Source of the DNA: Verrucomicrobiia bacterium
Lineage (GTDB): Bacteria > Verrucomicrobiota > Verrucomicrobiia > JADLBR01
Length of the DNA stretch: 64,000 nucleotides
NCBI GenBank assembly: GCA_026646655.1
Contig: JAPKHT010000001.1
Span: 73,775-137,774 of the forward strand
Direction: 5' to 3'
This document shows, piece by piece, positions 1 through 64,000 of this stretch. Positions within the stretch are counted from its first letter, which is position 1; every line of letters begins with the position of its first letter. The notes under the pieces were generated by a model, which made no database searches, was not told the origin of the DNA, and was given only the letters and a program-made list of their open reading frames with translations. The position numbers were made by a program, and so were the translations under genes.

Positions 1-1
1 C

Positions 2-253
2 GAGTGGCCCTCCCGCACGACGACCGCGGAGGAATTGTATGATTACGGCTCGCCGGCCAGCGCCACCCGCGAGGGCGCCCTCTTCATCGAACAGCGGAAT
101 GTTGCCGCAGACCCCGCCTATGCCGGAGAGTTGGGCCGGATGCGGTCGAAACTGGATGAGATCTTTGCCACGCGCATCCGCCCGCAGCCCTCAGATGACG
201 CGGCCATTCCCGAACCCAAGCCCAAGAAAAACAAGAAGAAAAAGAACCGATGA
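2..253 (+). CDS. 3' end of a sulfatase-like gene (partial, start upstream of window)
   Basis: Open frame from window edge; C-terminal pattern EELYDYG...E..N.A.DP.......L...L typical of S1 sulfatase C-termini; lysine-rich tail; ends TGA at 251-253. Confidence 0.45.
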   Translation, partial: EWPSRTTTAEELYDYGSPASATREGALFIEQRNVAADPAYAGELGRMRSKLDEIFATRIRPQPSDDAAIPEPKPKKNKKKKNR

Positions 254-383
254 CCTGGTGCGCCGCAGGCTCGAAAATTCCAGATGTAGCCATGGCCGTG
301 AGGCCGTGGACCGCCGCCGCGCGGCCCCTCCGTTACCGGAGGGGCTACATTTTCAACTACGGTGGTGCCCCGCCCGGCGGGGC

Positions 384-1637
384 ATGGAATCTAAAAAGAA
401 AACCGAAGAGAATAGGGTGAGGCACACGAACCCATTCTTCGGTCGCCGATGGTCCCTCCGGGTTCTCGGCGCCTCGCTCCTCTTCTCCTCGGCCCTGTTG
501 CGCGCCGCCGGTCCATCGTTGGAGAAAAGCATCCTCTTCAGCGAGCGGACGGACGGTTTCACGCTCTATCGGATCCCCGGCATCGTCGTCACGGCGAAGG
601 GCACGGTGCTGGCGTACTGCGAGGCGCGGAAGTTCAGCGATGCCGACCGCGGCGAGATCGAGATCCACCTCCGCCGCAGCACGGACGGCGCCCGCACGTT
701 TTCACCCGCCAGACAAGTCGCCCACCTCGGCCCGCGCCTACCTCGCAATCCGCATGTGCCGGAGAGCAAGGAGAACAAAGACTTGGGCGGGCCGGAGGAA
801 CAGACGGTCAACAACCCCGTCGCAATCGCCGCGCGGGACGGCATCGTGCACCTCATCTATTGCGTCGAATACATGCGCGCCTTCAACGTCCGCAGCGAGG
901 ATGACGGGAAGACGTGGAGCGCCCCCGTCGAGATCACGGCGGCATTCGACGGATTCCGAGGGGATCTCGACTGGCAGGCCATCGCCACAGGGCCCGGCCA
1001 TGCCGTGGAACTGCAGAGCGGCCGCCTCTGCGTGCCCTTCTGGATGGCGACCTACGTGAAGGGGGCCCCGCTGCGAAAGGCCGTCGGCACCATCTTCAGT
1101 GACGACGGGGGCCAGACTTGGCAACGGGGCGACATCGCGGTGCCGGATGCCAGCGAACCGAACATCGCCCCGCTCCCCGATGGCGGCGTGATCCTCACCG
1201 CGCGCAACACCCATGAGCAAAGACGCCGCCTCGTCACCCGCAGCCCGGATGGCGCCACGGATTGGTCGAAGCCGGCGTTTGCGCAGGAACTGCTCGAACC
1301 GGGCTGCATGGCCGGCATCACCGCCCATCCCGGAACCGCCGCCGTCCCCGCACCGCTCCTGCTTTTCTCGAGCCCGCACACCACCGACCGCGAGCACGCC
1401 GCCCGACGCGACGTCACCATCCATCTCAGCCGCAACGATGGCAAAACCTGGCCCTTCGCCAGAACCCTCCAGCCCGGCCCGGGCGCCTACAGCGACCTCG
1501 CGGTCCTGCCCGACGGTACCGTGCTCTGCTTCTACGAGAGCGGCACCGAGAAGCCCGTAGTCCAGCGCAAGCGCGACTGGGCCTACGCGCATCTAACCCT
1601 CGCGCGTTTCAACCTCGAATGGCTCGAACAACCATGA
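384..1637 (+). CDS. BNR/Asp-box repeat exo-alpha-sialidase-like glycoside hydrolase (GH33-like), secreted
   Basis: ATG at 384 (MESKKK...) followed by hydrophobic signal region; YRIP motif (FTLYRIPGIV); five Asp-boxes S-x-D-x-G-x-T-W (STDGARTF, SEDDGKTW, SDDGGQTW, SPDGATDW, SRNDGKTW); stop overlaps next ATG (ATGA at 1634-1637). Longer ORF from 39 is probably not translated. Confidence 0.75.
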   Translation: MESKKKTEENRVRHTNPFFGRRWSLRVLGASLLFSSALLRAAGPSLEKSILFSERTDGFTLYRIPGIVVTAKGTVLAYCEARKFSDADRGEIEIHLRRSTDGARTFSPARQVAHLGPRLPRNPHVPESKENKDLGGPEEQTVNNPVAIAARDGIVHLIYCVEYMRAFNVRSEDDGKTWSAPVEITAAFDGFRGDLDWQAIATGPGHAVELQSGRLCVPFWMATYVKGAPLRKAVGTIFSDDGGQTWQRGDIAVPDASEPNIAPLPDGGVILTARNTHEQRRRLVTRSPDGATDWSKPAFAQELLEPGCMAGITAHPGTAAVPAPLLLFSSPHTTDREHAARRDVTIHLSRNDGKTWPFARTLQPGPGAYSDLAVLPDGTVLCFYESGTEKPVVQRKRDWAYAHLTLARFNLEWLEQP

Positions 1638-4600
1638 AACACACCCTCACCCTCCACATCGCCCTGCTGCTCGCGCCGCTGGCCGCACTCCACGCCGTAG
1701 AGCTTTCGCCCCCACTGGATGCCGCATCGTGGAAACCTCGCCAAGGCCTCGTCCCGGCGGACCGGTTGCCTGCGTCATTCGAGGCCCGTGATGAGGAAGG
1801 TCTCCGCTTCTCGCTTTCCGGCACGTTGGCGAAGGGGAAACAGATGCGCTGGGAACGGCCCTGGACGGCAGGCGAGCACGCACCCGGCCAGTGGTTGGTC
1901 GTCGAATATCGCGCGCGGTGGGTGAACTCGGTCGTGCTTGCCCTCCTGTCCAAAGACGCTGTCGGGAAACCGATCGCCACGACCCTGGTCTCGGCTCAGG
2001 ATCTGGTGAGCGACGGTCTATGGCATCGCTTGGTCGTGCAGCGGCCTTATCCATCGCAACCCACCGCGTTGCGCGTCCTTCTGGACAGCAATGACTCGCA
2101 CTCGTGGTTCGAGATGCGGCGGCTGGATTGGGTGGCATCGCCCGAGCTCGCCGGTCCGGCGCTCGCGGAGGATCAGCAACCGTCGCGGCACCCGGACCTC
2201 CAGCCGCTGCCTTTGACGTTCAACGACCGATACGACCTGCTGCTGCAGCGCCCCTATATGCGCGTGGAAAACGACACCGTGGTGTTGGACGGGGGAGCGT
2301 GGTTCACGCAAGATGACGTGACTCTTGAAGGCATTCCTTTTCGCGTCGAGTCGAAGCCCGGAGCCGACAACCTCGTCACGCCGCCGCCGGAGCCGAAGGA
2401 AAACAACGATCTGGCCGATCATTTCGGCATACAGGCACCCCGCCGGGTCGTGGCACCCGTCAGCCGCGACAGCCGGATCACGGTGCCGGTTCATCGCAAA
2501 GTCAGCGAAGTGTTCCTGATGCTGGCGGCGGAACTGCCGAGCCGGGAACTGCATTACTTCGGCGGCCGCAGTCCCAGCACGTTGGATACGGTGGAGGACT
2601 TCGCCGTGGAACTGGTCTATGAGAGCGGCGTCCGCGATCTGGCGTTTCCGTATTCGATCCAGGATCGCCGCCATCTGGTCCGGCGGGCGCTGGGTGTCTA
2701 TGCCGTGCCGGCTTCCGGCGAACCGCTCGCAGAAGTGGTGATCCATAACCGCAAGCTCGGCGCTCGAGTCCATCTCGCGGCGACGACAGTCAATACCGGA
2801 AGCCGACGATTGTTCCCTGCACTGTTCGAGGAACCGAAGCGATTGCCAGTGGCTCCGCAAGGACTCGACCCAGCCCTCAAGCCCTTCGTGCGTCGAGATC
2901 GAGACCACCTCACCTTAGGAAATGCCCATTACGAACTGACACTGGACGCCGAGAAACTCATGTCACCCGTCGCGCTAGCGCACCGGCGATTGAACAACGG
3001 CGTGGCACGTGTGGCGCCAGTGCCGCTTCTGGAGGTAGAAGTCGCAGGCAGGGCCATTCCCTCACAGCAATGGAAACTCGAGTTGATCCGGGAACTGCCC
3101 CTCGGGTTTGAGGTGAACTACCTCGGCACCGACCCATCCCTGCCGCTCCGTTGCACGGTGACGGCGCGAACGGATGACTCACCGGAAGCAAGGTTTACCC
3201 TGTCCATGTCCAACGCAGGTGCGCAGCCGGTCGATGCGGAGATCCGTTTTCCCGTGCTCCGCGGCTTGCAACTCGGCGAGGCGGCGGACTTGCAGTGCTT
3301 CTTTCCCCAGTATCGCAACGCGCTGAGCGGTGAACGTGCGACCTATTACGCATACGCGGGCGTTGCCTTCCCGATGCAGTTTTTCGACGCGTTCGACGAA
3401 CGCACCGGTGGCGGGGTCTGGCTGCGCACGGAGGATCTGGCGGATCGTCAACGGAACTATTTCCTGTCGAAGCAGGACGATGGCGCCAGCCTCTACGTCG
3501 AATATCCGGTGCTGACAACCAGGCTTTCATCCGGTGCGATCACCCCATTTCCCGTCACGACCCTGGGTTTTCACGCCGGAAACTGGCGGGCTGCCGTGGA
3601 CCGCTACCGCGACTGGCTCGCGACCTGGTATAGACCGTTCAAAGCGCAGGACAAACCCTGGTTGCGCGAGAGCTTCTGGCTGCTCGCCGAGATCACCGAT
3701 GGAGTGCCGGAGCCGTATTCCAAACTCCCGCCGTGGTATGACACCGAAAAGAAGAAGGTCCTGTTCCGCGACATCCTCACCGAGTGGGAACGCAAGGCGG
3801 GCCACAAACCGGACATCCTTCATCTCTGGGACTGGACGCACTACCCCACGACCATTCAGCGCTGGGGCGAATATGGCGGACGCGACTACGACAATGTGGG
3901 CGGACAACCCGCGTTCAAGGAGGCCATAGCCGATGTGCAGAATAATCTAGGCATCGCGATGTCCCTTTACGTCAACGCCACCCTTTGCACAAAAGACACA
4001 CCCACCGGCCAGCGTCTCGCGGACAAGGCCCTGCAACTGCCGGACGGCAAACCCTTCATCCGCTATCGCGACACCTACTGCATGTGTCACGCCACGCCGG
4101 AATGGATTGAGCATCAGATTCAAACCTACCAGCGGCTCGTGCGGGAGACCGGCGCGAAGATGCTCTACGTCGATCAGCAAGCCACGGTGCAGGACATTGT
4201 GAACAAGACCTTCTGCGTGTGTTTCCACCCTGGCCATGGGCATCCGGTGCCGAACCGGGTCAACGAGACCGACCACCGCTTCATCCGCGCCCTGCGCGAG
4301 GCCGTGCCCGGCGACGTCGCGCTCTATGGCGAGTTTCCCTACACCGACACGACGACGCAATACTACGACAGCGCCATCCATTATTACTTCCACAAGGGCG
4401 CAGGCAGACGGTTCAGCCCGACCTTCGACACGGAGACCAGCGACCTGACCGACGAGGTGGCGCTGAACCTCTATCGCTTTCTTTTCCCGAAGCTGATGCA
4501 CCTCGATCTGCCTCTGGGGATCACCTATAACTCATGGCATTCGCTGAAGTTCACCTTCTTCAACGGCGAGTCGATTTACGACTCGTTCTGGAACATTGAC

Positions 4601-4948
4601 GAATCACGTGGTCACGCCTTCATCGCACGCGCCTACGAACTGAAGAAGCGCTTCAAGGACTGCTTCACCAGCGAAGCGCCTGAGATGCTCGTCCCTACCG
4701 AGCGCACCTCCGTTTGCGCCAACCGCTTCCCCGGCCAAGGCCGCACAGTCTGGACGCTCTACAACGCCCGCCCGACGACCGTGCGCGGCGCTATCCTGAC
4801 GGTGCCTCATCAAGACGGTGCCATCTACCGCGACGAGTGGAACGGCAAGGAGCTGACACCCAAGATCCAGAACGGCAAAGCCATCCTGTCTCTCGAACTC
4901 GGCCCGCAATCCATCGGCTGCATCACCCAGACCCGGCAAACACCATGA
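1634..4948 (+). CDS. large secreted hypothetical protein (~1104 aa), putative glycoside hydrolase of unrecognised family
   Basis: Conserved signal peptide MKHTLTLHIALLLAPLAALHA; long open frame; ATGA overlap with upstream and downstream genes; Cys/His-rich stretch CMCHATPEW...CVCFHPGHGHP; no family recognised by eye. Confidence 0.7.
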   Translation: MKHTLTLHIALLLAPLAALHAVELSPPLDAASWKPRQGLVPADRLPASFEARDEEGLRFSLSGTLAKGKQMRWERPWTAGEHAPGQWLVVEYRARWVNSVVLALLSKDAVGKPIATTLVSAQDLVSDGLWHRLVVQRPYPSQPTALRVLLDSNDSHSWFEMRRLDWVASPELAGPALAEDQQPSRHPDLQPLPLTFNDRYDLLLQRPYMRVENDTVVLDGGAWFTQDDVTLEGIPFRVESKPGADNLVTPPPEPKENNDLADHFGIQAPRRVVAPVSRDSRITVPVHRKVSEVFLMLAAELPSRELHYFGGRSPSTLDTVEDFAVELVYESGVRDLAFPYSIQDRRHLVRRALGVYAVPASGEPLAEVVIHNRKLGARVHLAATTVNTGSRRLFPALFEEPKRLPVAPQGLDPALKPFVRRDRDHLTLGNAHYELTLDAEKLMSPVALAHRRLNNGVARVAPVPLLEVEVAGRAIPSQQWKLELIRELPLGFEVNYLGTDPSLPLRCTVTARTDDSPEARFTLSMSNAGAQPVDAEIRFPVLRGLQLGEAADLQCFFPQYRNALSGERATYYAYAGVAFPMQFFDAFDERTGGGVWLRTEDLADRQRNYFLSKQDDGASLYVEYPVLTTRLSSGAITPFPVTTLGFHAGNWRAAVDRYRDWLATWYRPFKAQDKPWLRESFWLLAEITDGVPEPYSKLPPWYDTEKKKVLFRDILTEWERKAGHKPDILHLWDWTHYPTTIQRWGEYGGRDYDNVGGQPAFKEAIADVQNNLGIAMSLYVNATLCTKDTPTGQRLADKALQLPDGKPFIRYRDTYCMCHATPEWIEHQIQTYQRLVRETGAKMLYVDQQATVQDIVNKTFCVCFHPGHGHPVPNRVNETDHRFIRALREAVPGDVALYGEFPYTDTTTQYYDSAIHYYFHKGAGRRFSPTFDTETSDLTDEVALNLYRFLFPKLMHLDLPLGITYNSWHSLKFTFFNGESIYDSFWNIDESRGHAFIARAYELKKRFKDCFTSEAPEMLVPTERTSVCANRFPGQGRTVWTLYNARPTTVRGAILTVPHQDGAIYRDEWNGKELTPKIQNGKAILSLELGPQSIGCITQTRQTP

Positions 4949-5940
4949 AACACACCCTCATCGTCCTCCTCGCCCTGCTGCTCGCACCGCTGGCAGCACA
5001 CTCTCAGCAAGCCGCTCGGGACACCGTCCGCGACCGCCTCTGGATCTTCACCGTCCATGCCGGAGGGAACAATCGGGAAAACCTGGTTGGCCCTTCGCTG
5101 GAGCATAAGCATTACATTGATGATTACGCTCCAGGCGGGTCGCGCATGACGCCAACCGAGGGTGCTTTTTGGCTGGGGGTTCCGAATCTGCTTTTGATCC
5201 GGACCGGGGACAACCCACCACTGCCCAGCGCCCAACCGGAACGGGCGAAGTCCGCTTTCGAGCAATACGCGATCTCATTCCAGCCGCTGGACCGGGTCGT
5301 GTGGTCCGTCGTTGGTGCCGGGGGCGAGGGAGGAATGAGTGAACTTCCGCCCGTCCTGGACCTCGCCAGAAAATTCCCGAATATCGGCGGCGTCTTCCTC
5401 GATGACTTTGTCCGCCCCGACAAGCGGGTGAACGGACGCATGGTCGGACGCCCCTCGCTCCAGAGAGAGGAACTGAGCCGCGCGCGCGAACAGATGAACG
5501 CCGTTGGACGACCGATGGAAATTTGGGTGACGCTTTACACCCACGAAGTAAATCCCGCGCGAACAGTGAAGTCGCCGTCCTTCAAGGACTGCAATCCGCC
5601 TTTGGCTTCATTCCTCGACCAGTTTGACGTGCTTACCCTTTGGACCTGGAACTCGGAGGAGATCCCCGAATGGGAGGCCAATCTCAGCGCGTTGGAGAAG
5701 ATGGCGCCAAAGAATGCCCGCGTTGCGATGGGCCTTTACCTCTGGGATTTCCACAACAAGAAACCCGTCCCTGAAGACCTGATGCAGCACCAGTGCGACC
5801 TCGGACTGAGATGGCTCAAGAAGGGGCGCATCACCGACATGATCTTCCTCGCCAACACCATGCTGGACGTAGAAATGCCCAGCGCCGAGTTCTCGCGCCA
5901 GTGGATCAAAAGGCACGGTGACGAGAAGTTGAACCGATAA
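4945..5940 (+). CDS. secreted hypothetical protein, paralog A of a tandem pair (unknown TIM-barrel-like family)
   Basis: Signal peptide MKHTLIVLLALLLAPLAAHSQQ; ~45% identical to the next gene (TVRD.LW.F...GGSRMTP.EGA.WLG.PNLL...G...LDDFV...LWTW); ATGA overlap with upstream gene. Confidence 0.7.
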   Translation: MKHTLIVLLALLLAPLAAHSQQAARDTVRDRLWIFTVHAGGNNRENLVGPSLEHKHYIDDYAPGGSRMTPTEGAFWLGVPNLLLIRTGDNPPLPSAQPERAKSAFEQYAISFQPLDRVVWSVVGAGGEGGMSELPPVLDLARKFPNIGGVFLDDFVRPDKRVNGRMVGRPSLQREELSRAREQMNAVGRPMEIWVTLYTHEVNPARTVKSPSFKDCNPPLASFLDQFDVLTLWTWNSEEIPEWEANLSALEKMAPKNARVAMGLYLWDFHNKKPVPEDLMQHQCDLGLRWLKKGRITDMIFLANTMLDVEMPSAEFSRQWIKRHGDEKLNR

Positions 5941-5948
5941 GGAACTCC

Positions 5949-6947
5949 ATGAAGCCCGCAGTCATCCTTCTCCTTGCCCTGCTGCTCGCGCCGCTGGCCG
6001 CGCATGCTCAACAAAACGCGCCCAAAACTGTCCGCGACAACCTCTGGCTCTTCGCCTGCCCGCCGGGGGGCGATGCCGACTATCTGGAAAACGCCGGCAT
6101 CCGCGGCGGTTCCCGCATGACACCGGTGGAGGGTGCCCATTGGCTGGGGATACCGAATCTCCTTTTTGTGACCCAGGACCACAACCGGCCCAAGGCCACG
6201 TGGACTGAGATCAAATGGAAAGCCAGGACGACCATGGAGCAGTGGGCGATTTCCTTCGAGTCGCTCAAGAAGGTCAGTTGGTCCGCCGTCGGCTCAAGCG
6301 GCAGCGGCGGGCTCAAGACCGTGCCCGACATCGTCTCGACCGCGAAATCGTATCCCAACCTCACGGGCGTTTATCTCGATGACTTCGTCAAGGATCGGAA
6401 AAAGCTGAGCGACGGAACCTTCGCCGGTCGGCCGGCGATGTCCGAGGTGGAATTGGAGGACATGCGCGCGCAGCTCGCCAAGGTCGGCCGACCGATGGAA
6501 GTCTGGACGACCATCTACGCCTACGACCTGGATCCGCAGCACCCCGAATATACCCATTGCGAACCGCCTCTGGTCGACTCGCTGAAGCACTTCGACGTCA
6601 TTGTGCTCTGGACCTGGAAGAGCGACGATCTCCGCGACCTGGAGAAGAACCTCGCGCGCATCGAGGCCGTGAAGCCCAGGGAGGCCAGGGTGGCACTGGG
6701 CATCTACCTCTGGGACTACACTGGCATCGACGAGAAGAAGAAAAACGACCCGACCTACCGCTTCGGCAAGCCCGTCCCGCTCGACCTGATGGAGCTCCAA
6801 TGCTCGCTCGGCCTGAAGTGGCTCAAAGAAGGCCGGGTCCGCGACCTCGTCGTCCTCGGCAACACCCACCTCGACATCGGCGCCCCGTCCGCCCCGTGGA
6901 TGCGCCAGTGGATCAAGAAACACGCGGAAGAACAAATGAACTGGTAG
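5949..6947 (+). CDS. secreted hypothetical protein, paralog B of the tandem pair
   Basis: Signal peptide MKPAVILLLALLLAPLAAHAQQ; alignable over full length with 4945..5940. Confidence 0.7.
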   Translation: MKPAVILLLALLLAPLAAHAQQNAPKTVRDNLWLFACPPGGDADYLENAGIRGGSRMTPVEGAHWLGIPNLLFVTQDHNRPKATWTEIKWKARTTMEQWAISFESLKKVSWSAVGSSGSGGLKTVPDIVSTAKSYPNLTGVYLDDFVKDRKKLSDGTFAGRPAMSEVELEDMRAQLAKVGRPMEVWTTIYAYDLDPQHPEYTHCEPPLVDSLKHFDVIVLWTWKSDDLRDLEKNLARIEAVKPREARVALGIYLWDYTGIDEKKKNDPTYRFGKPVPLDLMELQCSLGLKWLKEGRVRDLVVLGNTHLDIGAPSAPWMRQWIKKHAEEQMNW

Positions 6948-6956
6948 ACGAAAGCA

Positions 6957-8780
6957 ATGACCGTGAGCCGCCCCCTTCCACTCCTCGCCGCCCTGCTGCT
7001 CGCGCCGCTGGCCGCGCTGCCAGCCGCCGACCCGGACGTGGCCCCGCTATCGAAGACCAAGCAATGGAGTCTTGCCGGTCCGCTTGGCCGGACGCCACCG
7101 CGCGAGAATGAGTCCTGGCCACTGTCGGACCAGAAAAACCGGGACGGCTGGGTGAAGTTCGAACCGATGTGGGACGAGTTCGACGGCCCGGCGCTCGATA
7201 CCAACAAGTGGACCGTGGGCATGTCCTGGTGGCGTGGCCGGCAGCCGGCATGGTTCAAGCCGTCTAATGTCGCCGTGCGCGCCGGGCAATTGCACCTGAC
7301 CATGCGCAAGGAACCGGTGCCGCCGGGCATGGAAAAGCACGGTTACAAGGACTACACCTCCGCCGCCCTGCATACCCGCGCGCGTTCGAGTTACGGCTAT
7401 TACGAGATCAAAGCGCGGCCGATGAACTCCGCCGGCTCCAGTGCGTTCTGGTTCCAAAACGAGGATCCCACCACGCATCCGGATTGGGCGACGGAGATTG
7501 ATGTGTTCGAGCTGTGCGGCAAGTCGGAAACATTCGAGCGGAGATACAACATGAACCTGCACGTCTTCCGCACGCCGCACGAGAAGCGGCATTGGAGCGT
7601 CGGTGGTGAATGGGTCGCGCCGTGGCGCTTCGCAGACGATTTCCATGTCTTTGGCTTCGAGTGGGGTCGCGAGGAGTTGCGGTGGTTTGTGGATGGCGTC
7701 CTGGTCCGGACGGTGGCGAACACGCACTGGCACCAGCCGCTCCACTTGATTTTCGACAGCGAAACCATGCCGGATTGGTTCGGCATGCCGAACGATGCGG
7801 ACCTGCCTTCAACCTCCAGCATCGAATACATCCGTGCCTGGACGCATTCCACGGCCAATGTTCCAACGCGCTCGGCGTCGCCGAAAATCGCCGGCCCCTA
7901 CGTCCGCGTTTACATTCCCGGTGAGGATGTCTTTCCTGGACCGGATTCCCCGAACTTCAAGGCCGGGCAGTCCTACTCCGACTGGGTGCCAAACGATCAT
8001 GCGATTCTCAAGGGGCCAGAGGGCCGCTGGCACGCGTTTGGCATCACGCATCCGAAGCCGCCCGACTACCAACCGCCGCATTATGGCAAGGGTGTGCATG
8101 AAGCGGAATGGTTGCTGTTCCACGCTGTTGCGCCTGTGGGCACGTTGAAGCAACACCTGAAGACAGGCGCTTGGCGCGACCAGGCGAAAGTGCTCGCCCC
8201 CAGCGCGCGGCCTGGCGAAATCAAGGAGTGCCACGCGCCGTTTATCGTGCGCCGCGACGGTCCTTATCACATGATTTACGGTCCCAGCCCGCTGCGACTG
8301 GCGACTTCCGCCAACCTGCATGACTGGCAGCCGGTCGGCCCTTTGTTCGCACAGCAGGGTGGCGCGCGCGATCCCAACGTGCTGTTCCATGACGGTCACT
8401 ACATCCTCTGCTACGTCACGGGCAACGCGATTCTGGCGCGGCACTCGACCGACTTGCGAAATTGGAGCGCGGACGCAGTCGAGGTCTTTCGCATGCGGCG
8501 CGGAGGCGATCCCGAATCACCCTGCATCGTGGAGCACGGCGGCCATTTCTACCTGTTCTGGTGCCTGTGGGACGCCGCCGATGAGGTCAACGGCGCCTAC
8601 GACAATCGAACGTTCGTGTTTCGTTCCAGAAATCCGCTGGATTTCAAGACCGCGCCGTGCGTCGCCGAACTCAAAGCCCACGCGCCGGAGGTCTTTCGCG
8701 ATGAGGACGGCGACTGGTTCATCTCCAGCGTTGAATGGCCTCACCGCGGTGTCAGCATCGCGCCCCTAGCGTGGGAGTAA
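6957..8780 (+). CDS. GH16 family glycoside hydrolase fused to a C-terminal 5-bladed beta-propeller-like domain (GH43/GH117/GH32-like)
   Basis: Signal peptide MTVSRPLPLLAALLLAPLAALPA; GH16 catalytic motif E-I-D-V-F-E (ATEIDVFE) in a jelly-roll context (WVKFEPMWDEFDG...YYEIKARP); the C-terminal 300 aa carries propeller-like repeats (HAPFIVRRDGPYHMIYG, DPNVLFHDGHYILCYV, SPCIVEHGGHFYLFW). Confidence 0.8.
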   Translation: MTVSRPLPLLAALLLAPLAALPAADPDVAPLSKTKQWSLAGPLGRTPPRENESWPLSDQKNRDGWVKFEPMWDEFDGPALDTNKWTVGMSWWRGRQPAWFKPSNVAVRAGQLHLTMRKEPVPPGMEKHGYKDYTSAALHTRARSSYGYYEIKARPMNSAGSSAFWFQNEDPTTHPDWATEIDVFELCGKSETFERRYNMNLHVFRTPHEKRHWSVGGEWVAPWRFADDFHVFGFEWGREELRWFVDGVLVRTVANTHWHQPLHLIFDSETMPDWFGMPNDADLPSTSSIEYIRAWTHSTANVPTRSASPKIAGPYVRVYIPGEDVFPGPDSPNFKAGQSYSDWVPNDHAILKGPEGRWHAFGITHPKPPDYQPPHYGKGVHEAEWLLFHAVAPVGTLKQHLKTGAWRDQAKVLAPSARPGEIKECHAPFIVRRDGPYHMIYGPSPLRLATSANLHDWQPVGPLFAQQGGARDPNVLFHDGHYILCYVTGNAILARHSTDLRNWSADAVEVFRMRRGGDPESPCIVEHGGHFYLFWCLWDAADEVNGAYDNRTFVFRSRNPLDFKTAPCVAELKAHAPEVFRDEDGDWFISSVEWPHRGVSIAPLAWE

Positions 8781-8827
8781 CTCGTCATGAACAGAGCAAT
8801 CCATCACGCCTCTCTTCGATTGAATCC

Positions 8828-11404
8828 ATGAAACCCACCCTCACATTTCTCACCGCTCTGCCTCTGGCTGTCACGCTCGCTGCCGCCGCCGATTCCGACG
8901 TGCCGTTCGCGCAGATCGCGCGGCCTCAGCCGCGCGCCAGCGGCGCACCGAAAGCTTCAGACGTTTGTTTTTCGACGCGCTGGCCGCGACCGATGAATCC
9001 CTCGGACAAGTGGGATTCGTTCGAGGCCGCCCGCCACTTCCATGCGACGCGGCTGGACTGGCTCTACTTGTCAGGGAAACCGGACCGCGACAAGTCCTTC
9101 GTCGCGAAGTTCAAGGCCGCGGGGTATGTGGTCGGGGGCACGCTAAACTGCCAGCCGACGGACTCGCCGACTGCCGCGAAACGCGCGTTCACCATTGCGC
9201 GCACGGTGGACATGAAGGGCGAGCCGCTGAAGGATCCGTGGACAAGGAAATACGGCGGGCGGTTCTGTTGCCCGAACAACCCCGGCTACGCGGAGCTTCT
9301 TCTCGACCACGCCCGTTACGCGCTCGACGCCGGCGTAGACTATTTCCAGATGGACGGCGTCCAGCTCAACGACGTCATGGTGCGCTACGGCGGCTGTTTC
9401 TGCGCGCACTGCGTGAAGGGCTTTCGTGAGTATGTCGCCGTGCACTCGACGCGCGGCCAGCACACCGAGTGGGGCATCAGCGACCCGACCTCGTTCGACT
9501 ACGCGCGTTTCCTGCTCGATCGGGGCACGGCGCCAGACGCCGCCATCAGCGCGTGGAAGGGGCCGAGGGAACTGCGCGATCTGTTCCGCGCGTTCCAGAT
9601 CGAGTCGGGACTCGGCTTCCTTCGCGAGATGCACCGGGCGATTGACCGCATCGCCGGGCGCAAGCTCGCCTACTCGTGCAACGCGTCGAATGAGTTCCTG
9701 ACGGACTATTGCAAAGTCCACGACTTCGCGTTCAACGAAACCTATCCCGCAAAGGAGGGCGACCCCGCGTTCCTCTACGAGCAGCGCCTGAAACCGGCGC
9801 AGAAGCTGGGCAAGACGTTCCTGATGACATTCGTGTCGGACGACGTGCCGCACAACCGCCGCTTCATCGCGTCGGCCTACGCGCTCGGCGCCAATGTCGT
9901 CGTGCCGTGGGACGTCTTCACGGGACTGGACTCGCCGCGCTTCTTCGGAACGCCGGAGCAATTCAGCGATCTGTTCGGGTTCGTGCGGGCCAACGCCGCG
10001 CTGCTCGACGGCTACGAGGACGCGGGCGTGTTTGGTGGGGGAATCCGCGATCCGCGGTTTGCGGAGAACGAACCGCCGCTCCAGGTCTATGCCGCGTCGG
10101 AGGTGCTTGCCGCCGTCCGCGCAAGGCCGGGCCAAGCCGACGCGCCGGTGGTCATCCATCTCGTGGGCGCGAAGAACAACCAGACCGGCCCGATGCGCGT
10201 GACCTTCGATCCGCGGCGATTCTTCGGCGGACGCCCGTTGAAGTTGCGCTTCCTCGCGCCTACGCCCTACGACGCCGCCGCGCACGAGAAAGCCGAATTG
10301 TCGCGCGACTTCGCGCCGCTCACCACAGCCACGGAACTGCCCGGCGGGCGCGTCTGCGTCGCCGAATTGCCCGGAGTTGACCCGTGGGGCATTCTTGTCA
10401 TCGAACCCGCCGGCGACAAGGCGACGACTCCGTGGCAGCCCGCCGTCTGGTGCGATGAACGGAGCCGCTTTGGCGAGACCCTGCAAGTGCGGCTCGGTTG
10501 CCCGACGTCCGATACGCAGATCCGCTACACGCTCGACGGCTCCGAGCCTTCAAAGACCGCCCCACTCTACCATAAACCGTTTCAGTTCAATGGCTCGACG
10601 ACGCTCAAGGCGATAGCCTTTGGCGCGGACGGCGCGGCCAGCCCGGTGCTTTCCGCCCGATTCGAGCGTGCCGAGGCCCGTCCCCGGCTTGCGCCCGATG
10701 CCGATGCTCTCAAGGCGAATCTCAAACTGTGGCTAAGCGCCGCCACCCTCGCCACGACGCTCAAGGACGGCGCCCCCGTCTCGAAGTGGCCCGCCGTCGT
10801 GGGACCGGCCGCCACCGTTCCGGCGCTCAAACTTCTCACCGGCGCAACCCCCGCTGCCCCGACGTTTGGGGCCACGCTCATCAACGGCCGACCGGGCGTC
10901 CGGTTCGATGGCGTGGACGACCAGTTGGAGGTCGCCGGTTTCGCGAACGCCTGTCTCGCGGGTAAGCCATTTACGGTGTTCCTCGTCACGCAGTCCGACG
11001 ACACACAGTTCGGCGTCTGCGGCAACGCCGCCAACGGCTCCGGCGGCATCCCGCGCCTGTATCTGACGCGCGGCGCGTTTAACTACGACCGAATTGCCGA
11101 CTCCGTTGCCGTGGGGGCAAGCCCCGGCGTTGCGGCCGTCACCGTTTACCGGCACGACGGCGTCAGAACCGCCTCCGCGCGCAGTGGCGGACGCGACACA
11201 GGAAAGCGCGACGACCTGCCCGTGGTCAAACAATTCGGCGGCGGCAACCTCGCCATTCCCCTCTGGAGCGGCCTTACCAACCACGCCGGCAACCTCGGCG
11301 AGATCATCGCCTACGACCGCCAGTTCACCGCCGCCGAAGTCGAGGCCATCGAGGAAGACCTCGCTCAACGCTACGGCATCGCCGCCCATCCGCGCTGGCG
11401 ATGA
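8828..11404 (+). CDS. secreted multidomain protein (858 aa): N-terminal glycosidase-like region, chitobiase/beta-hexosaminidase C-terminal-like domain, LamG-like domain
   Basis: Signal peptide MKPTLTFLTALPLAVTLAAA; CHB_HEX_C-like segment (QVRLGCPTSDTQIRYTLDGSEPSKTAPLYHKPFQFNGSTTLKAIAF); C-terminal concanavalin/LamG-like segment; ends TGA inside ATGA at 11401-11404. Confidence 0.7.
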   Translation: MKPTLTFLTALPLAVTLAAAADSDVPFAQIARPQPRASGAPKASDVCFSTRWPRPMNPSDKWDSFEAARHFHATRLDWLYLSGKPDRDKSFVAKFKAAGYVVGGTLNCQPTDSPTAAKRAFTIARTVDMKGEPLKDPWTRKYGGRFCCPNNPGYAELLLDHARYALDAGVDYFQMDGVQLNDVMVRYGGCFCAHCVKGFREYVAVHSTRGQHTEWGISDPTSFDYARFLLDRGTAPDAAISAWKGPRELRDLFRAFQIESGLGFLREMHRAIDRIAGRKLAYSCNASNEFLTDYCKVHDFAFNETYPAKEGDPAFLYEQRLKPAQKLGKTFLMTFVSDDVPHNRRFIASAYALGANVVVPWDVFTGLDSPRFFGTPEQFSDLFGFVRANAALLDGYEDAGVFGGGIRDPRFAENEPPLQVYAASEVLAAVRARPGQADAPVVIHLVGAKNNQTGPMRVTFDPRRFFGGRPLKLRFLAPTPYDAAAHEKAELSRDFAPLTTATELPGGRVCVAELPGVDPWGILVIEPAGDKATTPWQPAVWCDERSRFGETLQVRLGCPTSDTQIRYTLDGSEPSKTAPLYHKPFQFNGSTTLKAIAFGADGAASPVLSARFERAEARPRLAPDADALKANLKLWLSAATLATTLKDGAPVSKWPAVVGPAATVPALKLLTGATPAAPTFGATLINGRPGVRFDGVDDQLEVAGFANACLAGKPFTVFLVTQSDDTQFGVCGNAANGSGGIPRLYLTRGAFNYDRIADSVAVGASPGVAAVTVYRHDGVRTASARSGGRDTGKRDDLPVVKQFGGGNLAIPLWSGLTNHAGNLGEIIAYDRQFTAAEVEAIEEDLAQRYGIAAHPRWR

Positions 11405-11451
11405 CAGATGGCAGGGTTCCCCTCGGCCGCCCAACAGATGACAACACTAAC

Positions 11452-12798
11452 ATGAAACCCGCCCTCGCTCTCCTCACCACCCTGCTGCTGGCCGCGCCGC
11501 TGGCCGGGCCGCATGCCGCCGATGCGCCGAAGCCCAACATCATCTACATCCTCGCGGACGATTTTGGCCTGCCCGACATCGGCTGCTATGGTTCGGTTTA
11601 CAAGACACCGCATCTCGATGCGCTGGCCGCGGGCGGCACGCGCTTCGAGTATTGTTTCGCGGCGCCGCTGTGCGCTCCGACGCGGGCGATGGGCATGTTC
11701 GGCCGCTACGGTTTTCGCACGGGCGTGACCGACAACGGCCTGGGCGCCGCCGCCACGCCGCAGGGCGAGGTGTGCATCGCCAAGGTGCTCAAGCGGGCCG
11801 GGTATGCCACGGCCGTGGCCGGGAAGTGGTCGGACTTGGAATACCTCGTCACGCCGGAGGACGCCGCGAAGTGGGGTTACGACAAGTTCATGATCTGGGG
11901 CGAGAAGTGGGAAGAAGACGGCGGACAGACCGGACGGGCACGGTATTGGGGACCGGACTACAACCACAACGGCAAGATCCTAAGCGGCGACAAAGAGACA
12001 TTCGGCCCCGACCTGCTGCACGATTTCGTCGTGGATTTCATCCGCCTCCACCAGGGGGGGCCATTCTTCATTTATTATCCCACGCCGCTGATCCATTACA
12101 AACTGCAGCGCACGCCCGACAGTGTCGGGAAGAAACCCGACCTTCACGCCGACAACATCGCCTATCTGGACAAGCTCGTTGGCAAGCTCGTCGCCGAACT
12201 CGACAGCTTGGGGCTTCGCGACAAGACGCTCATCGTGTTCGTCGGCGACAACGGCTCCACCAAAGGGGCGCATACCGTCCATGGCCGCCCGATTCACGGT
12301 AAAAAGGGAGAACTCAACGAAGGCGGCTGCCGCGTGCCCCTGATCGTCAATTGGCCCGGAACGACACCCGCCGGAAAAGTCTCCGGGGACCTGGTGAGCA
12401 TCACCGATTTCTTCCCAACCTTCACCGAGTTGGCGGGGGCCACCCTGCCTTCCGGCGTGACGATCGACGGTCACAGCTTCGCCCCGCAAGCACTGGGCCG
12501 TACCGGTCGGCCGCGCGAATGGGTCTATGTGCAGTTGCGGGGCGACTGCTACGTGCGTGACGCCCGATGGAAGCTCACCAACGCGGGAGGCTTCTTCGAC
12601 ATGAGGGACGCCCCCTGGCAGGAGATTCCTGTTTCCGCCGACACGTCCGACCCCGAAGCCAAGGCCGCCCGCGCCAGGCTGCAGACGGCACTCGACGGCA
12701 TGTTGGGGCAGGATCCCAACAAGGAACCCACGGTCAAACCAGGCACCCAGCCGGCGAGCGAGGAACCGGCCAAGAAAAGGAAAGAGAAAGCGCAATGA
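11452..12798 (+). CDS. S1-family sulfatase (arylsulfatase-like)
   Basis: Signal peptide MKPALALLTTLLLAAPLAGPHA; IIYILADDFG; formylglycine motif C-A-P-T-R (PLCAPTRA); GDNGS, EGGCRVPLIVNWPG; the ORF-track start at 11401 precedes the conserved signal-peptide ATG. Confidence 0.85.
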   Translation: MKPALALLTTLLLAAPLAGPHAADAPKPNIIYILADDFGLPDIGCYGSVYKTPHLDALAAGGTRFEYCFAAPLCAPTRAMGMFGRYGFRTGVTDNGLGAAATPQGEVCIAKVLKRAGYATAVAGKWSDLEYLVTPEDAAKWGYDKFMIWGEKWEEDGGQTGRARYWGPDYNHNGKILSGDKETFGPDLLHDFVVDFIRLHQGGPFFIYYPTPLIHYKLQRTPDSVGKKPDLHADNIAYLDKLVGKLVAELDSLGLRDKTLIVFVGDNGSTKGAHTVHGRPIHGKKGELNEGGCRVPLIVNWPGTTPAGKVSGDLVSITDFFPTFTELAGATLPSGVTIDGHSFAPQALGRTGRPREWVYVQLRGDCYVRDARWKLTNAGGFFDMRDAPWQEIPVSADTSDPEAKAARARLQTALDGMLGQDPNKEPTVKPGTQPASEEPAKKRKEKAQ

Positions 12799-14141
12799 AG
12801 CCCACCCTCACCCTCCTCGCCGCGCTGCTGCTCGCGCCGCTGGCCGCGTCGCACGCTGCGGATGCGGCAACGTCCGGGGATGAATGGCTCCGCCTGACTG
12901 CGGAGAGCCGGACGCTGCTCCAGCGCGACCCGAGTCTCCTGACGCTCGAACCGGTGCGGTTGCCATGCGGGCGGCATCTGCTCGGTGCCAACGATCATCT
13001 GGGGTGGCCGGTGGCTACGCTCTCGGGCCAGGCCATCGTGGTGGTGTTCCATCGCAAGCCCCAGCATTGGAGTGGCAAGGACGAGCCGGACGCCCACACG
13101 TCCACCGCCGTGGTCAGTCGGTCGACCGATGGTGGAGAATCGTGGTCGGAGCCGGTCGACCTGCGGCAGTTCGTGCTGACGCCTACCAAAGGTTGCCGGC
13201 TCGGCTTTGGCAACACCATCGGCACGGATGCGGGCGGTGCGGTGGTGGTGGTCACTGGCTACGGCGTGTTTCGCTCCGAGGATGAGGGCGCGAGCTGGCA
13301 GCACCTGCCGGGGGCCTTCGGCGAGGACCAGCTCAAGGGTCCAAAGACGAACAACGGTCCGAGGTTGGCGCTTCATCCGGAATACGGTCTGGTTGCACCG
13401 GGTCACAAAACGAGCGAGGGAATCGTCCCTAGGCGACGCAACCCTGACGGCACACCCTATATCGCTCCCGAGCTCTGGGTGCGATGGTCGAAGGATGGCG
13501 GGCGGACGTGGCAGGAGACGAAACAGGATTTGCCGGCATTTGCCACGGCCATCGAGCCCAGCGCGCTGTCGCATGACGGCGCCCTGTTCATCGTCGCGCG
13601 CTGCCACGGACCGGAGAGCTACGAGCCAGCGACCAAGACGTGGCGCTACGTGCAACTCTGGTCCGCCACCGGCTGGCTGCCGTTCCAGGCGGCGTTGACG
13701 GACATCCGCGCCTCCGATGTGCGCGATCGCAGTCGTGGCAATTACCACGGCCCGTGGACGCAGGACACGGTGGATTTGAGCTTCAACCCCGTGAGCCGCC
13801 GCATCGAGTGCGTCGCCACCGACCGCAATGGCGACGCTGGGGCGGGCGCGAACAACCTGCGGGACTGCCAGACTCTCAATCTCTGGAGCATCGACCCCGC
13901 AGCCTTTCGGCGTGGGGAAATCCAGTGGCGTTTCGAAGGCACGCTGATGAAAAGGAGCGGCCTGATGGCCAAGGGCGAGATCGACGGCATGCACCCGGGC
14001 GCCGCCGTGATCGACACGACCGCCGGGGTCCAGCACATCTTCATCTACGCGGGAGCGCCCGCAGGACCAGCCGGGATATTCCGTCTCACCCGGACGCTCG
14101 ATACCGACCGGCTCCGAACACCCCTGCACCAATCCCAATGA
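12795..14141 (+). CDS. BNR/Asp-box repeat protein (sialidase-like beta-propeller), secreted
   Basis: Signal peptide MKPTLTLLAALLLAPLAASHA; Asp-boxes SRSTDGGESWS, SEDEGASWQ, SKDGGRTWQ; ATGA overlaps at both ends (12795-12798, 14138-14141). Confidence 0.75.
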   Translation: MKPTLTLLAALLLAPLAASHAADAATSGDEWLRLTAESRTLLQRDPSLLTLEPVRLPCGRHLLGANDHLGWPVATLSGQAIVVVFHRKPQHWSGKDEPDAHTSTAVVSRSTDGGESWSEPVDLRQFVLTPTKGCRLGFGNTIGTDAGGAVVVVTGYGVFRSEDEGASWQHLPGAFGEDQLKGPKTNNGPRLALHPEYGLVAPGHKTSEGIVPRRRNPDGTPYIAPELWVRWSKDGGRTWQETKQDLPAFATAIEPSALSHDGALFIVARCHGPESYEPATKTWRYVQLWSATGWLPFQAALTDIRASDVRDRSRGNYHGPWTQDTVDLSFNPVSRRIECVATDRNGDAGAGANNLRDCQTLNLWSIDPAAFRRGEIQWRFEGTLMKRSGLMAKGEIDGMHPGAAVIDTTAGVQHIFIYAGAPAGPAGIFRLTRTLDTDRLRTPLHQSQ

Positions 14142-16201
14142 AACACACCCTCACCCTCCTCACCGCCCTGCTGCTCGCGCCGCTGGCCGCGCTGCGCTCC
14201 GCCGTTCCCTCGGCCGATGAGCACTCGGTCGCAAAGCGGTGGATGCAGGACAATCTGCTCGGGGAGGGCGGGGGTGAGCCATTCAGTTTCGCCGTGGGTG
14301 GAAGGCCGTCTGGCGGATTGTTCGATGGATGGAAGTTGAGCCGGGGGGAGCGCGAGTTGGGTGAGCGGCGCCGCGAACACACGCTCACGTGGGTGGATGA
14401 TGTGACGGGGTTGCACGTGCGCTGCGCCGCGGTGGCGTATGCCGACTTCCCTGTCGTGGAGTGGACCCTGTGGCTCAAGAACACCGGCCACGAAAACACG
14501 CCGGTCCTTGAAGCCATCCAAGGGCTCGACGCGGACTTCGATCGCGAGGAGGGGGGCGAGTTTGTGCTGCACGGCGTGCGTGGTGATTCCTGCCTGCCGG
14601 AGAGCTTTCGCCCGTATGCGCTCACGCTGGGGCCGGGCACGGTGAAGCGGTGTTCGCCGCCGGTCGCGGGTGAGAAGGTGTCGGGCAAATCGTCGGATGG
14701 GCCGGATGGCTGGCCTTACTTCAATCTGCAAAGGCCCGGCGGCGGCGTGATTCTTGCGGTCGGTTGGCCCGGGCAGTGGGAGGCGACGTTTGCGCGCGAT
14801 CAGGAACATGGCCTGCGCGTGAAAGCGGGCCAGCAGCTCACGCATCTCGCGCTTCGGCCGGGCGAGGAGATCCGCACGCCCTCGATCACGTTGCTGTTCT
14901 GGAAGGGCGAGGACGTGGTGCGCGCGCAAAACCTCTGGCGCTCGTGGTACGTGGCACACGTGCTGCCGCGGGTCGGCGACGAGCCACAGCCGCCCATCAC
15001 GCAGATCCAGGTAAATGGCTCGTTGGCGTCATGGCCTGGGGTACAGGCGTATCTCGACGCCGGCATCAAGCCGGACATCTGCTGGCGCGACGCGGGGGGC
15101 GCCAACACCTGGTATCCCAGCGCGGGCGGCCCATTCACCGATCCGAAAAAAATCTGGCTGAATACCGGCACGTGGCAAATCGATCCCGCGAAATACCCGC
15201 AGGGCTTCAGGCCATTCAGCGACAGGGTGCGCGCGCACGGCATGCAGTTCTTGCTGTGGTTCGAGCCCGAGCGCGTGGGCGATCCGAATTCCTGGCTGGG
15301 CAAAAACCATCCCGAGTGGCTCCTGCCCGGCAACAGCGTCGGCTCCGTGCTCAACCTGGGCGATCCCGCCGCGCTGAAATGGCTCATCGGGCACATCGAC
15401 GGCATGGTGAAATTGCAGGGACTCGACTGGTATCGAGAGGACCTGAACGGCGGGAACTACGGCACCGCATGGCGGAATCACGACGCACCCGACCGCCAGG
15501 GCATCACCGAGAACCTCCACGTGCAGGGCCACCTCGCGTTCTGGGACGAGCTGCGCCGCCGCAACCCGCATATGCGCATCGATTCTTGCGCCTCCGGCGG
15601 GCGGCGCAACGATCTCGAAACGATGCGCCGCGCGGTGCCGCTATTGCGCAGCGACTGGTCGGTGACGGCCTTCGCGAAGGAGCCATTGCAGCTCGAGGGA
15701 AATCAGGCGCAAACCTACGGACTCTCTTCATGGCTGCCGTGGCAGGGCGCGGGCGTGCCATTCTTCACGGATCGCTACGCCGTGCGCAGCTACTGCGTCA
15801 CCGGCTTTGGAATGATCTCGGCGGGGGACTGGACCAAGGACGAGGGGAAGCGCGACGGGACGATTCGCGGCTACACCGAGATCCGGCGCATCGGCCCGCT
15901 GCTGCTCGGCGACTACTACCCGCTCACGCCCTACAGCCTAGACACGACCTCGTGGATCGCGTGGCAGTTCCACCGCGCCGATTTGAACGAGGGCGTCGTG
16001 CAGGCCTTCCGCCGTCCGGAGGCAGCGAACGAAACCCTCACCGTTCGGCTGCGCGGCCTCGACCCGAAGCAGCGCTACGAGATCGAGGATCTCGACGGCG
16101 GCAAAGAAGTCCGCGCCGGAGAGGAGCTCATGCATGGCCTCGCCATCACGCTGCGCGAGAAGCCCGCCGCCGCCGTGCTTATCCTGAAAGCGATCCCGTG
16201 A
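14138..16201 (+). CDS. GH36-like alpha-galactosidase family glycoside hydrolase
   Basis: Signal peptide MKHTLTLLTALLLAPLAALRS; GH36 signatures LLWFEPERVGDPNSWLGKNHPEWLL (cf. GLWxEPEMV...HPDWVL), DWYREDLNG (KWDxN-like), IDSCASGGRRND (CxSGGGR motif), RSDW (W-x-SD). Confidence 0.72.
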   Translation: MKHTLTLLTALLLAPLAALRSAVPSADEHSVAKRWMQDNLLGEGGGEPFSFAVGGRPSGGLFDGWKLSRGERELGERRREHTLTWVDDVTGLHVRCAAVAYADFPVVEWTLWLKNTGHENTPVLEAIQGLDADFDREEGGEFVLHGVRGDSCLPESFRPYALTLGPGTVKRCSPPVAGEKVSGKSSDGPDGWPYFNLQRPGGGVILAVGWPGQWEATFARDQEHGLRVKAGQQLTHLALRPGEEIRTPSITLLFWKGEDVVRAQNLWRSWYVAHVLPRVGDEPQPPITQIQVNGSLASWPGVQAYLDAGIKPDICWRDAGGANTWYPSAGGPFTDPKKIWLNTGTWQIDPAKYPQGFRPFSDRVRAHGMQFLLWFEPERVGDPNSWLGKNHPEWLLPGNSVGSVLNLGDPAALKWLIGHIDGMVKLQGLDWYREDLNGGNYGTAWRNHDAPDRQGITENLHVQGHLAFWDELRRRNPHMRIDSCASGGRRNDLETMRRAVPLLRSDWSVTAFAKEPLQLEGNQAQTYGLSSWLPWQGAGVPFFTDRYAVRSYCVTGFGMISAGDWTKDEGKRDGTIRGYTEIRRIGPLLLGDYYPLTPYSLDTTSWIAWQFHRADLNEGVVQAFRRPEAANETLTVRLRGLDPKQRYEIEDLDGGKEVRAGEELMHGLAITLREKPAAAVLILKAIP

Positions 16202-16400
16202 AGGGATTGCAGAGAGACACTCCGGTGTCCGCAAAGTCCTCGACGTTTCGGGTCACCAGGGTCAATCCGTGGACGATTTCCATCAGGCTAACCACACTGA
16301 CGAAGCACGCCGCGGCCGAGACGCCCGACTGCCACTTCGCCACACTGGGGTGGCAGCGTTTCCTCTTCCGCGATTCGGAAGGCACGTTGGTTTCCAGCAA
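16179..16400 (-). pseudogene. VapC (PIN-domain toxin) C-terminal fragment
   Basis: C-terminal ~36 aa of the minus-strand ORF read EIVHGLTLVTRNVEDFADTGVSLCNPF, the characteristic VapC C-terminus (TLVTRN..DF......NPF); the upstream part has no PIN features and no cognate VapB; lies between convergent genes. Confidence 0.4.
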
Positions 16401-16414
16401 GTAGGCAGGGCTCG

Positions 16415-18079
16415 TTACGGCGCGATGCCTTCTGGAACGAGTGCGGTGGATTCGTAGAGGATCACGCCGCCTCGGCGCACGATCTCGCGTTGAACGGATT
16501 TCACATCCACGTCGCGAACGGTGGCGCCGGCAGCCTGTGCTTTGGAGGCTGCGATGCCACAGGCTTCACCGAGGGCCATGAAGACCGGCTCCATCCGAAT
16601 CGTTTGATAACCGACGTGGCTGGCGCTGCACGCTACCGGCACCAGCAGGCCGTCCACACACTTCGGCACGAGGATGCGATACGGGAGCTGCAAGGGCTGG
16701 TGCTCGATGAAGATGTAACCTTCGCGGACGCCGGGATGCGCGGGGTCGTATTTGTGGACTCCGTGGGAATCGAATCCGAACTCGGCGACGGCGATGCCGT
16801 CGGGCTTGCGCCGCGGCAGGCCGGTGGCCCTATCGAGTGCCGCGTCCCGCTGGGTGAAGTTATACTCGCCCCAGATGCGCCGACCCTGGCGGACGTAGAT
16901 GTGATGCGGGCGGTGGCGGTTGTCGGCGAACTCGTCTTTCGGGAAGCCATATTGCCGCGCCTCCTCCCGGATGGCCTGTGGCACCTCGGGGTCATTTTGC
17001 AGCAGCCACAGGTAGCCTTCGCTGTGAGCCCAGTAGCGCTGGAAGATGCGCTCGCGTTCGGCGGCGTCGGCCTCCGGCCATTTCCAGTTTTCCTCCGCGA
17101 GATCGAACGACTCGCTGGGCACGCCGGTGTCTCCTGCCGGATGCGCGTTGTTGAGTTCATACTTCCCGTTCGGCATGGGAAAAAAGTGCATGAGCTGCCT
17201 CAGATCCGTGGCCCTGCCGGAGCGCATGTCGTCGAGCATGGCGCGGTAGTCGTCGCGGTTGAATGCCGCGGGCTTCTCCACGGGCACGGCATTGGCGAGG
17301 TCTTTGGTGACGTGGATCCGGAAGCAGAAGGCCTGGATGCCATCGTCCGCCTCGCCGGTGGAGCCGGGCAGTGGATTGACGTCCTTGAAACGAAGATAAA
17401 TCTTGCCCGCGTGAGCCTCGCCAAACGTCTCGCGGCTCTCTCTGCCGACGCGATACGGCACGCCCGCCAGCGCCGCGAGATCGCCCTCGTAAGTGGCGTC
17501 TACGAAGGTCCTCGCCCGGAACTCCACGCGCGTTCCCGGCTGGGCCAAATCTTCGGCGCTGATGCTGACGAGATTCACCGTGGGGCCGAAGTCCTGTGGC
17601 TGGGCGCCATCCCTCCGCTGGCCCCGGTCCGCCTCGCGCTCGACGCCATCCGCCCCCACGACCCGCGCGGACACCGCGCGATGCCATTCGATGAGCCGGA
17701 TCTTCTTTTCCCCCGCCAGCATGTCGCGAAACACCCTCTCGGCGACCTTCGGCTCGAACATGTGCCCGCCCTGGCAGGCCTTCACCTGCGCGGAGTTCTC
17801 GCCGTAGGTCTTCACATAGTGCTCGCGCACCCGCTTGACAAACTCGGCGAACAGCCCGCCGACGGCCGCCCTTTTCTGGATGTCGGTATTCGTCAACCCG
17901 CCCGCCACGATGCCGCCCACATGGTTCTTTTCTTCCAGAAGAATCACGCTCGCCCCCGAGCGCGCCGCCGCGACGGCGGCGGCGATACCGCCGGGGGTAG
18001 CGCCCACGACGACGACATCCGCCTGCTCGGCAGCGAACGCGGTGGAGATGGTGAGAACGAAAGTAAGGAGTGATTTCAT
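16415..18079 (-). CDS. FAD-dependent oxidoreductase (FAD_oxidored family), secreted
   Basis: Signal peptide then Rossmann dinucleotide motif DVVVVGATPGGIAAAVAAARSGASVILLEEKNHVGG; a second copy of this family lies at the window end. Confidence 0.8.
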   Translation of the reverse strand: MKSLLTFVLTISTAFAAEQADVVVVGATPGGIAAAVAAARSGASVILLEEKNHVGGIVAGGLTNTDIQKRAAVGGLFAEFVKRVREHYVKTYGENSAQVKACQGGHMFEPKVAERVFRDMLAGEKKIRLIEWHRAVSARVVGADGVEREADRGQRRDGAQPQDFGPTVNLVSISAEDLAQPGTRVEFRARTFVDATYEGDLAALAGVPYRVGRESRETFGEAHAGKIYLRFKDVNPLPGSTGEADDGIQAFCFRIHVTKDLANAVPVEKPAAFNRDDYRAMLDDMRSGRATDLRQLMHFFPMPNGKYELNNAHPAGDTGVPSESFDLAEENWKWPEADAAERERIFQRYWAHSEGYLWLLQNDPEVPQAIREEARQYGFPKDEFADNRHRPHHIYVRQGRRIWGEYNFTQRDAALDRATGLPRRKPDGIAVAEFGFDSHGVHKYDPAHPGVREGYIFIEHQPLQLPYRILVPKCVDGLLVPVACSASHVGYQTIRMEPVFMALGEACGIAASKAQAAGATVRDVDVKSVQREIVRRGGVILYESTALVPEGIAP

Positions 18080-18094
18080 AAGGTTCCGGTTTTG

Positions 18095-19510
18095 CTAGTT
18101 GGAATTCGGATTCGGCGCGGGCATGGCGGCGCCGGCCTGGGTGCGCCAGCGCTGGAGTTGCTGGAGCAATGATGCGGCTTTGTCCGGCATCCGAGGCGAG
18201 AGATCGATCTTCTCGGCGGGGTCATCCTTGAGGTTGTAGAGCTCGAGCCGGCCGTCCTCGAAGTATTCGAGCAGCTTCCAGTCGCCGGCGCGCACGGCGC
18301 CCACGGGTGTGGTGGTGGCGTAGTAGTGTGGGTAGTGAAAATAGAGGGCCTCGCGGTGGAGCTTGGTGTTGGGTTGTTGCAGCAAGGGTTTGAGGTCGAT
18401 GCCGTCCGCGGCTTCTGTCGATTTTGCGTTGGATAGCGTGGCGTTGAGGGTGTGAAAGAGATCCATCAATACCACGGGTTCACGGCATTCAGCCGCAGGG
18501 GGAGTGACGCCGGGCCAGCGAACGATCAACGGGACGCGGATGCCGCCTTCGTAGAGCGCCCCCTTGCCGGAGCGCAGCGGCGCGTTGCACGTCACGGGCA
18601 CCGCCTGGCCTTTGTCGGTGCCGATGTAGCCGCCGTTGTCGCTGGTGAAGATCACGAGGGTGTTCTCCTCCAGTCCCCGCCTTTTCAAATGATCGAGCAC
18701 CCGCCCCACGCTGTCGTCGAGGCTCTTCACCATCGCGGCATAGACGGCGTTCTGGTGCTGCTGGCCGGGGCGGAGTTTCGCCTCGAAATGCCGGATGTCC
18801 TCGGCCTTCGCCTCGATGGGCGTGTGCGGCGCGTAGTGGGCGAGGTAGAGGAAAAAGGGTTGATCGCCGGCGCGGTCGATCACCCGGAGCGCTTCGTCGG
18901 TGAGCCGGTCGGTGAGGTATTCGCCCGGTTTGCCGAACTCCAGATGCGGCACGTAGCGGAATTCTGGCCCGAAGCGCCCGCTGCCGCTGTACGGCCAGAA
19001 GAACGTCTGCGGCGCGCCCCACTGCGTGCCGCCGACGTTCACGTCGAAACCGTGGGTTTCGGGATAATGGGCCGCGTCGCCGAGGTGCCACTTGCCGACA
19101 AGAGCCGTGAGGTAGCCCGCGTCGCGCAAACGTTGGGCGAGGGTCGTCTCGGTGTGCGGCAGGTCATGAAGCGAGTCCGCCTGGATCAGCTTGCGTTTCT
19201 TCGGGCCGCTGCGCGATCCCTCCGACCAGATCGTCATGTGCAGCCGCGCGGGGTGCTTGCCGGTGAGCAGCGCCGCGCGGCTCGGCGTGCAGACGGACAT
19301 CGCGTAGGCATCGGTGAAGCGCACCGCTTGTCTGGCGAAGAGATCCAGGTGCGGCGTCTCGTGCAAATCCGCGCCGTAGCAGCCGAGATCGCTCCAGCCC
19401 AGATCGTCGGCGAGGATGAGGACGATGTTGGGTTTGCCCGGTTCGGCGGCGTGCAACGCGGCCAGCGGCGCGATCAGGAGGGCGGTGAGGAGTGTGAGGG
19501 TGGTTTTCAT
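18095..19510 (-). CDS. S1-family sulfatase
   Basis: Signal peptide MKTTLTLLTALLIAPLAALHA; NIVLILADDLGWSDLGCYG; formylglycine motif C-T-P-S-R; start codon overlaps the stop of the upstream minus-strand gene (tcat at 19507-19510). Confidence 0.85.
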   Translation of the reverse strand: MKTTLTLLTALLIAPLAALHAAEPGKPNIVLILADDLGWSDLGCYGADLHETPHLDLFARQAVRFTDAYAMSVCTPSRAALLTGKHPARLHMTIWSEGSRSGPKKRKLIQADSLHDLPHTETTLAQRLRDAGYLTALVGKWHLGDAAHYPETHGFDVNVGGTQWGAPQTFFWPYSGSGRFGPEFRYVPHLEFGKPGEYLTDRLTDEALRVIDRAGDQPFFLYLAHYAPHTPIEAKAEDIRHFEAKLRPGQQHQNAVYAAMVKSLDDSVGRVLDHLKRRGLEENTLVIFTSDNGGYIGTDKGQAVPVTCNAPLRSGKGALYEGGIRVPLIVRWPGVTPPAAECREPVVLMDLFHTLNATLSNAKSTEAADGIDLKPLLQQPNTKLHREALYFHYPHYYATTTPVGAVRAGDWKLLEYFEDGRLELYNLKDDPAEKIDLSPRMPDKAASLLQQLQRWRTQAGAAMPAPNPNSN

Positions 19511-21978
19511 GGCTTGGCCTTTTCAATTCGCAGGACCTGGTAATGGGTGAAAGGCGGGATGCGCAGGGTGACGCAGCCGTTGCTGGCGAGGACGTGGCCG
19601 GCGTCGAGGGGCTGCCGCCGGACGTTACCGCCCGCGGTTTCATCGTAGCGGATGCTCTCGACGCGGAGCTTGTCCGTATCCTTCAGATAGGGCACCCGCA
19701 GCGTGACGGTGAAGCCGGAGCTGGTGACGGGGGTGATTTGATCTGTGGCCAGATCGTGGTGGTAATTGACGAGGTCGATGGTGAGTTCACCGGGGTTCGT
19801 TTGGCTCCGGTTGGCGTAGATGCCGACATGCTCGGGTGCGTTGGCCGCCGTGAGCACGGGGTGATGCTCACTGGCCCCCTGGAGGTTACTGCGAAGCGGC
19901 TCGGACTTGCCGGGATCCACATGATAGTCGAGGCCGGGCTTGGTTTTGATGAGGGTGACCTGGCCAGGGAATCGCTCGGCGAGCGGGGTGATGATGTCTT
20001 TGTCGCAAGGCAGGAGCAGTGCCTTTGGTCCGGTGAAGGCGCCGGTCTCGCCGGTGACGAGGAGCCTCCCGCCCTGCTTCAGATAGCCCTCGAGCACGGC
20101 CAGGTGGTCGGCGGTGATCACGAGGACCGAGGGGAGGATGACCAGCTTGAAGCGTGTCAGATCCTTGAGCGCGACATTGTCGAACGGGACGACATCCCAC
20201 TGCGGGAAGTCGCGCGCGGAGGCGAGGTATTGCGCCCAGCCGAGGAACTCGGAGGCGTGGCGCTTCGTCACCGCCTGGTTCCACGCCCACGGGGGCTGCG
20301 CGGCGATCTGGCTCCAGGAGCTGGACGCCAGGCCGATATCGGCGAGGTATTCGCGCCCCGAGATGACGGGAGCGACCCCATTCAGGAAGGCGTGAAGATT
20401 CCCGGCGGAACAAATCGAGCCGGGCGAGTAACCGCCATCGAAGGTGAGCGAGAAGGCGGGGATGCCGCGATTCGCGACGAGGTCGAAGTAGATCACCTTG
20501 TGCAGGGTCTCGTAGTGGCGGCGCGTGAAACCCGCGCCATCCCAGCCGCTGTATTGCGGCTCGACATAGGGATCCACGATGGCATGGCCCGTCACCCCGA
20601 TCTTGGCCGCCATGCGCGGGCCGATCCCCAGCCGTGCCTGCGGGTAGTAACCGAGCGGCTTCACAAACGCGGTGAAGGTCTTGAACGCGGGCCATTCGAA
20701 ATTCGCCATGTCCACGCAGTCGCGCTGGAGGAAGAGGGCGCTGAGCATGGGGATGACGTTCGCGACCATGGGCACATCCCGCCCGAGCTCGCGCGCCGCC
20801 TGTTTGTTCAGGCGATAAATCTCCTTCATGCTGGCCAGACGTTCCTCGATGCAGGCGATCTGGAAGGCCCGCCACACCTTGTCGGAGAGCCAGCGGGCAT
20901 CGGCGGCGCTGCGCCACAGCGGCTGATCGCCCGAGCCTTTGTACTCCGGACGCCAGGGCGGATTCAGCAGATAGCCCAGCACGTCGAAGGCGCCGACTTC
21001 GGACTTCTCGAATCCCAACGCCCGGCAGTCCGCGTCCGTGAAATGCCGCTTCACAAACTCGTGAAACGAGGCGACGTGGATGTCCGCCCTGAGGTTCATC
21101 GCGGTGGGCGAGCGCAGATCCCAGTCGTCGTAATGGATCATGTCGGGCGCCAGCACCTCCATGGCGCGGCGTCCCTTGGCGGCCTGATAGCGCGCGAACT
21201 GGGCGTCGTAGAGCATGGGGACTTCTGACTGCACCAACCACTGACCGTCCGAGCGCTGCGCGGTGATGCTCTTGAGATCGAGCGCTTCCGCCAGGTCGTC
21301 GGCGATGGGCGCATACTTCTCGAAACCCTCGCCGCTCTCGCTCCCCTCGCCACCCTCCCCGATGAGCGTTGACGAGGAGCGCGTGCGCCAGAACTCCGCT
21401 TCATTCGTGATGACGCTGCCGCCCAGCGGATGGGTGAAGGGTGGGAGGCCGATGTCCTTCGCCGTCGGGAGCGGTTGGCCGAGGCTCGTCTTCAGGTCGG
21501 GCGATTGAAGGAAATGCCAGTCGCTGATCCAGACGGTGCGACCCCCGGGCTTGATGAGGTTTTCGACGTAACGGCGCCGTTGCGGATTGCTCAGGTCTTC
21601 CAGCAGACTCGATGTGAATAGCACGCGTCCATCGGCGGAGACCCGGGCGAGCACCTTTCTCGCGGTGCAGCCTTCGATGTAGATGACGCGTTTCGTTTCA
21701 GGATGACGCGCAAAGGCCTGCTCATGCGCGCGCATCCATGGCATGTCACGCGCGAGGTCCGCCTCCCATACGCCGCTGTAACCGACCGCGCCGAGGCTGG
21801 CCGCCGTGGTGCGCAGCGTTCCAAGATGCGGCGAGACAAAATTCCCGTGGCCGTCGAACGACATCGAGAACATCCGGTGCCACCACGCCTCCCCGTCCCG
21901 CAGGCAGTGCGGCTGCGGGCCCGGAGCGGCCGCGTGGACGGAGGCGGCAAATGCCAGCAAGAGAACAACGAGCCTCAT
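19507..21978 (-). CDS. large secreted hypothetical protein (823 aa) with GH42-like trimerisation/GHL domain
   Basis: Signal peptide MRLVVLLLAFAASVHA; segment FKLVILPSVLVITADHLAVLEGYLKQGGRLLVTGETG resembles the beta-galactosidase trimerisation / glycoside-hydrolase-like fold; 4-nt overlap with the downstream sulfatase. Confidence 0.7.
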   Translation of the reverse strand: MRLVVLLLAFAASVHAAAPGPQPHCLRDGEAWWHRMFSMSFDGHGNFVSPHLGTLRTTAASLGAVGYSGVWEADLARDMPWMRAHEQAFARHPETKRVIYIEGCTARKVLARVSADGRVLFTSSLLEDLSNPQRRRYVENLIKPGGRTVWISDWHFLQSPDLKTSLGQPLPTAKDIGLPPFTHPLGGSVITNEAEFWRTRSSSTLIGEGGEGSESGEGFEKYAPIADDLAEALDLKSITAQRSDGQWLVQSEVPMLYDAQFARYQAAKGRRAMEVLAPDMIHYDDWDLRSPTAMNLRADIHVASFHEFVKRHFTDADCRALGFEKSEVGAFDVLGYLLNPPWRPEYKGSGDQPLWRSAADARWLSDKVWRAFQIACIEERLASMKEIYRLNKQAARELGRDVPMVANVIPMLSALFLQRDCVDMANFEWPAFKTFTAFVKPLGYYPQARLGIGPRMAAKIGVTGHAIVDPYVEPQYSGWDGAGFTRRHYETLHKVIYFDLVANRGIPAFSLTFDGGYSPGSICSAGNLHAFLNGVAPVISGREYLADIGLASSSWSQIAAQPPWAWNQAVTKRHASEFLGWAQYLASARDFPQWDVVPFDNVALKDLTRFKLVILPSVLVITADHLAVLEGYLKQGGRLLVTGETGAFTGPKALLLPCDKDIITPLAERFPGQVTLIKTKPGLDYHVDPGKSEPLRSNLQGASEHHPVLTAANAPEHVGIYANRSQTNPGELTIDLVNYHHDLATDQITPVTSSGFTVTLRVPYLKDTDKLRVESIRYDETAGGNVRRQPLDAGHVLASNGCVTLRIPPFTHYQVLRIEKAKP

Positions 21979-22010
21979 GGTATGGTGCCAATGACTTTCA
22001 CGGGGTTCGG

Positions 22011-22056
22011 TTCTAGCAGCCTGTCGGACCTTACCAAGTCCGACAGGCTGCTAGAA
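22011..22056. promoter_or_regulatory. perfect 19-bp inverted repeat TTCTAGCAGCCTGTCGGAC-N8-GTCCGACAGGCTGCTAGAA, candidate operator
   Basis: Read directly: arms 22011-22029 and 22038-22056 are exact reverse complements; 35-80 nt upstream of the minus-strand gene start at 21978. Confidence 0.6.
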
Positions 22057-22189
22057 TGCAAAACCGCCTGATTTCTAGATAGTTACACTGGAGGGGCGGT
22101 GGGTGGGACACCACTCTTGAGCCACAGTCTGGAACCGGGATGCTCTTCCGTAACTTTTTTGCTATTAGATAGAAGGCGGTTTTGCCAGA

Positions 22190-22220
22190 GGAATCTGTCG
22201 GACAAAGTCCGACAGATTCC
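22190..22220. promoter_or_regulatory. perfect 14-bp inverted repeat GGAATCTGTCGGAC-aaa-GTCCGACAGATTCC sharing the CTGTCGGAC core with 22011-22056
   Basis: Exact reverse-complement arms 22190-22203 / 22207-22220. Confidence 0.55.
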
Positions 22221-22223
22221 TAG

Positions 22224-22340
22224 GGTGCCTTCCATCCGCTTGGCCCGTGCCTCGTCCGCTTGGTCCTCGCCGCCCTACTGCTGCCGCCGTTGCACGCCGC
22301 GGATGCGCCGAAGCCCACAGGCCCATCACGCCGGCGGTAG
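22224..22340 (+). pseudogene. remnant of a sulfatase 5' end (signal-peptide cassette + AADAPKP), no start codon, truncated by TAG
   Basis: Frame translates ...LVLAALLLPPLHAADAPKPTGPSRRR*; the DNA gcggatgcgccgaagccca is near-identical to gccgatgcgccgaagccca at the 5' end of sulfatase 11452..12798; bounded by stops. Confidence 0.4.
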
Positions 22341-22859
22341 GTTCTCCAGGTCGTCCAGATCCTTGTGGCGGGCCGCGCGCTCCTTCAATCTGCGGAGCCA
22401 TCGGAGTGAGACAAAACGGAGGTCTCCCATGGGCACGCTGTCGGCGAATAGATCCTGGGGTGACACGTCGGGAAATCCCGGGATAGAATCGTAGATATCC
22501 ACGAATCCGGCGTCGGTGGTCAGCATCATCAGGTGATTCGCCATCAGGTAGGCCGCGGAAACCGGCACCTGGCGCTCGATGCCGGTGGACGGATCGATCT
22601 CATCGCTGATCCAGCGGGCGTTCACGGATTCCAGCGCCTTCAGGAGCCGCGCCTCCGACTCTGGCGTGCGGAGGAATACGATATCCGCGTCCTCCGTCGT
22701 CCTCACGTATCCGTGGAAGTTGACCGCATGGCCACCGATCACCACGAACGGCACCCCGGCCCGCGCCAGCACATCGAGGATCCCGCCCGGTTCCATAATC
22801 ACCGCGGCGACCAGCGGATGCGGCGCTTCCTCAGATTGCGTTCCCAGTACCGCCGCCAT
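22326..22859 (-). CDS. hypothetical protein with minimal nucleotidyltransferase-fold motif (possible toxin/antitoxin-type NTase)
   Basis: Coding-like codon usage; motif VVIGGHAVNFHGYVRTTEDADIVF fits the pol-beta NTase signature G[GS]-x9-13-D-x-D; an internal Met (MEPGG, 22796) would start 2 nt after the stop of the small upstream ORF. Confidence 0.45.
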   Translation of the reverse strand: MAAVLGTQSEEAPHPLVAAVIMEPGGILDVLARAGVPFVVIGGHAVNFHGYVRTTEDADIVFLRTPESEARLLKALESVNARWISDEIDPSTGIERQVPVSAAYLMANHLMMLTTDAGFVDIYDSIPGFPDVSPQDLFADSVPMGDLRFVSLRWLRRLKERAARHKDLDDLENLPPA

Positions 22860-22981
22860 CCTTCGGGCGAAGCCTTCAGAAGGTCAAACGCCTGCCGCTG
22901 GAGTCGCGCGAAGCGCTCCATCCGCTCTTCCGGCGAGGCGCGCCACGCGTTCTTTGCCGGAATGGTTCGGGTGTCATCCAC
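22799..22981 (-). CDS. small hypothetical protein (60 aa), possible partner/antitoxin of the NTase-fold gene
   Basis: Short ORF immediately upstream and overlapping or abutting 22326..22859 on the same strand; basic C-terminus; no recognisable family. Confidence 0.3.
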   Translation of the reverse strand: MDDTRTIPAKNAWRASPEERMERFARLQRQAFDLLKASPEGWRRYWERNLRKRRIRWSPR

Positions 22982-23060
22982 GGGACAGAAAGATATGCGA
23001 TCCGCGCTTCCGTCTCAACCGTGTTTCTGTCTCCCCATCCTGCTCGTGGGCTGGTTGCGC

Positions 23061-23106
23061 CTGTCGCAATATTTGCGACATGACACCCGGCGCCGACAGG
23101 CTGCTA
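23061..23106. promoter_or_regulatory. palindrome CTGTCGCAATATTTGCGACATG plus half-site CGACAGGCTGCTA, 20-65 nt upstream of the 23127 ATG and next to a TATAAA
   Basis: tgtcgcaa/ttgcgaca inverted repeat; CGACAGGCTGCTA repeats the arm of the 22011-22056 palindrome; gctgcTATAAAgggg lies 10 nt before the start codon. Confidence 0.45.
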
Positions 23107-23126
23107 TAAAGGGGCATAGACCTAGG

Positions 23127-24965
23127 ATGAAGACCACCCGCCTGATCCTCATCGCCGCATTGTTGGCGCCTCTGGCCGAACCGGGGGCCGCCGAAACCGG
23201 TTTCCGATCCAAGCACCTCGCCGTGGGGCTCGCGCGCGCGGCGCCGGCGTTCAACCGCTTCGCCGTGGACTCGCTGGGCCAGGGCGAGGTCGAGCAGAAT
23301 CCCGTGCTTGCGGAGACCCATGCGTTCGAGGGCCTCGCCTTGGAGGGACAGACCTATCGGTTGAACGGCATGCCGGTATGGACCGTGGCGTGGGAGGAGA
23401 GGGTGCTATCGCTGCGCTCCGAATGTGCTGGAGGCGCCGTTGCCCCGCCATTCACGGTCACGTTCGATCAGAAGGCGAATCACGCGACACTGCTTGGGTT
23501 GATGGAACCCGGTGAGCGGCAGATGGGGGTGCCGTGCCTGCTGCACCTGCCGGACATGGGGACCCTGCGCATCACCTGCGACGCGCCCGGGGTGAAACTC
23601 GACTACGACGCGCGGCGAAGCGTCAAGCCCGCGTTCGTGAGCGTCGCATTCCCTGCGGCGACGGCGAAGAGGCCCCGGGTGGAGTATCGGCTGGAGGTCG
23701 TGTCCATCCACCCGCGACTGCCCGGGATCGAGGGCAACTCCCTGTATGATGGCTTCCGGCGGGACTGGCTGAATATTTTCCAGGTCAACCCCCGGGTGCA
23801 GATGCTGGCGAACAACGCGTCCAGCGACCCGTGCGCCTTTACGCTATTCGAGTATTCGGATCTCGCGCGGCACACGCCGCCTCTGGCCGAGGGCCTGACC
23901 GCCAACGATTTGATCCGCATGACGCTGGACCGCTATATCTCCGGCGCGCTGGGCTACGGCCAGATCGGCTATGCCTGCAAGCCGACCGACGCCGACCTCA
24001 TCTCCTGGCCGACGCCCTGGACCACGCTCGATACCCTGCCTTCATTCCTGATCTCGGCCTGCAATTACGTGGAGGGCTCGGGCGACACGGACTGGGCGCG
24101 CGCCAATCACGGGAAGCTGGCCGCATGGGGGAGGGAGATGTTTGCCGCGGACAGGGATGGCAACGGCCTCGTGGAATACCCGGGCACCGGCAACTTCGGG
24201 GAGCGCCCGACGCGCGAGCGGCGTCCCTCCAATTGGTGGGACACGATCAACTTCGGCCACGAGGACGCCTTTGGCAACGCGCTGGTCTATCGGGCCGGGA
24301 CGATGTTCGCCGAACTCGCCCGGCGGTTGGGGCGCGAGGAGGATGGGCGGTTCTTCGCCGAAAAGGCCGATAGGCTGCGCGCCGCCTACGCGCCGGCCCT
24401 GCGGAATCCCGCGACCGGCGTGATCGCGGGATGGAAGAGCGCGGACGGGCAATTGCACGACTACTGGTTCACTTTCGTGCAGGGCATGGCGGTGACCTTC
24501 GGCCTGCTGGATGAGGAGATGGCCAACGACGTCATGGATCGCCTGCTGGCGAAGATGCGGGAGGTGGGCTATTCGCGGTTTGAGCTTGGACTGCCGGGCA
24601 ATCTCGTTCCGGTGAAAAAGGGCGACTATGTGGATCACGAGGGACCCCCCGAGCGCCACGGGGTCCCGCAGCGCGACGACGGCTCGGACGGCTTCCAGTT
24701 CTACGAGAATGGCGGGGCGACCGGCTGCTGGAGCTACTACACGGTCAAGGCATTGTACCAGCTCGGCCGCGCCGAGGACGCGCGGCGCATCTTCCACCCG
24801 ATGTTGCGGGCGTATGCCCGGGGCGAGTTTCAGGGCTTCGGCGAGAACGGCATGTCGCGCGACTGGCGCGATTGGGCAGGCGGCTGCCACGGGTACGAGG
24901 GGCTGCTGGTGGACAACTACCACGCGCTGTTGGGGGTATTAGATGACGTGGGGGCGAACCCGTGA
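23127..24965 (+). CDS. secreted hypothetical protein, probable (alpha/alpha)6 six-hairpin glycosidase-like
   Basis: Signal peptide MKTTRLILIAALLAPLAEPGAA; helical repeat content with conserved aromatic/acidic residues (WWDTINFGHEDAFGNALVYRAG...YWFTFVQGMAV...YENGGATGCWSYYTVKALYQLG) typical of six-hairpin glycosidases. Confidence 0.65.
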   Translation: MKTTRLILIAALLAPLAEPGAAETGFRSKHLAVGLARAAPAFNRFAVDSLGQGEVEQNPVLAETHAFEGLALEGQTYRLNGMPVWTVAWEERVLSLRSECAGGAVAPPFTVTFDQKANHATLLGLMEPGERQMGVPCLLHLPDMGTLRITCDAPGVKLDYDARRSVKPAFVSVAFPAATAKRPRVEYRLEVVSIHPRLPGIEGNSLYDGFRRDWLNIFQVNPRVQMLANNASSDPCAFTLFEYSDLARHTPPLAEGLTANDLIRMTLDRYISGALGYGQIGYACKPTDADLISWPTPWTTLDTLPSFLISACNYVEGSGDTDWARANHGKLAAWGREMFAADRDGNGLVEYPGTGNFGERPTRERRPSNWWDTINFGHEDAFGNALVYRAGTMFAELARRLGREEDGRFFAEKADRLRAAYAPALRNPATGVIAGWKSADGQLHDYWFTFVQGMAVTFGLLDEEMANDVMDRLLAKMREVGYSRFELGLPGNLVPVKKGDYVDHEGPPERHGVPQRDDGSDGFQFYENGGATGCWSYYTVKALYQLGRAEDARRIFHPMLRAYARGEFQGFGENGMSRDWRDWAGGCHGYEGLLVDNYHALLGVLDDVGANP

Positions 24966-24973
24966 GGCGCGCG

Positions 24974-26110
24974 ATGAGGCTGGCGGTCTTCCTGCTCTTG
25001 GTGCCGCTGGCGGGGCTCTGCGCCGTTCGGTGCACGGTGGCTGCGCCCGGGGCAAAGCCCATGCTCCTTGCCGCGTACTACTGCTGGTACCACTCCGGCG
25101 ACCATCCGACAAAGGCGTGGCTGCACTGGACGTACCCGTCCTCGGCGACCAACGCCGTGGCGCTGAGGGCGCAGCGGCCCGGCGAACCGCCGATGGCCAG
25201 CGTGTTTCGGCCGCTCGCGGGATTCTATGACAGCGCGGATCCGGCCGTGGCCGAATGGCACGTGAAACTCGCGCGCGCTGCAGGGATCGACGCGTTCCTG
25301 GTCGATTGGTGGGACGCGCACAACGGGCTCGACAAGATGGTGGACGAGGGGATTGTCGCCGCGTGCGAGAGGCAGGGGTTCAAGTTCGCGTTGCTCGACG
25401 AGCGCGCCCAATTCCACAACGACGAGGGGCAATACCGCGCGATGCTCGCCCGCGCGTTGCGCCGATACAAGGACAGCCCGGTCTACCTGCGGCTCGATGG
25501 CCGGCCGGCCGTGTACCTGTATCAGGTGGCCAATGATCCGGGCCTGCGCCCAGAGACCTTCACCGAGCTGAAGAAACACGTCGAGGCCGAGGTCGGGCCG
25601 GTGTACTGGATCGTGGACAAGATCGCGCACGACCCCAAGGCGGCGCGGGCGGGTGATGCCGACCGCGTCAAGTGCATCCCCAAGGAATGGCTCGCCACGC
25701 CTGGCATCGACAGCTTTGCGTTCTACAGCACCTTTTCGAATTTCAAGGCCCACCGGTACGACGAGTTGATCGGAAAGTATCGCTACCTCGCGCAACTCGC
25801 GCACGGCGCGGGGAAGAAGATGCTGTTGCCGGCGCATCCCGGTCACGACAACTCGCACTTCAATCCGGCGCCCTATGTCATGCCGCGGCGCGACGGCCAG
25901 ACCCTGCGCGACTACCTCCGCGCGGCCACGGACGCCGGCGCGGATTTCATCATGGTGACCAGTTGGAATGAGTGGCCAGAATCCACCGTGGTTGAGCCCT
26001 CCTCCTCGTGGCCCGATCCCTATCGGTACCTGAGGATCCTGGCCGAGTGGAAGGGGGTCGCCTTTGGTGCCGGACCTTTGCCGCCGCTTCCCGGGCGGAC
26101 CGGAAACTGA
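24974..26110 (+). CDS. GH99/GH71-like (beta/alpha)8 glycoside hydrolase
   Basis: N-terminus LLAAYYCWYHSGDHPTKAWLHWTYP matches the GH99-type YYxWYG...W.HW motif; VTSWNEWPESTVVEP matches (I/V)TSFNEWhE; a GTG at 24962 is an alternative start that overlaps the upstream stop. Confidence 0.65.
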   Translation: MRLAVFLLLVPLAGLCAVRCTVAAPGAKPMLLAAYYCWYHSGDHPTKAWLHWTYPSSATNAVALRAQRPGEPPMASVFRPLAGFYDSADPAVAEWHVKLARAAGIDAFLVDWWDAHNGLDKMVDEGIVAACERQGFKFALLDERAQFHNDEGQYRAMLARALRRYKDSPVYLRLDGRPAVYLYQVANDPGLRPETFTELKKHVEAEVGPVYWIVDKIAHDPKAARAGDADRVKCIPKEWLATPGIDSFAFYSTFSNFKAHRYDELIGKYRYLAQLAHGAGKKMLLPAHPGHDNSHFNPAPYVMPRRDGQTLRDYLRAATDAGADFIMVTSWNEWPESTVVEPSSSWPDPYRYLRILAEWKGVAFGAGPLPPLPGRTGN

Positions 26111-26137
26111 AGTCAAGAATCGATATCCGTCGGTCAA
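26111..26137 (+). promoter_or_regulatory. direct-repeat motif AGTCAAGAATCGATATCCGTCGGTCAA (GGTCAA-N15-GGTCAA family), copy 1
   Basis: Begins 1 nt after the TGA of the upstream gene, ~110 nt upstream of the GH29 start; the same architecture occurs at 44955 and 60075. Confidence 0.45.
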
Positions 26138-26247
26138 AGGGAGACATTTCTTTCCTGGCTGCGACCAGGCATCCTGTCCCCGCCGATGTATTGCGCGGAT
26201 CGAGATTTCCGCGGTGACACAGCAGAGGAGTGAAAGGAAACGGCGCC

Positions 26248-28062
26248 ATGAGAGTGACCCTGCATCATATCGCGGCGATTTGCCTTGCCGTGAGGCCCCT
26301 CGTTTCTGACGGGGCGGACAAACCCGAACCGGTGATGGACGGCACCTCGGCCGACATGTGGGGCAAGGGTGGCGTTGCGAAGGGCGATGCCCGCGGGGCG
26401 TGGCTGAAGGACTCGCGTTTCGCGATGTTCGTTCACTGGGGCCTGTATTCGGAGCTGGGGGGAAAATGGGACGACAAGACGTACTACGGGATCGCCGAGT
26501 GGATCATGAAGCGCGCGAAGATCCCCGTGGCCGAGTACGAGAAGGTGGCGGGGCGCTTCAACCCGACTGGCTTCGAAGCGCGCGAGTGGGTAAAACTCGC
26601 GAAGGACACCGGCATGCGCCACATCATGATCACCTCGAAACATCACGATGGGTTCGCGATGTTCAAGTCGGCGGTCAGCCCATTCAACATAGTCGACGCG
26701 ACGCCCTTCAGGCGGGATCCGATGAAGGAGCTGGCCGACGCGTGCCGCGAGGCGGGTCTTCGGCTGGGGTTTTACTACTCTCAGACGCAGGACTGGCACG
26801 AGCGCGATGCCGTGGGCAACGACTGGGACTTCAAGCCGGCCGAGGCGAATTTCCAAGGTTACCTGAAGGGCAAGGCCATCCCGCAGATCGAGGAACTGCT
26901 GCGCAACTACGGGCCGATCGCCGGGGTGTGGTTCGACACGCCGGGGCCGATCACGCCCGAGGAATCGAAGACGCTCGTCGATCTGGTGCACCGCCTGCAG
27001 CCGCAATGTCTCGTCAATAGCCGCATCGGCAATGACCTCGGCGATTACGACACGCTCGGGGATCAGGAGATCCCGCGGCTGCCGCGCGCCGGCCTGTGGG
27101 AGACCCCCGACACGCACAATGACACGTGGGCCTATGCCTGGTACGACAAGAATTGGAAGAGCCCGCGCGAGATCGCGGAGCGGCTCGTCCGCGTGGCGAG
27201 CCGGGGCGGCACCTACATGCTCAACGTCGGGCCCGATGGAATCGGGCGCATCCCGGGGCAGTCCGCGCGCATCCTGCGCGAGGTCGGCAGATGGGTGCTC
27301 GCGCACGAGGACGCGATCCATGGCGCCGGGCCGACGCCATTCGGCCCACTCGCCTGGGGCGAGTGCACCACCCGGGGGAACACCCTCTTCCTCCATGTCT
27401 TTCAATGGCCCGCGGACGGGCGCCTCGTCGTCCCCGGCCTGAGGACGAAGGTGAAGTCCGCCCGGCTGGATGGGGCGGGAGAACTGGCGGTCGAGTCGGG
27501 GACGGAAGCGCTGACGCTCGCGCTGCCGGCCAGTCGCCCGGATGTCCTCATCCCTGTGGTGGCCGTCGAGCTGGACGGTCCGGCGGAGGCTGGCCGCGAA
27601 CAGTTCGTGATCAACGGCTGCCGCCAGACCCTGGAGACGGGCGTCGCGAAACTTCAGGGCTGCGAGCTGAAGGCGGTGCGCTGGATGGAGAAGTTCGGCG
27701 ATTGGAAGCACGCGGAATGCGTCGTCGGCTGGCGGGGTGCCGAGAGTTCGACGGAATGGGAGTTCCGCACGGTCGCCCCCGGTTCCTTCTACCTCGACGT
27801 GGAATACACATGCCCGGCCGAGGAGGATTACTCCGAGTGGCGCGTGAGGTGCGGCGACGCCGAACTCACCTTCCCCCTGATCGATACCGGAGAGCGCCCC
27901 AAGCGCGCGGCGTTCGGTGGCGCGCTGCCGCGTTTCCGGACCTATCGCGTGGGCGTGATCGATTTCCCGAAGGCCGGTGCGCAGCGGCTGGCCCTGGGCC
28001 CGACCGGCATGGGGGGAAGGGCAGTCCGGATCGCCGCGGTGACGCTCGCGCCGGTGGAGTGA
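26248..28062 (+). CDS. GH29 alpha-L-fucosidase with C-terminal beta-sandwich and extra ~170-aa domain
   Basis: FAMFVHWGLYSELGG, KHHDGFAMF, WFDTPGP match the GH29 core; a GTG at 26230 is an alternative start. Confidence 0.85.
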   Translation: MRVTLHHIAAICLAVRPLVSDGADKPEPVMDGTSADMWGKGGVAKGDARGAWLKDSRFAMFVHWGLYSELGGKWDDKTYYGIAEWIMKRAKIPVAEYEKVAGRFNPTGFEAREWVKLAKDTGMRHIMITSKHHDGFAMFKSAVSPFNIVDATPFRRDPMKELADACREAGLRLGFYYSQTQDWHERDAVGNDWDFKPAEANFQGYLKGKAIPQIEELLRNYGPIAGVWFDTPGPITPEESKTLVDLVHRLQPQCLVNSRIGNDLGDYDTLGDQEIPRLPRAGLWETPDTHNDTWAYAWYDKNWKSPREIAERLVRVASRGGTYMLNVGPDGIGRIPGQSARILREVGRWVLAHEDAIHGAGPTPFGPLAWGECTTRGNTLFLHVFQWPADGRLVVPGLRTKVKSARLDGAGELAVESGTEALTLALPASRPDVLIPVVAVELDGPAEAGREQFVINGCRQTLETGVAKLQGCELKAVRWMEKFGDWKHAECVVGWRGAESSTEWEFRTVAPGSFYLDVEYTCPAEEDYSEWRVRCGDAELTFPLIDTGERPKRAAFGGALPRFRTYRVGVIDFPKAGAQRLALGPTGMGGRAVRIAAVTLAPVE

Positions 28063-28072
28063 GGGGGGCGAT

Positions 28073-28336
28073 GACTCGAAAATTCCGTCGGCTCGCACAT
28101 AGCGGCCCGGGGACGGTCCGCATTCCACAGGCCTTCGGCCGAAATCAGGCGGTATCCTGGGCCATGGCGGCGCCCGGTTTCGCGCGCGGCGCTATGGAGT
28201 GCGGTGCGTCCACGCACCGCTTTGGGCCGAAGCGGGTGAGGATGTTTCATCCCCCGGCGGTCCGGCGGCTGCCGGATGACGTCTAGCTCGAAAATCGCCG
28301 CATCGCATCCCGTAGCCGAACGCGTGAGCGTTTGGG
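28073..28336 (+). repeat. ~265-nt structured intergenic element, full copy A (5' module + 3' module ending in a GNRA hairpin)
   Basis: Aligns over its whole length with 58415-58681 (GACTCGAAAATT ... AGCGGCCCGGGGACGGTCCG ... GGAGTGCGGTGCGTCC-CGCACCGCTTTG ... CCGGCGGTCCGG ... TCGAAAAT ... AACGCGTGAGCGTTTGG); internal hairpins GCGGTGCGT/ACGCACCGC and CCGAACGC-GTGA-GCGTTTGG; the frame-matched peptides of the two copies diverge and hit a stop, so it is non-coding. Confidence 0.7.
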
Positions 28337-28384
28337 AGATGGAACAAGATGGCAGGAATCGGGGTCGCCGTATATCCTCCCCGC

Positions 28385-29755
28385 ATGAAGCGTGCGCTCT
28401 GTGCCGTTGCCCTGATGTCCGTGGCGCTAGCCCCGCCGCATGCCGCCGATTCCGGGGCGAAGAGACCGAACATCCTGTTCATCGTGGCCGACGACCTCGG
28501 CTGGGGCGACGTGGGATGGCACGGCGGCTTTGGCAAGACCCCGCACATGGATAGGCTCGTGCGGGAGGGCATCGAGCTGGACCAGCATTACGTGCAACCG
28601 GTGTGCACGCCCACGCGGGCGGCGCTCATGAGCGGCCGCTATCCGGGGCGCTTCGGGCCGCAGGCCCTCGCACCGAGCAATCTGAGGGCGATGCCGCTGG
28701 GCACGGTGACGATGGCCTCGGCCCTCAAGTCGATGGGCTACCGCACGCACCAGAGCGGCAAGTGGCATCTGGGCGCCAGGCCGGAGTGGATTCCGAATGC
28801 CTACGGTTTCGACACGAGCTACGGCACGCTCACGGGGGCGGCCGACCCGTGGACCCACAAGTACCGGAAGGGGCACGCCTATGAGGACACGTGGCACCGC
28901 GACGGGAAGCGCCTCGACGAGGAGGGCAACGCCACCGAGCTGATCGCGGCCGAGGCGGTTCGCCGCATCGTGCAGAAGGGTGCGCCGTGGTTCATCTATG
29001 TCGCGTTCCATGCGGTGCACACGCCCGTGGATGCGCCGGATGAATACAAGCGGCCCTACGATGGCGCGACCTTCCACGCCGATCCCGGGAAGCAGGATTC
29101 CCGCCTGCGCATGGCCGCGATGGTCTCGCAGCTCGACGCGAAGATAGGCCAGTTCGTTGAGGCTCTGGAGAAGACCGGCCAGCGAGAGAAGACGCTGATC
29201 GCCTTCACCAGCGACAACGGCGGCATCGAGTCCGTCAAGAACGCCTACGTGGGCGCGGTCCCGGATTCGCCATTCAACAGCGAGAACGATCCCCTGCGCG
29301 GCCAGAAGAACACGCTCTACGAGGGCGGTATCCGGGTGTGCGCCTTCGCCAACTGGCCGGGCACGCTCGCGCCGAGCAAGTCCACGGCCCCGATGCACGT
29401 CGTCGATTGGCTGCCAACCCTCGCCTGCCTCGTGGGCTATGAGCCGGGCGCCGACCTAAAGTGGGACGGCGTCAACCAGTGGCCCGCGCTCGTGGGTCCC
29501 GCCCCGCCCGCCGGTTCCCGGACGATCTACATCGCCAGCAGACGTGGCCACGCCCTGCGCCACGGGGATTGGAAACTGATCCAGCCCTCGCGCGGCGCGC
29601 CAGAACTGTTCGATCTGGCGGCTGATCCGTACGAGAAGGATGACCTCGCGCGATCCCAGCCGCAGAAGATGGCGGAGCTCCAGGGACTGTTGGACGCCCA
29701 GCGGGCCAAGGACGAACCGAACTTGCCACCCGACCTGGACGGGCTGCCCGAATAG
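28385..29755 (+). CDS. S1-family sulfatase
   Basis: Signal peptide MKRALCAVALMSVALAPPHA; NILFIVADDLGWGDVGWHGG; formylglycine motif C-T-P-T-R; GKWHLG; SDNGG. Confidence 0.85.
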   Translation: MKRALCAVALMSVALAPPHAADSGAKRPNILFIVADDLGWGDVGWHGGFGKTPHMDRLVREGIELDQHYVQPVCTPTRAALMSGRYPGRFGPQALAPSNLRAMPLGTVTMASALKSMGYRTHQSGKWHLGARPEWIPNAYGFDTSYGTLTGAADPWTHKYRKGHAYEDTWHRDGKRLDEEGNATELIAAEAVRRIVQKGAPWFIYVAFHAVHTPVDAPDEYKRPYDGATFHADPGKQDSRLRMAAMVSQLDAKIGQFVEALEKTGQREKTLIAFTSDNGGIESVKNAYVGAVPDSPFNSENDPLRGQKNTLYEGGIRVCAFANWPGTLAPSKSTAPMHVVDWLPTLACLVGYEPGADLKWDGVNQWPALVGPAPPAGSRTIYIASRRGHALRHGDWKLIQPSRGAPELFDLAADPYEKDDLARSQPQKMAELQGLLDAQRAKDEPNLPPDLDGLPE

Positions 29756-30589
29756 TTATCCCGCTCCCCAGGCGCGCCGCCGGACCTCCCGCGGGCAGGC
29801 GCCCTGGGCGCGCCGCACCAGGCGAGAGAAATGGAAGGGGTTCCTGAAACCGCAGCGCGCGGCGATCTCGGCGACCGTGAGGCCCGTCTCGCCCAGCAGG
29901 GCGACGCCCCGCTCCACGCGCAGGCGCCAGAGGTGCCGCGCGGGCGTGAGCTTCATCTCGTCGCGAAACTTGTAGATCAGCGCATTGCGTGACACCCCGG
30001 CCGCGCGATGGGCGCCGGCGAGGCAATCCGATTCGCCGAAGTGCTCCTCCATGTGCCGTAGCGCGGCGTGCACCGGCGCCATGTGGCGGGAGACTGCGCC
30101 GCCCGCGCGGGACATGTTCACGTACTCGCGAAACAGGCACAGGGCCACATCGAGGACGACGTGGCGCGCCGATTCGTTCACGGGCAGGGCCAGCTTGAAT
30201 GCCGCCGCGTGGAGGTGGCGGAACGTGTCGGAACAGGCCGCCAGCGGTGGCGCGCCCGACAGCCGCCGCCGGAGGTCGGCGGGAACGCGAGCCGGCGAAA
30301 GCGCGCACCACGTGTGGTGTGTCTCGGCGGCCGGGGAGAACTGGAAGCGCTCGCGCCCGCCGGGCCGCAGCAGCGCCGCCCAGCCGATCCGGAGCTCGCG
30401 CGGCTCGGTGCCCACGGACAGCCGACAGTTCCCCGAGTGCAGGATGACCAGCTGGAAATCGCGCTGTATGCGCGGGCCGCAAAAACCGCCGGGACCGTAG
30501 CGTATCTCGCCCAGCACCACCCCCGGCGCGCGGAGCCTCCGGTTGTCCCACAGGACGTGCGCCCCATCGTAGAACATGTCGCCATCCAA
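29756..30589 (-). CDS. AraC-family transcriptional regulator
   Basis: N-terminal cupin-like sensing region; C-terminal AraC HTH (LTVAEIAARCGFRNPFHFSRLVRRAQGACPREVRRR); divergent from the beta-helix lipoprotein gene at 30781. Confidence 0.8.
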   Translation of the reverse strand: MDGDMFYDGAHVLWDNRRLRAPGVVLGEIRYGPGGFCGPRIQRDFQLVILHSGNCRLSVGTEPRELRIGWAALLRPGGRERFQFSPAAETHHTWCALSPARVPADLRRRLSGAPPLAACSDTFRHLHAAAFKLALPVNESARHVVLDVALCLFREYVNMSRAGGAVSRHMAPVHAALRHMEEHFGESDCLAGAHRAAGVSRNALIYKFRDEMKLTPARHLWRLRVERGVALLGETGLTVAEIAARCGFRNPFHFSRLVRRAQGACPREVRRRAWGAG

Positions 30590-30780
30590 GCGCCCGCGCG
30601 GGCGCGGTCAACTTCGGTTTGTGATGGCGGATATGTTTTTGTGAGACGGGCCATGGCCTCCCGCCCGGGATGCGATCAGTATTGCTTTCGCATGGCCCCC
30701 GACCGCCCTAGAAGTTGACGCATGTGGAAATCGGGCGTCTGGCGCCGGAATAGGGAAGTGCTGGCAGGGAGTATCGCGTC

Positions 30781-32700
30781 ATGAAACGGAAGTGGCCCAA
30801 TCTCATCAGCCTCATCGCGGTCGTTGCGCTCGCGGGTTGCGCGCGCGAAGCGGAAATGCACGTGGCGATTGATGGCGACGACGCCAACCCCGGCACGGCG
30901 AGGGCGCCGCTCCGCACGATCGGCCGCGCCGCGGAACGCGCGCGACCGGGGGACACCATCACGGTGCACGCGGGCGTTTACCGGGAGCGGGTCAATCCGC
31001 CGCGCGGCGGCACCTCCGACCGGGCGCGCATCGTCTACCGGGCGGCGCCGGGCGAAAAGGTCGAGATCCGGGGGTCCGAGGAGATCAAAGATTGGGCCAG
31101 GGTCAAAGGCGATGTCTGGAGCGTGACGATTCCCAACACGTTCTTTGGCAACTTCAATCCCTATGCCGACCTCATCCGCGGGGACTGGTTCAATCCGAAG
31201 GGCCGCGGGCATCACACCGGCGCCGTCTATCTCAACGGCGAGTGGCTGATCGAGGCGGCGACACTGGAGGATGTGCTGGCGGGCAAGCGGGGCGTGGCGA
31301 CATCGGGCCCCTTCGCTGTCCCCGAGGCCCCGCTGTGGTTCGGGCGGGTCGACGCCACGAACACGACGATCTGGGCGCAGTTCCCCGGAGCAGACCCCAA
31401 CCAACAGCTCGTGGAGATCAACGTGCGCCAGACGGTTTTCTATCCGGACAAGCCCGGCCGGAACTACATCACCGTCCGCGGCTTCACGATGCGGCACGCC
31501 GCGACCCCGTGGGCGCCGCCGACGGCCGAGCAGCCTGGCCTGATTGGCACGCACTGGAGCAAGGGATGGGTCATCGAAGACAACGTGGTCAGCCATTCGA
31601 TCTGTTCCGGCATCGCGCTGGGGAAACATGGCGACGAGTTCGACAACACCTCGGCCAATAGCGCCGAGGGCTACGTGAAGACCATCGAGCGCGCGCACGC
31701 GCATCCGATCGCGTGGACCAAAGACAACATCGGGGGCCATATCGTTCGCAACAACACGGTGTCCCATTGCGAGCAGGCCGGGATCGTCGGCAGCCTGGGG
31801 TGCTCCTTTAGCACCGTCACCGGCAACGTGATCCACGACATCCACGTCCGCCGCCTCTTCACCGGAGCGGAGATGGCCGGCATCAAGTTCCACGCCGCCA
31901 TCGACACCGAGATCAGCCGGAACCACATCTATCGCACGACGCGCGGCCTGTGGCTCGATTGGATGGCCCAGGGCACCCGCGTGACGCGGAACCTATTCCA
32001 CGACAACATCAGCGAGGACCTGTTCGTCGAGGTGAACCACGGGCCGTTCCTCGTGGATAACAATATATTCCTGTCCCCGACCACGCTGTTGGACATGTCC
32101 CAGGGAGGCGCCTACGCGCACAACCTGATCGCGGGAAAGATCGTGAGCGCGGAGGAGCCGGGTCGGGAGACGCCGTTTCACCCGGAGCATTCCACCCGCG
32201 TGGCGGGGCTGGCGAACATCAAGGGTGGCGACAACCGATTCTACAATAACATCTTTGTGGGCGACGGGAGCCCGGCGACTCCCCCCGCGCCGCCAAAGCA
32301 GGGCGAGCGCCACCGTCGCGTCGCGGGTTACGGGCTCTTCGTGTACGACGGGCGGGAGTTTCCGCTGATGACCGGGGGCAACGTCTATTATCGTGGCGCC
32401 CGGCCCTACGCCAAGGAGGATGCGCCCACCGCGGTCGGGGAATTCGATCCCCGGGTCCGCCTTGAGGGGCTGTCCCTCCAACTCACCCTAGATCCCGCCA
32501 TTCAGAAGGCCAAGGCGCAGACCGTCACCACCGAGCTGCTGGGCGCGGCGAAGATACCCGGCGCGGCCTACAAGAATCCCGATGGGTCTCCCGTCAGGAT
32601 CGATGGCGATTACTTCGGTAAGAATAGGGACGTCTCGCACCCCACGCCTGGACCCATCGAGCGCCCGGGCCTGGGTGAGGTCCAACTCAAGGTCTGGTGA
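30781..32700 (+). CDS. right-handed parallel beta-helix lipoprotein, putative polysaccharide lyase/hydrolase
   Basis: Lipoprotein signal MKRKWPNLISLIAVVALAGC; PbH1-type repeats (NNTVSHCEQAGIVGSL, GNVIHDIHV, RNHIYRTTRGLWLDW). Confidence 0.75.
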   Translation: MKRKWPNLISLIAVVALAGCAREAEMHVAIDGDDANPGTARAPLRTIGRAAERARPGDTITVHAGVYRERVNPPRGGTSDRARIVYRAAPGEKVEIRGSEEIKDWARVKGDVWSVTIPNTFFGNFNPYADLIRGDWFNPKGRGHHTGAVYLNGEWLIEAATLEDVLAGKRGVATSGPFAVPEAPLWFGRVDATNTTIWAQFPGADPNQQLVEINVRQTVFYPDKPGRNYITVRGFTMRHAATPWAPPTAEQPGLIGTHWSKGWVIEDNVVSHSICSGIALGKHGDEFDNTSANSAEGYVKTIERAHAHPIAWTKDNIGGHIVRNNTVSHCEQAGIVGSLGCSFSTVTGNVIHDIHVRRLFTGAEMAGIKFHAAIDTEISRNHIYRTTRGLWLDWMAQGTRVTRNLFHDNISEDLFVEVNHGPFLVDNNIFLSPTTLLDMSQGGAYAHNLIAGKIVSAEEPGRETPFHPEHSTRVAGLANIKGGDNRFYNNIFVGDGSPATPPAPPKQGERHRRVAGYGLFVYDGREFPLMTGGNVYYRGARPYAKEDAPTAVGEFDPRVRLEGLSLQLTLDPAIQKAKAQTVTTELLGAAKIPGAAYKNPDGSPVRIDGDYFGKNRDVSHPTPGPIERPGLGEVQLKVW

Positions 32701-32744
32701 GGCCGATAGCCGGCCGGAGGGGACTCCCGGAGACGGTGGCATGG

Positions 32745-32780
32745 GCCAAGCGCTCGCGCGTTCGGCTACGCGTTGCTGGC
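32745..32780 (-). repeat. degenerate inverted-orientation copy of the 3' hairpin module (CGTAGCCGAACGCGCGAGCGCTTGG)
   Basis: Plus strand reads ccaagcgctcgcgcgttcggctacgcgttgc, whose reverse complement is gcaacgcgtagccgaacgcgcgagcgcttgg. Confidence 0.3.
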
Positions 32781-32857
32781 AGGCGCTTCACCCTACGGCG
32801 CGGAGAGGCTTGGCGTTCTGGTGTCTCGGCCGTAACATGGTTCACGAGGATTCTGCC

Positions 32858-34291
32858 ATGAAGCGATTTTCTATGAGGGGCATTCGCGGGGTCGGGGCGG
32901 TGGTCGCCTTGCTGTGGGCCGGGGTGTCTGCGGTGCAGGGCGCGGATCGGCCCAATGTGCTCTATATATTCACCGACCAGCAGCACGCCGGGATGATGAG
33001 TTGCGCGGGCAACCCGTGGCTGCGGACGCCCGCGATGGACAGCCTGGCCCGCGCCGGGGCGCGCTTTGACCGGGCGTACAGCGTGAATCCGGTGTGCGTG
33101 CCCGCGCGCACGGCCATGCTCACGGGGCACACGCCCAGCCGTTTTGGAATGCAATCCAACGCCGAGATCCGGACCACGGAGATCCCCGAGGCAGTCCGGC
33201 GCCAGACGATGGGATGGCTCTTTCGCGACGCGGGCTACGAGACCGCCTACGGCGGAAAGACGCACGTGCCGGGCAAGATCGAGGACTACGGCTTTGACGT
33301 CATCACGGCGGACCAGCGCGAGGAATTGGCCGCGGCATGCGCGACCTTTCTCACGAGGCCCCACGACCGGCCATTTCTCCTGGTGGCATCGTTCATCAAT
33401 CCGCACGACATCTGCTACATGGCGATCAACGATTTCGAGCGCGCCCGGTCGGGCAAGGGGCGGGGGAAACAGGCGAAAGGCGACGCCCAGGAGTGCCTCG
33501 CCAAGGCGCTCGCGCGTCCCGAGGGTGTCTCGGAGGAAGATTTCTGGTCCAAGCACTGTCCGCCGGCGCCGGCCAATCTGGAACCGCAGGAGGGCGCCCC
33601 CGATGCGATTGGTGCGGCCGCCTTCGCCGGCTTCAGGGGCCACGCGTTTCAGAACTGGTCTGCCGAGCAATGGCGCCTCCATCGCTGGGCCTACTGCAGG
33701 CTCACGGAGCGCGTGGACCGGGAGATCGGGAGCGTGCTGGCGGCGCTGCGAGACGCCGGGCTCGAGGAGAAGACGCTCGTCGTTCTCTCGAGCGACCACG
33801 GGGACATGGATGGCTCCCACCGACTCGAGCACAAGTCCGTATTCTACGAGGAGGCCGCGCGCGTCCCCTTCATCGTCAGCCTCAAGGGCGTAACGAAGGC
33901 CGGCGCGGTGGACCGCGAGCACGTGGTCTCCGCGGGACTCGATCTGATCCCGACGCTCTGTGACTACGCCGGCATCCCCGCCCCGGCCGGACTCAAGGGC
34001 CGCAGCCTGCGGGCCCTTGCCGAGGGGCGTTCCGCGGACTGGGGCCGGGGATACATTGCCTCCGAGACGCACTATGGACGGATGGTGTGCTCCGGGCGGT
34101 ACAAGTATTGCATCTATGCCTCGGGTGATCGGCGCGAGCAGCTCGTGGATCTAGAGAAGGATCCGGGCGAGATGCGCAACGTGGCCGGCGCCCCGGAGTA
34201 CGCGGAGGTCTTGGCAGGACACCGGCGCCTCATGGGCGAGTGGGTGGCGGCGAACGGCGACACCATCGCCGCCGCCTACATCATCCGGTGA
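32858..34291 (+). CDS. S1-family sulfatase
   Basis: Signal peptide MKRFSMRGIRGVGAVVALLWAGVSAVQGA; NVLYIFTDQQ; formylglycine motif C-V-P-A-R; SSDHGD. Confidence 0.85.
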   Translation: MKRFSMRGIRGVGAVVALLWAGVSAVQGADRPNVLYIFTDQQHAGMMSCAGNPWLRTPAMDSLARAGARFDRAYSVNPVCVPARTAMLTGHTPSRFGMQSNAEIRTTEIPEAVRRQTMGWLFRDAGYETAYGGKTHVPGKIEDYGFDVITADQREELAAACATFLTRPHDRPFLLVASFINPHDICYMAINDFERARSGKGRGKQAKGDAQECLAKALARPEGVSEEDFWSKHCPPAPANLEPQEGAPDAIGAAAFAGFRGHAFQNWSAEQWRLHRWAYCRLTERVDREIGSVLAALRDAGLEEKTLVVLSSDHGDMDGSHRLEHKSVFYEEAARVPFIVSLKGVTKAGAVDREHVVSAGLDLIPTLCDYAGIPAPAGLKGRSLRALAEGRSADWGRGYIASETHYGRMVCSGRYKYCIYASGDRREQLVDLEKDPGEMRNVAGAPEYAEVLAGHRRLMGEWVAANGDTIAAAYIIR

Positions 34292-34319
34292 CCGTCGCCC
34301 ATTGACCCCCTGACCGCCC

Positions 34320-36050
34320 TTGGAGGACACCATGAGCATCCCGCGAAGAATCCCCGGTGCCCGGGCCGCACCGCGGCATGGGGTGGCACCTCTCGCGCTA
34401 TGCGCGCTGCTTGGGTGCTCGGGCGCGGCGCAGGCCCTCCATGTCTCGGAGTTCGGCGCGGCTCCCGACGATGGCAAGGACGACATGGCCGCCATCAGCC
34501 AGGCGATCCAGGCCGCGATTCAGCGGGGGGAACGCGAGGTGCTCTTCGATCCGGGGACCTACAACATGGCGACGGCGTGCGCCATCCCGGGAAAGAGCGC
34601 CGGCCACTACATCGGAATCTTTGGCGCGACCAACCTCGCCCTGATCGGCAGAGTGAATGGCGCCGGCGAGCCGGCCACCCGGCTCGAGCGAAACCACCCC
34701 CTCCACAACGACGCCCGACCATTTCACCACCTCGTTATCGAGCGATCGAGTCACATCACGATCAAGAATCTTGTGCTGGCCAACGATCCGCCGTTCGGTT
34801 CGACGGGCCGGGTCATATCCGTTGACAGGAATAGCGACGTGGTGGTGGTCGAGGTCCTGGAGGGGCTGCCCGCCTATGACGGGATGCGGTGCGCCTCGGC
34901 GCACGCCTGGGATCTTGCGACAGGAAAGCTGAAGCGCTTCGGCCCGACGCCGACCGAGGCAACGTTGACCATCGGCCTGAATATCACCCAGTTCTGGGAG
35001 GCGGTGCCCGGGACGGGGGCGCGGCGGTTGCGCATGGCGGGAAAGGGATTCGCCGCGAAAGTCGCCGCCGGCGACGGCATCTCGTGGCACCACGCGGCCC
35101 ACGAGTGCGACAACCAGACCGCGGTCATGTACTCACGGGATGTCACGTTCGAGAATGTCCGATTCCCCAACGTGACGAACATGGGGATGCTTGCGGGCTA
35201 TAACCGCAACCTGATCTTCCGCAGGGTCGCCTTTAGGCCCGAGAAGGGCAACCTCGCTGTCGGGGGCCGCGACGGCATGCACCTCAGCATGAATTCCGGC
35301 AGATTGCTGGTGGAAGACTGCTACTTCAAGGGGCTTCGGATGGACCCGTTGGTCATCCGCAAGACCTTTGGCCTGGTCAAAGATATCCGCGCGGACGGGG
35401 GCATCATCGCAAAGCCCGCCTACGAAATCCCGGCCGGTGACAAGATCCGGTTTTGGGTGGGGGAGGAGCCGCAGGACAGGACCGTGGCCAGCTGCAAGAG
35501 CCAGGGCGGGGGCGCCTACCTCTACACCTTCGAGCAGTCCAGTCCGCCCGGCGCCATCGTCGGCACGCCCCTTTGCTACCAGACCCACGCCCTCGAGGAG
35601 GGGATCATTCGCCGCTGTGTTTTCGAGGACAGCTTCGGCAGCCCCATCGTCAACTTCGAGGAGAACATAACCGTCGAGGGGTGCGTGTTCTCAAACAACT
35701 CGTACCAGATCAAGTATGGCCCGAACCAGACGACCGGCGCCTTCGTCCGGAACAATGTTTTCCGCAACAATGTCTGCGAGGATGTCCCGTGGGTCGATAT
35801 CGCGCACCGGGGCCAGCCATCCGCGATCGTGATCCACTCGCTGAACCGATATTTCAAGGCCCCGATGTTCAATGCCGGCATCCTGATCCGCGGCAATGTC
35901 TTCAAGAATCCGGGCGGCGATCCCGGGTGCGTGGCCATCGATGTGCGCAACGCCCGGGACGTCGAGATCCGCGACAACCAGTTCATCGGCTTCGAGAGGC
36001 GAGTCTGGATCGACGCGGCCACGACGCGCGACGTCCGGCTTGGGGAGTGA
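34320..36050 (+). CDS. pectate-lyase-fold (right-handed beta-helix) protein, GH28/pectate_lyase_3-like
   Basis: VSEFGAAPDDGKDDMAAISQAIQAA matches the pectate-lyase-superfamily N-terminal motif (DFGA.GDG..DDT.A.Q.A); repeated beta-helix rungs. Confidence 0.72.
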   Translation: MEDTMSIPRRIPGARAAPRHGVAPLALCALLGCSGAAQALHVSEFGAAPDDGKDDMAAISQAIQAAIQRGEREVLFDPGTYNMATACAIPGKSAGHYIGIFGATNLALIGRVNGAGEPATRLERNHPLHNDARPFHHLVIERSSHITIKNLVLANDPPFGSTGRVISVDRNSDVVVVEVLEGLPAYDGMRCASAHAWDLATGKLKRFGPTPTEATLTIGLNITQFWEAVPGTGARRLRMAGKGFAAKVAAGDGISWHHAAHECDNQTAVMYSRDVTFENVRFPNVTNMGMLAGYNRNLIFRRVAFRPEKGNLAVGGRDGMHLSMNSGRLLVEDCYFKGLRMDPLVIRKTFGLVKDIRADGGIIAKPAYEIPAGDKIRFWVGEEPQDRTVASCKSQGGGAYLYTFEQSSPPGAIVGTPLCYQTHALEEGIIRRCVFEDSFGSPIVNFEENITVEGCVFSNNSYQIKYGPNQTTGAFVRNNVFRNNVCEDVPWVDIAHRGQPSAIVIHSLNRYFKAPMFNAGILIRGNVFKNPGGDPGCVAIDVRNARDVEIRDNQFIGFERRVWIDAATTRDVRLGE

Positions 36051-36062
36051 TTGCCCGCGACG

Positions 36063-37547
36063 CTATGGAGCCGGGACTGGCAAGGCGGCCCTCCAGCCGG
36101 CCCGAAGGCGCCGGGCTACGTCTGTTGCGAGGGCGCGGTTCGGCTCCTCGGCGGCGACATTGACGCTCTCCGCGGGATCGGACTGATGGTCGTAAAGTTC
36201 AGTGCCGATGTTCCCGCCGTCGGGGTTGGTCCATTCGGTGTAGCGCCAGCGGTCGGTGCGGATGGAGCGACCCATGATGGCCGGCTTGCCCGGGCGCAGG
36301 TATTGGCTGAACGCGGCGGATTTCCATGGCCGGCCGGGGTTCTCGAATAGCGGCACGAGGCTCGTGCCCTCGAGATGCCCCGGGATCGGCAGCCCGCAGA
36401 GTTCCGCGAGCGTGGGATAGAGGTCCACCAGTTCAACGAGGGCGCGGGTACGGCCAGCGGGGGCCGGACGCGTGGGCGCGCTGACGATCAGGGGGACGCG
36501 GGTCCCGAATTCGAAGTTTGTCATCTTGGTCCACACGCCGTTCTCGCCGAGGTGGTAGCCGTGGTCGCCCCAGAGAGCGACGATGGTGTCGTTGGCAAGA
36601 CCGAGGCGGCCGAGCTCATCCAACACGCGCCCGATCTGCGCATCCACGAAACTGGTGCAGGCGCGGTAGCCGAGGATGAGGTTCAGCGCCATCTCGCGGG
36701 TGATGTCGCCCTCGGGCGGCACGGTGCCGTAGGAGCGCAGCTCGTACCCATCGTGAAACGCCGGCTCGGGCGCGCCCTTCGGTCGCCGCGTATCCGCCGG
36801 GAGGCGGACCGATTCCTCCGGGTAAAGATCCCAGTACTTCTTCGGGCACGTGAAGGGCAGGTGTGGCTTGACGAAACCGACGGCGAGGAAGAAGGGTTTC
36901 CCCTCGGCCTTGAGGCGCCCCAGGGTCTCGATGGCTTTCGTTGCGGTGAACCCGTCGGGATAAGCGTCGTCTGGCTGGTCCGCCGCCTCGAAGGGCGGTC
37001 CGCGCAATAGCTTGGGCCGTTGGCCCTCGGGCAAGCGCTTGAGCCGGGCGATGTATTCCTCCGACTCCTTTGTGAACCAGTGGCGGGCGCCCTCACCACG
37101 ATGCCAGGCCGGCTCGCTCCACGACCGCGGATCGTCCCCGGGCTCCCTCTCGCTATGGTGGAAGACCTTTCCGAGCGAGAGGCTGATGTAACCGTGGTCC
37201 TTGAAGTGCTGCGGCAGCGTCACCACGTCGGGCATGGCCGGTCGCAGGAAGTGGCGGTTGTCGAGAATGCCCGTCGTGTCTGGGCGGCATCCGCTCAGGA
37301 TGCTGTTGCGCGAGGGGTTGCACACCGCCACCTGACAGTAGGCGCGCTCGAATAGGATCCCTCGCGCGGACAACCTGTCGATGTGCGGGGATCGGATATG
37401 ACCGGCCCCGTAACAACCGAGTTCCGGGCGCAGGTCGTCCACGGCAACGAACAGGACGTTTGGTTTCCCGCCCGCCCCCATGGCGGCGCACAGCGACCCC
37501 AGGGCACAGGCAAATTGAACGAGATGTCGCATGAGAGGCCTCCCCAT
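36063..37547 (-). CDS. S1-family sulfatase (iduronate-2-sulfatase-like)
   Basis: NVLFVAVDDLRPELGCYG; formylglycine motif C-N-P-S-R; C-terminal ELYDHQSDPAE...NVA; the start may instead be the internal Met at 37532. Confidence 0.85.
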   Translation of the reverse strand: MGRPLMRHLVQFACALGSLCAAMGAGGKPNVLFVAVDDLRPELGCYGAGHIRSPHIDRLSARGILFERAYCQVAVCNPSRNSILSGCRPDTTGILDNRHFLRPAMPDVVTLPQHFKDHGYISLSLGKVFHHSEREPGDDPRSWSEPAWHRGEGARHWFTKESEEYIARLKRLPEGQRPKLLRGPPFEAADQPDDAYPDGFTATKAIETLGRLKAEGKPFFLAVGFVKPHLPFTCPKKYWDLYPEESVRLPADTRRPKGAPEPAFHDGYELRSYGTVPPEGDITREMALNLILGYRACTSFVDAQIGRVLDELGRLGLANDTIVALWGDHGYHLGENGVWTKMTNFEFGTRVPLIVSAPTRPAPAGRTRALVELVDLYPTLAELCGLPIPGHLEGTSLVPLFENPGRPWKSAAFSQYLRPGKPAIMGRSIRTDRWRYTEWTNPDGGNIGTELYDHQSDPAESVNVAAEEPNRALATDVARRLRAGWRAALPVPAP

Positions 37548-37692
37548 CTCCTACCGCATTCCGCCCGCACGCCCAACCGATTTCTTGTCGGGGCGGCGCG
37601 CGGCGCCGTCCTTGTGGGAGGGGCGCGATGGCGAAAAATGGGACTGCCAATCCTTTCTGGGGGAGGTATATCGGTGGCGCGGATCCGCCTCA

Positions 37693-39497
37693 TGAAACGC
37701 AACCTCCACGTCCTGGCCCATGTCGCGTGGCCACTCATCGCCGCCCTTTCTGCCTCGGCCGCGCCCAACGTCCTGCTCATCATCACCGACGATCAGGGCT
37801 ACGGAGATTTCTCCATCCACGGGAACCCTCATGTCCAGACGCCGCACATCGACGCGCTGGGTCGTTCCGGGGTGCGCTTCGAGCGTTTCTACGTGAACTC
37901 CTTCTGCGCGCCGACGCGCGCGGCCCTGCTCACGGGGCGCTGGCCGCTGCGCACGGGCTGCCATGGCGTCACGCACAACCGGGAGGCCATGCGGCCATCG
38001 GAGGTCACGATCGCGGAGGCGCTCAAGGGCGCGGGGTACCGCACGGCGTGCATCGGGAAGTGGCACAATGGCGAGCAGTATCCGTTCACCCCGCAGGGGC
38101 AGGGCTTCGACGAGTCGTTCGGCTTCAACAACGGTCACTGGAACAACTATTTCGACGCCACGCTGCTGCGCGGCGCGACGCCGGAAAAGACCAAGGGCTA
38201 CATCACCGATGTGCTCACCGACGAGGCGATCCGATTCATCGAGGGGAACAGGGGAGGGCCATTCTTCTGTTACCTTGCCTACAACGCGCCGCACTCGCCG
38301 TACCAGGTGCCGGACCGATATTTTGAGAAATTTAAGGCGAGGGGCCTGGAGGACAACGTGGCCGCGTTCTATGGGATGTGCGAGAACATCGACGACAACG
38401 TGGGACGTCTGCTGGCGAGCCTGGAATCGCGAGGCCACGCCGACGACACCATCGTGCTTTTCCTGACCGACAACGGCGGCACGGCGGGGGTGAAGATCTA
38501 CAACGCGGGCATGCGCGGCGGCAAGACCAGCGTGCACGAGGGTGGCAGCCGCGTTCCCCTCTTCATCCGCTGGCCCGCCGCGAAATGGCGGCCACACGTC
38601 GTGGCGCCCATCGCCTCCCACATCGATATCTATCCGACGTTGCTCGACCTCTGCGGCGTTTCGGCGCCACCCGGCCCCAGGGTGGACGGCGTCAGCCTGC
38701 GCCCCCTGCTGGAGAAGGAGGGCGCGGCCGGGTGGCCGGAGCGCGTCCTGTTCACGCACAACCCCATCGACGAGACGAACAAGTTTCCCGGGGCGGTGCG
38801 CACCGCGCGGCACCGTCTCGTGCGCGAGATCAAGGGTCCCGCCGGCGGTTCGAAGGCAAAGGCGAACGACGCGAGCGCAAGGCCCTGGCAGCTCTATGAC
38901 ATGGTGGAGGACCCCGGCCAGGAGAAGGACATCGCGGGCGAGCATCCCGAGGTCGTGGAACAGCTGGGCCGACTCTACGACGCGTGGTTTGCGGACATCT
39001 CGCGCGATGGCCTGCGGCGGTTCCCGTTACCCGTCGGGCACACCGAGCATAATCCCGTGGAACTGCACGCCCCGCAGGCATTCCACGACCCGCCGCTGCG
39101 CTTCGCCAACGGCCCCGGCTTCGCGAATGATTGGCTCACGGGCTGGACCGATGCCGGAGCCAAGGTCTGGTTCGATATCGATGTCGCCGCCTCGGGCGAG
39201 TATGAGGTGGAGCTGGCCATCGCCTGCCCACCCGCCGACGCGGGCTCCAAGATTCGTGTCACGATCGCCGGCCAGACGCTCGAGGCCACCGTCCCCGCGG
39301 CACCGGCGCCTGAGATTCCGCTGCCGCACCGCGATGCCGAGGGCAAGACACGCTACCGCGACCGCGAATGGGTGACGCTGAAACTCGGCGCGGTCAAGCT
39401 GCCGCAAGGCCCGGCCACGCTGACCGTGCAACCGCTCTCCATGCCCGGTGGGCAGGTGATGGACCTGAAGCACGTGCGGCTGAGCTTTAACCCATGA
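37693..39497 (+). CDS. S1-family sulfatase with ~150-aa C-terminal extension
   Basis: Signal peptide MKRNLHVLAHVAWPLIAALSASA; NVLLIITDDQGYGD; formylglycine motif C-A-P-T-R; TDNGG; LYDMVEDPGQEKDIA. Confidence 0.85.
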
Positions 39498-40837
39498 AGC
39501 GAGACTTCAGCCTGTTCGGCGCACTGTGGCTCATCGCGGTCGCCGGCCTGTGCGCCGGTGCGCCGGGGCCCGGGGCCGCCGGCGGATCCGGGCCATCGGT
39601 GGCGGCCTATGACTCCATCCAGGCCGCGCTCGATGCCAACCCGGGGCGGATGATCTTTGTGCCGGCCGGGGACTACCCGATCGCCGAGAAGATCCGCGTG
39701 CGCGGCGAGCGGTCTGGACTATTCGGCCCGGGGCGCATCATCCAGCAGAACGCGGACCAGCCGATCATCGAGATCGAGAATGCCGATGCCGCCGAGATCC
39801 GCGACCTCACGCTGACGCGGGCCGAGGGGAAGATGGAGACGGGCAACGAGGGCATCCTCGCCATCCAGTGCCGTGATATCGTGGTCGATGGCGTGCGCGT
39901 GATCGACAACCGGACGCGCTCGGCCGCGATCGCATTGCGCGAGTGCCGGGGGGCGCGCGTCAGCCGGTGCGTCGTGAGGAACTACATGCGCGTGAGCGTG
40001 GACGACCGGACCTCCAGTAAGGAATGGGGCTATGCGTTCAATTGCACCGATGGCACCGGGATCGGCCTGGATCGCTGCACCGGATCGCTCGTCGAGGGCA
40101 ACCGCATCATCGAGGAGAACTTCATCCCCACGCCGGAGATCAAGGCCAGGTACCGGCTCGGCGATTGGGTGAAGAAGAACCCGGAAAAGGGGACATTCCT
40201 CAGCCAGCGTGCCTGGGACGCCGCATATTCGGACAACTGGCAGCAGGGCTCGGCCATCATCGTCAACGCGCCGGACGCCAGCGATCTCACCCGCATCCTC
40301 GGGAACCACGTTGAGAACGCCGCCCAGGGCATGGACATCCACGCCGACCACGTCATCGTGGCGAACAACGTCATCGCGAATTCATTCATGGGCATGAAGG
40401 CGATGCACGGCTCGCGCAACGTGCTCATCATCGGCAACCAGTTTTCGAAGAACTGCCTGTGGGCCATCGGCCTGATGCCGGGTGCAGCGGCGCACCCCGG
40501 GGAAAAGGGCAAGCCGGAGACCGCGAACGCCGACGGCGGCTCGATCATCGCGAATAATATCATCTCCGACTTTGGCCATGGCGACGCGCACTGGATCTGG
40601 GGGATCGAGCGCTCGCCCTTCAAGTTCGACGAGGGCCAGCAATCCGACGATCCGCCGCTGGCCGATGTGATCGTGCAGGGCAACCTGGTCCACTGCGTTG
40701 GCGAACCGCGGTACAAGTACGCGGTCATGCTCTCGGCCGGGCCGAACGCGCCGCGCGGCATGCACTTCTCCGACAACCTGTTCGCCCCTGGCTCGGCGGG
40801 GGTTTCCAACCGGGAATTGCCGCAGCGCATCCCGTAG
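39494..40837 (+). CDS. right-handed beta-helix repeat protein, secreted
   Basis: Signal peptide; PbH1-like rungs (NNVIANSFMGMKAMHGSRNVLIIGNQF; ANNIISDF); ATGA overlap with the upstream sulfatase; its stop codon lies inside a copy of the 3' hairpin module. Confidence 0.75.
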   Translation: MKRDFSLFGALWLIAVAGLCAGAPGPGAAGGSGPSVAAYDSIQAALDANPGRMIFVPAGDYPIAEKIRVRGERSGLFGPGRIIQQNADQPIIEIENADAAEIRDLTLTRAEGKMETGNEGILAIQCRDIVVDGVRVIDNRTRSAAIALRECRGARVSRCVVRNYMRVSVDDRTSSKEWGYAFNCTDGTGIGLDRCTGSLVEGNRIIEENFIPTPEIKARYRLGDWVKKNPEKGTFLSQRAWDAAYSDNWQQGSAIIVNAPDASDLTRILGNHVENAAQGMDIHADHVIVANNVIANSFMGMKAMHGSRNVLIIGNQFSKNCLWAIGLMPGAAAHPGEKGKPETANADGGSIIANNIISDFGHGDAHWIWGIERSPFKFDEGQQSDDPPLADVIVQGNLVHCVGEPRYKYAVMLSAGPNAPRGMHFSDNLFAPGSAGVSNRELPQRIP

Positions 40838-40857
40838 CCGAACGCGTGAGCGTTTGG
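40827..40857 (+). repeat. 3' hairpin module copy (GCATCCCGTAGCCGAACGCGTGAGCGTTTGG)
   Basis: Identical to 28306-28336; overlaps the last codons and stop of 39494..40837 (…RIP*); ~95 nt upstream of the esterase gene at 40955. Confidence 0.6.
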
Positions 40858-40954
40858 CCGCCAATCGCCCGAGGCGATCGGTCGCATCTTCGGCGCCGGT
40901 GGGCCCCCGTGTTGGGTTGCGCCGGCCGATGCATCTTGATATGAACGGCATCCT

Positions 40955-42502
40955 ATGAAACGAGGCCTATTGTTCGCGGCCCTGCTGATCCCCGTGCTGG
41001 CAGCCGATGCCGCCGAGCTGAAACCCGCGGCCATATTCTCGGACCACATGGTGCTCCAGCGGGACAAGGTCGTCCCCGTGTGGGGGTGGGCCGACCCTGG
41101 CGAGGAGGTCACCATCGAGTTCGCCGGCCAGAAGAAGGTCGCCAAGGCCGACGCCCTTGGCCGATGGTCGGCGAGGCTCGATCCGATGCCCGCCAGCGCT
41201 GAAGGGCGGAAACTGATGATCCGAGGTTCGATCGGCGATCGCCAAACGGCCATCGAAGATGTCCTCGTGGGCGAGGTGTGGTTGGGCTCGGGGCAGTCGA
41301 ACATGGCGATGAGCGTGGGCCGGGCCCGAGATTTCGAATTGGAGAAGGCCGCGGCGGATCTGCCGCTGATCCGGATGTTCAAGGAAGAGTCCGCGGCGGC
41401 GAGGGCGCCGCAAGCCGACGGCAAGGGGCAGTGGGCGGTGTGCTCGCCAGACACGGTGGGCGGTTTCTCGGCAACGCTCTATTTCATGGGGCGGGAACTG
41501 CATCGCGCGCTGAAAGTGCCCGTGGGCCTGATCAATTCTTCGGTGGGTGGGACGCCGATCGAGCAGTGGGTGGCGGAAGAGGCGCAGGACGGGGTTGCGG
41601 AACTCAAGGCGGCGGGGCAGGCGCAGGCCAAGGCCGAGTCGGAGTTCGACGTCGCGAAGGCCAAGCAGGGTTACGAGAAGGCGGTGGTGCGCTGGAAAGA
41701 GCAGGCGGCGGCGGCGAAGGCGGCGGGCAAAGCGATCCCGCGGCGTCCCAGGGATCCGGTGGCCCAGCGCGAGCGCAAGGGGGGGCGCGGCGGGCTGTTC
41801 AACGGGAAGATCGCGCCACTGATCCCCTGCGCGATCCGCGGAGCGGTCTGGTATCAGGGCGAGGCGAATTCCCACCCGGGCAAGGGGCTATTGTATCGAT
41901 ATCAATTGCCGCTCCTGGTCACCGACTGGCGCGCCCGCTGGGGCGAGGAGTTTCCCTTCGCCTGGGTGCAGTTGCCCAATTTCGGGCGCGAGGGCGAGGA
42001 CTGGATGCTGGTGCGCGAGGCGATGCTCAAGACCCTGCGCCTGCCGAAGACCGGCATGGCCATCACCATTGACATCGGCGAGACCAAGGATATCCACCCA
42101 AAGAACAAACAGGATGTCGGGAAACGGCTCGCGCTGTGGGCGCTGGGGACGGTCTACGGGCAGAAGGTCCCTGCCACCAGCGGGCCGCTGCCCGCGGGCC
42201 ACGATCTGCGCGGTTCGGAGATCGCCGTCTCCTTCGCGCACTGCGATGGCGGCCTTCAGGCAAAGGGCGGGGAATTGAAAGGCTTCGACATAGCCGGCGA
42301 GGACCGTCGATGGAAGCCCGCGCGGGCCAAGATCGAGGGCGACAAAGTGATCGTGTCCTGCGCCGAGGTGCCCAGACCCGTCGCCGTCCGCTACGCGTGG
42401 GCCACCGACCCGGAATGCAATCTGTATAACGGCGCAGGCCTCCCCGCGTCGCCATTCCGGACCGACGATTGGCCCGCGGCCGAGGCGCCGGAGGCGAGGT
42501 AG
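40955..42502 (+). CDS. sialate O-acetylesterase-like (SASA/DUF303) carbohydrate esterase
   Basis: Signal peptide MKRGLLFAALLIPVLAADA; VWLGSGQSNMAMSV matches the SASA GQSNM motif. Confidence 0.8.
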   Translation: MKRGLLFAALLIPVLAADAAELKPAAIFSDHMVLQRDKVVPVWGWADPGEEVTIEFAGQKKVAKADALGRWSARLDPMPASAEGRKLMIRGSIGDRQTAIEDVLVGEVWLGSGQSNMAMSVGRARDFELEKAAADLPLIRMFKEESAAARAPQADGKGQWAVCSPDTVGGFSATLYFMGRELHRALKVPVGLINSSVGGTPIEQWVAEEAQDGVAELKAAGQAQAKAESEFDVAKAKQGYEKAVVRWKEQAAAAKAAGKAIPRRPRDPVAQRERKGGRGGLFNGKIAPLIPCAIRGAVWYQGEANSHPGKGLLYRYQLPLLVTDWRARWGEEFPFAWVQLPNFGREGEDWMLVREAMLKTLRLPKTGMAITIDIGETKDIHPKNKQDVGKRLALWALGTVYGQKVPATSGPLPAGHDLRGSEIAVSFAHCDGGLQAKGGELKGFDIAGEDRRWKPARAKIEGDKVIVSCAEVPRPVAVRYAWATDPECNLYNGAGLPASPFRTDDWPAAEAPEAR

Positions 42503-42544
42503 CGCCCGGGACCGGCCCGCCGCGCGACAGAGTAGGTATCAGGC

Positions 42545-43627
42545 ATGAGGCCGCTTTCATCCATGGCGCTGCTCATCGGTTGCGCGCTTGCGGCGGTCGC
42601 GGCGCGCGCGGAGACGCCGCCTCCGGCGGCAGATGCCTCGGGGGGCCTGCAGCGCCCGCCCGACTCGATCCCGTCCGATGCGCCAGAGATATCGCCGCTC
42701 TCACCGGACGAGATTGGGGCGTGGCGCGAGCGCTGGCTGGCGTTTCTTTTTGGCGGCGAGTTGCCCCTGGAACGGCCGCCCCTGATTGTCCGAGAGGTGG
42801 GCCGCGACGAGCGCGGCGGCATCGAGCGAACCCACATTCGCTACGAGGTTGAACCGGGTGTGGAGACGGAGGCCTACATCCTGCGCCGCAGCGATGGCGC
42901 CGAAAGGCGCCCGGGCGTGGTCGTGTTTCACTCCACCTCCGCCGAGACCATCGGGCAGTCCGGTTCCCTCGATCCCGCCGAGGACCGTCACATCGGCGCG
43001 CACCTGGCCCTGCGCGGCTACGTCGTCATCGCGCCGAAATGCTACCTCTGGGGCGCCGCCGGTCAGGCCCCGCCCCCGAACCCGGGGCGCGCGTTCTGGG
43101 AGGGCGAGGTCGAGAAGATGCAAGGGCGCCACCCGCGGTGGAAGGGGATGGCCCGGATGGTCTGGGATGGCATCCGGGCTGTCGATGCCCTCGTCGCGCG
43201 GAATGACGTCGATGCGGCGCGCATCGGCTGCATCGGGCACTCGCTCGGCGCGAAGGAGTCGCTCTATCTGGCCGCCTTCGACCGGCGCGTGAAGGCGGCC
43301 GTGTCGAGCGATGGTGGCATCGGGCTCCGCCTTTCGAACTGGGAGGCGCCATGGTATCTCGGCGCCGAGATCCGCTCGCCGGAATTCTCTCTCGAGAACC
43401 ACCAGATCCTCGCGATGATCGCGCCGCGCGCATTCCTCCTGGTGGCCGGCAGGGATGACAACGAGCGCTCGTGGCCCTTCATCGCGGGCGCGCTGCCGTT
43501 ATGGAGATCGCTGGGCGCGGCCGATGCCGTTGGCTGGTTTCGGCATGGCGCCGGGCACAATTGGCCGCCGGAGGCGCAGGAGGCAGGGTATGCGTTTCTC
43601 GATCGTTTCCTGATGCGCCGACAATGA
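42545..43627 (+). CDS. alpha/beta-hydrolase (dienelactone-hydrolase/acetyl-esterase-like) putative carbohydrate esterase
   Basis: Signal peptide; nucleophile elbow GCIGHSLGAKESL (G-x-S-x-G); VVFHSTSA... Confidence 0.7.
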   Translation: MRPLSSMALLIGCALAAVAARAETPPPAADASGGLQRPPDSIPSDAPEISPLSPDEIGAWRERWLAFLFGGELPLERPPLIVREVGRDERGGIERTHIRYEVEPGVETEAYILRRSDGAERRPGVVVFHSTSAETIGQSGSLDPAEDRHIGAHLALRGYVVIAPKCYLWGAAGQAPPPNPGRAFWEGEVEKMQGRHPRWKGMARMVWDGIRAVDALVARNDVDAARIGCIGHSLGAKESLYLAAFDRRVKAAVSSDGGIGLRLSNWEAPWYLGAEIRSPEFSLENHQILAMIAPRAFLLVAGRDDNERSWPFIAGALPLWRSLGAADAVGWFRHGAGHNWPPEAQEAGYAFLDRFLMRRQ

Positions 43628-43668
43628 GGCTCCGACGTCCGGGGCATGCCGAGCCACCAGAACGGTCC

Positions 43669-43698
43669 CCATGCGCTTCATCATGAAGGGGCGCATGG
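43669..43698. terminator. nested palindrome CCATGCGC-ttcatcatgaaggg-GCGCATGG between convergent genes
   Basis: 8-bp perfect stem with an inner palindrome CTTCATcATGAAG; located in the ~100-nt gap between the + gene ending 43627 and the - gene ending 43729. Confidence 0.3.
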
Positions 43699-43728
43699 CC
43701 GATCACGGCAGAGGCGTCGATCCGGACA

Positions 43729-44931
43729 CTAATGCCGGGCGCGCTTCGGGAATGCCTGCTCGTCCAGGACGCGCCCGTCGTCGAGGGCCTTGAGCGCGAC
43801 GCTCATGCGTTCCGCGCCGCGATCGAACGTCAGCAGCAGGTAGCTGGCCCCCTTGTCGAGAAAGGCGGCATCGGGATCGATGCCGAAGGTGCCGTTGCCG
43901 CGCACCGAACTGTTGTAATAGGAGAAGCCGTCCACCACGGTGCGCTCCGCGTGGTAGCATTCGCCGGAGATGGCGATGGAGCCTTTCTCGATCAACCGCT
44001 TCCAGGCGCCCTCCGCGTGGCGGCGCACCTTGAGACTGGTCTCGCCGTAGAGGGTGATCACGAAACCGGCCGCCGTGGCGCCCATCGTTTCTTGGTACCA
44101 CTTCAGTTGCTCGGAATCCTTGTCGAAGGGATGGCAGGACTGGTTCGGTGTGCCGAAATCGCCCGTGTGGCTCATGTCCACGGAGATGATGCGCAGATCG
44201 AAGTCCGGGATGTCGAAGGCCCAGAGCCACTCCTTTCCCGGGAGCGCGAAGAACTTCCGATAGCCCGTGGCGGAGATGTCGTAGGCGGGGACGCCGGGTC
44301 CCGGGCTCTTGGGCCGGATCTTGCGGTCGAGGTTACCCAGGGAGGGCATGAACGGCGTCGAGCGGAACAGCTCGGCCTGCGTGCCGATCAGTTTGCTATG
44401 AGAGCCCGTGCTCTCCGGGTCCCCCTCCGCGCCAAACTCGTATTGCATGGCCGTGTCCCCCGCCGAGATCAACAGGTGGGCGTCCTCTTTCCGGATCGCG
44501 GTGAAATCCAGCGTGGCGTCGGCCCGGATGTTGGCGACCACCACGATGCGCAGCCGCTTTGTGGGGTAGCCCTTGAAAGTGGCGATGTCCGACACCTGCG
44601 CGCCGGTCCTCACCCGGTAGTGATACAGGGCGTCCTTCGTTTCTAGGGGAATCTCCACGTGATGGAGTTGGCGACTGCCGGGGACCTTGACAGTCTGGCC
44701 AAGGCTGGCAGACGTGCCGAATTCGACGACGGAATCCCCCGGGTCCGTCGTTTCCCAGCTGACGACGATCTTCGATGGGTCCGGGGACTGGTGGGTCAAC
44801 CAGACGCGCTCCACGCGGGCGGCTGCCTTCCCTTCGGCGTCCGCGGAAATGGCAGAATCGGCTCTGCCCGCAAAGGCGACGAGCGCGGCCAGTGAGACGA
44901 GGGGGATGCGATCGATGGATCTCATACTCAT
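43729..44931 (-). CDS. purple-acid-phosphatase-like metallophosphoesterase, secreted
   Basis: Signal peptide; PAP N-terminal fibronectin-like domain (VWLTHQSPDPSKIVVSWETTDPGDSVVEFG...YHYRV); metallophosphoesterase motifs (LRIVVVANIRAD, ISAGDTAMQYE, GNLDR). Confidence 0.75.
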   Translation of the reverse strand: MSMRSIDRIPLVSLAALVAFAGRADSAISADAEGKAAARVERVWLTHQSPDPSKIVVSWETTDPGDSVVEFGTSASLGQTVKVPGSRQLHHVEIPLETKDALYHYRVRTGAQVSDIATFKGYPTKRLRIVVVANIRADATLDFTAIRKEDAHLLISAGDTAMQYEFGAEGDPESTGSHSKLIGTQAELFRSTPFMPSLGNLDRKIRPKSPGPGVPAYDISATGYRKFFALPGKEWLWAFDIPDFDLRIISVDMSHTGDFGTPNQSCHPFDKDSEQLKWYQETMGATAAGFVITLYGETSLKVRRHAEGAWKRLIEKGSIAISGECYHAERTVVDGFSYYNSSVRGNGTFGIDPDAAFLDKGASYLLLTFDRGAERMSVALKALDDGRVLDEQAFPKRARH

Positions 44932-44954
44932 CTTTACGTGCGGGGATCGCCCCG

Positions 44955-44980
44955 GTCAAGAATCGACATCCGACGGTCAA
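44955..44980 (+). promoter_or_regulatory. direct-repeat motif GGTCAAGAATCGACATCCGACGGTCAA, copy 2
   Basis: In the divergent intergenic region, ~130 nt upstream of the 45109 start. Confidence 0.45.
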
Positions 44981-45108
44981 CTATTGATATTTCCCGAACG
45001 GGGGTGGGATGGACACCATGGGACATCGGATCGTGCCCGGCCGAGGCCTTTTCGAGGAGCGATGTGGTGAACGACTATTTTTTTATCGGGGCGGGGAGGT
45101 GGTGCGCG

Positions 45109-48100
45109 ATGGGCGAAATCCCGCGGCCTCTATCGGTCGCGATTTTGCTGTTTGCGTTGGCCGCGACGCGCGATGCGCGGGGCGCGGCGGCCCTGCCGAT
45201 ATCGGCGATGCCGCACGTCGGCGACTACACGCACATGTGGTGGGCGGAGGGATTTCCGGGGCACACGCCGGAGGCGCCGTGGCGCCGGGTCATCCAGACG
45301 GGGCGCTACGCGGTGGCGCTGGACACGGAGACGATGCGTGTCCCGCACCTGGGCCCGGTTCCGCCGGGCACGGGCTATTCGGAGTGCGCGGGCGCAGACA
45401 ACCGCGCGTGGGGCGGTCTCCCGGCCGCCGATCTCGCGCTCGCCATCGCGGTTGAGGGAAAGACCTACCGGTGCGCGCGCGGCGGCAAGTGGTCCGCTTT
45501 CGGTGGACCGCGACTGGTCGAGTCGGGCCGATTCCTGCAGCGCGCGGACGTCACCGGGCTGGTGTTTGCCGCCGAGGACGGATCCCCTCTGAACGTCGAG
45601 GCGCGATTCGAGACGGTGGCATGGCCCGATCGCCTGGCGCTGATCCTCGCGGCGCGCCCGGGGCTGATGCCGATCCCCGCGGGCGAGGCGTGTTTCGGGC
45701 GCGTCGGGGGTGGGTTCGGGCTGGATGGGACGAACCACCTCGAGATCCCGCATGCCCCGGAACTGGATCCGGCGCGATTCACGCTGGAATTGTGGGCCTT
45801 TGTCCCCACCGATTGCCAGGCTTCGGAGAAGACCTTCCCGTGGTTGGTCTGCAAGAATCGTCACGAGCAGGCTGAGGGCAATTACGGCATCGTGATCTTG
45901 GGCGGCGCGCCACAGGCGAGGATGAACATCGGCGGCGGCCGTGAGAATGCGTTCACCGTGGACGGCCGGCCCGGGCAACTGAAGATCGAGGCATGGAACC
46001 ATCTGGCGATGAGCTACGATGGAGAGACGCTGCGGTTATACGTCAACGGGGCGCCGTCCGGTGAGCGCAGGATCGGGCGCAGTCGCGTGCCCGGCCGCGA
46101 CGGGCTGGCCTTTGGACGAAGGCAGGACAACTGCGGCGACGGCTACCACTTTCGCGGGGCGATCGACGAGGTCCGATTCTATGACCGCGCGCTCGGCGCC
46201 GACGAGGTGCGCGCGCGTTACCAGAGGCCCGAGGCGGCGTCCCCGTCGATGAGGCCGATCCGCGAGTGGTCCTTCCGCTCGGATGGCCGGGCGGCTCCGT
46301 CGAAACCGCGCGAGGCGTGGCGCGATGCCTCCATGGAGATATGCCTGAACGCCGGCAAGGGGGACGCGCGCGGGCGCTGGGATCTGCCACCAGGGCAGCC
46401 GTGGGAATCGGGAGATTGGAGGGAGGTGTTCGTGGCGCTGGATTGGGACGATCCGGGCGCGACGACCAGCGGTTGGGCGAGGAAGTTGATCCATGGGTTG
46501 CGCGGGATGTTTCCGGCCGGTTCGGGGGACGCGACGCCGCGGCCCTTGCGCGTCGAGGCCAGCGAGATCCCCGGCGGTGCGCCGCAGCCGGTGGATTTCG
46601 ACGTGGCGCGCGGCTGGCATCGGGTGAACCTCGATGGCATCGAGCCCACCGTGCCGCCTGGCGATGGGCGCGACAGGCGGAATGACGCCATCGAGAGAGT
46701 GGGGCTGGTGCTATCGAACCCCGCCGACCACGGGCAGGTCGCCAGGCTGATGTTCGAGAAGACCTCGGGTGGCATCCGCCAGCGCATCGGTGCGGCGATC
46801 ACCGGCGTGTCCGCCGTCCTGCGCGATCGCGATGGTTGCCCCACGGGCATCCCGGTGCAACTGAGTAAGAATTGGCACGGGCGACCCGAGGGCGGGGTGT
46901 ATTCGGGCCAATGGTTCCACGGGATCTCGCAGGTGCGCGTGCCGCCGCGGGCCAAGTTGGAACTGGAGCTGACGATCGCGTACGGGCACTGGGGTGGCGT
47001 GGCCGCCGCATCGCACGCTCAGCTCTGTCTCATCGGCTGGGGCAGCAACCAGCTCTGGGACCAGAGCGCGCTGGGATCCTGGGGCGAGAGCATCTGCTAC
47101 GAGCCCGATCAGGCGCAGGGCCAGTGCGCCATCCTCGACGTGCGGCCCGTGATGGTCCGCTCGAGGGCCAACGACGCCCCCTGGTCCTGGACGCACAACG
47201 TGGGCGGCGGTGACTTCTTCAGGTTTTTCGATCCCTCCGGCAAGCGCGTATTCCCCGCCCGCATGCGCACCGCGTACGAGCGCCATGGGCCGTGCTTGAC
47301 CGAGGTCACCTACGCGGGGCAGACCGGCGATGCCATCGGGCACGCCGCCACCGTCAGCCTCGCCCGGACCGACGACGTCGTGCGCGGCACGTACCGCTTG
47401 CGCCTGGATGTGAGAGAGGCAATCGAGTTTTCGCGTTTCGTACTATTCCAGATCGGCGCCGACACCTACAGCTATACGGGGGAGCGCAAGATGGCGCTGG
47501 GCAATGTCGGGGGCCTGATCCGCGAGTGGCAGACCCGATGGGGCGAGGACGAGTACCGCACGGAACCCATGGAGTGCGCCGGGCGGATGCCCTGGGTGTC
47601 GCTGCACGAGGCGGTGCGGCGCGGCGACGAGGGCTCGAGCGGAGCCTGGGCCAACCGCGGCTTCGTCATCCGATCCTGGGATGCCCGCCTCGGTGGCAAG
47701 GGTGCGGCGCCGTATGTCGCCGAGCGCGGCGTCAGGGCCCGCGGCCACGATACCTCGACCATCGACATCCTTCCACCGCCGGGCCTCACCCGACTGGAGC
47801 CCGGGGACTTTGTCGAGGCGACGATCGAGCACATCATCGTGCCCCAGTTCGCCGCGGACTATTACGGCCCCAGCGAGGCGCTGCGCGCCGCGCTGAAGGA
47901 GGGGGAGAACACGTGGCGCATGATCCATCGCGAGGCCGCGGGCAACGACCGGCGCGTCAGGGTCAAGGTCGGCGCGCTCGAGGCGCTATATCCCGCGGTG
48001 CGTTTGCGCGCGGAGCGCGACCGGGCGGAATTGACGCTCGACGGCGGCCTTGGTTATGTGCCGATCACGTTCACAGGTCTCGGGGCGCCGCGCGGATACA

Positions 48101-48258
48101 CGCTCCTCCAAAACGGGCAACCCGTGGATCAGTCCGTCCACGGCAACGACTTCTGGCAGGCCGACTACGATCCCGCCTCGCGGACCTGGCAGATGACGGT
48201 CAACGTGCTGGTCGGCGAAGGCGGGGCGGGCGCGCTCCGGCTTGAGCGGACCCCGTGA
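45109..48258 (+). CDS. large secreted hypothetical protein (1049 aa) with LamG/concanavalin-like domain
   Basis: Signal peptide MGEIPRPLSVAILLFALAATRDARGA; LamG-like block (LDGTNHLEIPHAPELDPARFTLELWAFV...LAMSYDGETLRLYVNG...FRGAIDEVRFYDRAL). Confidence 0.7.
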   Translation: MGEIPRPLSVAILLFALAATRDARGAAALPISAMPHVGDYTHMWWAEGFPGHTPEAPWRRVIQTGRYAVALDTETMRVPHLGPVPPGTGYSECAGADNRAWGGLPAADLALAIAVEGKTYRCARGGKWSAFGGPRLVESGRFLQRADVTGLVFAAEDGSPLNVEARFETVAWPDRLALILAARPGLMPIPAGEACFGRVGGGFGLDGTNHLEIPHAPELDPARFTLELWAFVPTDCQASEKTFPWLVCKNRHEQAEGNYGIVILGGAPQARMNIGGGRENAFTVDGRPGQLKIEAWNHLAMSYDGETLRLYVNGAPSGERRIGRSRVPGRDGLAFGRRQDNCGDGYHFRGAIDEVRFYDRALGADEVRARYQRPEAASPSMRPIREWSFRSDGRAAPSKPREAWRDASMEICLNAGKGDARGRWDLPPGQPWESGDWREVFVALDWDDPGATTSGWARKLIHGLRGMFPAGSGDATPRPLRVEASEIPGGAPQPVDFDVARGWHRVNLDGIEPTVPPGDGRDRRNDAIERVGLVLSNPADHGQVARLMFEKTSGGIRQRIGAAITGVSAVLRDRDGCPTGIPVQLSKNWHGRPEGGVYSGQWFHGISQVRVPPRAKLELELTIAYGHWGGVAAASHAQLCLIGWGSNQLWDQSALGSWGESICYEPDQAQGQCAILDVRPVMVRSRANDAPWSWTHNVGGGDFFRFFDPSGKRVFPARMRTAYERHGPCLTEVTYAGQTGDAIGHAATVSLARTDDVVRGTYRLRLDVREAIEFSRFVLFQIGADTYSYTGERKMALGNVGGLIREWQTRWGEDEYRTEPMECAGRMPWVSLHEAVRRGDEGSSGAWANRGFVIRSWDARLGGKGAAPYVAERGVRARGHDTSTIDILPPPGLTRLEPGDFVEATIEHIIVPQFAADYYGPSEALRAALKEGENTWRMIHREAAGNDRRVRVKVGALEALYPAVRLRAERDRAELTLDGGLGYVPITFTGLGAPRGYTLLQNGQPVDQSVHGNDFWQADYDPASRTWQMTVNVLVGEGGAGALRLERTP

Positions 48259-48299
48259 GGGTCCCGCGATTGGACATCGGCCCGCCGATCCAGTAGGAT

Positions 48300-49133
48300 A
48301 TGCTCATGGTCGGACTCGAGTGTTTGGCCGCCATCGAAAGCTTTCCCCAGTGGGTCCTCTATCTTTGCGGGTCGCTCGCCGTCTTGGTCCTGGGCAGTTT
48401 CATCATCCTTGCGGTGAAGACTTGGGAGCAGATCCGGCCTAGCCAGGAGGAGATCAGGGAGCGAGAGTCGAGGCGCGCGCTGAAGTTGAAGGGATCTCTG
48501 GTGGTACACCCCCCGCATCGGCCGGTGGTGGAGAATTCGTTGGTCCCTGCATTCAGGCAGGCGGGGCTGGGTCTCTGCATGCCACTCATGGAGACGCACC
48601 CGTTCATTTATCCGAGCGGGGAAGAGAGCGAGAAGATCGATCTCACGAAACTCATCATGCGTCTGCTTCATGATGGGCGGCTCGTCGTTCACGAGACCCA
48701 CGATGGAAGACTGATAATCAGCCACCGCGATCTGGAGAACATGGTTCTGGGCGTGGTGCTCGATCCCATTGCCGGATCCGAGGGGGCCTGGCGAGCGTGC
48801 GTCGAACAGTTTGGCCCGGGTTCCTTGGACGAGTACGCCGAGATGACCGCCGTGGGTGACAAGTACGCCAACGAATGGGTTTTCTCCTTTGCTCCGATAT
48901 TCGCGGTGATGGTGGCGGCGGGCCACCATGGGGTATGGGCTGGACCCGTGCCATGGGGCGCGATCGCGCTGACCCTCTGCGCCATCGGGGGGCTCGGCGC
49001 GCTGATCTCTGCGCGCGCCAGAGGCCTGTCGAGCATCGCCAAGTCCGACGGCGTCCTGGGTGCCCGGTTTGAGGCCGGCGTCGCCGCACCGTCGCGTGAG
49101 TCGCGGGCGCTGCAACCCCGCGTGGACGCATGA
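48300..49133 (+). CDS. hypothetical membrane protein (3 predicted TM segments), lower-GC gene
   Basis: TM-like stretches WVLYLCGSLAVLVLGSFIILAV, WVFSFAPIFAVMVAAGHHGVW, WGAIALTLCAIGGLGALISA; the first ~500 nt are visibly more AT-rich than the surroundings; stop overlaps the ATG of the CE4 gene (ATGA). Confidence 0.55.
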   Translation: MLMVGLECLAAIESFPQWVLYLCGSLAVLVLGSFIILAVKTWEQIRPSQEEIRERESRRALKLKGSLVVHPPHRPVVENSLVPAFRQAGLGLCMPLMETHPFIYPSGEESEKIDLTKLIMRLLHDGRLVVHETHDGRLIISHRDLENMVLGVVLDPIAGSEGAWRACVEQFGPGSLDEYAEMTAVGDKYANEWVFSFAPIFAVMVAAGHHGVWAGPVPWGAIALTLCAIGGLGALISARARGLSSIAKSDGVLGARFEAGVAAPSRESRALQPRVDA

Positions 49134-50497
49134 GCCTCCGGGTTGGAATACCGGTTGTTGTTGCGCTGACCGCTGGCCCGTGCGTGTCCGGCGGCGTCGA
49201 TCTGGGGGGCGTGACGGTATCGCTCGAGGCCTATCATGGCCCCGCGAGCGTCACGGCAGAGATCGAGGCGCCATTCCGGCTGCGCCTGGCGGTGCATCCC
49301 GCGGAGGAGAAGGGGGCGTTGGCGATCCGCGTGGCCTTGCCGAAGACCGGTCCCCGGGCGTGGCCCGCAGAGGATGTCGAGGTGCGTGACTCGCGGGGCG
49401 AGGCGATGATGGTGCGGCGCGCCGGCATCGAATGGTCCACGCTTGTGATCCCCGTGCCCGCCACCGCGGCGGCGTACGTGGTCCAGGCCGTGGGCCCGGC
49501 GCCGAAGCGAGCCCCGGGGCCGCCCGACAGCGCGCGGGTCATCATGGATGACGCCACCGGCCTGCGCCTTGGCATCGCGAGATGGTACGACGGCCGGAAG
49601 GCCGCGCTGAGCATCCGTTTCGATGACTCGCATCCCACGCATCTGACCGCGGCCGCGCCCATCTTGCGCGAGTATGGTTTCCGCGGCACGTTCATGGTCA
49701 ATCCCGGGGCCGCAGAGCCGGGGAGCAGGAGGCGCTCCAATTTTGCCGAGCGCGCGTCGGAGTGGGCGGCCTTGGCCCAACAGGGTGATCACGAGCTGGC
49801 CAACCACACGGCCCACCATCGAGGCGCCAAGGGCGACGAAGAGATGGAGGCGGAAATCGGCGATGCGGCGCGCGCCATCTGGGCGATGACGCCCGGGAAG
49901 AGCAAGCTCATGGCGCTCAATCTGGGCGGCGGCACCTTCTGGGAGACAACCCGCACCCTGCGCTACTATCTCGACAAGTACCACCAGTTCGATGCCTCCG
50001 GTAATTCCACGGGCATGGATGACAGCTATGGGGATCGCGTCGGCAATTTCCGCCGGATGCTGGAGCAGCATGTGGAGCGCGGCCTTTGGTTGCGCGTCCA
50101 CTACCACTACATTGGCGAAGGGCTCAGCAGCAGCGAGGCAAACTTCCGCGCCGCCCTGGACGTTGCCAAGGCACACCGGTCGGCCCTGTGGGTCGCCGGC
50201 ATGGCAGATATCCACAAATACCAGACCGGGCGCGATTCTGCGCGATTGACTCTCCTCGGATCTAGCGCCACTCGCCTCGAATTTCGCATCGCCCCCCAAA
50301 CCGACCACGAACTCTACGATCATCCGCTGACCCTGGAGATGACGCGCGCGGGAGCGCTGGATGCGACCCGGGTGGCGGTTAAAGACGCGGGCGGACAGGC
50401 CGTCCCGGTTCGCGCCGGCGATGGCGCGGGCGACGCCGTCCTGCGGTTCGACGTGGCCCCGCGCGAGGCGGCTTACTCCATCGAGATCAAACCCTGA
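49130..50497 (+). CDS. CE4 polysaccharide deacetylase (NodB-homology domain)
   Basis: RWYDGRKAALSIRFDDSHPTHL (TFDDG-type motif), GFRGTFMVN, ANHTAHH (HxxH motif). Confidence 0.75.
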   Translation: MSLRVGIPVVVALTAGPCVSGGVDLGGVTVSLEAYHGPASVTAEIEAPFRLRLAVHPAEEKGALAIRVALPKTGPRAWPAEDVEVRDSRGEAMMVRRAGIEWSTLVIPVPATAAAYVVQAVGPAPKRAPGPPDSARVIMDDATGLRLGIARWYDGRKAALSIRFDDSHPTHLTAAAPILREYGFRGTFMVNPGAAEPGSRRRSNFAERASEWAALAQQGDHELANHTAHHRGAKGDEEMEAEIGDAARAIWAMTPGKSKLMALNLGGGTFWETTRTLRYYLDKYHQFDASGNSTGMDDSYGDRVGNFRRMLEQHVERGLWLRVHYHYIGEGLSSSEANFRAALDVAKAHRSALWVAGMADIHKYQTGRDSARLTLLGSSATRLEFRIAPQTDHELYDHPLTLEMTRAGALDATRVAVKDAGGQAVPVRAGDGAGDAVLRFDVAPREAAYSIEIKP

Positions 50498-50535
50498 CCC
50501 GAAAATTGCCCATCGCCTCCCGTAGCCGAGCGCGT
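50489..50535 (+). repeat. 3' hairpin module copy (CCGAAAATTGCCCATCGCCTCCCGTAGCCGAGCGCGTGAGCGTTTGG)
   Basis: Begins at the stop of the CE4 gene; the a->g change in the stem is compensated by a G-U wobble. Confidence 0.6.
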
Positions 50536-50670
50536 GAGCGTTTGGCCAAAGCCTCTCGGCTTCGGATACATTCACGGCCCCGGCGGCGCCCCCGACGCGG
50601 AGGGGATTTCGCGCATGCGCGCGAAATTTGCAGGCTAGACCCTGGATCCGAAGGCATCCATGTTCTTGCA

Positions 50671-53106
50671 ATGGGCCGGGAGCCGGACTTTGGGCCCGCG
50701 GGGTGCAGCGCGCGGGCGGATGTGGCCATCACACGCCGCCACTCCGCGGGTGTCGCGGCGGCGACGGTGGCGCTGTGGCTGGTGCCCAACATGGCGCCCT
50801 GCGCGGCCGCATCGCAGCCGATGACGGACGTCTGCGCCGGAATGTACCGCGCCGCCGTGGAAAGGGCCATGGCGGAGACCGCCGCGCCGAAGAAGGCCCG
50901 CGCGAGCGACGAGATCAGCGGGGCACTCGCGGCTTGGATGGTGGCCGAGCGGACGAAGGAAGAGAAGTTTCGGGCTTTCGCGCTGGGGCGGTATGACGCG
51001 TTCCTCGGGTTGACGATCGATCACGATTTTCACGTCAGCCGACCCTTTGGCCTGCTGACGCTGAGGCTGCAGCGGGCGGGCGCGCTGGTGGGCGAGCGGC
51101 GGGCACGGGCGGTCGCGCAGGCCGGCGAGCGGATCGCGTGGTTCCTGGACAAGCGGCAGTTCGACGAGAAGCTCTTCGATTGCAACATCGCGCTGGCCGA
51201 TACCCTCGCGGTGTCCTGCCTTGCCCGGGCCTTTCCCGACGACCCATCGGTGCGCGCCGCGGAGATACGCGGGGCCGTGGCCGCGCTCGGGAAGCGCATC
51301 CTCGCGAATGGCGACCTCAATGAGAACGCCAGCAATTACGCCAGCCTGGGGATCTGCTTTTTCCTCGAACTGGCGAAACTGGAGGGCTGGCTGGACGAGG
51401 TCGGCAAGTCGCCGCATTTCCGGAACATGTTCGCGCGGATGCGCGACCTGATCTCGCCCGTCGGCTCGATCCCTGAATACGGGGATGGCTACTTCGAGCA
51501 TCGGCAGATCCGGCTGGATTTCGTGCTCTTGCTGGAGATGGCGGCGCGGCTCTACAACGATGCGTCGTTCCAAGAGGCGGTGCGGCGGCTCCCGGGCACC
51601 GCCCCGCAGGGGTTGGACGAGGATCAATTGCACCGCGGCTACATGCTCCTGGATCTCGATCCCTTTGCGCCCATGGCACGCTCCGAGCCGATGCTCTCCG
51701 GGGTACAGCACCGCCGCGTGCCGGGATCGCCCGCCACGGTCGTGCCGGACAAGCTGATCCTAAGGACGGGGTCGAGGCCCGGCGACGCGATGATCATGAT
51801 GGATCTCTACGCCCTGGGCAGCCACGCCCACGAATACAAGCGCCCGTCCATCGCGTACTATGAGGTGGCCGGCGTCCCTCTGTTCCACAACATCGGTCGC
51901 CGCGGCACCCGCTCGGGCCAGTGCGGCAATAGCTTCTGGATCCTTGATCGGCCCGAAGCCTTTCCCGGATATCCCAGGACCAACGCCTGGAACACCATGG
52001 CCGTGCCAGCCGATTATTGCTTCCCAGGCCAGGATCCAGGCTCGCGCAAGATTGGACCCTCCTTGCTCTTTCGGAATTTTCGCACGCCCGAGATCCAATT
52101 TCTTCGGCTCGACAACCTCCGGCTCGAGGGGCCAAAGGGCATCCTGCTGCTGGATGGCTTCGAGTCGCCCAAGAGCTGGCACTCGAACGTGTCCGGGCAC
52201 CCGAGGGTGAAACTGGCGTCCAGCCAGGACCACACGCAGGGGAAATGCTCGCAGGAGGTGAACTGGAATATCTTTGGCGAGCAGTACTGCACGCGCCTGC
52301 TGGAACAGGAGAAATTGCGCGACACGACCTTCCGGTTGGCTGATTACGATACTATCAAACTAGATTATAAATTTGACGGGCAGCCACCACATTGCAACCT
52401 CCGCTCCCTCTTCGAGCGGTGGATCGACCTCGGCGATCGGCCGCTGCATTGCGAGGTGGTCCGCGCGGAGGCCAAACAGGACGGGGCGGACGCGTGGGGC
52501 CGGGTTTCCTTCTCGGATTATATCAGGCCGGGCAACGCGCTGGAGCGGCAGATCGTCCTGACCCGCGAAGGGGCGTTGGTGGTGGTGGACACCTTCCGGG
52601 CCGGGCCGGGCGTCGCGGGCTGGGCGGGGGGGCAGCTCTGGCAGTTGTACTCGGTGAAAGAGCGCGGTGATGACTGGTTTGCCTCCGGGTCGGATGGCGC
52701 CTACGCACAACCCGATGGCTCGACCTCGGAGCGACGGATGCTGGTCAAGTTCATGAAGGCCCCGGGGCTGGCCATCGGCGCGGAGCGCGTCCGGCCCACG
52801 ACGATGCACGCGCCCAGGGCCGACGGCTCGAAAAACGAGGAGTTTTTCACGGCGCAATGCAGGGCAGCGCTGGTGCCCGGGCGGCGCATGGTCGCGGCCA
52901 TGGCCGTGCTGCCCTTGGCGGCCGACGACGATGCGGCGCGACAAGCGGCCCGCGTCACGTTCGAGGATCGGGCCGGCGGGGGCGTGACGGTGACCATCGC
53001 GTCGCCCGACGGAAAGGGGCAGGTCATCGTGGGCGCCGGTGGCCATGTGGTCGACATCCGCCGCCCCGAGCCGCCGCCGCACGCGCCAGCCGAGCAAGGC
53101 AGATGA
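50671..53106 (+). CDS. heparinase II/III-like polysaccharide lyase (alpha-toroid + beta-sandwich); start uncertain
   Basis: LYALGSHAHEYKRPSIAYYEVAGVPLF resembles the heparinase_II_III GHGHAD block; helical N-terminal half; alternative GTG start at 50724 gives a Tat-like leader ITRRHSAGVAAATVALWLV; the ORF-track start at 50506 lies inside the repeat element. Confidence 0.55.
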   Translation: MGREPDFGPAGCSARADVAITRRHSAGVAAATVALWLVPNMAPCAAASQPMTDVCAGMYRAAVERAMAETAAPKKARASDEISGALAAWMVAERTKEEKFRAFALGRYDAFLGLTIDHDFHVSRPFGLLTLRLQRAGALVGERRARAVAQAGERIAWFLDKRQFDEKLFDCNIALADTLAVSCLARAFPDDPSVRAAEIRGAVAALGKRILANGDLNENASNYASLGICFFLELAKLEGWLDEVGKSPHFRNMFARMRDLISPVGSIPEYGDGYFEHRQIRLDFVLLLEMAARLYNDASFQEAVRRLPGTAPQGLDEDQLHRGYMLLDLDPFAPMARSEPMLSGVQHRRVPGSPATVVPDKLILRTGSRPGDAMIMMDLYALGSHAHEYKRPSIAYYEVAGVPLFHNIGRRGTRSGQCGNSFWILDRPEAFPGYPRTNAWNTMAVPADYCFPGQDPGSRKIGPSLLFRNFRTPEIQFLRLDNLRLEGPKGILLLDGFESPKSWHSNVSGHPRVKLASSQDHTQGKCSQEVNWNIFGEQYCTRLLEQEKLRDTTFRLADYDTIKLDYKFDGQPPHCNLRSLFERWIDLGDRPLHCEVVRAEAKQDGADAWGRVSFSDYIRPGNALERQIVLTREGALVVVDTFRAGPGVAGWAGGQLWQLYSVKERGDDWFASGSDGAYAQPDGSTSERRMLVKFMKAPGLAIGAERVRPTTMHAPRADGSKNEEFFTAQCRAALVPGRRMVAAMAVLPLAADDDAARQAARVTFEDRAGGGVTVTIASPDGKGQVIVGAGGHVVDIRRPEPPPHAPAEQGR

Positions 53107-54845
53107 ATCCCTGGGTCCACCACCTCACGGTGACGCCCCTGCTGGTGGTCCCGCTGGTCGCAGGAGCGTTCAGTTTTGAGGATCCCGCCGGGCCGCAGTT
53201 CACCGAAGCGGAGAGGCGGCTCCAGCGCGCAAGGGGGACCGGGGTCGTTCCGATGGTGCGAAGGGCCTTTGAGGCGGGCGCCGATTCGGTGGTGATTCCG
53301 CCGGGGGATTACCGCTTCGGCAAAGAGAGCTGGGGCAACGCCGGGCCGATCTATCCTCTGGAGTTTCGCGGCATGAGGCGGGATGCGGCGCATCCTTTCC
53401 GCATCATCGCCGAAGGCGTGACATTCTGGTTTGATCTGCCCGCGGACCAGACGCCGCGGGCGCATTTCGCGCTCGGGTTCGCCGATAGCAGCCACGTCGC
53501 GCTGGAGGGCGCGACCCTCGACCGTGACCCGCGCGGCAACATGGAGGGGCGCATCACGCAGATCGATGATGTCGGCAACCGCATCGAGATCGAGGCCGCC
53601 GAAGGAACGCTCGTGCCGACCAGTTTCAACGGCGATCTGAATCAGCGCCTTGTGCCGTTCAATGCCGACGGCACCTTTTGCACCGCCCTGTATGGGCTGC
53701 AGCGGCGACCGGGCCAACTGAGGTATCGCGATGTCGCCCAGGGCACTGGGCCGGGGCGATACTGGGTGAACCTCGACGAGAAATCCGAGCTGCTGAAGAC
53801 GAATCGGGATCCGGGCTGGCGCCGGGCCTACGGCGAGGCGGGCACGCTGCAGGTCGGGGATGGGCTCTCCCTGGTCTACACGACAACCCAGGCGATCGGC
53901 GTCATCGATTGCACCGGCATGAGGTTCATCGGGATCAAGATCTACATTAGCAAGGGCATGGCGCGCGAGTTCGGCGGAGGGGGTGGTCACCTATGGAAGG
54001 GCTGCTATTTCGGACCACGCCCCGTCACCTGCCAGTGGCAGGGCGCTGACGGTTTTCTCTCGGGCTGCATGGAGAGGGGTTCCACTTATGATGGCATCAC
54101 GATGCTGCATACCACCGATGATGTCTTCAACATAAACGGCTTCTGGGGTTACATCGAGGAGGTGGCGGGGAAGACCATTACCCTGCATAGGGATCACCAA
54201 ATGCCCGCCCGCCCGGGCGATTGGCTAAACTTCTTCGATGGGCAGACCGGCCAACCGGTTGGCGTGGCCTCTGTCGACGGCATCGACGGCCAGGTCCTCA
54301 CCCTGGACCGTGACGCCGTGCCCTTTGCCGGTTCGATCGCCGAAAACCCGGGGCGCCAGTGCGACGGCTGGGTGATCCGTGACAGCGTCTTCACGGATTG
54401 CTACCAGCGACTGCTCGTCCAAGGGGGCAACGGCGGAGTCCTGCGCGATTGCAGATTTGTCCGCGTCGGATCCTGCGTCCGGCTCCACAGCACCTTTTTC
54501 TCCAAAAACGAGGGTGGCATCTGCCGCAACATCTCAATCCTCAACAACACCTTCGAGGATGTGGCGATCCACACTGATGGCGCGACCCTCACTGTGGGTT
54601 TTCAGCCCTTGAACCGCAAAGCCACCGCGCCCCTCCTGACAAATCTCGTCGTACGCGACAACACCTTCATCCATCCCGCGAAGCACGCCGTCGAATTCGA
54701 TCTCGTCGCCGGTGGCGAGATCTCGGGCAATACCTTCCACCGGGGCGGTCCCGAGCCCATCCGGCTCGCTAATTGTACCAACGTCATCGTGCGCGAAAAC
54801 CGGGCCATCCCTGGCCCCCCTGCGTCCGGGCCCGATTCCCCGTAA
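53102..54845 (+). CDS. right-handed beta-helix repeat protein, secreted
   Basis: ATGA overlap with the upstream lyase-like gene; signal peptide MNPWVHHLTVTPLLVVPLVAGA; PbH1-like rungs (NNTFEDVAIHTDGATL, RDNTFIHPAKHAVEF, GNTFHRGG). Confidence 0.75.
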
Positions 54846-55034
54846 AGCGTCGCTGCAGGAGAGGGTCCATGCGTCGCCCTCGACGAGGCGTGCGGGCAAC
54901 CGAAGCTGGGGCCCGGGGGTGAGAGGCCTTCTCGCTCGACCCCTGGCAGGCCCGGGGACTAGGGTATTCCCATGGCACGAGTTGTCTCTTCGGCATCCAC
55001 GGTCGTCATGGACGCTTTGTTCTTGAGGTGGCCG

Positions 55035-55985
55035 ATGCCGGGCCGGTGGCGGACGTCCGCCGCGCTGTTCGTGGCGTGCCTGTTGGGTTGGCCCGGGCTC
55101 GCGCTATGGGGGGCCAATCCGAAGGCCAAGCAGGGCAACAGCGACGACATGTGGGTCACCTCGCCCGTGCCGGAACTGCCGGTGGGAGTCACGCACCATA
55201 CCTTCCGGAGCGATGCGATGGGGCGCGACGTGGGTTACTGCGTCTACCTGCCCCCAAGTTATGAGCGGGAGCCCCTCCGTCGCTACCCCGTCATCTATCA
55301 CCTGCACGGGGCCGGGGGAAACGAGACGCGGGCCGTGTATTCGGCCACCGTCCTGAACGGGGGCATCATCGCGGGCAAGTGGCCCGAGATGATCATGGTC
55401 TTCCCGAATGGCGGGCGCGCCACGATGTATCAGGACTCTGGCGACGGACGGTTCATGGCCGAGACGATGGTCATCCGGGAACTCATCCCCCACATCGACA
55501 AGACCTATCGGACCATCGCCGATCGCAAGGCGCGCTGCATCGAGGGTTTCAGCATGGGTGGGCGCGGCTCGACCCATCTCGCCATGCGATACCCCGAGAT
55601 GTTTGGATCGCTCTTTAACCAGAGCGGGAATGTCTATCACGTCTCCGACACCTCGAAGGGGCCAAACGCCTACCTCGGTGACGATCCCGCTCGATTGCGG
55701 GACAACGACCCGTACCTGAACCTCAAAAAGAATCTGGGCTCTATCAAGGCGAACCTCCGCATCCAGGTCGCCTGCGGCACCGCCGATCCCGAACATCTCA
55801 CAACCGTGCGGGAGTATCACGCCGCGCTGACAGCCCATGGCGTGGAACACGCCTATTTCGAGGTCGAGGGGCTCGATCACAACCAGAAGAAGATGATCGA
55901 TGGCCGCAGGGACACGTGGTTCGATTTTCACATCGAGTCGCTGAATCGGAACCAGATCTCTCTCCACTATCAGGGGAAGCGATGA
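55035..55985 (+). CDS. esterase (putative esterase/CE1-like, enterochelin-esterase fold)
   Basis: Signal peptide MPGRWRTSAALFVACLLGWPGLALWGA; VIYHLHGAGGNE; nucleophile GFSMGGRGS; alternative upstream starts at 54972 and 55008. Confidence 0.7.
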   Translation: MPGRWRTSAALFVACLLGWPGLALWGANPKAKQGNSDDMWVTSPVPELPVGVTHHTFRSDAMGRDVGYCVYLPPSYEREPLRRYPVIYHLHGAGGNETRAVYSATVLNGGIIAGKWPEMIMVFPNGGRATMYQDSGDGRFMAETMVIRELIPHIDKTYRTIADRKARCIEGFSMGGRGSTHLAMRYPEMFGSLFNQSGNVYHVSDTSKGPNAYLGDDPARLRDNDPYLNLKKNLGSIKANLRIQVACGTADPEHLTTVREYHAALTAHGVEHAYFEVEGLDHNQKKMIDGRRDTWFDFHIESLNRNQISLHYQGKR

Positions 55986-57526
55986 TGCGCTATCTGACCT
56001 CGGTCGTTCTGGGTTTAGCGTGCGGGGCCCTTTCGGCCGCGGCCCCCGCGCCGAGGCCGAACATCTTGGTCGCGATCTCAGACGACCAGTCGTGGGCCCA
56101 CGCCTCGGCCTATGGGTGCAAGGCGGTGCGGACACCGGCCTTCGACCGCGTGGCCAGGGACGGGGTGTTATTCAAGAATGCCTTTGGGGCCTCGCCGGGG
56201 TGCAGCCCGTGCCGCGCCGCGCTGCTCACGGGGCGCCACACGTGGATGATCGAGGAGGCCGGAACCCACGCCAGTTCGTTCCCGGCGAAGTATGTGACGT
56301 ATCCCGACCTGTTGGAGAAGGATGGCTACTTCGTCGGCTACACCGGCAAGGGATGGGGGCCGGGCGACTGGAAGATCAGCGGGCGCGGGCGGAACCCGGC
56401 GGGCACGGAGTTCAGCGGGATGAAGAACAAGCCGCCGCATAAGGGGATCAACCAGAACGACTATGCCGGAAATTTTTCCGAGTTTCTGCAGGCGCGGCCG
56501 GCGGGCAAGCCTTTCTGTTTCTGGTATGGAGCCACGGAGCCGCATCGCGGTTATGAGAAGGGTTCCGGCGCCAAGGCCGGCAAGGCCCTCGCGGACGTAT
56601 CGGTGCCGCCATTCCTGCCGGACGCGTCCGAGATCCGATCCGACATCCTGGATTATCTCGTCGAGATCGAGTGGTTTGACGCGCACTTGGGCCGAATGCT
56701 GGAGGCGCTGGAGAAGTCGGGGGAACTGCAGAACACTCTGGTGATCGTCACCTCGGATAACGGCATGCCCTTTCCCCGGGCCAAGGCGAACTGCTACGAG
56801 TACGGCATCCATATGCCCCTGGCCATCTGCTGGGGCGCCCGGGTGCCCGGCGGCCGCGTGGTGGAAGATCTCGTCGGCTTCGTGGATCTGACCGCCACGA
56901 TCCTTGGGGCGGCGGGCGTCAACCATCCCTCGCGCGAGTTCCCCCTCGTTGGCCGGAGCCTCTTGGCGCTTCTCACGTCGGGGAGACAGGGCGCCATCGA
57001 ACCGGGACGGGATGCCGTCTTTGCCGCGCGCGAGCGCCACTCCTCATCACGGTATAATAACTGGACCTATCCCCAGCGGGCCATCCGCACGCCGCGGTTC
57101 CTATACGTGCGCAACTTCCGGCCGGATCGCTGGCCGGCGGGCGATCCCGTCGTGCTGTCCGAAGACAAGAAGGGCGGGGGATCCCCCGGAACGCCGCATT
57201 CCGGGTACAAGGATATCGATGGATCGCCGAGCCTTGAGTTCCTCATCGCGGGGGCCGATGACCCGCGGGTCCGGCCATTCCTCGACCTCGCTGTGGCCAA
57301 GCGGCCCGCCGAGGAACTCTTCGACATCCGCGAAGATCCCGGTTGCCTCAAGAACCTCGCGGATGACCCGGGCTTCGCCGCGACCCGCGCCGAGCTGGCG
57401 GGACGCCTTGAGCGCGGACTGCGCGAGACCGGCGATCCGCGGATCTTGGACGGCGGCGAGATCTGGGAGAGCTATCCGCGCTACAGCCCCATCCGGGAGT
57501 TTCCCGAACCCAAGGAATCCCCATGA
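55982..57526 (+). CDS. S1-family sulfatase
   Basis: Signal peptide MMRYLTSVVLGLACGALSAAA; NILVAISDDQSW; formylglycine motif C-S-P-C-R; TSDNGMPFPRAK; ATGA overlaps at both ends. Confidence 0.85.
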   Translation: MMRYLTSVVLGLACGALSAAAPAPRPNILVAISDDQSWAHASAYGCKAVRTPAFDRVARDGVLFKNAFGASPGCSPCRAALLTGRHTWMIEEAGTHASSFPAKYVTYPDLLEKDGYFVGYTGKGWGPGDWKISGRGRNPAGTEFSGMKNKPPHKGINQNDYAGNFSEFLQARPAGKPFCFWYGATEPHRGYEKGSGAKAGKALADVSVPPFLPDASEIRSDILDYLVEIEWFDAHLGRMLEALEKSGELQNTLVIVTSDNGMPFPRAKANCYEYGIHMPLAICWGARVPGGRVVEDLVGFVDLTATILGAAGVNHPSREFPLVGRSLLALLTSGRQGAIEPGRDAVFAARERHSSSRYNNWTYPQRAIRTPRFLYVRNFRPDRWPAGDPVVLSEDKKGGGSPGTPHSGYKDIDGSPSLEFLIAGADDPRVRPFLDLAVAKRPAEELFDIREDPGCLKNLADDPGFAATRAELAGRLERGLRETGDPRILDGGEIWESYPRYSPIREFPEPKESP

Positions 57527-58416
57527 GAGCCATCCTCGTCACGATCGCCGTCGCATGGCTGATGCCCGCGCCCGCATCGCTCGCCGCCAGGAAGGCGGAC
57601 GACGACGCCCCGCCCGGCAAGGTCTATGTCTACAAGCACTCCGCCGGCAAACCGCGCCAGATGGAGATCTATTTCCCGGAGGGCCATGACCCCGCGAAGG
57701 CGAATGTCCCCGGCGTGATCCTGTTCCACGGCGGCGGATGGACGGGCGGAGGCCTCACCCAATTCCGGGCCGCGTGCCACTACTTCGCCGGACGCGGGCT
57801 GGTGGCCGCGACGGCGGAATACCAGATGCTGTCCAAGGCGGATGCCGCCAAGTTGCCCGCGGGCGAAACCAAGAAGCGCGTCTGCATCACCGACGCCAAG
57901 AGCGCGATCCGCTGGTTCAAGCAGCACGCGGGCGAATTGGGCATCGATCCGGCGCGCATCATCACCGGAGGCGGTTCCGCGGGCGGCCACGTCTCCGCGC
58001 TCGCCACGTTGAATCCGGGACTCAACGATCCCGAAGACCCAAAAGACATAGACAGTTCGGTCGTCGCCTACCTGTGGTTCAATCCCGCCTTCACGTCGGC
58101 GGACCGCGACGATCCGGAGGTCGATGTCCTCCGCCACCTCAAGGCCGACATGGCCCCGGCCATCGCCTTTTTTGGCACGGAGGACACCTGGAAGCAGGGC
58201 TGGGACGCGGCCCACGAAAAATTGAAATCCCTCGGCAACAGCACCACGGAGCTGTGGTTGGCCGAAGGGCAGGGGCATAGCTTTTTCAATAGAGACCCGT
58301 GGCGCGCGCTGACCCTCATCGCAGCCGACCGTTTCCTGGTGCGACGGGGGTGGCTCTCTGGCGATCCGACGCTCGCGCCGCCCGCCGGCGGGGAGAAGTT
58401 GGTCAAGGCGCGCTGA
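57523..58416 (+). CDS. alpha/beta-hydrolase fold-3 esterase (CE10-like)
   Basis: Signal peptide; oxyanion-hole HGGGW; nucleophile GGSAGGH; 4-nt overlap with the upstream sulfatase. Confidence 0.8.
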   Translation: MRAILVTIAVAWLMPAPASLAARKADDDAPPGKVYVYKHSAGKPRQMEIYFPEGHDPAKANVPGVILFHGGGWTGGGLTQFRAACHYFAGRGLVAATAEYQMLSKADAAKLPAGETKKRVCITDAKSAIRWFKQHAGELGIDPARIITGGGSAGGHVSALATLNPGLNDPEDPKDIDSSVVAYLWFNPAFTSADRDDPEVDVLRHLKADMAPAIAFFGTEDTWKQGWDAAHEKLKSLGNSTTELWLAEGQGHSFFNRDPWRALTLIAADRFLVRRGWLSGDPTLAPPAGGEKLVKAR

Positions 58417-58681
58417 CTCGAAAATTTCGATTGCCCGCAAAGAGCGGCCCGGGGACGGTCCGTACTCCACAGGCCTTCGGCCGAAATGCGGCGACATCCT
58501 GAGACAGCGTCAACGCGTCCTGACAGCGACCCATTTCGCGCGCAGCGCTTTGGAGTGCGGTGCGTCCTCGCACCGCTTTGCGCTGAAGCGGCTGAGAGAT
58601 TTTTTCCTCCGGCGGTCCGGCAACCGCCGGACCAGACGGGCTGCGTCGAAAATTCCGGTGGTCTAACGCGTGAGCCTTTGG
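58415..58681 (+). repeat. ~265-nt structured intergenic element, full copy B
   Basis: Starts on the TGA of the esterase gene (TGACTCGAAAATTT) and is collinear with copy A over 5' module, hairpins and 3' module; the stem loop differs (CCA vs CTC) while the stem is kept; ends ~90 nt before the GH43 start at 58775. Confidence 0.7.
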
Positions 58682-58774
58682 CTGCCAAGGCGTCACGGCG
58701 TCGGCTGCGTTTTCATCGGGCGGTTCTCCTCTGGCCCGCTTGCCAGGGAACGGGAGTTCCGATTGAATGCTGGG

Positions 58775-59710
58775 ATGATGATCCGGCTGGTGGCGGTTGC
58801 GGTGGGGCTTGCGTTCGCCCCGATGGCGGTTTCCGGCGCCGCCGCGACCTTTGAGAACCCGCTCATTTCGGGAAACCTCGCGGACCCCGCCGTGATCCGC
58901 CACGGGGGCATGTATTACCTGTATGCGACCGGCGAGGTGGACGGGGATAAAGGGACGCGCGTGTATACGTCCAAAGATCTCGTGCGATGGGAGCAGGGTC
59001 CCGTCGTGTTTCGGCCGGGTCGGCCGCACGTGTGGGCCCCTGACGTGTGGCGCGATCCGGGTTCCGGGAAGTTCTACCTGTATTACACGGTCAACCAGAC
59101 CGTGGGCGTTGCGCAGGCCGATGGGCCGACCGGGCCGTTCGTTGAGGTGAAGAAGTTTTTCGACAAGGCGATCGACGCGCACCTCTTCCGCGATGAGGAT
59201 GGAAAACTCTACCTCTATTACGTGCAGTTCCCGGGCTTTCGCATCAAGGTGCAGCCCATGGCGGGACCCACCGAACCCGCGGGCGATTCAAAGGTGGTGC
59301 TGCAACCCGAGGCCGAATGGGAAAAGCGAGCGGGCCATGTCACCGAGGGCCCGTGGATGATCAAGCGGCAGGGGCGCTATTACCTGCTCTACAGCGGATC
59401 AGGCGCCGATACGCCGGAATATGCGGTCGGGTATGCGACCGCGGAGAATCCGATGGGGCCATTCCATCGGGCGAAGCACAACCCCATCATACGGCGTTCG
59501 GAGGGGCTCTTTGGCCCCGGTCACGGGTGCGCCATCCAGGATGACGCCGGCCAGTGGTGGCATATCTATCACCAGAAGCGGACCGACCGGATCGAGTGGG
59601 ATCGCTTCATCGCGATGGATCCGCTCTGGTTCGATCCGGATGGCAACCTGCATGGTCGGGCCACCCGCGGGGTGCCGCAACCGGCGCCCGACATTTCCGG
59701 GGAGCGTTGA
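58775..59710 (+). CDS. GH43 family glycoside hydrolase, catalytic beta-propeller only
   Basis: Signal peptide MMIRLVAVAVGLAFAPMAVSGAAA; NLADPAVIRHGGMYYLYAT; WAPDVWRD; IDAHLFRDEDGKLYLYY. Confidence 0.8.
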   Translation: MMIRLVAVAVGLAFAPMAVSGAAATFENPLISGNLADPAVIRHGGMYYLYATGEVDGDKGTRVYTSKDLVRWEQGPVVFRPGRPHVWAPDVWRDPGSGKFYLYYTVNQTVGVAQADGPTGPFVEVKKFFDKAIDAHLFRDEDGKLYLYYVQFPGFRIKVQPMAGPTEPAGDSKVVLQPEAEWEKRAGHVTEGPWMIKRQGRYYLLYSGSGADTPEYAVGYATAENPMGPFHRAKHNPIIRRSEGLFGPGHGCAIQDDAGQWWHIYHQKRTDRIEWDRFIAMDPLWFDPDGNLHGRATRGVPQPAPDISGER

Positions 59711-59714
59711 CGAA

Positions 59715-60060
59715 GGGGCATCACATCCTGTGCGCGATGGCGTGGGATCCCAGGTGCTACGCCGTCATTTATGTGCCGCGCGATTACACGGATAAGAAAG
59801 ACTGGGTACCCGCGCGTTCGCCGATGGCAACGCGTTGTCCGTGGTTCTGAACAACCTCTCGGATCAAGGCAAGGATGTCTCGCTGGACATGCCCCGGGCG
59901 AAGGCCATGACGATCCGGCGGTTTGGTCGGAATGCGGACCAGACGCCATATCGCCGCGAGGGGCCACTGGCGTCAGCCCGCGCGCTATCTTTGGAGGGTC
60001 GGGAGACCGCCGTGATCAGGGCCGACTACGGCAAGGCGTTGGCCGTGCCGGTGGAGTCCG
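59715..60060 (+). pseudogene. possible decayed C-terminal beta-sandwich domain of a glycoside hydrolase (frameshifted remnant)
   Basis: Two adjacent frames translate ...AWDPRCYAVIYVPRDYTDKKDW then ...RAFADGNALSVVLNNLSDQGKDVSLDMP...VIRAD, resembling the ...avvlNnsd.a.tv.l.. C-terminal strands of GH beta-sandwich domains; no start codon. Confidence 0.25.
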
Positions 60061-60074
60061 GGTCGGATGCCGGG

Positions 60075-60100
60075 GTCAAGAATCGCCATCCGGAGGTCAA
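60075..60100 (+). promoter_or_regulatory. direct-repeat motif GGTCAAGAATCGCCATCCGGAGGTCAA, copy 3
   Basis: ~35 nt upstream of the GH29 start at 60134. Confidence 0.45.
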
Positions 60101-60133
60101 TTTTCGCCATTCTTCTTTGTGGGGGCGAGGGTC

Positions 60134-61462
60134 ATGCTCGTTCCGTCCGGCCCCGGGCACGAGCCACAGGGGGGGAATGCGCGGCTCGCCGGAGGTATGG
60201 GCGGCGACGGAGGTGAGTTGAAAACGCGAAAGTCGATTTGGGGTGCGGTGGGAAGGCGGACGCGGGCCGTCATGGGCCTTGGGTCATTATCGGGGGCGTT
60301 CGCCATGACCGTGACTGGCGCCGACGCGGTCAGCCCCCCGGGTCTGGCGTCGGAACTGGAGCGCGTTGAAAGGACCATCGGCGCCGGGCCCTATCGGCCC
60401 GAGTGGATTTCCCTCAAGGCGCACAAGGATCCCGAGTGGTTTCGTGATGCCAAGTTCGGCATTTACACCCATTGGGGACCGGTGAGCGTCGGGGCGGAGG
60501 ACGGCCCCGGCGGCGTGCAGTGGTACGGGAAGAACATGTACGAGCCCAAGAGCCCCACCTTCGAATATCACAGGCGGAAATACGGGGATCAGAAAGAGGT
60601 GGGCTACAAGGACATGATCCCGAAGTTCACGGCGGAGAAGTTTGATGCCGCGGACTGGGCGGAGCTATTTGCCAAATCCGGGGCCAAGTTTGCCGGGCCG
60701 GTGGCCGTTCACCACGACAACTTTGCCATGTGGGACTCGCGGGTCACGCGCTGGAACAGCGTTGCCATGGGGCCCCGGCGCGACATCACGGGCGAACTGG
60801 AGAAGGCCATCCGCGCGCGCGGCCTGAGGTTCATCACGACCTTTCATCATGGCTTCGCCTGGCAATACTTCGAGCCGGCGTTCAAGTTTGACGGGGCGGA
60901 TCCTCGGAATGCCGATCTCTACACGGAGCCGCACGAACCCAAGGCGCCGCCCAGCCGGAGCTTCTTGGACACGTGGCTGGCGATGGTGACCGAGGTGCTG
61001 TATCGCTATCAGCCCGACCTCATCTGGTTCGATTTCGAGCTGGAGGCCGTGATCACGCCCGAATACCAGCGCCGGATGTTCGCCGCCACATACAACTGGG
61101 CGGAGGCCCAGCGCCGGGAGATCGGGGTGGCCCACAAGCACCGCAATATCCATGAGCACACCGGCATCCTCGACTTTGAGCGCGGCCGCGAGGACCGGTT
61201 GGTGCCCTACCCGTGGCTGACGGACACATCCGTAGGCCCGTGGTTTCACCAGGAGTCTGAGAAATTCAAGACGGTGGACCAACTGGTCGACGTGCTCGTG
61301 GACATCGTGGCGAAGAATGGCTGCATGCTGCTGAACGTGGGACCGCTGGCCGACGGCACCATCCCGGAGGAGGGCCGGCGACTGCTCCTGGGCATGGGCG
61401 ACTGGTTGCGGGTCAACGGAGAAGCGATTTTTGGCACGCGGCCATGGAAGGTCTATGGGTAG
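60134..61462 (+). CDS. GH29 alpha-L-fucosidase catalytic region, terminated by an in-frame TAG at 61460-61462
   Basis: AKFGIYTHWGPVSV, AVHHDNFAMWDS, LIWFDFE match the GH29 core; possible Tat-like leader (GRRTRAVMGLGSLSGAFA) if the start is further downstream; the frame stays open after the TAG. Confidence 0.7.
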   Translation: MLVPSGPGHEPQGGNARLAGGMGGDGGELKTRKSIWGAVGRRTRAVMGLGSLSGAFAMTVTGADAVSPPGLASELERVERTIGAGPYRPEWISLKAHKDPEWFRDAKFGIYTHWGPVSVGAEDGPGGVQWYGKNMYEPKSPTFEYHRRKYGDQKEVGYKDMIPKFTAEKFDAADWAELFAKSGAKFAGPVAVHHDNFAMWDSRVTRWNSVAMGPRRDITGELEKAIRARGLRFITTFHHGFAWQYFEPAFKFDGADPRNADLYTEPHEPKAPPSRSFLDTWLAMVTEVLYRYQPDLIWFDFELEAVITPEYQRRMFAATYNWAEAQRREIGVAHKHRNIHEHTGILDFERGREDRLVPYPWLTDTSVGPWFHQESEKFKTVDQLVDVLVDIVAKNGCMLLNVGPLADGTIPEEGRRLLLGMGDWLRVNGEAIFGTRPWKVYG

Positions 61463-62209
61463 GGTCCCACGCGGCAGGCGAAGGGCGGCGGGTTCAGCGA
61501 GCGCGCCGACCGGGATTTCACTCCGGAGGATATCCGCTTCACGGCGAAGGGTGACGCGCTCTATGCGATCGCGCTCGGCTGGCCCGCGGATGGCAAGGTC
61601 TTGGTGCGATCGCTGGCATCGGTCGCGGGCAAGGTCGCGCGGGTGCGGTTGCTGGGGCACGCCGGCGATCTGGAGTGGTCGCAGGGTGAGGAGGGGTTGC
61701 TGGTGAGGATGCCGGCGCAGCGCCCGGCGGAACATGCGCTGGCGCTTGAGGTGCGAGGTGAGGGCCTCGAGCCGGCGCCATTGCCCGAACAGGACCCGGC
61801 GATCCGGCCGGACCCCGATGGCAGCATCCGGCTCGAACCTGGCGCGGCGGAATTGCACGGCTCCAAACTCCGGATCGAGCGCCGTCATGACCACGATTAC
61901 ATAGCCGCGTGGGACAGGGCGGAGGAGTGGGCCTCGTGGGCACTGGTCGTCCCCGCCAAGGCGACCTATGAGGTGAGCGTCGTATGCAGCACGCCCATCA
62001 GGGATACGGACTTCATTGTGGAGATCGGCGGCCAGCGACTCCGCGGCGTCGCAAAGAAGACCGCCGGTTGGTATGAGTACCGGACCGTTACCGTGGGCCG
62101 CATCGAGCTGGCGCCGGGCGCCGGGATCCGGTTGGCCATACGCGCCGCGGATCCCTCGGCATGGAAGGCCATCAACGTCCGCGGGATCCGGTTGGATGAT
62201 GTCAACTGA
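61463..62209 (+). pseudogene. in-frame continuation of the GH29 gene (C-terminal beta-sandwich + ~170-aa extra domain) after the amber stop
   Basis: Same frame as 60134..61462; translation ...KVYG*GPTRQ...FTPEDIRFTAKGDALYAIALGWPADGKVLVRSLAS... aligns with the C-terminal domains of the intact GH29 at 26248..28062 (…LFLHVFQWPADGRLVVPGL…). Confidence 0.6.
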
Positions 62210-62259
62210 CTCAAGAATTGACACATCGCATCCCGTGGCCGAACGCGCGAGCGCTTCGG
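62208..62259 (+). repeat. 3' hairpin module copy (GACTCAAGAATTGACACATCGCATCCCGTGGCCGAACGCGCGAGCGCTTCGG)
   Basis: Begins on the TGA at 62207-62209; hairpin GGCCGAACGC-GCGA-GCG(C)TTCGGCC with GNRA loop and extended stem; ~125 nt upstream of the 62384 start. Confidence 0.6.
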
Positions 62260-62383
62260 CCGCCAGATGCCTTACGGCTTCGGCCATATTCTCAAAGAGC
62301 GGTGGCGCCCGGCGCGCCGTGATTCCCGAGGCCGGGCGCCCTCGCGTTGGAGGGGCGGTCGGTTTCGCGACCGGGTGCGCGCC

Positions 62384-63355
62384 ATGAGAGCGGTCATCGG
62401 CGCGATCTGCGCGTTGTGCCTATCCGCCGCGGCGGGCGCGGAACCGGGGGCCAAGGTCTCATTGCCGGCGATCGCATCCCCGATCCTGTTTCGGGGCGAT
62501 GCCGCGACGGCCTATCGCGATCCGGCGGCGATCTACCACGAAGGGTGGTTTCGCCTGTTCTTCACCCTGGTAAAGATCGAACCGGACGGGCGGCCATTTT
62601 CCTACTTGGCCTGGAGCAAGAGCCGGGATCTCGTGGCGTGGGGCGCGCCCCAGGTGTTCACCCCGCGCGATCAGCGGCTCAACTATGGCAGCCCGGGCAA
62701 CATCGTGCGGCATGGAGGCGAGTGGGTCCTGTGCCTGCAGACGTACCCGAGGCCCAGCGGCGAGAAATACGGGAACCGGGATTCGCGGATCTGGACGATG
62801 CGCAGCCGGGATCTGGAGACGTGGGGAGAGCCGGAGCTGCTGCGCGTCAAGGGGGCCGATGTCCCCCGCGAGGGCATGGGGCGCATGATCGACCCCTACC
62901 TGATCGAGGACAAGGACGAGCCTGGAAAGTGGTGGTGCTTCTACAAACAGGACGGGGTGAGCATGTCGTGGTCGCGCGATCTCAGGAACTGGACCTTCCA
63001 CGGGCGGACCGCGGCGGGTGAGAATGCGTGCGTCGTCGTCGATGGCGGCGAGTACGTGCTGTTCCATTCGCCGCCGAACGGCATCGGGGTCAAGCGCTCG
63101 CGGGACCTGAGGGCGTGGCGAGATGAGGGGCTGCTGACGCTCGGGCAGTCGCATTGGCCGTGGGCGCAGGGGAGGCTGACGGGCGGTTTTGTTCTGGATC
63201 TGCGCCAGGAGCCCGCCGTCGGCAAGGCGCTGATGTTCTTTCACGGCTCGGACTTTCCCGAGGAAGACCCGCGCGGTGGATTCGACAGTTTCGCCAGCAT
63301 CGGCATCGCCTGGAGCGACGATCTGAAGGCATGGGCCTGGCCGAAGGAAGAATAG
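62384..63355 (+). CDS. GH43/GH32-superfamily beta-propeller glycoside hydrolase
   Basis: Signal peptide MRAVIGAICALCLSAAAGA; YRDPAAIYHEGWFRLFFT, RDLVAWGAPQVFTP, propeller-like repeats. Confidence 0.7.
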   Translation: MRAVIGAICALCLSAAAGAEPGAKVSLPAIASPILFRGDAATAYRDPAAIYHEGWFRLFFTLVKIEPDGRPFSYLAWSKSRDLVAWGAPQVFTPRDQRLNYGSPGNIVRHGGEWVLCLQTYPRPSGEKYGNRDSRIWTMRSRDLETWGEPELLRVKGADVPREGMGRMIDPYLIEDKDEPGKWWCFYKQDGVSMSWSRDLRNWTFHGRTAAGENACVVVDGGEYVLFHSPPNGIGVKRSRDLRAWRDEGLLTLGQSHWPWAQGRLTGGFVLDLRQEPAVGKALMFFHGSDFPEEDPRGGFDSFASIGIAWSDDLKAWAWPKEE

Positions 63356-63512
63356 CGGGCGCGGGGCACGGTAAACGGCAGGACGCGGCCGACTGCCGTG
63401 GGCGATCGTGCGCCAAACGCTGACGCGTTCGGCTGCTGAAATCTGGAGCCAGGCATGAATGGATGGAGAGACCCGGAGGCTATTGCCCCGATCACGATTT
63501 GGGGATAACCTC

Positions 63513-64000
63513 CGAATCCTGAATGGATCGCCATCTGCGCCCGTGTGTCTTGGCCGTGCCGCTTCTCGTGGTGTCGTCCCTATTTTCGAGGGGGGCGGCG
63601 CCGCGCGCAGAAACCGCTGACGTCTGCGTGTATGGCGCCACGCCCGGGGGCATCCTGGCGGCCGTCTCGGTGCGGCGCGAGGGGCGGAGCGTGGTGGTCG
63701 TGGAACCGAGCCGGTGGGTGGGTGGCATGCTTGGGGCGGGCTTGAAACCGATGCAGGATTGCCCCAATTACGCCGCCACGGGGGGACTGGCCCGCGAACT
63801 GCTCCGGACGCTGGGTAGCCCCGAATGGGACGGCGATCGCCTGAAGAAGGGAGCCCTTGGCAGGATGAGCCCCGACGAGGTGCGCCGAGATTTCGAGCGA
63901 CTGCTGGAGACCCATGGTATCCCGGTGATTTTTGAGCACCGCATCGCGGCATGCGATAAGCGCGGCCCGGCAATCGGGGCGGCCGTGTTCGATCGGGCAC
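63513..64000 (+). CDS. FAD-dependent oxidoreductase (FAD_oxidored family), 5' part, continues beyond window
   Basis: MDRHLRPCVLAVPLLVVSS signal then ADVCVYGATPGGILAAVSVRREGRSVVVVEPSRWVGGM dinucleotide-binding motif, paralogous to 16415..18079; frame open to the window end. Confidence 0.7.

Follow-up and report, generated by a model that had tools for sequence, protein, structure and literature searches.

The leader in the window

Why should genes that are not homologous begin with nearly the same DNA? In the window, by which we mean the whole 64,000-nucleotide stretch that was analysed, seven genes at 1634-19510 have the N-terminus MK(H/P/T)TLTLLxALLLAPLAALHA (Table 1). The first-pass annotation claimed that the DNA of this leader is nearly identical on non-homologous genes, and this is confirmed. 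On the plus strand there are exact copies of the 26-mer GCCCTGCTGCTCGCGCCGCTGGCCGC at 1661, 5976, 6990 and 14165. It is near-exact at three other sites, with 2 mismatches at 4972 (+), 1 at 12822 (+) and 2 at 19483-19458 (-). No match is expected by chance (100 shuffles). The 26-mer starts 27 nt past the start codon in every case (33 nt for the ATG at 6957).

The complete module is 63 nt long, ATGAAACACACCCTCACCCTCCTCACC GCCCTGCTGCTCGCGCCGCTGGCCGCGCTGCACGCC, and codes for MKHTLTLLTALLLAPLAALHA. Similarity runs from the ATG to about codon 21, and the flanks on both sides are unrelated. On public contigs from this organism, gene calls made independently have identical leader starts (proteins of 1104, 331 and 332 aa). 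The mature proteins behind the leaders are unrelated by Pfam: DUF6259, GH16+GH43, BNR, GH36 and sulfatase. A Pfam search with the two paralogues at 4945 and 5949 gave no match.

Table 1. Positions of leaders, derived leaders and leader remnants in the window
Feature	Position	Strand	Remarks
Leader MKHTLTLHIALLLAPLAALHA of 1104-aa DUF6259 protein	1634..1696	+	canonical; ATG overlaps TGA of upstream BNR gene, ATGA 1634-1637
Leader MKHTLIVLLALLLAPLAAHSQ of 331-aa unknown paralogue A	4945..5007	+	ATGA overlap 4945-4948
Leader MKPAVILLLALLLAPLAAHAQ of 332-aa unknown paralogue B	5949..6011	+	8-nt spacer with AAGGAA in front
Leader MTVSRPLPLLAALLLAPLAALPA of GH16+GH43 protein	6957..7025	+	n-region differs; 26-mer core exact
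Leader MKPTLTFLTALPLAVTLAAAAD of Fn3-associated/CHB_HEX_C protein	8828..8893	+	derived; first 27 nt canonical and G-free, h-region diverged
Leader MKPALALLTTLLLAAPLAGPHAA of sulfatase	11452..11520	+	derived, one-codon insertion; alternative ATG 11401 overlaps upstream stop (ATGA)
Leader MKPTLTLLAALLLAPLAASHA of BNR protein	12795..12857	+	canonical; ATGA overlap 12795-12798
Leader MKHTLTLLTALLLAPLAALRS of GH36 alpha-galactosidase	14138..14200	+	canonical; ATGA overlap 14138-14141
Leader MKTTLTLLTALLIAPLAALHA of sulfatase	19448..19510	-	canonical; ATGA overlap with upstream minus-strand gene 19507-19510
Leader remnant ..RLVLAALLLPPLHAADAPK	22245..22313	+	no intact ORF; adjoins unrelated minus-strand 177-aa ORF; edge of leader-bearing block
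Decayed leader MKTTRLILIAALLAPLAEPGAAE of six-hairpin glycosidase-like protein	23127..23195	+	decayed

Type of signal peptide

Judged by its residues, the leader is presumed to be a Sec-type (signal peptidase I) signal peptide that is cleaved after LHA. It lies at the extreme N-terminus, with its core 9 codons past the ATG both in the window genes and in 41 genes from elsewhere. The n-region is positively charged through K2, the hydrophobic stretch LTLLTALLLAPLAAL follows, and a proline, as helix breaker, stands 6 residues before the presumed cleavage site. At the site LHA-A(D/E) the A at -1 fits, and the L at -3 is tolerated if atypical. In the GH36 family the conservation of the mature part starts directly after LHA. 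A lipoprotein (SPase II) signal is rejected since the leaders have no Cys after the h-region and so no lipobox L-x-x-C. A Tat signal is rejected too, as the leaders have no RR and their n-region is MK(H/P/T).

No Pfam or NCBIfam model matches the leader N-terminus. The motifs of YSIRK, KxYKxGKxW and ESPR are absent by inspection and no curated model matches, so membership in these groups is rejected. We found no published description of the leader, either by peptide or by concept. A paper on PVC signal peptides reports generic signal peptides only (PMC4452313).

Identity beyond the peptide and codon usage

The least demanding explanation is that selection acts on the peptide only. A constrained signal peptide and the codon and context bias of a GC-rich genome would then account for everything, with no phenomenon at the nucleotide level. 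The peptide is indeed highly conserved. The context rule of PVC genomes (G before C, C before G) also predicts CTG, CTG, GCG, CCG and GCG at codons 11, 12, 14, 15 and 18, with P about 0.5-0.7. However, the seven window leaders use the same codon at 218/284 (0.77) of the comparisons where the residue is identical. As null values, window codon usage predicts 0.38 +/- 0.04 and a codon-pair Markov model 0.37 +/- 0.04, and the highest fraction across all simulations was 0.55. Overall the observed values are 0.71-0.83 versus 0.36-0.40 under the simple and codon-pair nulls, so both nulls reject simple codon bias or codon-pair bias as the full explanation.

The external leaders (n=41) agree on particular codons where about 40% is expected for each: CTC in 26/30 at L7 and 32/35 at L8, CTG in 37/41 at L11 and 35/41 at L12, and AAA in 29/34 at K2. 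It must be noted that the external set in the codon-pair test was picked by nucleotide similarity and is biased to the consensus; the 41-leader tally and the seven-leader window comparison are unbiased. Codons 4, 6, 7 and 10 run against the context rule, and NNC-C junctions are present in leader codons 4-10 even though they are avoided genome-wide in these lineages. For codons 11-18 context bias accounts for only part of the pattern. Outside the PVC bacteria other codons spell ALLLAPLAA. Peptide conservation combined with codon or codon-pair bias would give less nucleotide identity than the leader has, and we consider the peptide-only explanation very improbable.

Synonymous sites, to which the first-pass annotation looked for a decision, give a divided answer. 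Among distant sulfatase homologues the same codon is kept at 0.75 in the leader versus 0.48 in the mature part, which goes against selection on the peptide only. Among close GH36 orthologues the values are 0.62 and 0.64, as that explanation would have it. On the GH36 values, any nucleotide-level selection is weak or variable among genes.

Distribution across the PVC bacteria

A genome scan for the ALLLAPLAA pattern with wobble bases left free returned at least 120 matches. About half of the matches listed are N-terminal MK... leaders in the fixed 9-codon register, and they come from PVC MAGs of four phyla: Verrucomicrobiota, Planctomycetota, Lentisphaerota and Kiritimatiellota. The phylum labels are those of the MAG records, a few of which are clearly mis-binned. 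Among the matches listed these leaders mostly keep the same codons, and dozens of unrelated PVC MAGs contain the same 26-mer, with the shared stretch often reaching about 60 nt. In a profile census 1,486 of 1.84 billion cluster representatives had a match (E <= 1e-3), and their leaders head sulfatase, GH36, ThuA, NHL/SGL, fucosidase and unknown proteins. In many genomes leader-bearing genes stand in head-to-tail arrays in operons. A scan of viral contigs gave 5 matches, none of which is the canonical leader. One 63-base module thus heads unrelated genes in four phyla, which makes it a lineage-wide module rather than a local duplication. The identity is clearly not confined to this one window, the case in which the first-pass annotation would have given up its reading.

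Gene conversion and leader decay

One can imagine a local accident, in which recent duplication or gene conversion homogenised the leaders of neighbouring operon genes by ectopic recombination. Every window copy lies in the first ~25 kb, and the identity between leaders spans more than 26 nt, which is enough for RecA-mediated exchange. Nucleotide identity is also slightly higher within a genome than between genomes (0.762 vs 0.727, permutation p = 0.015). However, this excess is only 3.5 percentage points, and concerted evolution by intragenomic gene conversion is rejected since the effect is significant but very small. The leader at 14138 equals the pan-PVC consensus over its first 57 nt and matches it at 66 of its first 69 nt. 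A local accident also does not account for the 26-mer in dozens of unrelated MAGs, nor for about 1,500 protein clusters with the leader. Leader similarity is nearly independent of whether two genes are orthologues, paralogues or unrelated, and of whether they sit in the same genome or in another phylum. The local explanation is largely refuted and we give it next to no credence.

In the window the leader-bearing genes form one compositionally distinct block at about 1-25 kb, and the chance probability of such clustering is 1.8e-6. This block was probably acquired as a unit. GH36 homologues at 72% identity carry the label Thermoguttaceae. A mobile cassette (integron, IS or MITE type) is rejected for the window: the scanned proteins include no recombinase, the similarity is limited to the ATG through codon 21, and the palindrome element described below is absent.

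Leaders in the GH36 family decay more quickly than the mature parts do, with states that grade from pristine to decayed. Amino-acid and synonymous deviations from the leader consensus are correlated (rho 0.47, p 3e-14), which is equally compatible with selection of varying strength and with copies of differing age. Since leaders decay fast inside one family, yet pristine copies head unrelated genes, and since a repeat element of other Verrucomicrobia is flanked by two leader copies, copying of the 5' module is likely. This decides what survives of the proposal that the leaders arose by gene conversion or cassette-like exchange: local conversion is not the main cause, but some copying of 5' modules in the lineage is likely. 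No recombination event that installed a leader is directly visible in the window.

Structure of the translation start

Another line of reasoning concerns the mRNA. Codons 2-10 of the leader are almost without G, even against the lineage's own codon-context preference. Canonical leaders have 0-3 G in codons 2-9 versus 4-11 in 21/23 other window genes. Because these codons avoid G, the start region is almost free of secondary structure. The minimum free energy of the start region (-20..+40) is -4.1 kcal/mol for leaders versus -14.9 for other window genes at equal GC (p = 2e-5). Compared with synonymous recodings of themselves, natural leaders also fold less stably (-5.2 vs -8.6 kcal/mol, p = 5e-10). 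Avoidance of structure accounts well for codons 2-13 but only marginally for codons 14-21 (-16.1 vs -17.9 kcal/mol).

Folding z-scores of +0.3 to +1.2 show that leaders are less structured than shuffles. A conserved hairpin or structured cis-regulatory RNA is rejected, since the leader folds worse than shuffled sequence and has no Rfam match; an Rfam search of the window and four element-bearing loci (described below) found none.

An open start region would suit initiation at weak or absent Shine-Dalgarno sites as well as re-initiation at ATGA overlaps. Six such overlaps are verified (1634, 4945, 11401, 12795, 14138 and 19510 on the minus strand), and they include five of the seven leader starts. 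The overlaps described in the first-pass annotation are therefore real, but in front of the ATG at 4945 the sequence is cacc and not aacc. A long upstream ORF is overlapped by ATGA in 18/77 external leaders. These overlaps are ordinary translational coupling and nothing unusual; they are favoured because the leader begins with ATGAAA and so supplies the TGA. The open structure of the leader should favour re-initiation at them. The idea of a constrained export signal combined with translational coupling is largely supported. We add that the constraint is partly on the mRNA, in its G-free codons 2-10 and unstructured start, and that it is lineage-wide.

The 63 nt might instead be recognised as nucleic acid, either as the target of a trans-acting small RNA or RNA-binding protein by which mRNAs of secreted proteins would be co-regulated or localised, or as a DNA recombination handle for shuffling genes between polysaccharide-degradation operons. 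The sharp boundaries and fixed register are in its favour, as are the head-to-tail arrays. Structure avoidance and context bias also explain the cross-phylum codon conservation only in part, especially at codons 11-18. However, there is no conserved RNA structure (z-scores at or above 0) and no matching Rfam family, and the DNA examined showed no sequence complementary to the leader. The quick decay of leaders in orthologues is unexpected for an essential recognition site. We think such a tag decidedly unlikely.

A triple-palindrome element in other Verrucomicrobia

A ~135-nt triple-palindrome element lies between two leader copies in freshwater Verrucomicrobia, where 56 unique copies were examined. 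A leader ATG comes 26-30 nt after the element in 44/51, and a second leader precedes it in 37/55, ending at nt 63-64 at a fixed distance. Copies of the element also occur in tandem. A 40-residue leader profile search matched only proteins of 29-70 aa, 54-aa ORFs among them. The 54-aa ORF has no NCBIfam or Pfam model. These ORFs are rejected as a secreted peptide family: they read three palindromes in three frames, and their variation has no codon periodicity.

This arrangement suggests a possible vehicle. A non-autonomous element could circularise together with one leader and then insert itself at any other leader, bringing a ribosome-binding site and a leader to new genes. The flanking leaders, the tandem copies and the lack of codon periodicity in the element part are consistent with this. 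Against it, a search of the window did not find the element, and most leader-bearing genes in the sampled loci are without it. Its insertion junctions vary in the first leader. It could equally be a promoter/operator or an attenuator placed between one leader-bearing gene and the decayed stub of another. We strongly doubt that the element is the vehicle.

A broader possibility is that the leader is a portable PVC module that is physically moved between genes and genomes, or an RNA-level tag of the secretome. As a homology handle it would recombine secreted-enzyme genes into and between polysaccharide-degradation operons, and the palindrome element would hitch-hike by using leader copies as its attachment site. 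A portable module or RNA tag would explain why codons are common to several phyla despite the quick decay of each copy. This seems to us unlikely, but it is a serious candidate.

The most plausible scenario

The explanation we favour, with moderate confidence, is that the leader is a PVC-wide Sec signal and translation-start module that is selected on both peptide and mRNA and is probably re-installed between genes by recombination or transfer. Selection on the peptide (export and cleavage) and on the mRNA (an open start) would hold the consensus. Pristine leaders would be installed repeatedly by recombination at 5' ends and whenever operons for polysaccharide degradation pass from one PVC bacterium to another. 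Once installed, they would decay.

Relation to known systems

Lineage-specific conserved motifs in signal peptides are known from YSIRK-G/S (TIGR01168) and KxYKxGKxW (TIGR03715) of the Firmicutes and from the ESPR of autotransporters. They are thought to specify an export sub-route or export kinetics. The PVC leader is like them in being a lineage-restricted sequence in generic Sec signals that is common to many unrelated exported proteins. It differs in sequence and lineage, and its whole 21 residues are near-invariant, including the h-region and cleavage region. It is also conserved down to its codons and has no curated Pfam or NCBIfam model. We know of no dedicated export route for it.

Signal-coding DNA is also conserved in the conotoxin superfamilies and in lipoprotein families of Mycoplasma and Borrelia. 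These families are paralogous by descent, and often their members share 5' UTRs and recombine within the genome. As in them, the signal-coding region of the PVC leader is far more conserved than the mature region, synonymous sites included. In contrast, the PVC mature proteins are non-homologous, the similarity begins exactly at the ATG, and homogenisation within genomes is marginal.

Zalucki et al. reportedly described a bias for AAA-lysine at codon 2 of secretory genes. Synonymous choices reduce mRNA structure at translation starts (Gu, Zhou & Wilke 2010, PMC2816680). The PVC leader follows both trends, since it is depleted in G, almost unstructured at its start and favours AAA at codon 2. 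However, the reduction of start structure is a statistical trend met by different sequences, whereas in the leader one specific 27-nt solution recurs on unrelated genes in several phyla. The G-depletion is not seen in other secreted-protein genes of the window.

Significance

Signal peptides are the textbook case of conservation in physical properties only. In this case roughly 1,500 or more unrelated clusters have an entire peptide in common, along with most of its codons. The four phyla that bear the leader dominate the degradation of sulfated polysaccharides. If our explanation is true, PVC bacteria own an optimised unit that combines translation start and export, and the leader could serve as a secretion tag and help to call gene starts in their genomes. 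The leader would also point to a repeat element to which it is physically linked and which is as yet undescribed. Signal peptides could act as modules that are passed from gene to gene and decay after installation; evolution of gene starts by this route is hardly documented in bacteria. The leader would then mark horizontally exchanged operons for carbohydrate degradation, as the compositionally distinct block in the window suggests.

A leader shared by unrelated secreted enzymes

The window comes from a Verrucomicrobiae metagenome-assembled genome (MAG) with 65.6% GC in this stretch, and its roughly 40 genes encode almost exclusively secreted glycoside hydrolases, sulfatases and related enzymes. 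The first-pass annotation had claimed that unrelated genes here begin with nearly identical signal-peptide DNA and are joined by ATGA stop-start overlaps. The overlaps are real. The shared DNA is borne out too: a 26-mer within the leader, a module of 63 nt and 21 codons reading MK(H/P/T)TLTLLxALLLAPLAALHA, occurs four times exactly and three times with one or two mismatches, and chance predicts no copies at all in the window. Every copy has the same register after the start codon. Similarity sets in at the ATG and fades past about codon 21, and the start codons agree with gene calls on public contigs from the same organism. The mature proteins behind the leaders are mutually unrelated according to Pfam (DUF6259, two paralogues without a hit, GH16+GH43, BNR, GH36 and a sulfatase).

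The two paralogues lie in tandem and have no NCBIfam hit either. They share a mature N-terminus, ..TVRD(R/N)LW(I/L)F.., with the database protein fragments P0039 and P0047, which makes them members of a conserved, uncharacterised family of secreted proteins in leader-bearing operons. The ORF-less remnant, with a minus-strand ORF directly beside it, could be what is left of a disrupted gene with a leader, at the boundary of the leader-bearing block.

Leader copies and associated features (window positions, except for the external loci in the last row)
Feature	Position	Strand	Remarks
Exact 26-mer	1661, 5976, 6990, 14165	+
26-mer, 1-2 mismatches	4972, 12822	+
26-mer, 1-2 mismatches	19483	-
Derived leaders	genes at 8828 and 11452		at gene heads
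Decayed leader	gene at 23127		at gene head
Leader remnant	22245-22313	+	followed by AADAPK, a typical mature-sulfatase start; no intact ORF
177-aa ORF	22326-22859	-	no Pfam hit; adjoins the remnant
Tandem paralogues	4945-5940 (331 aa), 5949-6947 (332 aa)
Palindrome element	L132:5001-5260; L138:4001-4260; L140:372-570; L113:1640-1790, 3630-3800; L148-L238		external loci; L148-L238 are metagenome hits

Codon identity beyond the peptide

One can imagine a conserved peptide plus codon or codon-pair bias accounting fully for the DNA identity, but the numbers speak against this. In pairwise comparisons of the seven window leaders, 77% of the residues that agree are also encoded by the same codon. 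Synonymous codons drawn at random according to the window's codon usage give 38 +/- 4%, a codon-pair Markov model built on 93,000 codons from the PVC superphylum (Verrucomicrobia, Planctomycetes, Lentisphaerae, Kiritimatiellae) gives 37 +/- 4%, and none of the simulations went above 55%.

The codon anatomy was examined in 41 external leaders chosen at the amino-acid level only. G is almost absent from codons 2-10. K2 is AAA in 29/34, T9 is ACC in 20/21, and CTC is used at L5 (19/23), L7 (26/30) and L8 (32/35), where CTG is essentially absent. This runs contrary to a strong codon-context bias of the PVC lineages themselves. Across 42 pooled PVC loci (92,652 codons), NNC is disfavoured before a codon starting with C (CTC 0.18 vs CTG 0.51; CCC 0.13 vs CCG 0.66), and C-ending codons are favoured ahead of G or A. 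Codons 2-10 of the leader break the first part of that rule. The codons from 11 on (CTG CTG CTC GCG CCG CTG GCC GCG) mostly follow it, yet they are stricter than it predicts.

An open translation start

The leader is also unusual as mRNA. Canonical and derived leaders in the window have 0-3 G in codons 2-9, and 21 of 23 other window genes have 4-11. Mean folding energy from -20 to +40 is -4.1 kcal/mol for nine leader genes versus -14.9 for the 23 others at equal GC (p = 2e-5). Natural leaders are less structured than their synonymous recodings (-5.2 vs -8.6 kcal/mol; 46 leaders, p = 5e-10), but with codons 14-21 added to the region the gap is small (-16.1 vs -17.9). The leader has no conserved RNA structure, as it folds no better than shuffled sequence, and a search of its region against Rfam gave no match. 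Since its start is poor in G and weakly folded, the leader keeps translation initiation sites open within a genome rich in GC. This openness plausibly matters for those starts of the window that are SD-poor and coupled through ATGA. Low mRNA structure at the translation start is a known general phenomenon (PMC2816680). Unrelated genes are not known to reuse one specific low-structure solution as they do here.

Distribution across PVC lineages

One genome per GTDB species was scanned with only the residues ALLLAPLAA fixed and all wobble bases free. There were at least 120 matches. About half of those listed are leaders at the N-terminus that read MK(H/P)TLTLLTALLLAPLAALHAA(D/E), with the core always preceded by 9 codons; the MAGs that carry them have the labels Verrucomicrobiota (several orders), Planctomycetota (Pirellulales, Thermoguttaceae, Gemmata relatives, Planctomycetales), Lentisphaerae and Kiritimatiellaeota. 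In the other half of those listed, from Proteobacteria, Actinobacteria and others, the matched residues belong to internal peptides or to ordinary signal peptides whose flanks and codons differ. The external leaders have the consensus ATGAAACACACCCTCACCCTCCTCACCGCCCTGCTGCTCGCGCCGCTGGCCGCGCTGCACGCCGCCGAT, and the window's GH36 leader is identical to it at 66/69 bases. The GC of the external host loci ranges from 57 to 67%. The leader identity is not a local phenomenon of the window, because the same leaders occur in MAGs of four PVC phyla.

A profile built from the window leaders and short database proteins was searched against 1.84 billion cluster representatives and found 1,486 at E <= 1e-3. 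The long proteins among them are sulfatases, ThuA, NHL/SGL and unknown proteins. Runs of three to five consecutive leader-bearing genes are common in 8-kb external chunks.

It must be noted that perfect canonical leaders also lie on short contigs of MAGs labelled Klebsiella, Actinomycetota and Rhodospirillales (loci L088, L089, L067). Mis-binning of PVC contigs is the most likely explanation, and MAG taxonomic labels need caution. In the database protein P0283 the leader is internal (residues 374-401 of 451), as it is in P0263 and P0285. Such cases are probably wrongly called starts, or fusions in which an upstream gene reads through an ATGA junction into the leader of the next gene.

Comparison with known systems

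Judged by its sequence, the leader should work like a Sec/SPase I signal peptide, with cleavage predicted; it passes the sequence-level tests of position and of n- and h-region, and its residue at -3 of the putative cleavage site is atypical. Like the YSIRK, KxYKxGKxW and ESPR classes it is a conserved lineage-specific signal, but it belongs to none of them, and no curated Pfam or NCBIfam model covers it. Conotoxin and spirochaete/mycoplasma gene families likewise conserve a leader at the DNA level. In contrast to those, the PVC leader genes are non-paralogous and homogenisation within genomes is marginal. A literature search found no description of the PVC leader, though absence there is no proof that it is unpublished; it has probably been seen informally by people inspecting PVC proteins.

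Relations among copies

The first-pass annotation offered two explanations: gene conversion or cassette exchange, and a constrained export signal with translational coupling. Taken together they are partly supported. The constrained signal with coupling is largely borne out. Local gene conversion is not the main cause, since leader identity is only marginally higher within one genome than between genomes (0.762 vs 0.727). Module exchange between genes is plausible.

Sulfatases at only 30-40% identity use the same codon at identical residues 75% of the time in the leader versus 48% in the mature protein. Between GH36 orthologues that are 78-82% identical, the leader has no such advantage (synonymous conservation 0.62 vs 0.64). 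A set of 115 GH36 homologues shows the leader changing much more rapidly than the enzyme: where the mature parts are 90% identical the leader region is 65% identical, and where they are 70% identical it is 39% identical. Their matches to the 21-residue consensus range from 4 to 19. Across 231 distinct leader copies, those with more amino-acid changes from consensus also tend to have a larger fraction of synonymous deviations (rho 0.47, p 3e-14). Leader similarity is thus nearly independent of gene relationship, and copies fall along an axis from pristine to decayed.

A palindrome element tied to leaders

Many short database proteins are ORFs of exactly 54 aa, with the leader followed by ..LPGVPRFGKLRAGSFQALE..SNDWN. 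Their DNA consists of the 63-nt leader, an element of about 105 nt with three TTCCA-N5-TGGAA palindromes, a conserved tail ACTGACGAATCAAATGAAAACGAAAGGAACAACC, and the ATG of a second leader that heads a real gene. Counted together with its tail, the element is about 135 nt long. The palindromes are spaced 32 nt apart, so they are read in three different frames. In freshwater Verrucomicrobia this element sits directly upstream of leader-bearing genes, usually with a second full leader ahead of it. Among 56 unique copies from a metagenome scan, a leader lies 26-30 nt downstream in 44/51 and upstream at a fixed distance in 37/55; in 30 of those 37 the upstream ORF ends at the TGA of GGAACTGA. Since its variation has no codon periodicity and leaders usually flank it on both sides, it is an element at the level of DNA or RNA, in physical linkage with leader copies. 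No Rfam family matches it. It could be a promoter or operator, an attenuator involving an upstream ORF, or a non-autonomous element with leaders as its integration sites. The element shows that leader DNA has been duplicated as such in the freshwater lineage. A search found it absent from the window, and it does not account for the copies there.

Origin of the leader and of the block

Two processes fit the facts, and they are not mutually exclusive. Stabilising selection of variable strength could hold copies toward one optimum of peptide plus mRNA. Pristine copies could also be installed repeatedly by 5' recombination or gene transfer and then decay. No leader-copying event is visible within the window. 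However, it seems unlikely that point mutation alone made unrelated signal peptides converge on the same 21 residues, so we infer that copying contributes.

The window itself has a block structure. All canonical and derived leaders lie in its first ~25 kb, on 9 of the first 12 genes plus the copies at 22245 and 23127, and none of roughly 25 signal-peptide genes beyond it has one, five sulfatases included (chance probability of this clustering 1.8e-6). Positions 1-25000 have 60-66% GC versus 64-69% in 25000-64000, and GC3 is 0.74-0.82 versus 0.81-0.89. The coding strand is C-rich in the block and G-rich in the rest, and AAA and CAT codons are commoner in the block. The GH36 (14138-16201) has 72% identity to P0183 and P0211, homologues labelled Thermoguttaceae (Planctomycetota), which are as close as many verrucomicrobial homologues. 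This degree of sequence similarity suggests cross-phylum transfer, or mis-binning. We infer that the first block is a horizontally acquired operon block from another PVC bacterium. Such an origin would be consistent with leader-bearing operons forming a shared pool.

Follow-up and report, generated by a model that had tools for sequence, protein, structure and literature searches.

Introduction

Repetitive extragenic palindromes (REPs) of the GTAG-tagged kind consist of a GTAG head followed by a palindrome, and together with a RAYT (TnpA-REP) gene they make up the so-called REPtrons (Nunvar 2010, PMC2817692; Di Nocera 2013, PMC3733652; Corneloup 2021, PMC8266576). The RAYT protein binds the single-stranded hairpin together with its GTAG, which acts as a guide, and cuts at a CT located 5' or 3' of the REP (PMC8266576). 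Opitutus terrae, a cultured relative from the same phylum as the genome studied here, has been reported to be strongly enriched in REPs, including GTGG-headed families (PMC2817692; PMC3733652; PMC8266576). REPs also occur as REPINs (Bertels & Rainey 2011, PMC3116915) and, in E. coli, as BIMEs, the arrangements with which the longer of the two units described below is best compared.

The window considered here (the whole stretch of DNA that was analysed, 64,000 nucleotides) comes from a Verrucomicrobiae/Opitutaceae-like MAG; its positions 47523-64000 are 99.7% identical to contig JADLBR010000036.1 of assembly GCA_020847615.1. A sequence-only reading of this window had singled out a non-coding element of ~265 nt, repeated between CAZyme genes, and had suggested that it might be a family-specific cis-regulatory RNA, a small RNA or else a promoter cassette. 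We find that the two ~265-nt spacers (copies A and B) are mosaics of repetitive extragenic palindromes and not a regulator dedicated to carbohydrate-degrading genes: the regulatory proposal gives way to a dispersed REP that occurs on both strands, is linked to RAYT and is found in varied gene contexts. As in GTAG REPs and REPtrons, the palindrome, an 8-bp stem closed by a 4-nt loop, directly follows a GTAG or GTGG head; there are many copies, which lie outside genes and on both strands and also form inverted dimers, and in a related genome they flank a RAYT gene. Unlike in GTAG REPs, the copies of the host are singlets with an extra conserved head, TGAC followed by TCGAAAAT, 5-17 nt upstream of the GTAG, and the TGA of this head is in frame with, and usually identical to, the upstream stop codon. 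A further difference is that the RAYT linkage is seen in related MAGs only, not in the host genome.

Results

Two collinear copies, each composed of two adjacent units

The two collinear copies are there as first described, copy A at 28072-28336, between a fucosidase and a sulfatase gene, and copy B at 58414-58681, between the genes of an acetyl-esterase-like hydrolase and a GH43 enzyme. Aligned with their flanks (28000-28450 versus 58340-58800), they show 78% mean column identity and long exact blocks. In the 5' and central parts, three diagnostic blocks (AGCGGCCCGGGGACGGTCCG, CCACAGGCCTTCGGCCGAAAT and GAGTGCGGTGCGTCCnCGCACCGCTTTG) are exact in both copies and absent elsewhere in the window, with ~0-0.1 chance matches in dinucleotide shuffles. 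As had been noted, the central hairpin keeps its stem while its loop differs; the difference is one base (GCGGTGCG-TCCA/TCCT-CGCACCGC). It is indeed the nucleotide sequence or the structure that is conserved, and not a protein: reading frames are open in places, shifted between the copies, and the six-frame translations diverge or reach stops.

The copies are not single 265-nt units, as had been assumed, because each is composed of two adjacent units that both start with TCGAAAAT. In copy A, all features of which lie on the + strand, the first unit opens with the head box TGAC plus TCGAAAAT (28072..28083) and continues with a long imperfect, REPIN-like palindrome (28093..28230). This palindrome contains arm 1 (28102-28121, GCGGCCCG-GGGA-CGGTCCGC), an apical block GGCC-TTC-GGCC/CGAAAT (28130-28145), a variable spacer, the motif TTTCGCGCGC (28178-28187) and the inverted arm 2 (28201-28220, GCGGTGCG-TCCA-CGCACCGC). 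A tail hairpin follows (28257..28280; GCGG, then TCCGGC-GGCT-GCCGGA, then TGAC), whose counterpart is the tail of the REPIN units in loci L058 and L059 and at window 362-395 (GGTGG, TGCCCCGC...GCGGGGCA...CTGAC). The second unit (28284..28335) consists of a head, TAGC plus TCGAAAAT (28284-28295), a 16-nt spacer and a GTAG REP (GTAG at 28312-28315, hairpin CCGAACGC-GTGA-GCGTTTGG at 28316-28335), and ends 13 nt upstream of the sulfatase ATG (28349).

Copy B has the same organization, also on the + strand: head box TGAC plus TCGAAAAT (58414..58425), long imperfect REPIN-like palindrome (58435..58586, with arm 1 at 58444-58463 and inverted arm 2 at 58557-58576), tail hairpin (58609..58630, CCGGCGGT-CCGGCA-ACCGCCGG) and second unit (58646..58681). 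Its spacer is 14 nt longer than that of copy A, and its second unit joins a head TCGAAAAT (58646-58653) to a decayed REP (GTGG, then TCTAACGC-GTGA-GCCTTTGG) that carries a 12-nt deletion compared with copy A. Both copies had been described as starting on or within a few nt of the TGA of the upstream gene; copy B starts exactly there, where the TGA of the head (58414-58416) is the esterase stop codon, but in copy A the TGA (28072-28074), while in frame with the fucosidase ORF, lies three to four codons past the real stop (28060-28062).

The 3' module is a GTAG-type REP

Besides the two copies, five further sites of the window have the GTAG hairpin of the 3' module. Its core is GTAG followed by CCGAACGC-GTGA-GCGTTTGG, which forms an 8-bp stem (with one G-T pair) and a 4-nt loop, and thus a short stem-loop palindrome in the 20-40 nt range. 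Allowing up to three mismatches, CCGTAGCCGAACGCGTGAGCGTTTGG matches the window five times (+ strand: 28310, 40832, 50520; - strand: 32746, 63413) where 0 matches are expected, and with two further degenerate copies, at 62233 (GTGG head) and in copy B, this makes 7 sites in 64 kb, again against 0 expected. GTAG itself is found at 28312, 40834, 50522 and 32771(-), GTGG at 62235, and a degenerate head at 63438(-) and in copy B. The copies are dispersed, extragenic, embedded in unrelated flanks and on both strands.

On the + strand, the REP at 40834..40857 has 0 mismatches; the ORF 39494-40837 terminates at the TAG within its GTAG, and a degenerate head, CCGGGAAT, lies upstream. The site at 50495..50545 joins a head, TGAC plus CCGAAAAT, to a GTAG REP with one mismatch (GTAG at 50522), the TGA being the stop of a polysaccharide deacetylase gene (49130-50497); that at 62207..62259 joins TGAC plus TCAAGAAT to a GTGG-headed variant REP, CCGAACGC-GCGA-GCGCTTCGG (62235-62259), the TGA being the stop of the ORF 61601-62209. 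The two REPs on the - strand have no head box: the first (32746..32771, GTAG) lies between two + strand genes, and the second (63413..63438), a GTAG-family member with three mismatches and the head CAGC, has a 53-nt extension in common with the copy at 40836-40888. Within the window this GTAG REP family is represented by singlets only. A head-body-tail unit of the + strand at 267..395 has the head AGGC plus TCGAAAAT, a body made of GTAG plus CCATGGCC-GTGA-GGCCGTGG and an inverted GTAG plus CCCCTCCG-GTAA-CGGAGGGG, and the tail GTGG plus TGCCCCGC-CCG-GCGGGGCA; its body is a heterodimer, and the unit is homologous to tandem units in the Verrucomicrobiales MAG loci L058 and L059.

The family extends to related genomes. 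When one genome per species was scanned with a degenerate core pattern, the Oleiharenicola MAG CAZEUN01 was strongly enriched among the matches listed, with at least 27 exact-pattern REP copies in at least 16 loci, several of which contain 2-4 copies. Conservation in these loci is limited to GTAG and the hairpin, the flanks being unrelated, and many copies form inverted doublets 10-25 nt apart, that is, inverted dimers of the REPIN/BIME type (L027, L029, L043, L069 and others). In one CAZEUN01 locus (L011), REPs at 21-45(+) and 663-687(-) bracket a 197-aa ORF with an HUH motif (PDHLHLI) and a tyrosine motif (YILDNPVRAGL). This ORF matches the NCBIfam model NF047646 (REP-associated tyrosine transposase) over profile positions 14-146 of 146 with E=1e-13 and a score of 51 bits, which does not reach the curated cut-off of 80 bits; its best PDB match, E. 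coli TnpA-REP (4er8), is weak (E=0.085), and homologues in public data bear the JGI name "REP element-mobilizing transposase RayT". By tblastn, no RAYT gene was found in the window or in the other loci except L011, nor in the loci of the long unit. Two more Opitutaceae MAGs (L087, L088) carry REPtrons with a near-identical REP design, for example GTAG CCAAACTC-GTGA-GAGTTTGG. A RAYT gene flanked by inverted copies of the same REP is seen in related genomes only.

The 3' module is therefore an ordinary GTAG-type REP in every feature of this class that can be checked. Since the window REPs are singlets with a head box, and since this head is absent in CAZEUN01, they form a subfamily and not a textbook REP. 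In Logan assemblies of four independent runs, the contigs all begin at 28307, inside the copy A REP, an effect of multicopy k-mers on de Bruijn assembly. In plasmid and phage collections there was no match.

The long unit is a REPIN-like doublet

The arms of the ~215-nt unit are inverted copies of a single ~35-nt consensus, CAAA followed by GCGGnnCG-rGGA-CGnnCCGC and ACTCCAmAG; every copy carries the arms on each of the two strands. The "nn" positions vary from one arm to the other in a way that preserves each local stem. A profile of the long unit matches the same loci on the reverse strand with E ~1e-12, as expected of a long palindrome. The conserved part runs from the head to GCACCGCTTTG (~170 nt) and is followed by a looser tail hairpin, in copy A GCGG plus TCCGGC...GCCGGA-TGAC and in L075 GGCGG plus TGCCCCGC..GCGGGGCA-TGAC; this tail matches that of the GTAG-REPIN units at window 267-395 and, in tandem, in L058/L059.

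In the structure predicted by RNAalifold from five copies, ~150 nt form a rod of 49 pairs in which 93.1% of the cells are paired, compared with 34-52% in slid controls. Six rod pairs are changed on both sides, a number reached by 3 of 500 column shuffles; with five sequences, this covariation counts as support and not as proof. If only local hairpins are modelled, the pairing is just as good (93%), with covariation no better than shuffles, which is why the rod is preferred. About 22 of the 245 rod cells are G-U on the + strand, which read as A-C on the other strand, so that the + strand is the better folder, be it as RNA or as single-stranded DNA. The + strand also folds better than shuffles (z = -2.0 for copy A, z = -3.6 for copy B). 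Blocks of 20-46 nt are invariant across the five long copies although the spacers have diverged, which points to constraint on the blocks and could also reflect an RNA function.

Only two long copies lie in the 64 kb, and five in all data searched, those outside the window being in loci L074, L075 and L079. In a metagenome scan with the exact 21-mer CCACAGGCCTTCGGCCGAAAT, just two further loci were retrieved, L074 and L075. The fifth copy, L079, was the sole match when concatenated six-frame translations were compared with 5.8 billion proteins (P0001), a search of protein space that is poor as a copy census. In three samples, a Logan contig breaks at 58563, inside the central block, which implies further copies sharing 31-mers or longer.

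The comparison with REPINs and BIMEs (PMC3116915) is close in several respects: two inverted REP-like arms around a variable spacer fold into a single long hairpin, conservation is in the arms and the spacer has diverged, and units are joined to other REP types and to extra motifs in mosaics and tandem arrays. Unlike in REPINs and BIMEs, the arm head is not GTAG (ATAG, AGAG or AAAG on the 5' arm, CAAA or CAGA-G on the 3' arm), the spacer is a long one of 60-85 nt with conserved parts such as GGCCTTCGGCCGAAAT and TTTCGCGCGC, and the copy number is apparently low. We therefore call the long unit REPIN-like rather than a REPIN, given that it is an inverted doublet but lacks the GTAG; no RAYT flanked by its arms was seen. 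There are also resemblances to the IS200/IS605-derived miniature elements (PATEs) and to the insertion mechanism of IS608, in that the structure favours one strand and fits a single-stranded intermediate, and in the subterminal hairpins with a 5' tetranucleotide at the guide position; the short conserved TGAC at the left junction recalls the TTAC target of IS608 (PMC8266576). No full-length parent IS was found.

A shared head box usually falls on upstream stop codons

The head TGAC plus TCGAAAAT is common to both types of unit, with TGAC in 9 of 15 heads and TAGC in 2 of 15. Wherever the upstream gene is co-directional and either confirmed or supported by Pfam, the TGA of the box is in frame with it. 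The TGA is the actual stop of the upstream gene in five of these six cases (window 50495, 58414 and 62207, L074 and L081); in the sixth, copy A, it lies in frame beyond the real stop. At L058 3796, the TGA may close an open frame of 211 codons (a putative gene), and in the L079 head the TGA is lost and the ORF runs ~80 codons into the element.

The head stands at no constant distance from the GTAG (5-17 nt; 5 in L081, 7 at window 271, 10-11 in L058 and 15-16 in others), which excludes the fixed -35/-10 geometry of a promoter. The head contains a CT dinucleotide and, given that TnpA-REP cuts at CT, it could plausibly mark a cleavage or junction site. The placement of its TGA on the upstream stop is the one unexplained feature of these elements.

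Unrelated contexts and turnover at an orthologous site

The long unit runs in the direction of the upstream gene in four of its five copies, and three of the five lie in polysaccharide-degradation clusters, an association of little weight because these genomes are CAZyme-rich. The long unit of L074 begins at the stop codon of an SPFH/Band-7 gene, and the gene beyond it, TolC-like (OEP), is convergent, which leaves no downstream leader; that of L075 has a minus-strand gene on either side and is antisense to both. These two loci speak against a general location in the 5' leader of the next gene, as had been suggested from copies A and B. In L079, the long unit follows an arabinofuranosidase gene, the ORF of which reads through the unit.

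The junction downstream of the esterase gene has orthologues in relatives. The esterase orthologues (87-89% identity) have the same terminal residue and differ in the sequence that follows: TGA plus CTCGAAAAT and the long unit in the window, TGA plus CTCGAAAAT and a different GTAG REP in L081, and a TAG stop followed by unrelated sequence in L080 and L082. Hence the element is no conserved feature of this junction, a site that turns over. The contigs with esterase orthologues all end 51-147 nt from the stop, which again points to repeats. A leader or riboswitch would be expected to keep a fixed position and orientation before one class of genes, also in orthologues; L074, L075 and the esterase orthologues do not fit this.

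Discussion

Each copy is probably a mosaic like a BIME, built of non-autonomous REP/REPIN-type palindromic repeats, and not a gene-specific regulator. The units are repeated, they have a palindromic architecture with some covariation, they sit in unrelated contexts in both orientations, they are linked to RAYT in relatives and they turn over at an orthologous site. Unit 2 (~55 nt) is, as a GTAG REP, of the substrate type of the RAYT/TnpA-REP HUH Y1 transposases, and unit 1 (~215 nt) is a REPIN-like doublet composed of two inverted ~35-nt arms, a variable spacer, a ~150-nt rod and a small tail hairpin. We hypothesize that a RAYT acting in trans spreads or maintains both units, working on hairpins of the + strand in single-stranded DNA. 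Their placement at stop codons could result from target choice and/or from selection, the units surviving where the TGA of the head is the upstream stop: a copy whose TGA is the native stop would persist, since one placed otherwise would shorten or lengthen a protein. If the TGA of the head is placed through target choice by a Y1 transposase, this would be an unusual case of stop-codon-directed insertion.

For enterobacterial REPs, transcribed hairpins have been described that act as 3' barriers or partial terminators (summarised in PMC8266576 and PMC3733652). By analogy, the hairpins could act in polycistronic CAZyme/sulfatase mRNAs as barriers to 3' exonucleases or as partial terminators for the upstream gene, probably as a secondary effect only. 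If so, they could determine in what proportion the neighbouring enzymes of the clusters are expressed.

A dedicated structured RNA controlling CAZyme and sulfatase genes, whether a cis-regulatory leader, an intercistronic element or an independent small RNA, seems very unlikely to us. It would account for the folding of the + strand and its G-U pairs, for some covariation in the rod, for the 20-46-nt blocks that five copies hold invariant and for the three copies in polysaccharide-degradation clusters; however, it does not fit a copy located between convergent SPFH and TolC-like genes, a copy antisense to both of its neighbours or the absence of the element at the orthologous esterase-GH43 junction in relatives. 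The long unit also has its head and tail in common with bona fide GTAG REP/REPIN units, including tandem arrays, and neither a sigma-70-like promoter (0 sites) nor a canonical terminator was detected in either copy. The element had not been recognised as a known one, and the whole window gave 0 Rfam matches at the gathering threshold. A promoter/operator cassette, in which TCGAAAAT would be a -35-like box, the CGTA of C-GTAG a -10-like box of the ECF type and the palindrome an operator, all driving the downstream gene, is more improbable still. In four window copies, which are all upstream of + strand genes, GAAAAT is followed by CGTA 15-16 nt later, and this resembles ECF promoters such as TGAAAC-N16-CGTA. 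The distance from head to GTAG nevertheless goes down to 5 nt in L081, and the CGTA is accounted for by the GTAG of the REP, which is conserved in headless MAG copies. Moreover, the minus-strand REPs (32746, 63413) point into the 3' ends of + strand genes, and heads also occur in tandem arrays and between convergent genes.

Insertion of a more classical type is also doubtful as the origin of the long unit, and we hold it to be highly improbable that this is a MITE derived from a DDE-type IS, that is, a ~215-nt unit inserted in a head-plus-REP site with duplication of an 8-bp target, TCGAAAAT. In the window, both long units are bracketed by direct TCGAAAAT repeats (28076/28288 and 58418/58646), and at 50495 and 62207 there are simple head-plus-REP sites that lack the long unit; but the second TCGAAAAT is absent in the L074, L075 and L079 copies, the ends of the unit have no terminal inverted repeats, the inverted arms being internal, and the second box simply belongs, as its head, to the unit that comes next, an arrangement also seen in the tandem arrays of L058/L059. 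Nearer to the REP/REPIN mosaic, though still unlikely, is a reading that takes the head as its centre: cassettes mobilised as single strands and made of a head, a variable palindromic body and a tail hairpin would integrate precisely at, or survive only at, stop codons, supplying an in-frame TGA, and/or polysaccharide-utilisation operons of the Opitutaceae would have adopted the rod as an intercistronic module for RNA stability or processing.

Two other candidates were considered. The copies are not integron attC sites, as the core sites RYYYAAC ... GTTRRRY are absent from both sequences and the flanking genes are CAZymes of 1-2.6 kb; no integrase-like gene was found in roughly half of the window, covered by 10 flanking genes and by the Pfam-annotated calls at 28.3-36.6 kb and 47.5-64 kb. 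When copy A was searched against Rfam by E-value, only sub-threshold noise was obtained; the best hit, RF01687 (Acido-Lenti-1 RNA), has a weak likeness to the REP hairpin on the minus strand (E=0.07 in the 501-nt search), and at 18.5 bits against a threshold of 37 the hairpin is not a member.

What appeared to be a novel CAZyme-linked regulatory RNA is thus part of the REP/REPIN repeat load typical of Opitutaceae, and a false lead is removed. The same repeats have practical consequences for sequence data: they break short-read assemblies exactly at points within copies A and B, and they are translated into spurious C-terminal extensions of proteins, as in P0001.

Head-tail frame and a possible composite subfamily

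In the Verrucomicrobiales MAG CAZYWZ01, tandem head-REPIN-tail units occur at two loci, L058 (3794-3990 and, on the minus strand, 560-702) and L059 (4985-5240 and, on the minus strand, 230-366). These units have the same head, TGAC followed by TCGAAAAT, and the same tail, GGTGGTGCCCCGC..GCGGGGCA-GGGATCTGAC, while their palindromic bodies differ; the head-tail frame is therefore common to several genomes, with the bodies swapped. In the window, the REP copies at 40836-40888 and, inverted, at 63382-63434 (family I7 of the repeat scan, 53 nt, 79% complementary) have in common a 3' extension of about 30 nt with a second small palindrome, GATCGCCC.GGGCGATCG, which suggests that they form a further composite subfamily.

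Overlap with genes and assembly breaks

The ORF of a beta-helix protein (39494-40837) takes as its stop the TAG within the REP GTAG (40835-40837); over its last ~10 codons it therefore reads through the unit's degenerate head and the spacer that follows. Just before the sulfatase gene (28333-28349), a Shine-Dalgarno-like GGGAG stretch 11-16 nt 5' of the ATG shares bases with the REP hairpin, namely with the 3' arm of its stem (GCGTTTGG); if this hairpin forms in the mRNA, ribosome binding at the sulfatase gene could be partly masked. At locus L079, a public alpha-L-arabinofuranosidase gene call (359-1525, protein P0001) carries a C-terminal extension of ~80 residues that is no more than the conceptual translation of a long-unit palindrome; the TGA has been lost from the head of this copy.

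Across many independent runs, Logan short-read contigs begin or end on the same base within repeats: L001-L004 start at window position 28307, L076-L078 end at 58563, and the esterase-orthologue contigs L080-L082 likewise have ends inside repeats. REP and long-unit repeats are a systematic source of assembly fragmentation across this lineage.

Other repeated elements

Intergenic regions of the window also carry a third kind of repeat motif, GTCAAGAATCGnnATCCGnnGGTCAA-N7-8-(C/T)ATT, with copies at 26106-26148, 44949-44991 and 60069-60111. The motif contains a pair of GGTCAA-like half-sites spaced 21 nt apart and could serve the cluster as an operator or promoter. One copy is directly preceded by the stop of gene 24962-26110, another lies in the divergent intergenic region 43729-44931(-) / 44938-48258(+), and TCAAGAAT of the motif is similar to the head-box variant at 62211. 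An AraC-type regulator gene is present at 29756-30589(-).

Finally, near-identical DNA encoding the signal peptide MKHTLTLL.ALLLAPLAA opens 7-10 genes of the window (1627-1698, 4938-5009, 5942-6013, 6956-7027, 11445-11516, 12788-12859, 14131-14202 and, inverted, ~19438-19513; repeat families D1-D3 and inverted repeats I1-I6), such that otherwise different enzymes are highly similar over this starting stretch, even in nucleotides.

What the first reader, a model, noticed from the sequence alone, without database searches (positions are those of the whole stretch)
30781..54845. Four beta-helix proteins each partnered with a sulfatase or lyase: candidate novel sulfated-glycan enzymes
Four right-handed beta-helix proteins lie here (30781..32700, 34320..36050, 39494..40837, 53102..54845). 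Each is directly adjacent to a sulfatase or to the heparinase-like lyase, and they are partly translationally coupled (sulfatase 37693..39497 -> beta-helix with ATGA; lyase 50671..53106 -> beta-helix with ATGA). Beta-helix folds host GH28, GH82 iota-carrageenase, GH141 fucosidase, GH110 and many PL families. I cannot assign any of these four to a described family from sequence alone. Their pairing with sulfatases suggests coupled desulfation and backbone-cleavage modules.
Basis: inference. Interest (0 to 1): 0.55.

Follow-up and report, generated by a model that had tools for sequence, protein, structure and literature searches.

The report
Beta-helix glycan enzymes among sulfatases
Four exported beta-helix proteins sit in a sulfatase- and esterase-rich sugar-degradation island of a Verrucomicrobiae bacterium: one is an ordinary GH120 xylosidase-family enzyme, two are very distant relatives of GH110 alpha-galactosidases, and one belongs to an uncharacterised, highly conserved family, but their one-to-one pairing with sulfatases is not conserved elsewhere.

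Summary
The four beta-helix genes are real, and both ATGA overlaps are real. BH1 (30781-32700) is a clear GH120 member. It matches the XylC beta-xylosidase end to end (E=5e-162) and keeps both catalytic residues. BH2 (34332-36050) and BH4 (53103-54845) are remote relatives of each other and of GH110 alpha-galactosidases, detectable only with profiles. BH4 keeps the GH110 catalytic carboxylate triad. BH2 has an invariant Met in place of the general acid and keeps none of the galactose-binding residues. BH3 (39494-40837) is a distinct beta-helix family with no sequence link to any solved or named family. It is 63-92% identical across Verrucomicrobiota and Planctomycetota. The "heparinase-like lyase" has no detectable family at all. 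Pairing is not conserved at gene level. BH3 homologues have an adjacent sulfatase in 6 of 80 genomes. BH4 homologues have the "lyase" partner in 0 of 80 loci. BH2 homologues have a sulfatase within 8-10 kb in 2 of 5 loci. At locus level, BH2 and BH4 homologues recur together in another sulfatase-rich operon. The best reading is a set of exo-acting enzymes working in a sulfatase/esterase cascade, as already shown for GH110 in lambda-carrageenan. Interest is moderate.

The parts
28349..29755 (+). Sulfatase S3 (formylglycine-type S1 sulfatase)
   Evidence: Pfam Sulfatase E=1.7e-51
29756..30589 (-). AraC-family regulator, divergent from BH1 (191 bp gap)
   Evidence: Pfam HTH_18/AraC_binding; also called in L001
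30781..32700 (+). BH1: GH120-family beta-helix glycosidase with a lipoprotein-type signal (LAGC). Nucleophile D393 and acid/base E417 are conserved.
   Evidence: PDB 3vst XylC E=4.7e-162 over residues 25-639; Pfam Glyco_hydro_120_ins E=2.5e-31; catalytic residues per PMC3507262
32858..34291 (+). Sulfatase S4, 157 bp after BH1 and 40 bp before BH2
   Evidence: Pfam Sulfatase E=6e-42; 477-aa gene call in L001
34332..36050 (+). BH2: remote GH110-superfamily beta-helix protein with a lipobox-like LLGC. It keeps D314 and D338 but has invariant Met337 at the general-acid position.
   Evidence: Family profile A3 vs PDB GH110 7jwf E=3.3e-20; single sequence E=3.6e-5; invariant columns
36063..37547 (-). 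Sulfatase S5, convergent with BH2
   Evidence: Pfam Sulfatase E=1.2e-41
37674..39497 (+). Sulfatase S6 (607 aa, with an extra C-terminal domain). Its stop overlaps the BH3 start (ATGA).
   Evidence: Pfam Sulfatase E=9e-62; best PDB matches are S1_16/S1_19 carrageenan galactose-4-sulfatases, E=1e-64; overlap shown
39494..40837 (+). BH3: unclassified beta-helix family with a signal peptide. The invariant cluster is Q278, D281, D285, K302 and H305, with H283 nearly invariant (30/33).
   Evidence: Pfam Beta_helix/NosD only; no PDB sequence hit; AF2 model pLDDT 93; only generic beta-helix fold matches, TM<=0.64, 8-14% identity; conservation
40955..42502 (+). SASA-type acetylesterase, the most conserved neighbour of BH3
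   Evidence: Pfam SASA E=1.6e-16; present in 17/80 BH3 loci, next to the BH3 gene in most of them
42545..43627 (+). Alpha/beta hydrolase with resemblance to DLH and glucuronoyl esterase, 42 bp after the SASA gene
   Evidence: Pfam DLH E=3e-9, GCE_fung E=2.3e-7
50671..53106 (+). Its stop overlaps the BH4 start.
   Evidence: No Pfam (E<=10), NCBIfam, PDB or plasmid hit; NCBI 'hypothetical protein'; absent from 80 BH4-family loci
53103..54845 (+). BH4: remote GH110-superfamily beta-helix protein that keeps the GH110 catalytic triad (D316, D339, D340) plus the N348, R453 and E488 equivalents
   Evidence: Family profile A1 vs PDB GH110 7jw4 E=9.4e-11; hhalign BH4 vs BH2 families prob 99.2%, E=6e-20; invariant columns
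54972..55985 (+). Esterase (Pfam 'Putative esterase') downstream of BH4
   Evidence: Pfam Esterase E=1.3e-23
55916..57526 (+). Sulfatase S7
   Evidence: Pfam Sulfatase E=1.7e-35

Best explanation
The region is the core of a roughly 60-kb glycan-utilisation island in an uncultured Verrucomicrobiae bacterium. The likely substrate is a sulfated, O-acetylated heteropolysaccharide containing fucose, xylose and galactose, probably with uronic acid, such as a microalgal or cyanobacterial exopolymer. The four beta-helix proteins are exported enzymes from three unrelated lineages. BH1 is a retaining GH120 beta-xylosidase-type exo-glycosidase whose +1 subsite differs from XylC. It probably removes beta-xylose side residues from something other than xylan. 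BH4 is a remote GH110-like enzyme with an intact Asp/Asp/Asp-type inverting machinery. It probably removes a terminal alpha-linked hexose. BH2 is a second remote GH110-like protein whose general acid and sugar-binding residues have all changed, so its chemistry or specificity differs. BH3 is an unclassified beta-helix enzyme with an invariant Asp/His/Asp plus Lys/His cluster on adjacent coils. The inferred working model is the sequential cascade known from other sulfated-glycan systems. Esterases and exo-sulfatases strip the non-reducing-end residue, and a glycosidase then removes it. The translational coupling seen here (S6-BH3 and orphan-BH4) is a local operon arrangement in this lineage and is not a conserved two-protein module. 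Shown: family relationships, catalytic-residue status, gene overlaps and neighbourhood statistics. Inferred: substrates, exo mode and order of action.
For: Island content: 8 sulfatases, 3 GH29, 2 GH43, GH16, GH36, 2 BNR-repeat (sialidase-like) proteins, at least 6 esterases or deacetylases and an AraC regulator. BH1 = GH120: E=4.7e-162 to XylC. D382 and E405 equivalents are kept (D393, E417). Seven of 8 -1 subsite residues are kept, with Q289->T and the +1 stacking residue H352->A. BH2 and BH4 relate to GH110: profile E=3e-20 and 9e-11, and they relate to each other at 99.2% probability. The GH110 catalytic residues are D344 (acid) and D321/D345 (bases). BH4 has D316 (Glu in most family members), invariant D339 and D340, nearly invariant N343 (=N348), and invariant R436 (=R453) and E470 (=E488). 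A published precedent shows that GH110A and GH110B need prior S1_8 and S1_15 sulfatase action on lambda-carrageenan oligosaccharides. Locus-level recurrence: in an 81.8-kb metagenome contig the BH2 homologue (59% identity) and BH4 homologue (63%) lie in one same-strand cluster with 5 sulfatases, GH88, GH28, GH43, GH2, SASA and BNR. In a 77%-identical BH2 relative the locus again holds a sulfatase, GH120, SASA and LamG. Closer BH4 relatives sit among sulfatases, GH95, GH127, SASA and SGNH esterases. Verrucomicrobial BH3 loci carry 1.4 sulfatases per 10 kb (40/61 loci) and often have a SASA esterase next to the BH3 gene. All four proteins have N-terminal signal or lipoprotein-like sequences.
Against: No biochemical data exist for any of these proteins or for close homologues. 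The GH110 relationship is only visible with profiles, and none of 75 family members hits Pfam's GH110 barrel-domain models. BH2 lacks the general acid and all 7 galactose-binding residues, so it may not be a hydrolase. Three of 5 BH2-homologue loci and all but 2 of 19 planctomycete BH3 loci lack sulfatases entirely, so these families are not restricted to sulfated substrates. I could not run dbCAN, so assignment to a CAZy family that has no solved structure cannot be excluded. Signal peptides were judged by eye.
Confidence: 0.6

Rival explanations
1. One reading: each beta-helix protein forms a dedicated functional module with its adjacent sulfatase or lyase, so desulfation and backbone cleavage are coupled pairwise, and the proteins represent novel families.
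For: Two genuine 4-bp ATGA overlaps. A 607-aa sulfatase lies upstream of the BH3 homologue in Prosthecobacter vanneervenii, and a sulfatase lies directly on each side of it in a Limisphaerales MAG. GH110 enzymes depend on particular sulfatases.
Against: The pairing is not conserved. BH3 homologues have an adjacent sulfatase in 6/80 genomes, an S6-type C-terminal domain appears in only 2/80, and the 92%-identical relative L010 has no sulfatase within 6 kb upstream. The 'lyase' is found in 0/80 BH4 loci, 42 of which have room for it upstream. BH2 homologues have no sulfatase in 3/5 loci. Sulfatases are so dense here that adjacency is expected. The characterised GH120 and GH110 enzymes cited here (XylC, PdGH110A/B) are exo-acting.
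Confidence: 0.12
2. BH3 and/or BH2 are not glycoside hydrolases. They would be beta-eliminating polysaccharide lyases (or epimerases) acting on uronic-acid residues of the glycan.
For: BH3's invariant D281-x-H283 matches the spacing of the AlgE epimerase catalytic residues Asp152 and His154, and invariant K302 and H305 lie one coil later. Its top fold matches include the AlgE6 epimerase (E=5e-8), the RbmB polysaccharide lyase (TM 0.64), PL6 lyases and the fucoidan lyase FdlA. BH3 is followed by an acetylesterase and by a hydrolase that resembles glucuronoyl esterases. BH2 has Met at the general-acid position next to an invariant Arg336. A BH2 homologue overlaps the end of a GH88 unsaturated-uronyl hydrolase gene, which implies a lyase in that locus.
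Against: The fold matches are generic for beta-helices (TM 0.4-0.64, 8-14% identity) and include as many hydrolases (GH87, GH110, tailspikes). BH3 has Gln where AlgE has the catalytic Tyr149, and no clear Asp178 equivalent. No GH88, GH105 or other lyase-product-processing gene was found among the window genes scanned. The motif comparison was made by eye and not by structural superposition.
Confidence: 0.25
3. BH2 is a catalytically dead, enzyme-derived surface glycan-binding lipoprotein.
For: It has a lipobox-like LLGC signal. It has lost the GH110 general acid and all 7 -1 subsite residues.
Against: The segment R336-M337-D338-P339-L340 and the D314/H317 motif are invariant across 34 members that are 48-77% identical to BH2, which suggests a functional site retained at the old catalytic centre. 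Both putative base Asp residues are kept.
Confidence: 0.12
4. The four are ordinary pectin-active enzymes (GH28 or PL1/3/9) with no link to sulfated substrates.
For: Weak Pfam Pect-lyase_RHGA_epim hits cover the N-terminal cap of BH2 (residues 38-82). GH28 genes neighbour BH2 homologues in two other loci.
Against: No GH28, PL1, PL3 or PL9 match reaches significance for any of the four. The NCBIfam rhamnogalacturonidase model scores 15.7 bits against a cutoff of 500, and PelN scores 24 against 740. The PDB profile hits to pectin enzymes cover only the roughly 50-residue cap. No pectin-family gene turned up among the window genes scanned, whereas 8 sulfatases did.
Confidence: 0.03

Closest known systems
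GH120 beta-xylosidase XylC of Thermoanaerobacterium saccharolyticum (PDB 3VST/3VSU)
   Same: BH1 aligns end to end (E=4.7e-162). It has the GH120 beta-sandwich insertion domain, the nucleophile Asp and acid/base Glu, and 7 of 8 -1 subsite residues.
   Different: BH1 has a lipoprotein-type signal. XylC's alignment starts at its residue 2, which matches BH1 residue 25. In BH1 Q289 is replaced by Thr and the +1 stacking residue H352 by Ala. BH1 lies between an AraC regulator and sulfatases and not in a xylan locus. Its aglycone is therefore probably not xylo-oligosaccharide (inference).
GH110 exo-alpha-galactosidases PdGH110A and PdGH110B of the Pseudoalteromonas distincta lambda-carrageenan cascade (PDB 7JW4, 7JWF, 9BEH)
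   Same: BH2 and BH4 family profiles match them (E=3e-20 and 9e-11) along the beta-helix and the region of the inserted barrel domain. BH4 keeps the acid and two-base carboxylate triad with identical 23/24-residue spacing. The genomic setting among sulfatases is also shared, and GH110A and GH110B act only after specific desulfation.
   Different: Similarity is invisible or marginal for single sequences (BH4 no hit, BH2 E=3.6e-5). Pfam's GH110 barrel models do not hit any family member. BH4 keeps only 3 of 7 galactose-binding residues. BH2 keeps none and has Met at the general-acid position. The hosts are Verrucomicrobiae whose relatives come largely from lake and other non-marine metagenomes, and are not marine carrageenan degraders.
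AlgE mannuronan C-5 epimerases, RbmB VPS lyase and GH87 alpha-1,3-glucanases (structural neighbours of BH3)
   Same: All share the right-handed parallel beta-helix fold. They are the best Foldseek matches to the confident BH3 model, at E=5e-8 to 4e-7. BH3 has a D-x-H motif spaced as in the AlgE catalytic residues Asp152 and His154.
   Different: Sequence identity is 11-13% and TM is at most 0.64. There is no sequence-level relationship. Equivalents of the AlgE Tyr149 and the GH87 Asp triad are absent. BH3 forms its own narrow family, with 332 hits among 1.84 billion cluster representatives.

Membership tests
GH120 (BH1) | Full-length sequence similarity to characterised GH120 members | tested here: met
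   phmmer vs PDB: 3vst XylC E=4.7e-162, query 25-639 vs chain 2-638
GH120 (BH1) | Beta-sandwich insertion domain within the beta-helix | tested here: met
   Pfam PF21258 Glyco_hydro_120_ins E=2.5e-31, 109 bits vs cutoff 27
GH120 (BH1) | Catalytic nucleophile Asp382 and acid/base Glu405 (XylC numbering) | tested here: met
   Aligned to D393 (WLDW) and E417 (FVEV) of BH1; residues defined in PMC3507262
GH120 (BH1) | Beta-xylosidase activity | not testable with these tools
   Needs an enzyme assay. The -1 subsite is 7/8 conserved, but the +1 residue H352 is Ala.
GH110 (BH4) | Significant sequence similarity to GH110 members | tested here: inconclusive
   The single sequence gives no PDB hit. The family profile gives E=9.4e-11 to 7jw4 over profile positions 285-600. 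dbCAN/CAZy HMMs were not available.
GH110 (BH4) | Catalytic triad: general acid Asp344 and bases Asp321/Asp345 | tested here: met
   D339 and D340 are invariant, and there is an acidic residue (D316; Glu in most family members) 23 residues upstream, as in GH110
GH110 (BH4) | Galactose-binding -1 subsite (N85, R265, N348, R453, E480, W486, E488) | tested here: not met
   Only the N348, R453 and E488 equivalents are conserved. E480 and W486 are replaced. N85 and R265 lie outside the aligned region.
GH110 (BH2) | Significant sequence similarity to GH110 members | tested here: met
   Single sequence E=3.6e-5. Family profile E=3.3e-20 to 7jwf in two stretches, the N-terminal cap and 232-518. This shows remote homology, which is not the same as CAZy assignment.
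GH110 (BH2) | General acid Asp344 | tested here: not met
   It aligns to Met337, which is invariant in 34 family members. D314 (=D321) and D338 (=D345) are kept with correct spacing.
GH110 (BH2 and BH4) | Two small beta-barrel domains flanking the helix (Pfam Beta-barrel_GLAA-B_I/II) | tested here: not met
   None of 34 BH2-family and 41 BH4-family members hits PF23763 or PF23764 at E<=0.01. The PDB alignments run through the domain II region, so diverged barrels may exist. No structure model was made for either protein.
GH141, GH82 and GH28/pectate lyases (all four) | Sequence similarity beyond the generic N-terminal cap | tested here: not met
   No PDB hit to any chain named as a GH141 enzyme. 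Iota-carrageenase 1h80 scores E=0.04 on residues 26-70 only. GH28 and pectate lyase hits are restricted to about 50 cap residues. The NCBIfam pectin models score far below their cutoffs.
NosD (BH3, as some databases name its homologues) | Score above the family cutoff, and a nosFY/nosZ genomic context | tested here: not met
   TIGR04247 scores 37.8 bits vs cutoff 300. The neighbours identified or recurring in the loci examined are sulfatases, esterases and a helicase, and no nos genes were seen.
Heparinase II/III-like lyases (partner of BH4, 50671-53106) | Match to Hepar_II_III or related PL family models or structures | tested here: not met
   No Pfam hit at E<=10, no NCBIfam hit and no PDB hit. 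The fold was not predicted, so a remote structural relationship remains untested.

The most novel reading that the evidence does not exclude
BH3 would be the founding member of an undescribed carbohydrate-active enzyme family, most plausibly a polysaccharide lyase or unusual hydrolase using the invariant Q278/D281/H283/D285/K302/H305 cluster. The family is shared at 63-92% identity between Verrucomicrobiota and Planctomycetota and works with SASA-type acetylesterases. BH2 would be a GH110-derived enzyme that has swapped its general acid for a different catalytic solution.
Probability: 0.3. Interest if true: 0.55.

Novelty: new variant of a known kind. Interest (0 to 1): 0.36.

Why it matters
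Bacteria of the Planctomycetes-Verrucomicrobia-Chlamydiae (PVC) group are major degraders of recalcitrant sulfated algal and microbial glycans. Many genes in their degradation loci are unannotated 'beta-helix repeat proteins'. This analysis sorts four of them into three groups: an ordinary GH120, two deep GH110-like branches, and one truly unassigned but widespread and highly conserved family. That tells experimentalists which ones are worth expressing, namely BH3 first and then BH2. It also shows that gene adjacency in sulfatase-dense islands should not be read as dedicated enzyme pairs. If BH3 or BH2 has new chemistry, it would add a CAZy family or mechanism relevant to carbon turnover in lakes and soils.

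Tried and rejected
1. The first AF2 model of BH3, built from a shallow alignment of 70-88% identical sequences, was poor (pLDDT 61) and its fold search was uninformative. I replaced it with a model from a diverse alignment (pLDDT 93).
3. Sequence and profile searches of BH3 against PDB gave nothing beyond generic repeats.
4. hhalign of the BH3 family against the BH2 and BH4 families showed only the N-terminal cap (72% probability) or nothing. BH3 is therefore not a truncated GH110-like protein.
5. tblastn of the orphan 'lyase' and of BH4 against 72,556 plasmids gave no match.
6. Literature searches found no described family for BH2, BH3 or BH4 and no GH110 or GH120 link in fucoidan-degrader papers.
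7. A search for conserved neighbours of BH3 in 19 planctomycete loci found nothing consistent: DUF1501 in 5, aldo-keto reductase in 4.
8. The pectin, NosD, GH141 and GH82 assignments were rejected for the reasons given in the membership test.


Full report
**Observation**

The window has about 65% G+C and is packed with carbohydrate-active genes. In the stated interval the four ORFs are present and each matches Pfam Beta_helix.
- BH1 is 30781-32700.
- BH2 is 34320/34332-36050. Independent gene calls on a matching metagenome contig use the ATG at 34332.
- BH3 is 39494-40837.
The sulfatase ATG is at 37692 and not 37693.

Both ATGA stop/start overlaps are real: sulfatase S6/BH3 and the 811-aa protein/BH4. 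The gene order is S3, AraC (minus strand), BH1, S4, BH2, S5 (minus strand), S6, BH3, SASA esterase, alpha/beta hydrolase, and further on polysaccharide deacetylase, the 811-aa protein, BH4, esterase, S7. Exactly matching proteins occur in NCBI MAGs named 'Verrucomicrobiae bacterium' and in several Logan assemblies with the same gene order.

**Wider context**

The whole 64 kb is a degradation island. It holds:
- eight S1-type sulfatases;
- three GH29 fucosidases, two GH43 domains, GH16 and GH36;
- two BNR/sialidase-like proteins, a GH99/WbsX-like protein and a large LamG protein;
- at least six esterases or deacetylases, and an AraC regulator.

In the 28-40 kb stretch five of nine genes are sulfatases. 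A gene placed there is therefore almost bound to touch a sulfatase.

**BH1**

BH1 is not unassignable.
- It aligns over its whole mature length with the GH120 beta-xylosidase XylC (E=4.7e-162).
- It carries the GH120 insertion domain (Pfam E=2.5e-31).
- XylC's proposed nucleophile Asp382 and acid/base Glu405 (PMC3507262) correspond to D393 and E417 of BH1.
- Of the eight residues that bind the -1 xylose, seven are identical and Q289 is Thr.
- The +1 stacking residue His352 is Ala.

BH1 also has a lipoprotein-type signal (LAGC). I read it as a GH120 exo-beta-xylosidase that acts on a non-xylan aglycone. That last step is inference.

**BH2 and BH4**

As single sequences they give marginal or no PDB matches. 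Alignments of their homologues give clear profile matches to GH110 alpha-galactosidase structures. These alignments hold 34 and 41 sequences, 43-77% identical to the query. The matches are E=3.3e-20 for BH2 and E=9.4e-11 for BH4. The two families also match each other (hhalign 99.2%, E=6e-20).

In PdGH110B the general acid is Asp344 and the bases are Asp321 and Asp345 (PMC7939477).
- **BH4.** It has invariant D339-D340 and an acidic residue exactly 23 residues upstream (D316). It also has equivalents of N348, R453 and E488, but not of E480 or W486. An inverting glycosidase with a different sugar specificity is the most likely reading.
- **BH2.** It keeps D314 and D338 with the right spacing. 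It has an invariant Met at the general-acid position and none of the seven galactose-binding residues. Its activity cannot be inferred from GH110.

None of the 75 family members hits Pfam's GH110 barrel-domain models. I therefore call these deep GH110-superfamily branches and do not call them GH110 members.

**BH3**

BH3 has only generic Beta_helix/NosD repeat matches and no PDB sequence relative, even with profiles.
- Its family is narrow: 332 hits among 1.84 billion cluster representatives.
- It is strikingly conserved, at 63-92% identity in 80 genomes spanning Verrucomicrobiota and Planctomycetota, out of 212 species detected.
- A model built from a diverse alignment is confident (pLDDT 93, pTM 0.89).
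- The model's best structural neighbours are only generic beta-helix enzymes at 8-14% identity: AlgE6 epimerase, GH87, RbmB lyase, PL6, GH110 and tailspikes.
- Across 33 diverse members the residues Q278, D281, D285, K302 and H305 are invariant and H283 is nearly so (30/33). They are spaced one coil apart. That pattern fits an active-site cleft.
- The D-x-H spacing matches AlgE's Asp152/His154, but the catalytic Tyr is absent.
- BH3 is unrelated to BH2 and BH4 beyond the N-terminal cap.
- Database labels of 'NosD' for its homologues are not supported (37.8 bits vs cutoff 300).

**Is the pairing meaningful?**

I tested it at family level.
- **BH3, 80 genomes.** A sulfatase lies within 6 kb in 42 and directly adjacent in 6. 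Density is 1.4 per 10 kb in verrucomicrobial loci and 0.1 in planctomycete loci. The 92%-identical relative L010 has no sulfatase upstream. The more conserved neighbour is a SASA acetylesterase, present in 17/80 loci and next to the BH3 gene in most of them, as in the window.
- **BH4, 80 metagenome loci.** The 811-aa partner is never present, although 42 loci have room for it. Sulfatases occur in 11 of 57 loci with enough flank.
- **BH2, five homologue loci.** Two contain sulfatases and three are in unrelated contexts.

The locus-level association does recur. One 81.8-kb contig carries the BH2 and BH4 homologues in a single same-strand cluster with five sulfatases, GH88, GH28, GH43, GH2, SASA, BNR and two more beta-helix proteins. 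A 77% BH2 relative sits with a sulfatase, GH120, SASA and LamG. The 65-68% BH4 relatives sit among sulfatases, GH95, GH127 and esterases.

So these families belong to a shared toolkit for sulfated, acetylated acidic heteroglycans, but not to fixed two-gene modules.

**The partner of BH4**

The 811-aa protein has no Pfam hit (even at E<=10), no NCBIfam, PDB or plasmid match, and is annotated as hypothetical. The 'heparinase-like lyase' label is therefore unverified.

**Mechanism proposed**

Esterases and exo-sulfatases prepare the non-reducing end, and the beta-helix exo-glycosidases then remove the exposed residue. S6 most resembles S1_16/S1_19 galactose-4-sulfatases. This is exactly the logic demonstrated for GH110A and GH110B with S1_8 and S1_15 sulfatases in lambda-carrageenan (PMC12549532). 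The concept is therefore known. What is new is the set of divergent enzymes. A lyase or epimerase role for BH3, and perhaps BH2, is a live alternative. It rests on the motif, the structural neighbours, the nearby glucuronoyl-esterase-like gene, and the GH88 coupling of a BH2 homologue.

**Verdict**

- One protein is an ordinary member of a known family.
- Two are remote variants of a known family, one of them with an altered catalytic centre.
- One is an uncharacterised but widespread family.
- The proposed pairwise coupling is not conserved.
- Interest is moderate and comes mainly from BH3 and BH2.

Noticed in passing
window 39494-40837; loci L010-L089: BH3 homologues are 63-92% identical across two phyla (Verrucomicrobiota and Planctomycetota). 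That is unusually high for an exported beta-helix protein. It suggests either very strong constraint or recent horizontal spread within the PVC group.
   Followed up: partly
window 40955-42502; L010, L012, L013 and 14 other loci: A SASA-type acetylesterase is the most conserved neighbour of BH3. It occurs in 17/80 loci, usually directly upstream on the same strand and directly downstream in the window and in L010. That is more often than any sulfatase is adjacent.
   Followed up: partly
window 50671-53106: This is an orphan 811-aa protein with no family, structure or plasmid match. It sits in a 3-member cluster and is translationally coupled to BH4. Its N-terminal half looks helix-rich and its C-terminal half strand-rich by eye, but the fold was not predicted.
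   Followed up: partly
L004 9341-9796 (Prosthecobacter vanneervenii JACHIG010000010.1): An IS200-type Y1 transposase gene sits between a 607-aa sulfatase and the BH3 homologue. This may be a once-adjacent pair that an insertion has split.
   Followed up: no
window 24962-26110; L170 14691-15755; L171 5138-6202: A GH99/WbsX-like protein of about 354-382 aa recurs two genes away from a 68%-identical BH4 homologue. It may belong to the same pathway.
   Followed up: no
window 48300-49133 and 49130-50497: A 277-aa predicted membrane protein with no family match overlaps by 4 bp the start of a polysaccharide deacetylase gene.
   Followed up: no
window 54972-55985 / 55916-57526: The esterase and sulfatase S7 ORFs overlap by 70 bp as listed. 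The S7 start is probably a later ATG (around residue 23, MMRYL...).
   Followed up: no
window 6957-8780: A single ORF combines GH16 and GH43 domains. It is an apparent two-domain fusion enzyme.
   Followed up: no
metagenome contig of 81.8 kb (ERZ1426830): One same-strand cluster holds five beta-helix genes: a BH2 homologue, a BH4 homologue, a GH28 and two others of 664 and 642 aa. It also holds GH88, GH95-like, GH43, GH2, SASA and BNR genes and five sulfatases. The BH2 homologue's start overlaps the end of the GH88 gene.
   Followed up: partly
homologues P0011, P0013, P0014, P0048, P0105: JGI and NCBI annotate BH3 homologues as 'nitrous oxidase accessory protein NosD'. The NosD model scores 37.8 bits against a cutoff of 300, and no nos genes were seen in the neighbourhoods examined. 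These labels look like misannotations.
   Followed up: yes

Follow-up and report, generated by a model that had tools for sequence, protein, structure and literature searches.

A tandem GGTCAA half-site motif upstream of fucosidase and LamG genes in a verrucomicrobial glycan-degradation cluster resembles an AraC/XylS-type operator with a dependent promoter

At araBAD (the I1-I2 site of AraC) and at Pm (the site of XylS), class II activation uses two 17-bp half-sites arranged as a direct repeat, 21 bp from centre to centre. Each of these half-sites consists of two contact boxes one helical turn apart, and the proximal one reaches a few bp into a weak -35. At the Pho boxes, bound by PhoB, and at other operators of the OmpR family, direct repeats with a period of 10-11 bp replace or adjoin a poor -35. 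A third arrangement is the PIP pattern, TTCGB-N15-TTCGB-N30-32-YANNNT, which is bound by the AraC-type activator HrpX (PMC7831014, PMC13436205).

Here, we describe a motif with a layout like these systems, in a contig of a Verrucomicrobiia bacterium. The window, i.e., the whole 64,000-nt (64-kb) stretch of DNA that was analysed, has a G+C content of about 65% and is a sulfatase-rich glycan-degradation cluster. It contains many sulfatases, two GH29 genes, GH43 and GH120-like beta-helix proteins, and it also encodes esterases, a deacetylase and one AraC-family regulator.

The core of the motif, RGTCAAGAATCG-N-YATCCG-NN-GGTCAA, occurs three times in the window, always on the + strand (chance expectation 0). 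When the pattern GGTCAAGAATCGNCATCCGNNGGTCAA is searched with up to three mismatches, exactly three matches are found in the window: site 1 at 26111-26137 (two mismatches), site 2 at 44954-44980 (none) and site 3 at 60074-60100 (none). The same search of 100 dinucleotide-preserving shuffles gives no match. Even the bare repeat GTCAA-N16-GTCAA has exact matches in the window only at the three sites. The three GGTCAA-N15-GGTCAA copies listed in the preliminary description are thereby borne out, but its starts for sites 2 and 3 (44955 and 60075) are wrong by one base at the 5' end, as the strings quoted there are 27 nt long.

The alignment of the copies reveals that the conserved region is larger than was first described and extends beyond the 27-mer. 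Five bases past the second GGTCAA, every copy reads G-N-Y-A-T-T. The box after the first GGTCAA reads CG-N-YAT and matches the G-N-YAT box that follows the second. Since the same G-N-YAT box is found one helical turn after each GGTCAA, the unit is a bipartite half-site, GGTCAA-N5-G-N-YAT. This half-site is 16-17 bp long, and two of them stand in direct repeat, separated from start to start by exactly 21 bp in all copies. In full, site 1 covers 26111-26148 with the half-sites AGTCAAGAATCGATAT(C) and GGTCAAAGGGAGACAT(T), site 2 covers 44954-44991 with GGTCAAGAATCGACAT(C) and GGTCAACTATTGATAT(T), and site 3 covers 60074-60111 with GGTCAAGAATCGCCAT(C) and GGTCAATTTTCGCCAT(T). Allowing at most one mismatch, GGTCAA-N5-G-N-YAT matches eight places in the window, and six of the eight are the tandem halves of the three sites. 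There are five perfect matches in the 64 kb, all of them at the three sites, i.e., five of the six half-sites are perfect. The first half-site carries the invariant extras GAAT and CCG, which have no counterpart in the second.

Further copies were searched for by scanning a 19-base core in 185,579 representative genomes, one per species, where a match was counted as a true copy if the flanking G and AA were present. Seven matches were found, and two of these, L004 and L007, are true copies. L004, from a Verrucomicrobiales MAG, is orthologous to site 3 and has an identical motif. L007 is an independent copy in another Verrucomicrobia MAG, located between a GH97 gene, which ends upstream of it, and a phosphoglucomutase/phosphomannomutase gene, which starts downstream. 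This shows that the motif is not confined to fucose genes. In the protein collection searched, the closest match to this phosphomutase is encoded on a contig with only 45 nt upstream of it. A scan of JGI metagenomes with the core gave 11 matches, none of which is a true copy, i.e., they are chance matches without the flanking bases. No copy was found in the viral contigs scanned, and PLSDB plasmids gave no match to the site 2 region. Extending the source contig by 10 kb downstream and 5 kb upstream of the window also gave no further copy.

An ortholog of site 2 is present at the locus L022, where the LamG protein is 85% identical and the motif is kept with one substitution. In LamG orthologs of 75% and 69% identity the motif is absent. 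Judged from these sequences, the motif is restricted to a narrow clade plus L007. In total, there are four independent copies, i.e., the three window sites and L007, while L004 and L022 are orthologous copies of sites 3 and 2. In this small sample of four independent copies, motif positions 13, 20-21, 28-32 and 34 vary freely, whereas some 27 others hardly vary, a pattern that points to selection and not to recent copying.

The orthologous pairs show where conservation ends. Site 2 and L022 are 83% identical overall; positions 1-69 of the motif differ by one change, and divergence sets in directly after. L022 carries an insertion of 59 nt just upstream of the motif, so the distance from the motif to the downstream gene is kept. 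Between site 3 and L004, the motif and a TCATGCT are intact, while the stretches between and after them, including the start region, have diverged.

Downstream of the half-sites lies a box that resembles a -10. Between motif positions 45 and 80, each of the four independent copies contains a single YANNNT, which always lies at position 60 or 61; the background frequency is 0.012 per position. These -10-like boxes read CATCCT, CACCAT, CATGCT and CATGCT, so that CANNNT follows the second GGTCAA by 32-33 nt in 4/4 independent copies, and the first base is C rather than T. At positions 37-42, weak -35-like sequences are found (TTTCTT, TTTCCC, TTCTTC and TTTACG), with a spacer of 17 bp to the -10-like box.

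At site 1, the predicted -10 is CATCCT at 26170-26175 (+ strand), 32 nt after the second GGTCAA, preceded by the weak -35-like TTTCTT at 26147-26152, and the start would lie at about 26182. The -10 and start proposed for site 1 follow from the geometry that it has in common with the promoter of the AraC gene, discussed below. At site 2 (+ strand), the predicted -10 is CACCAT at 45014-45019, 33 nt after the second GGTCAA, with TTTCCC at 44990-44995 as the weak -35-like sequence and a putative start near 45026. The block conserved between site 2 and L022 ends near this predicted -10. At site 3, the predicted -10 CATGCT at 60133-60138 (+ strand) is kept in L004, and the start is placed at about 60145.

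Compared with the described systems, the motif is closest in layout to the PIP box, or hrpII box, of Xanthomonas, Ralstonia and Acidovorax with their regulators HrpX and HrpB. Both have a short box directly repeated with N15 between the repeats, followed at a fixed 30-33 nt by a -10-like YANNNT without a good -35. Both are oriented toward the regulated gene and common to several dispersed genes. However, the hexamer here is GGTCAA and not TTCGB, the region between the repeats is conserved here (GAATCG-N-YATCCG), and the distance to the -10 is 32-33 nt in place of 30-32. The setting also differs, being glycan degradation in Verrucomicrobiota as opposed to type III secretion in Proteobacteria, and the AraC protein encoded nearby is a cupin-HTH protein of 273 aa while HrpX has about 476 aa. 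With AraC I1-I2 and XylS Pm, the motif has in common the length of the half-site, the direct repeat at 21 bp, the paired boxes and a proximal half-site that would lie at a weak -35. The sequences are unrelated, however, and the site described here is a putative one.

All three window sites are followed by genes on the + strand, and these are the genes named in the preliminary description. A GH29 alpha-L-fucosidase gene (26248-28062; PF01120, E 6.5e-74) lies downstream of site 1, the gene of a LamG (Laminin_G_3) protein (45109-48258; database-called start GTG 45067) downstream of site 2, and a second GH29 alpha-L-fucosidase gene (60272-61462; database-called start 60305) downstream of site 3. 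The gap between motif and gene measures 110 nt at site 1 and 171 nt at site 3, or 204 nt with the start at 60305. At site 2 it is 128 nt, or 86 nt with GTG 45067 as the start. The distance of 35-130 nt proposed before is thus right in part. The start of site 1 directly adjoins the stop codon of the preceding gene. An ORF of 126 aa predicted by the gene caller (59841-60221), with a weak match to a porphyranase catalytic subdomain, runs through site 3. This ORF is probably a gene remnant, because its first 70 residues resemble the C-terminal end of a glycosidase. The gap of 562 nt upstream of the GH29 gene is thus not empty.

The LamG protein (1049 aa) is itself unusually conserved, with 60-70% identity across many Planctomycetota and Verrucomicrobiota MAGs, and Pfam recognises only one domain in it. 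On the other side of site 2 lies a divergent gene (43729-44931). On the minus strand, site 2 has its first GGTCAA within TTGACC-N17-TAAAGA-N5-ATG (44931-44980), a possible leaderless promoter of this gene. The 59-nt insertion in L022 (1440-1520) duplicates GGTCAA, so that the divergent gene and the motif each retain a copy.

The cluster's AraC/XylS-family regulator gene (29756-30577, minus strand; 273 aa, cupin and HTH_18) encodes a candidate binder, and a related element is found upstream of it. This element, TCACAAAAACATATCCGCCATCACAA, has the form TCACAA-N14-TCACAA (30619-30644, minus strand) and is followed on the same strand by a -35, TTGACC (30606-30611). We aligned the upstream regions of five AraC loci, i.e., the window, L019 (80%), L020 (76%), L021 (71%) and L035 (58%), the last from a low-GC Kiritimatiellae MAG. 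Across these orthologous loci, with protein identities of 58-100%, TCACAA-RAACMTATCYG-NNN-TCACAA is common to all five; the hexamers are invariant and the central box is nearly so. The element is found at 9931 in L019, 5615 in L020, 9934 in L021 and 9922 in L035, and it is kept whatever the gene on its other side. A second AraC-like gene in L021 has no related element upstream.

In the four Verrucomicrobial loci, the -35 follows the element after 6-7 nt and reads TTGACC (TTGACG in L020). At 16-18 nt after the -35, all five AraC orthologs have a -10 (TTGGAT, TTATAT, TACAGT or TAAAAG; in the window the region is 30577-30611, minus strand) that ends 5-7 nt before the ATG, and from this spacing the AraC genes appear to be transcribed as leaderless mRNAs.

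The two types of element resemble each other. In a MAFFT alignment, the AraC-gene element is collinear with the four GGTCAA-type copies with a single 1-nt gap, and 15 columns are invariant in all eight sequences: TCA..A......ATC.G....TCA......G...TT. The similarity of the two consensus sequences is 15.5, compared with 10.5 +/- 1.1 for column shuffles, and only 1/2000 shuffles reached the observed score. The skeleton common to both types occurs at four places in the window, i.e., the three sites and the AraC-gene element, and not at all in 200 shuffles. The alignment extends to the promoter, where the TT that starts TTGACC of the AraC gene falls in the columns of the TT at motif positions 37-38. 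With both types aligned on TCA, the -10 follows the second hexamer after 29-31 nt in the AraC promoters and after 30-31 nt in the motif. The AraC-gene element, which is apparently undescribed, therefore resembles the motif in its tandem hexamers, its conserved central YATCYG box and a similar distance from hexamer to -10, besides the 15 columns. They differ in the hexamer (TCACAA or GGTCAA), in the period (20 or 21 bp) and in the -35, which is the consensus TTGACC at the AraC gene and weak at the motif. Their distributions differ too, the TCACAA element spanning Verrucomicrobiae and Kiritimatiellae while the GGTCAA type is found in a narrow clade and one other MAG.

We suggest that each copy of the motif is the site of an AraC/XylS-type activator with a dependent promoter, and we hold this to be the probable reading, if by no means a certain one. 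An AraC/XylS-family dimer would bind the two direct-repeat half-sites, which together would span from about -72 to -35. Each half-site would offer a GGTCAA box and, one helical turn away, a G-N-YAT box, the starts of the half-sites being 21 bp apart. The promoter-proximal half-site would abut or overlap the poor -35 (TTnnnn, positions 37-42), and RNA polymerase would be recruited to the -10 box CANNNT at motif positions 60-66. Transcription would then start some 45 nt past the 27-nt core. This would switch on the two GH29 fucosidases and the LamG protein in the sulfatase-rich cluster of the fucoidan-degradation type, and the sugar phosphomutase in the MAG that contains L007. The preliminary description had preferred a response-regulator or AraC-type operator to a -35/-10 pair of a sigma factor, and its AraC-type option is supported by the bipartite half-sites at 21 bp, the fixed CANNNT, the AraC-gene element and the lack of an RNA fold. 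The whole looks like an AraC-type switch of the ordinary kind and the first candidate for one in this fucoidan-type gene cluster. The binding of a protein, a regulator that is either the local AraC (29756-30577) or one of its paralogues, an activating and not a repressing role, and the start sites are all inferred from the pattern of conservation and spacing.

Which regulator would bind the motif is a separate question. The TCACAA element is probably the cognate autoregulatory operator of the AraC orthogroup, as judged from its conservation ahead of these genes. Its consensus -35 fits autoregulation rather than a strict dependence on activation. We searched the AraC ortholog loci, including as much as 10 kb on each side if the contig was long enough, for the GGTCAA type, using at most 5-6 mismatches or a relaxed skeleton. 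No such site was found around L019, L020, L021 or L035/L036 (80, 76, 71 and 58%). As the site of the orthogroup is strictly TCACAA at 20 bp and the GGTCAA type is absent near the orthologs, a paralogue is favoured, and the local AraC may not bind the motif. On the other hand, the three GGTCAA-type sites are the only other sites of such an architecture in the cluster of this AraC, and for this reason the local AraC is still in play.

It can be speculated that the GGTCAA and TCACAA types follow one operator grammar in two dialects and serve an expanded family of AraC paralogues in Verrucomicrobiota and Kiritimatiellota. The AraC of the cluster would then regulate itself through TCACAA and directly activate the fucosidase and LamG promoters. 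This extended proposal is a tentative one that we think more doubtful than not.

The next reading in order of plausibility is an operator of an OmpR/PhoB-type response regulator, where two tandem dimers would occupy four boxes on the same face and, like PhoB at the pho boxes, activate a promoter whose -35 is poor. The motif can indeed be read as GGTCAA, CGnCAT, GGTCAA and nGnYAT at positions 1, 11, 22 and 32, in strong/weak alternation, and these boxes have the 10-11 bp period of Pho boxes and likewise lie beside a poor -35, here with a fixed -10. Besides the AraC there is no obviously linked regulator in the window, which makes a regulator encoded elsewhere plausible. However, neither the window nor the loci fetched around the motif copies showed a response-regulator gene, and the motif aligns collinearly with, and in its sequence resembles, the element that accompanies AraC genes in five loci. 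Unlike Pho boxes, it has two alternating types of box with a super-period of 21 bp, which suits a monomer with two HTHs better. Sites of the Pho-box type are usually about 10 bp from the -10, while the last box here is about 22 bp from it. Taken together, we consider a response regulator unlikely.

A promoter of an ECF-type sigma factor would use the first GGTCAAG as the -35 and the second GTCAA as the -10, with the start at the conserved YA of positions 35-36. The 15 nt between the 7-mer and GTCAA are as in RpoE promoters (GGAACTT-N15-GTCAAA), the copies are strictly oriented, and a pyrimidine-A follows the second box after 7-8 nt. ECF41 promoters reportedly read TGTCACA-N16-CGTC. However, the supposed -35 is without the AAC core typical of ECF promoters, and its identity with the -10 hexamer would be a coincidence. 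The supposed spacer, AATCG-N-YATCCG, is invariant, which an ECF promoter does not need, and conservation and a fixed box continue for 40 nt downstream. The G-N-YAT box, the CANNNT fixed at 32-33 nt and the conservation in L022 up to position 69 would be left unexplained, and so would the relation to the AraC-gene element, which is itself followed by an ordinary -35, TTGACC. Among the window genes beyond position 16400, no sigma or anti-sigma gene was found. We therefore regard an ECF promoter as quite improbable.

A plain sigma-70 promoter could also be placed within the motif, with its -35 as TCGnCA at positions 10-15 and its -10 as GnYATT at positions 33-38, 17 bp apart, and the GGTCAA boxes as repressor sites flanking the -35. 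A consensus scan does report TCGACA-17-GATATT at site 2, and in one copy of the long element discussed below, the box TCRARAATYG reads AATTGACA and contains a perfect -35. Against this, site 2 is the only one of the three sites where the scan is positive, and the A at position 2 of the -10 is present in just two of the four independent copies (GACATT, GATATT, GCCATT and GCTATT). The fixed CANNNT downstream and the conserved block up to position 69 would again have no explanation, and we give this reading little credence.

That the motif is a non-regulatory intergenic repeat, i.e., the remnant of a small mobile element or a structured RNA of the transcripts, is very improbable, for although other intergenic repeats abound in the window (the long element, a REP-like hairpin and a 190-nt repeat) and site 1 begins right after a stop codon, the copies are conserved at orthologous positions and strictly oriented toward genes, their flanks are unrelated, their variable positions are saturated while others are invariant, and they lack terminal repeats.

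Both forms of such a repeat were also considered on their own. A structured RNA was rejected, as the folding energies of the four copies equal those of shuffles (z 0.66, 0.09, 0.05 and -0.97) and their folds differ; the consensus fold of the motif copies has -5 kcal/mol, and Rfam has no match to the motif at the gathering score. A mobile or REP-like repeat was rejected since all window copies are on the + strand upstream of + strand genes and their flanks are unrelated, unlike the REP-like hairpin of the long element, which is present on both strands.

The speculative reading in which the AraC of the cluster uses both types of element would, if true, provide the first defined transcription factor, operator and regulon for the degradation of sulfated fucans (fucoidan type) in Verrucomicrobiota. 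In the literature on Verrucomicrobial regulation we found no promoter or operator for Verrucomicrobial polysaccharide-degradation clusters, and searches for the motif sequence, for Verrucomicrobia promoter motifs and for AraC with fucoidan found nothing matching. Switches of this kind are well known, so what is gained concerns annotation and testability and not the concept. The composite GGTCAA-N15-GGTCAA-N32/33-CANNNT, together with the deeply conserved AraC-gene element, is a testable handle on which genes are induced together, by which regulator, and at what points transcription starts inside long same-strand arrays that are otherwise read as single operons. Were the two types of element indeed dialects of one grammar, the regulons of this regulator family would become predictable genome-wide across the group.

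The motif had also been described as related to the long element of the window, and this holds for one part of it. The box TCRARAATYG is common to both and has five matches in the window, all on the + strand and all intergenic, where 1.04 are expected. The motif and the long element also have CATCC and G[GC][TC]C[AG]A in common. However, the second box is spaced about 8 nt differently in the two, and a separate hairpin, GCCGAACGC-GYGA-GCGYTTGGC, makes up the 3' half of the long element and also occurs without the box and on either strand.

The hairpin is REP-like, has a GNRA loop and occurs dispersed between genes, on both strands. In the window it is found at 28310-28335, 40832-40857, 50520-50545, 58656-58681 and 62233-62258 on the + strand and at 63413-63438 and 32746-32771 on the minus strand, and outside the window at 5827 in L004 and at 20728 and 11050 in L029. 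It has a weak, sub-threshold Rfam match to Acido-Lenti-1 (RF01687), with 18.5 bits where the gathering score is 37 (E 0.047).

A different intergenic repeat of 176-190 nt is present at 28070-28245 and 58412-58601. Rfam has no family that matches these two copies, which are 83-86% identical and start with TGACTCGAAAAT directly after a stop codon. Their predicted consensus fold is long, with -68 kcal/mol. Finally, in the part of the window from 1634 to 16400, up to nine successive + strand ORFs have a near-identical signal-peptide start (MKHTLTL...LLLAPLAA), which was detected as direct repeats in the DNA.
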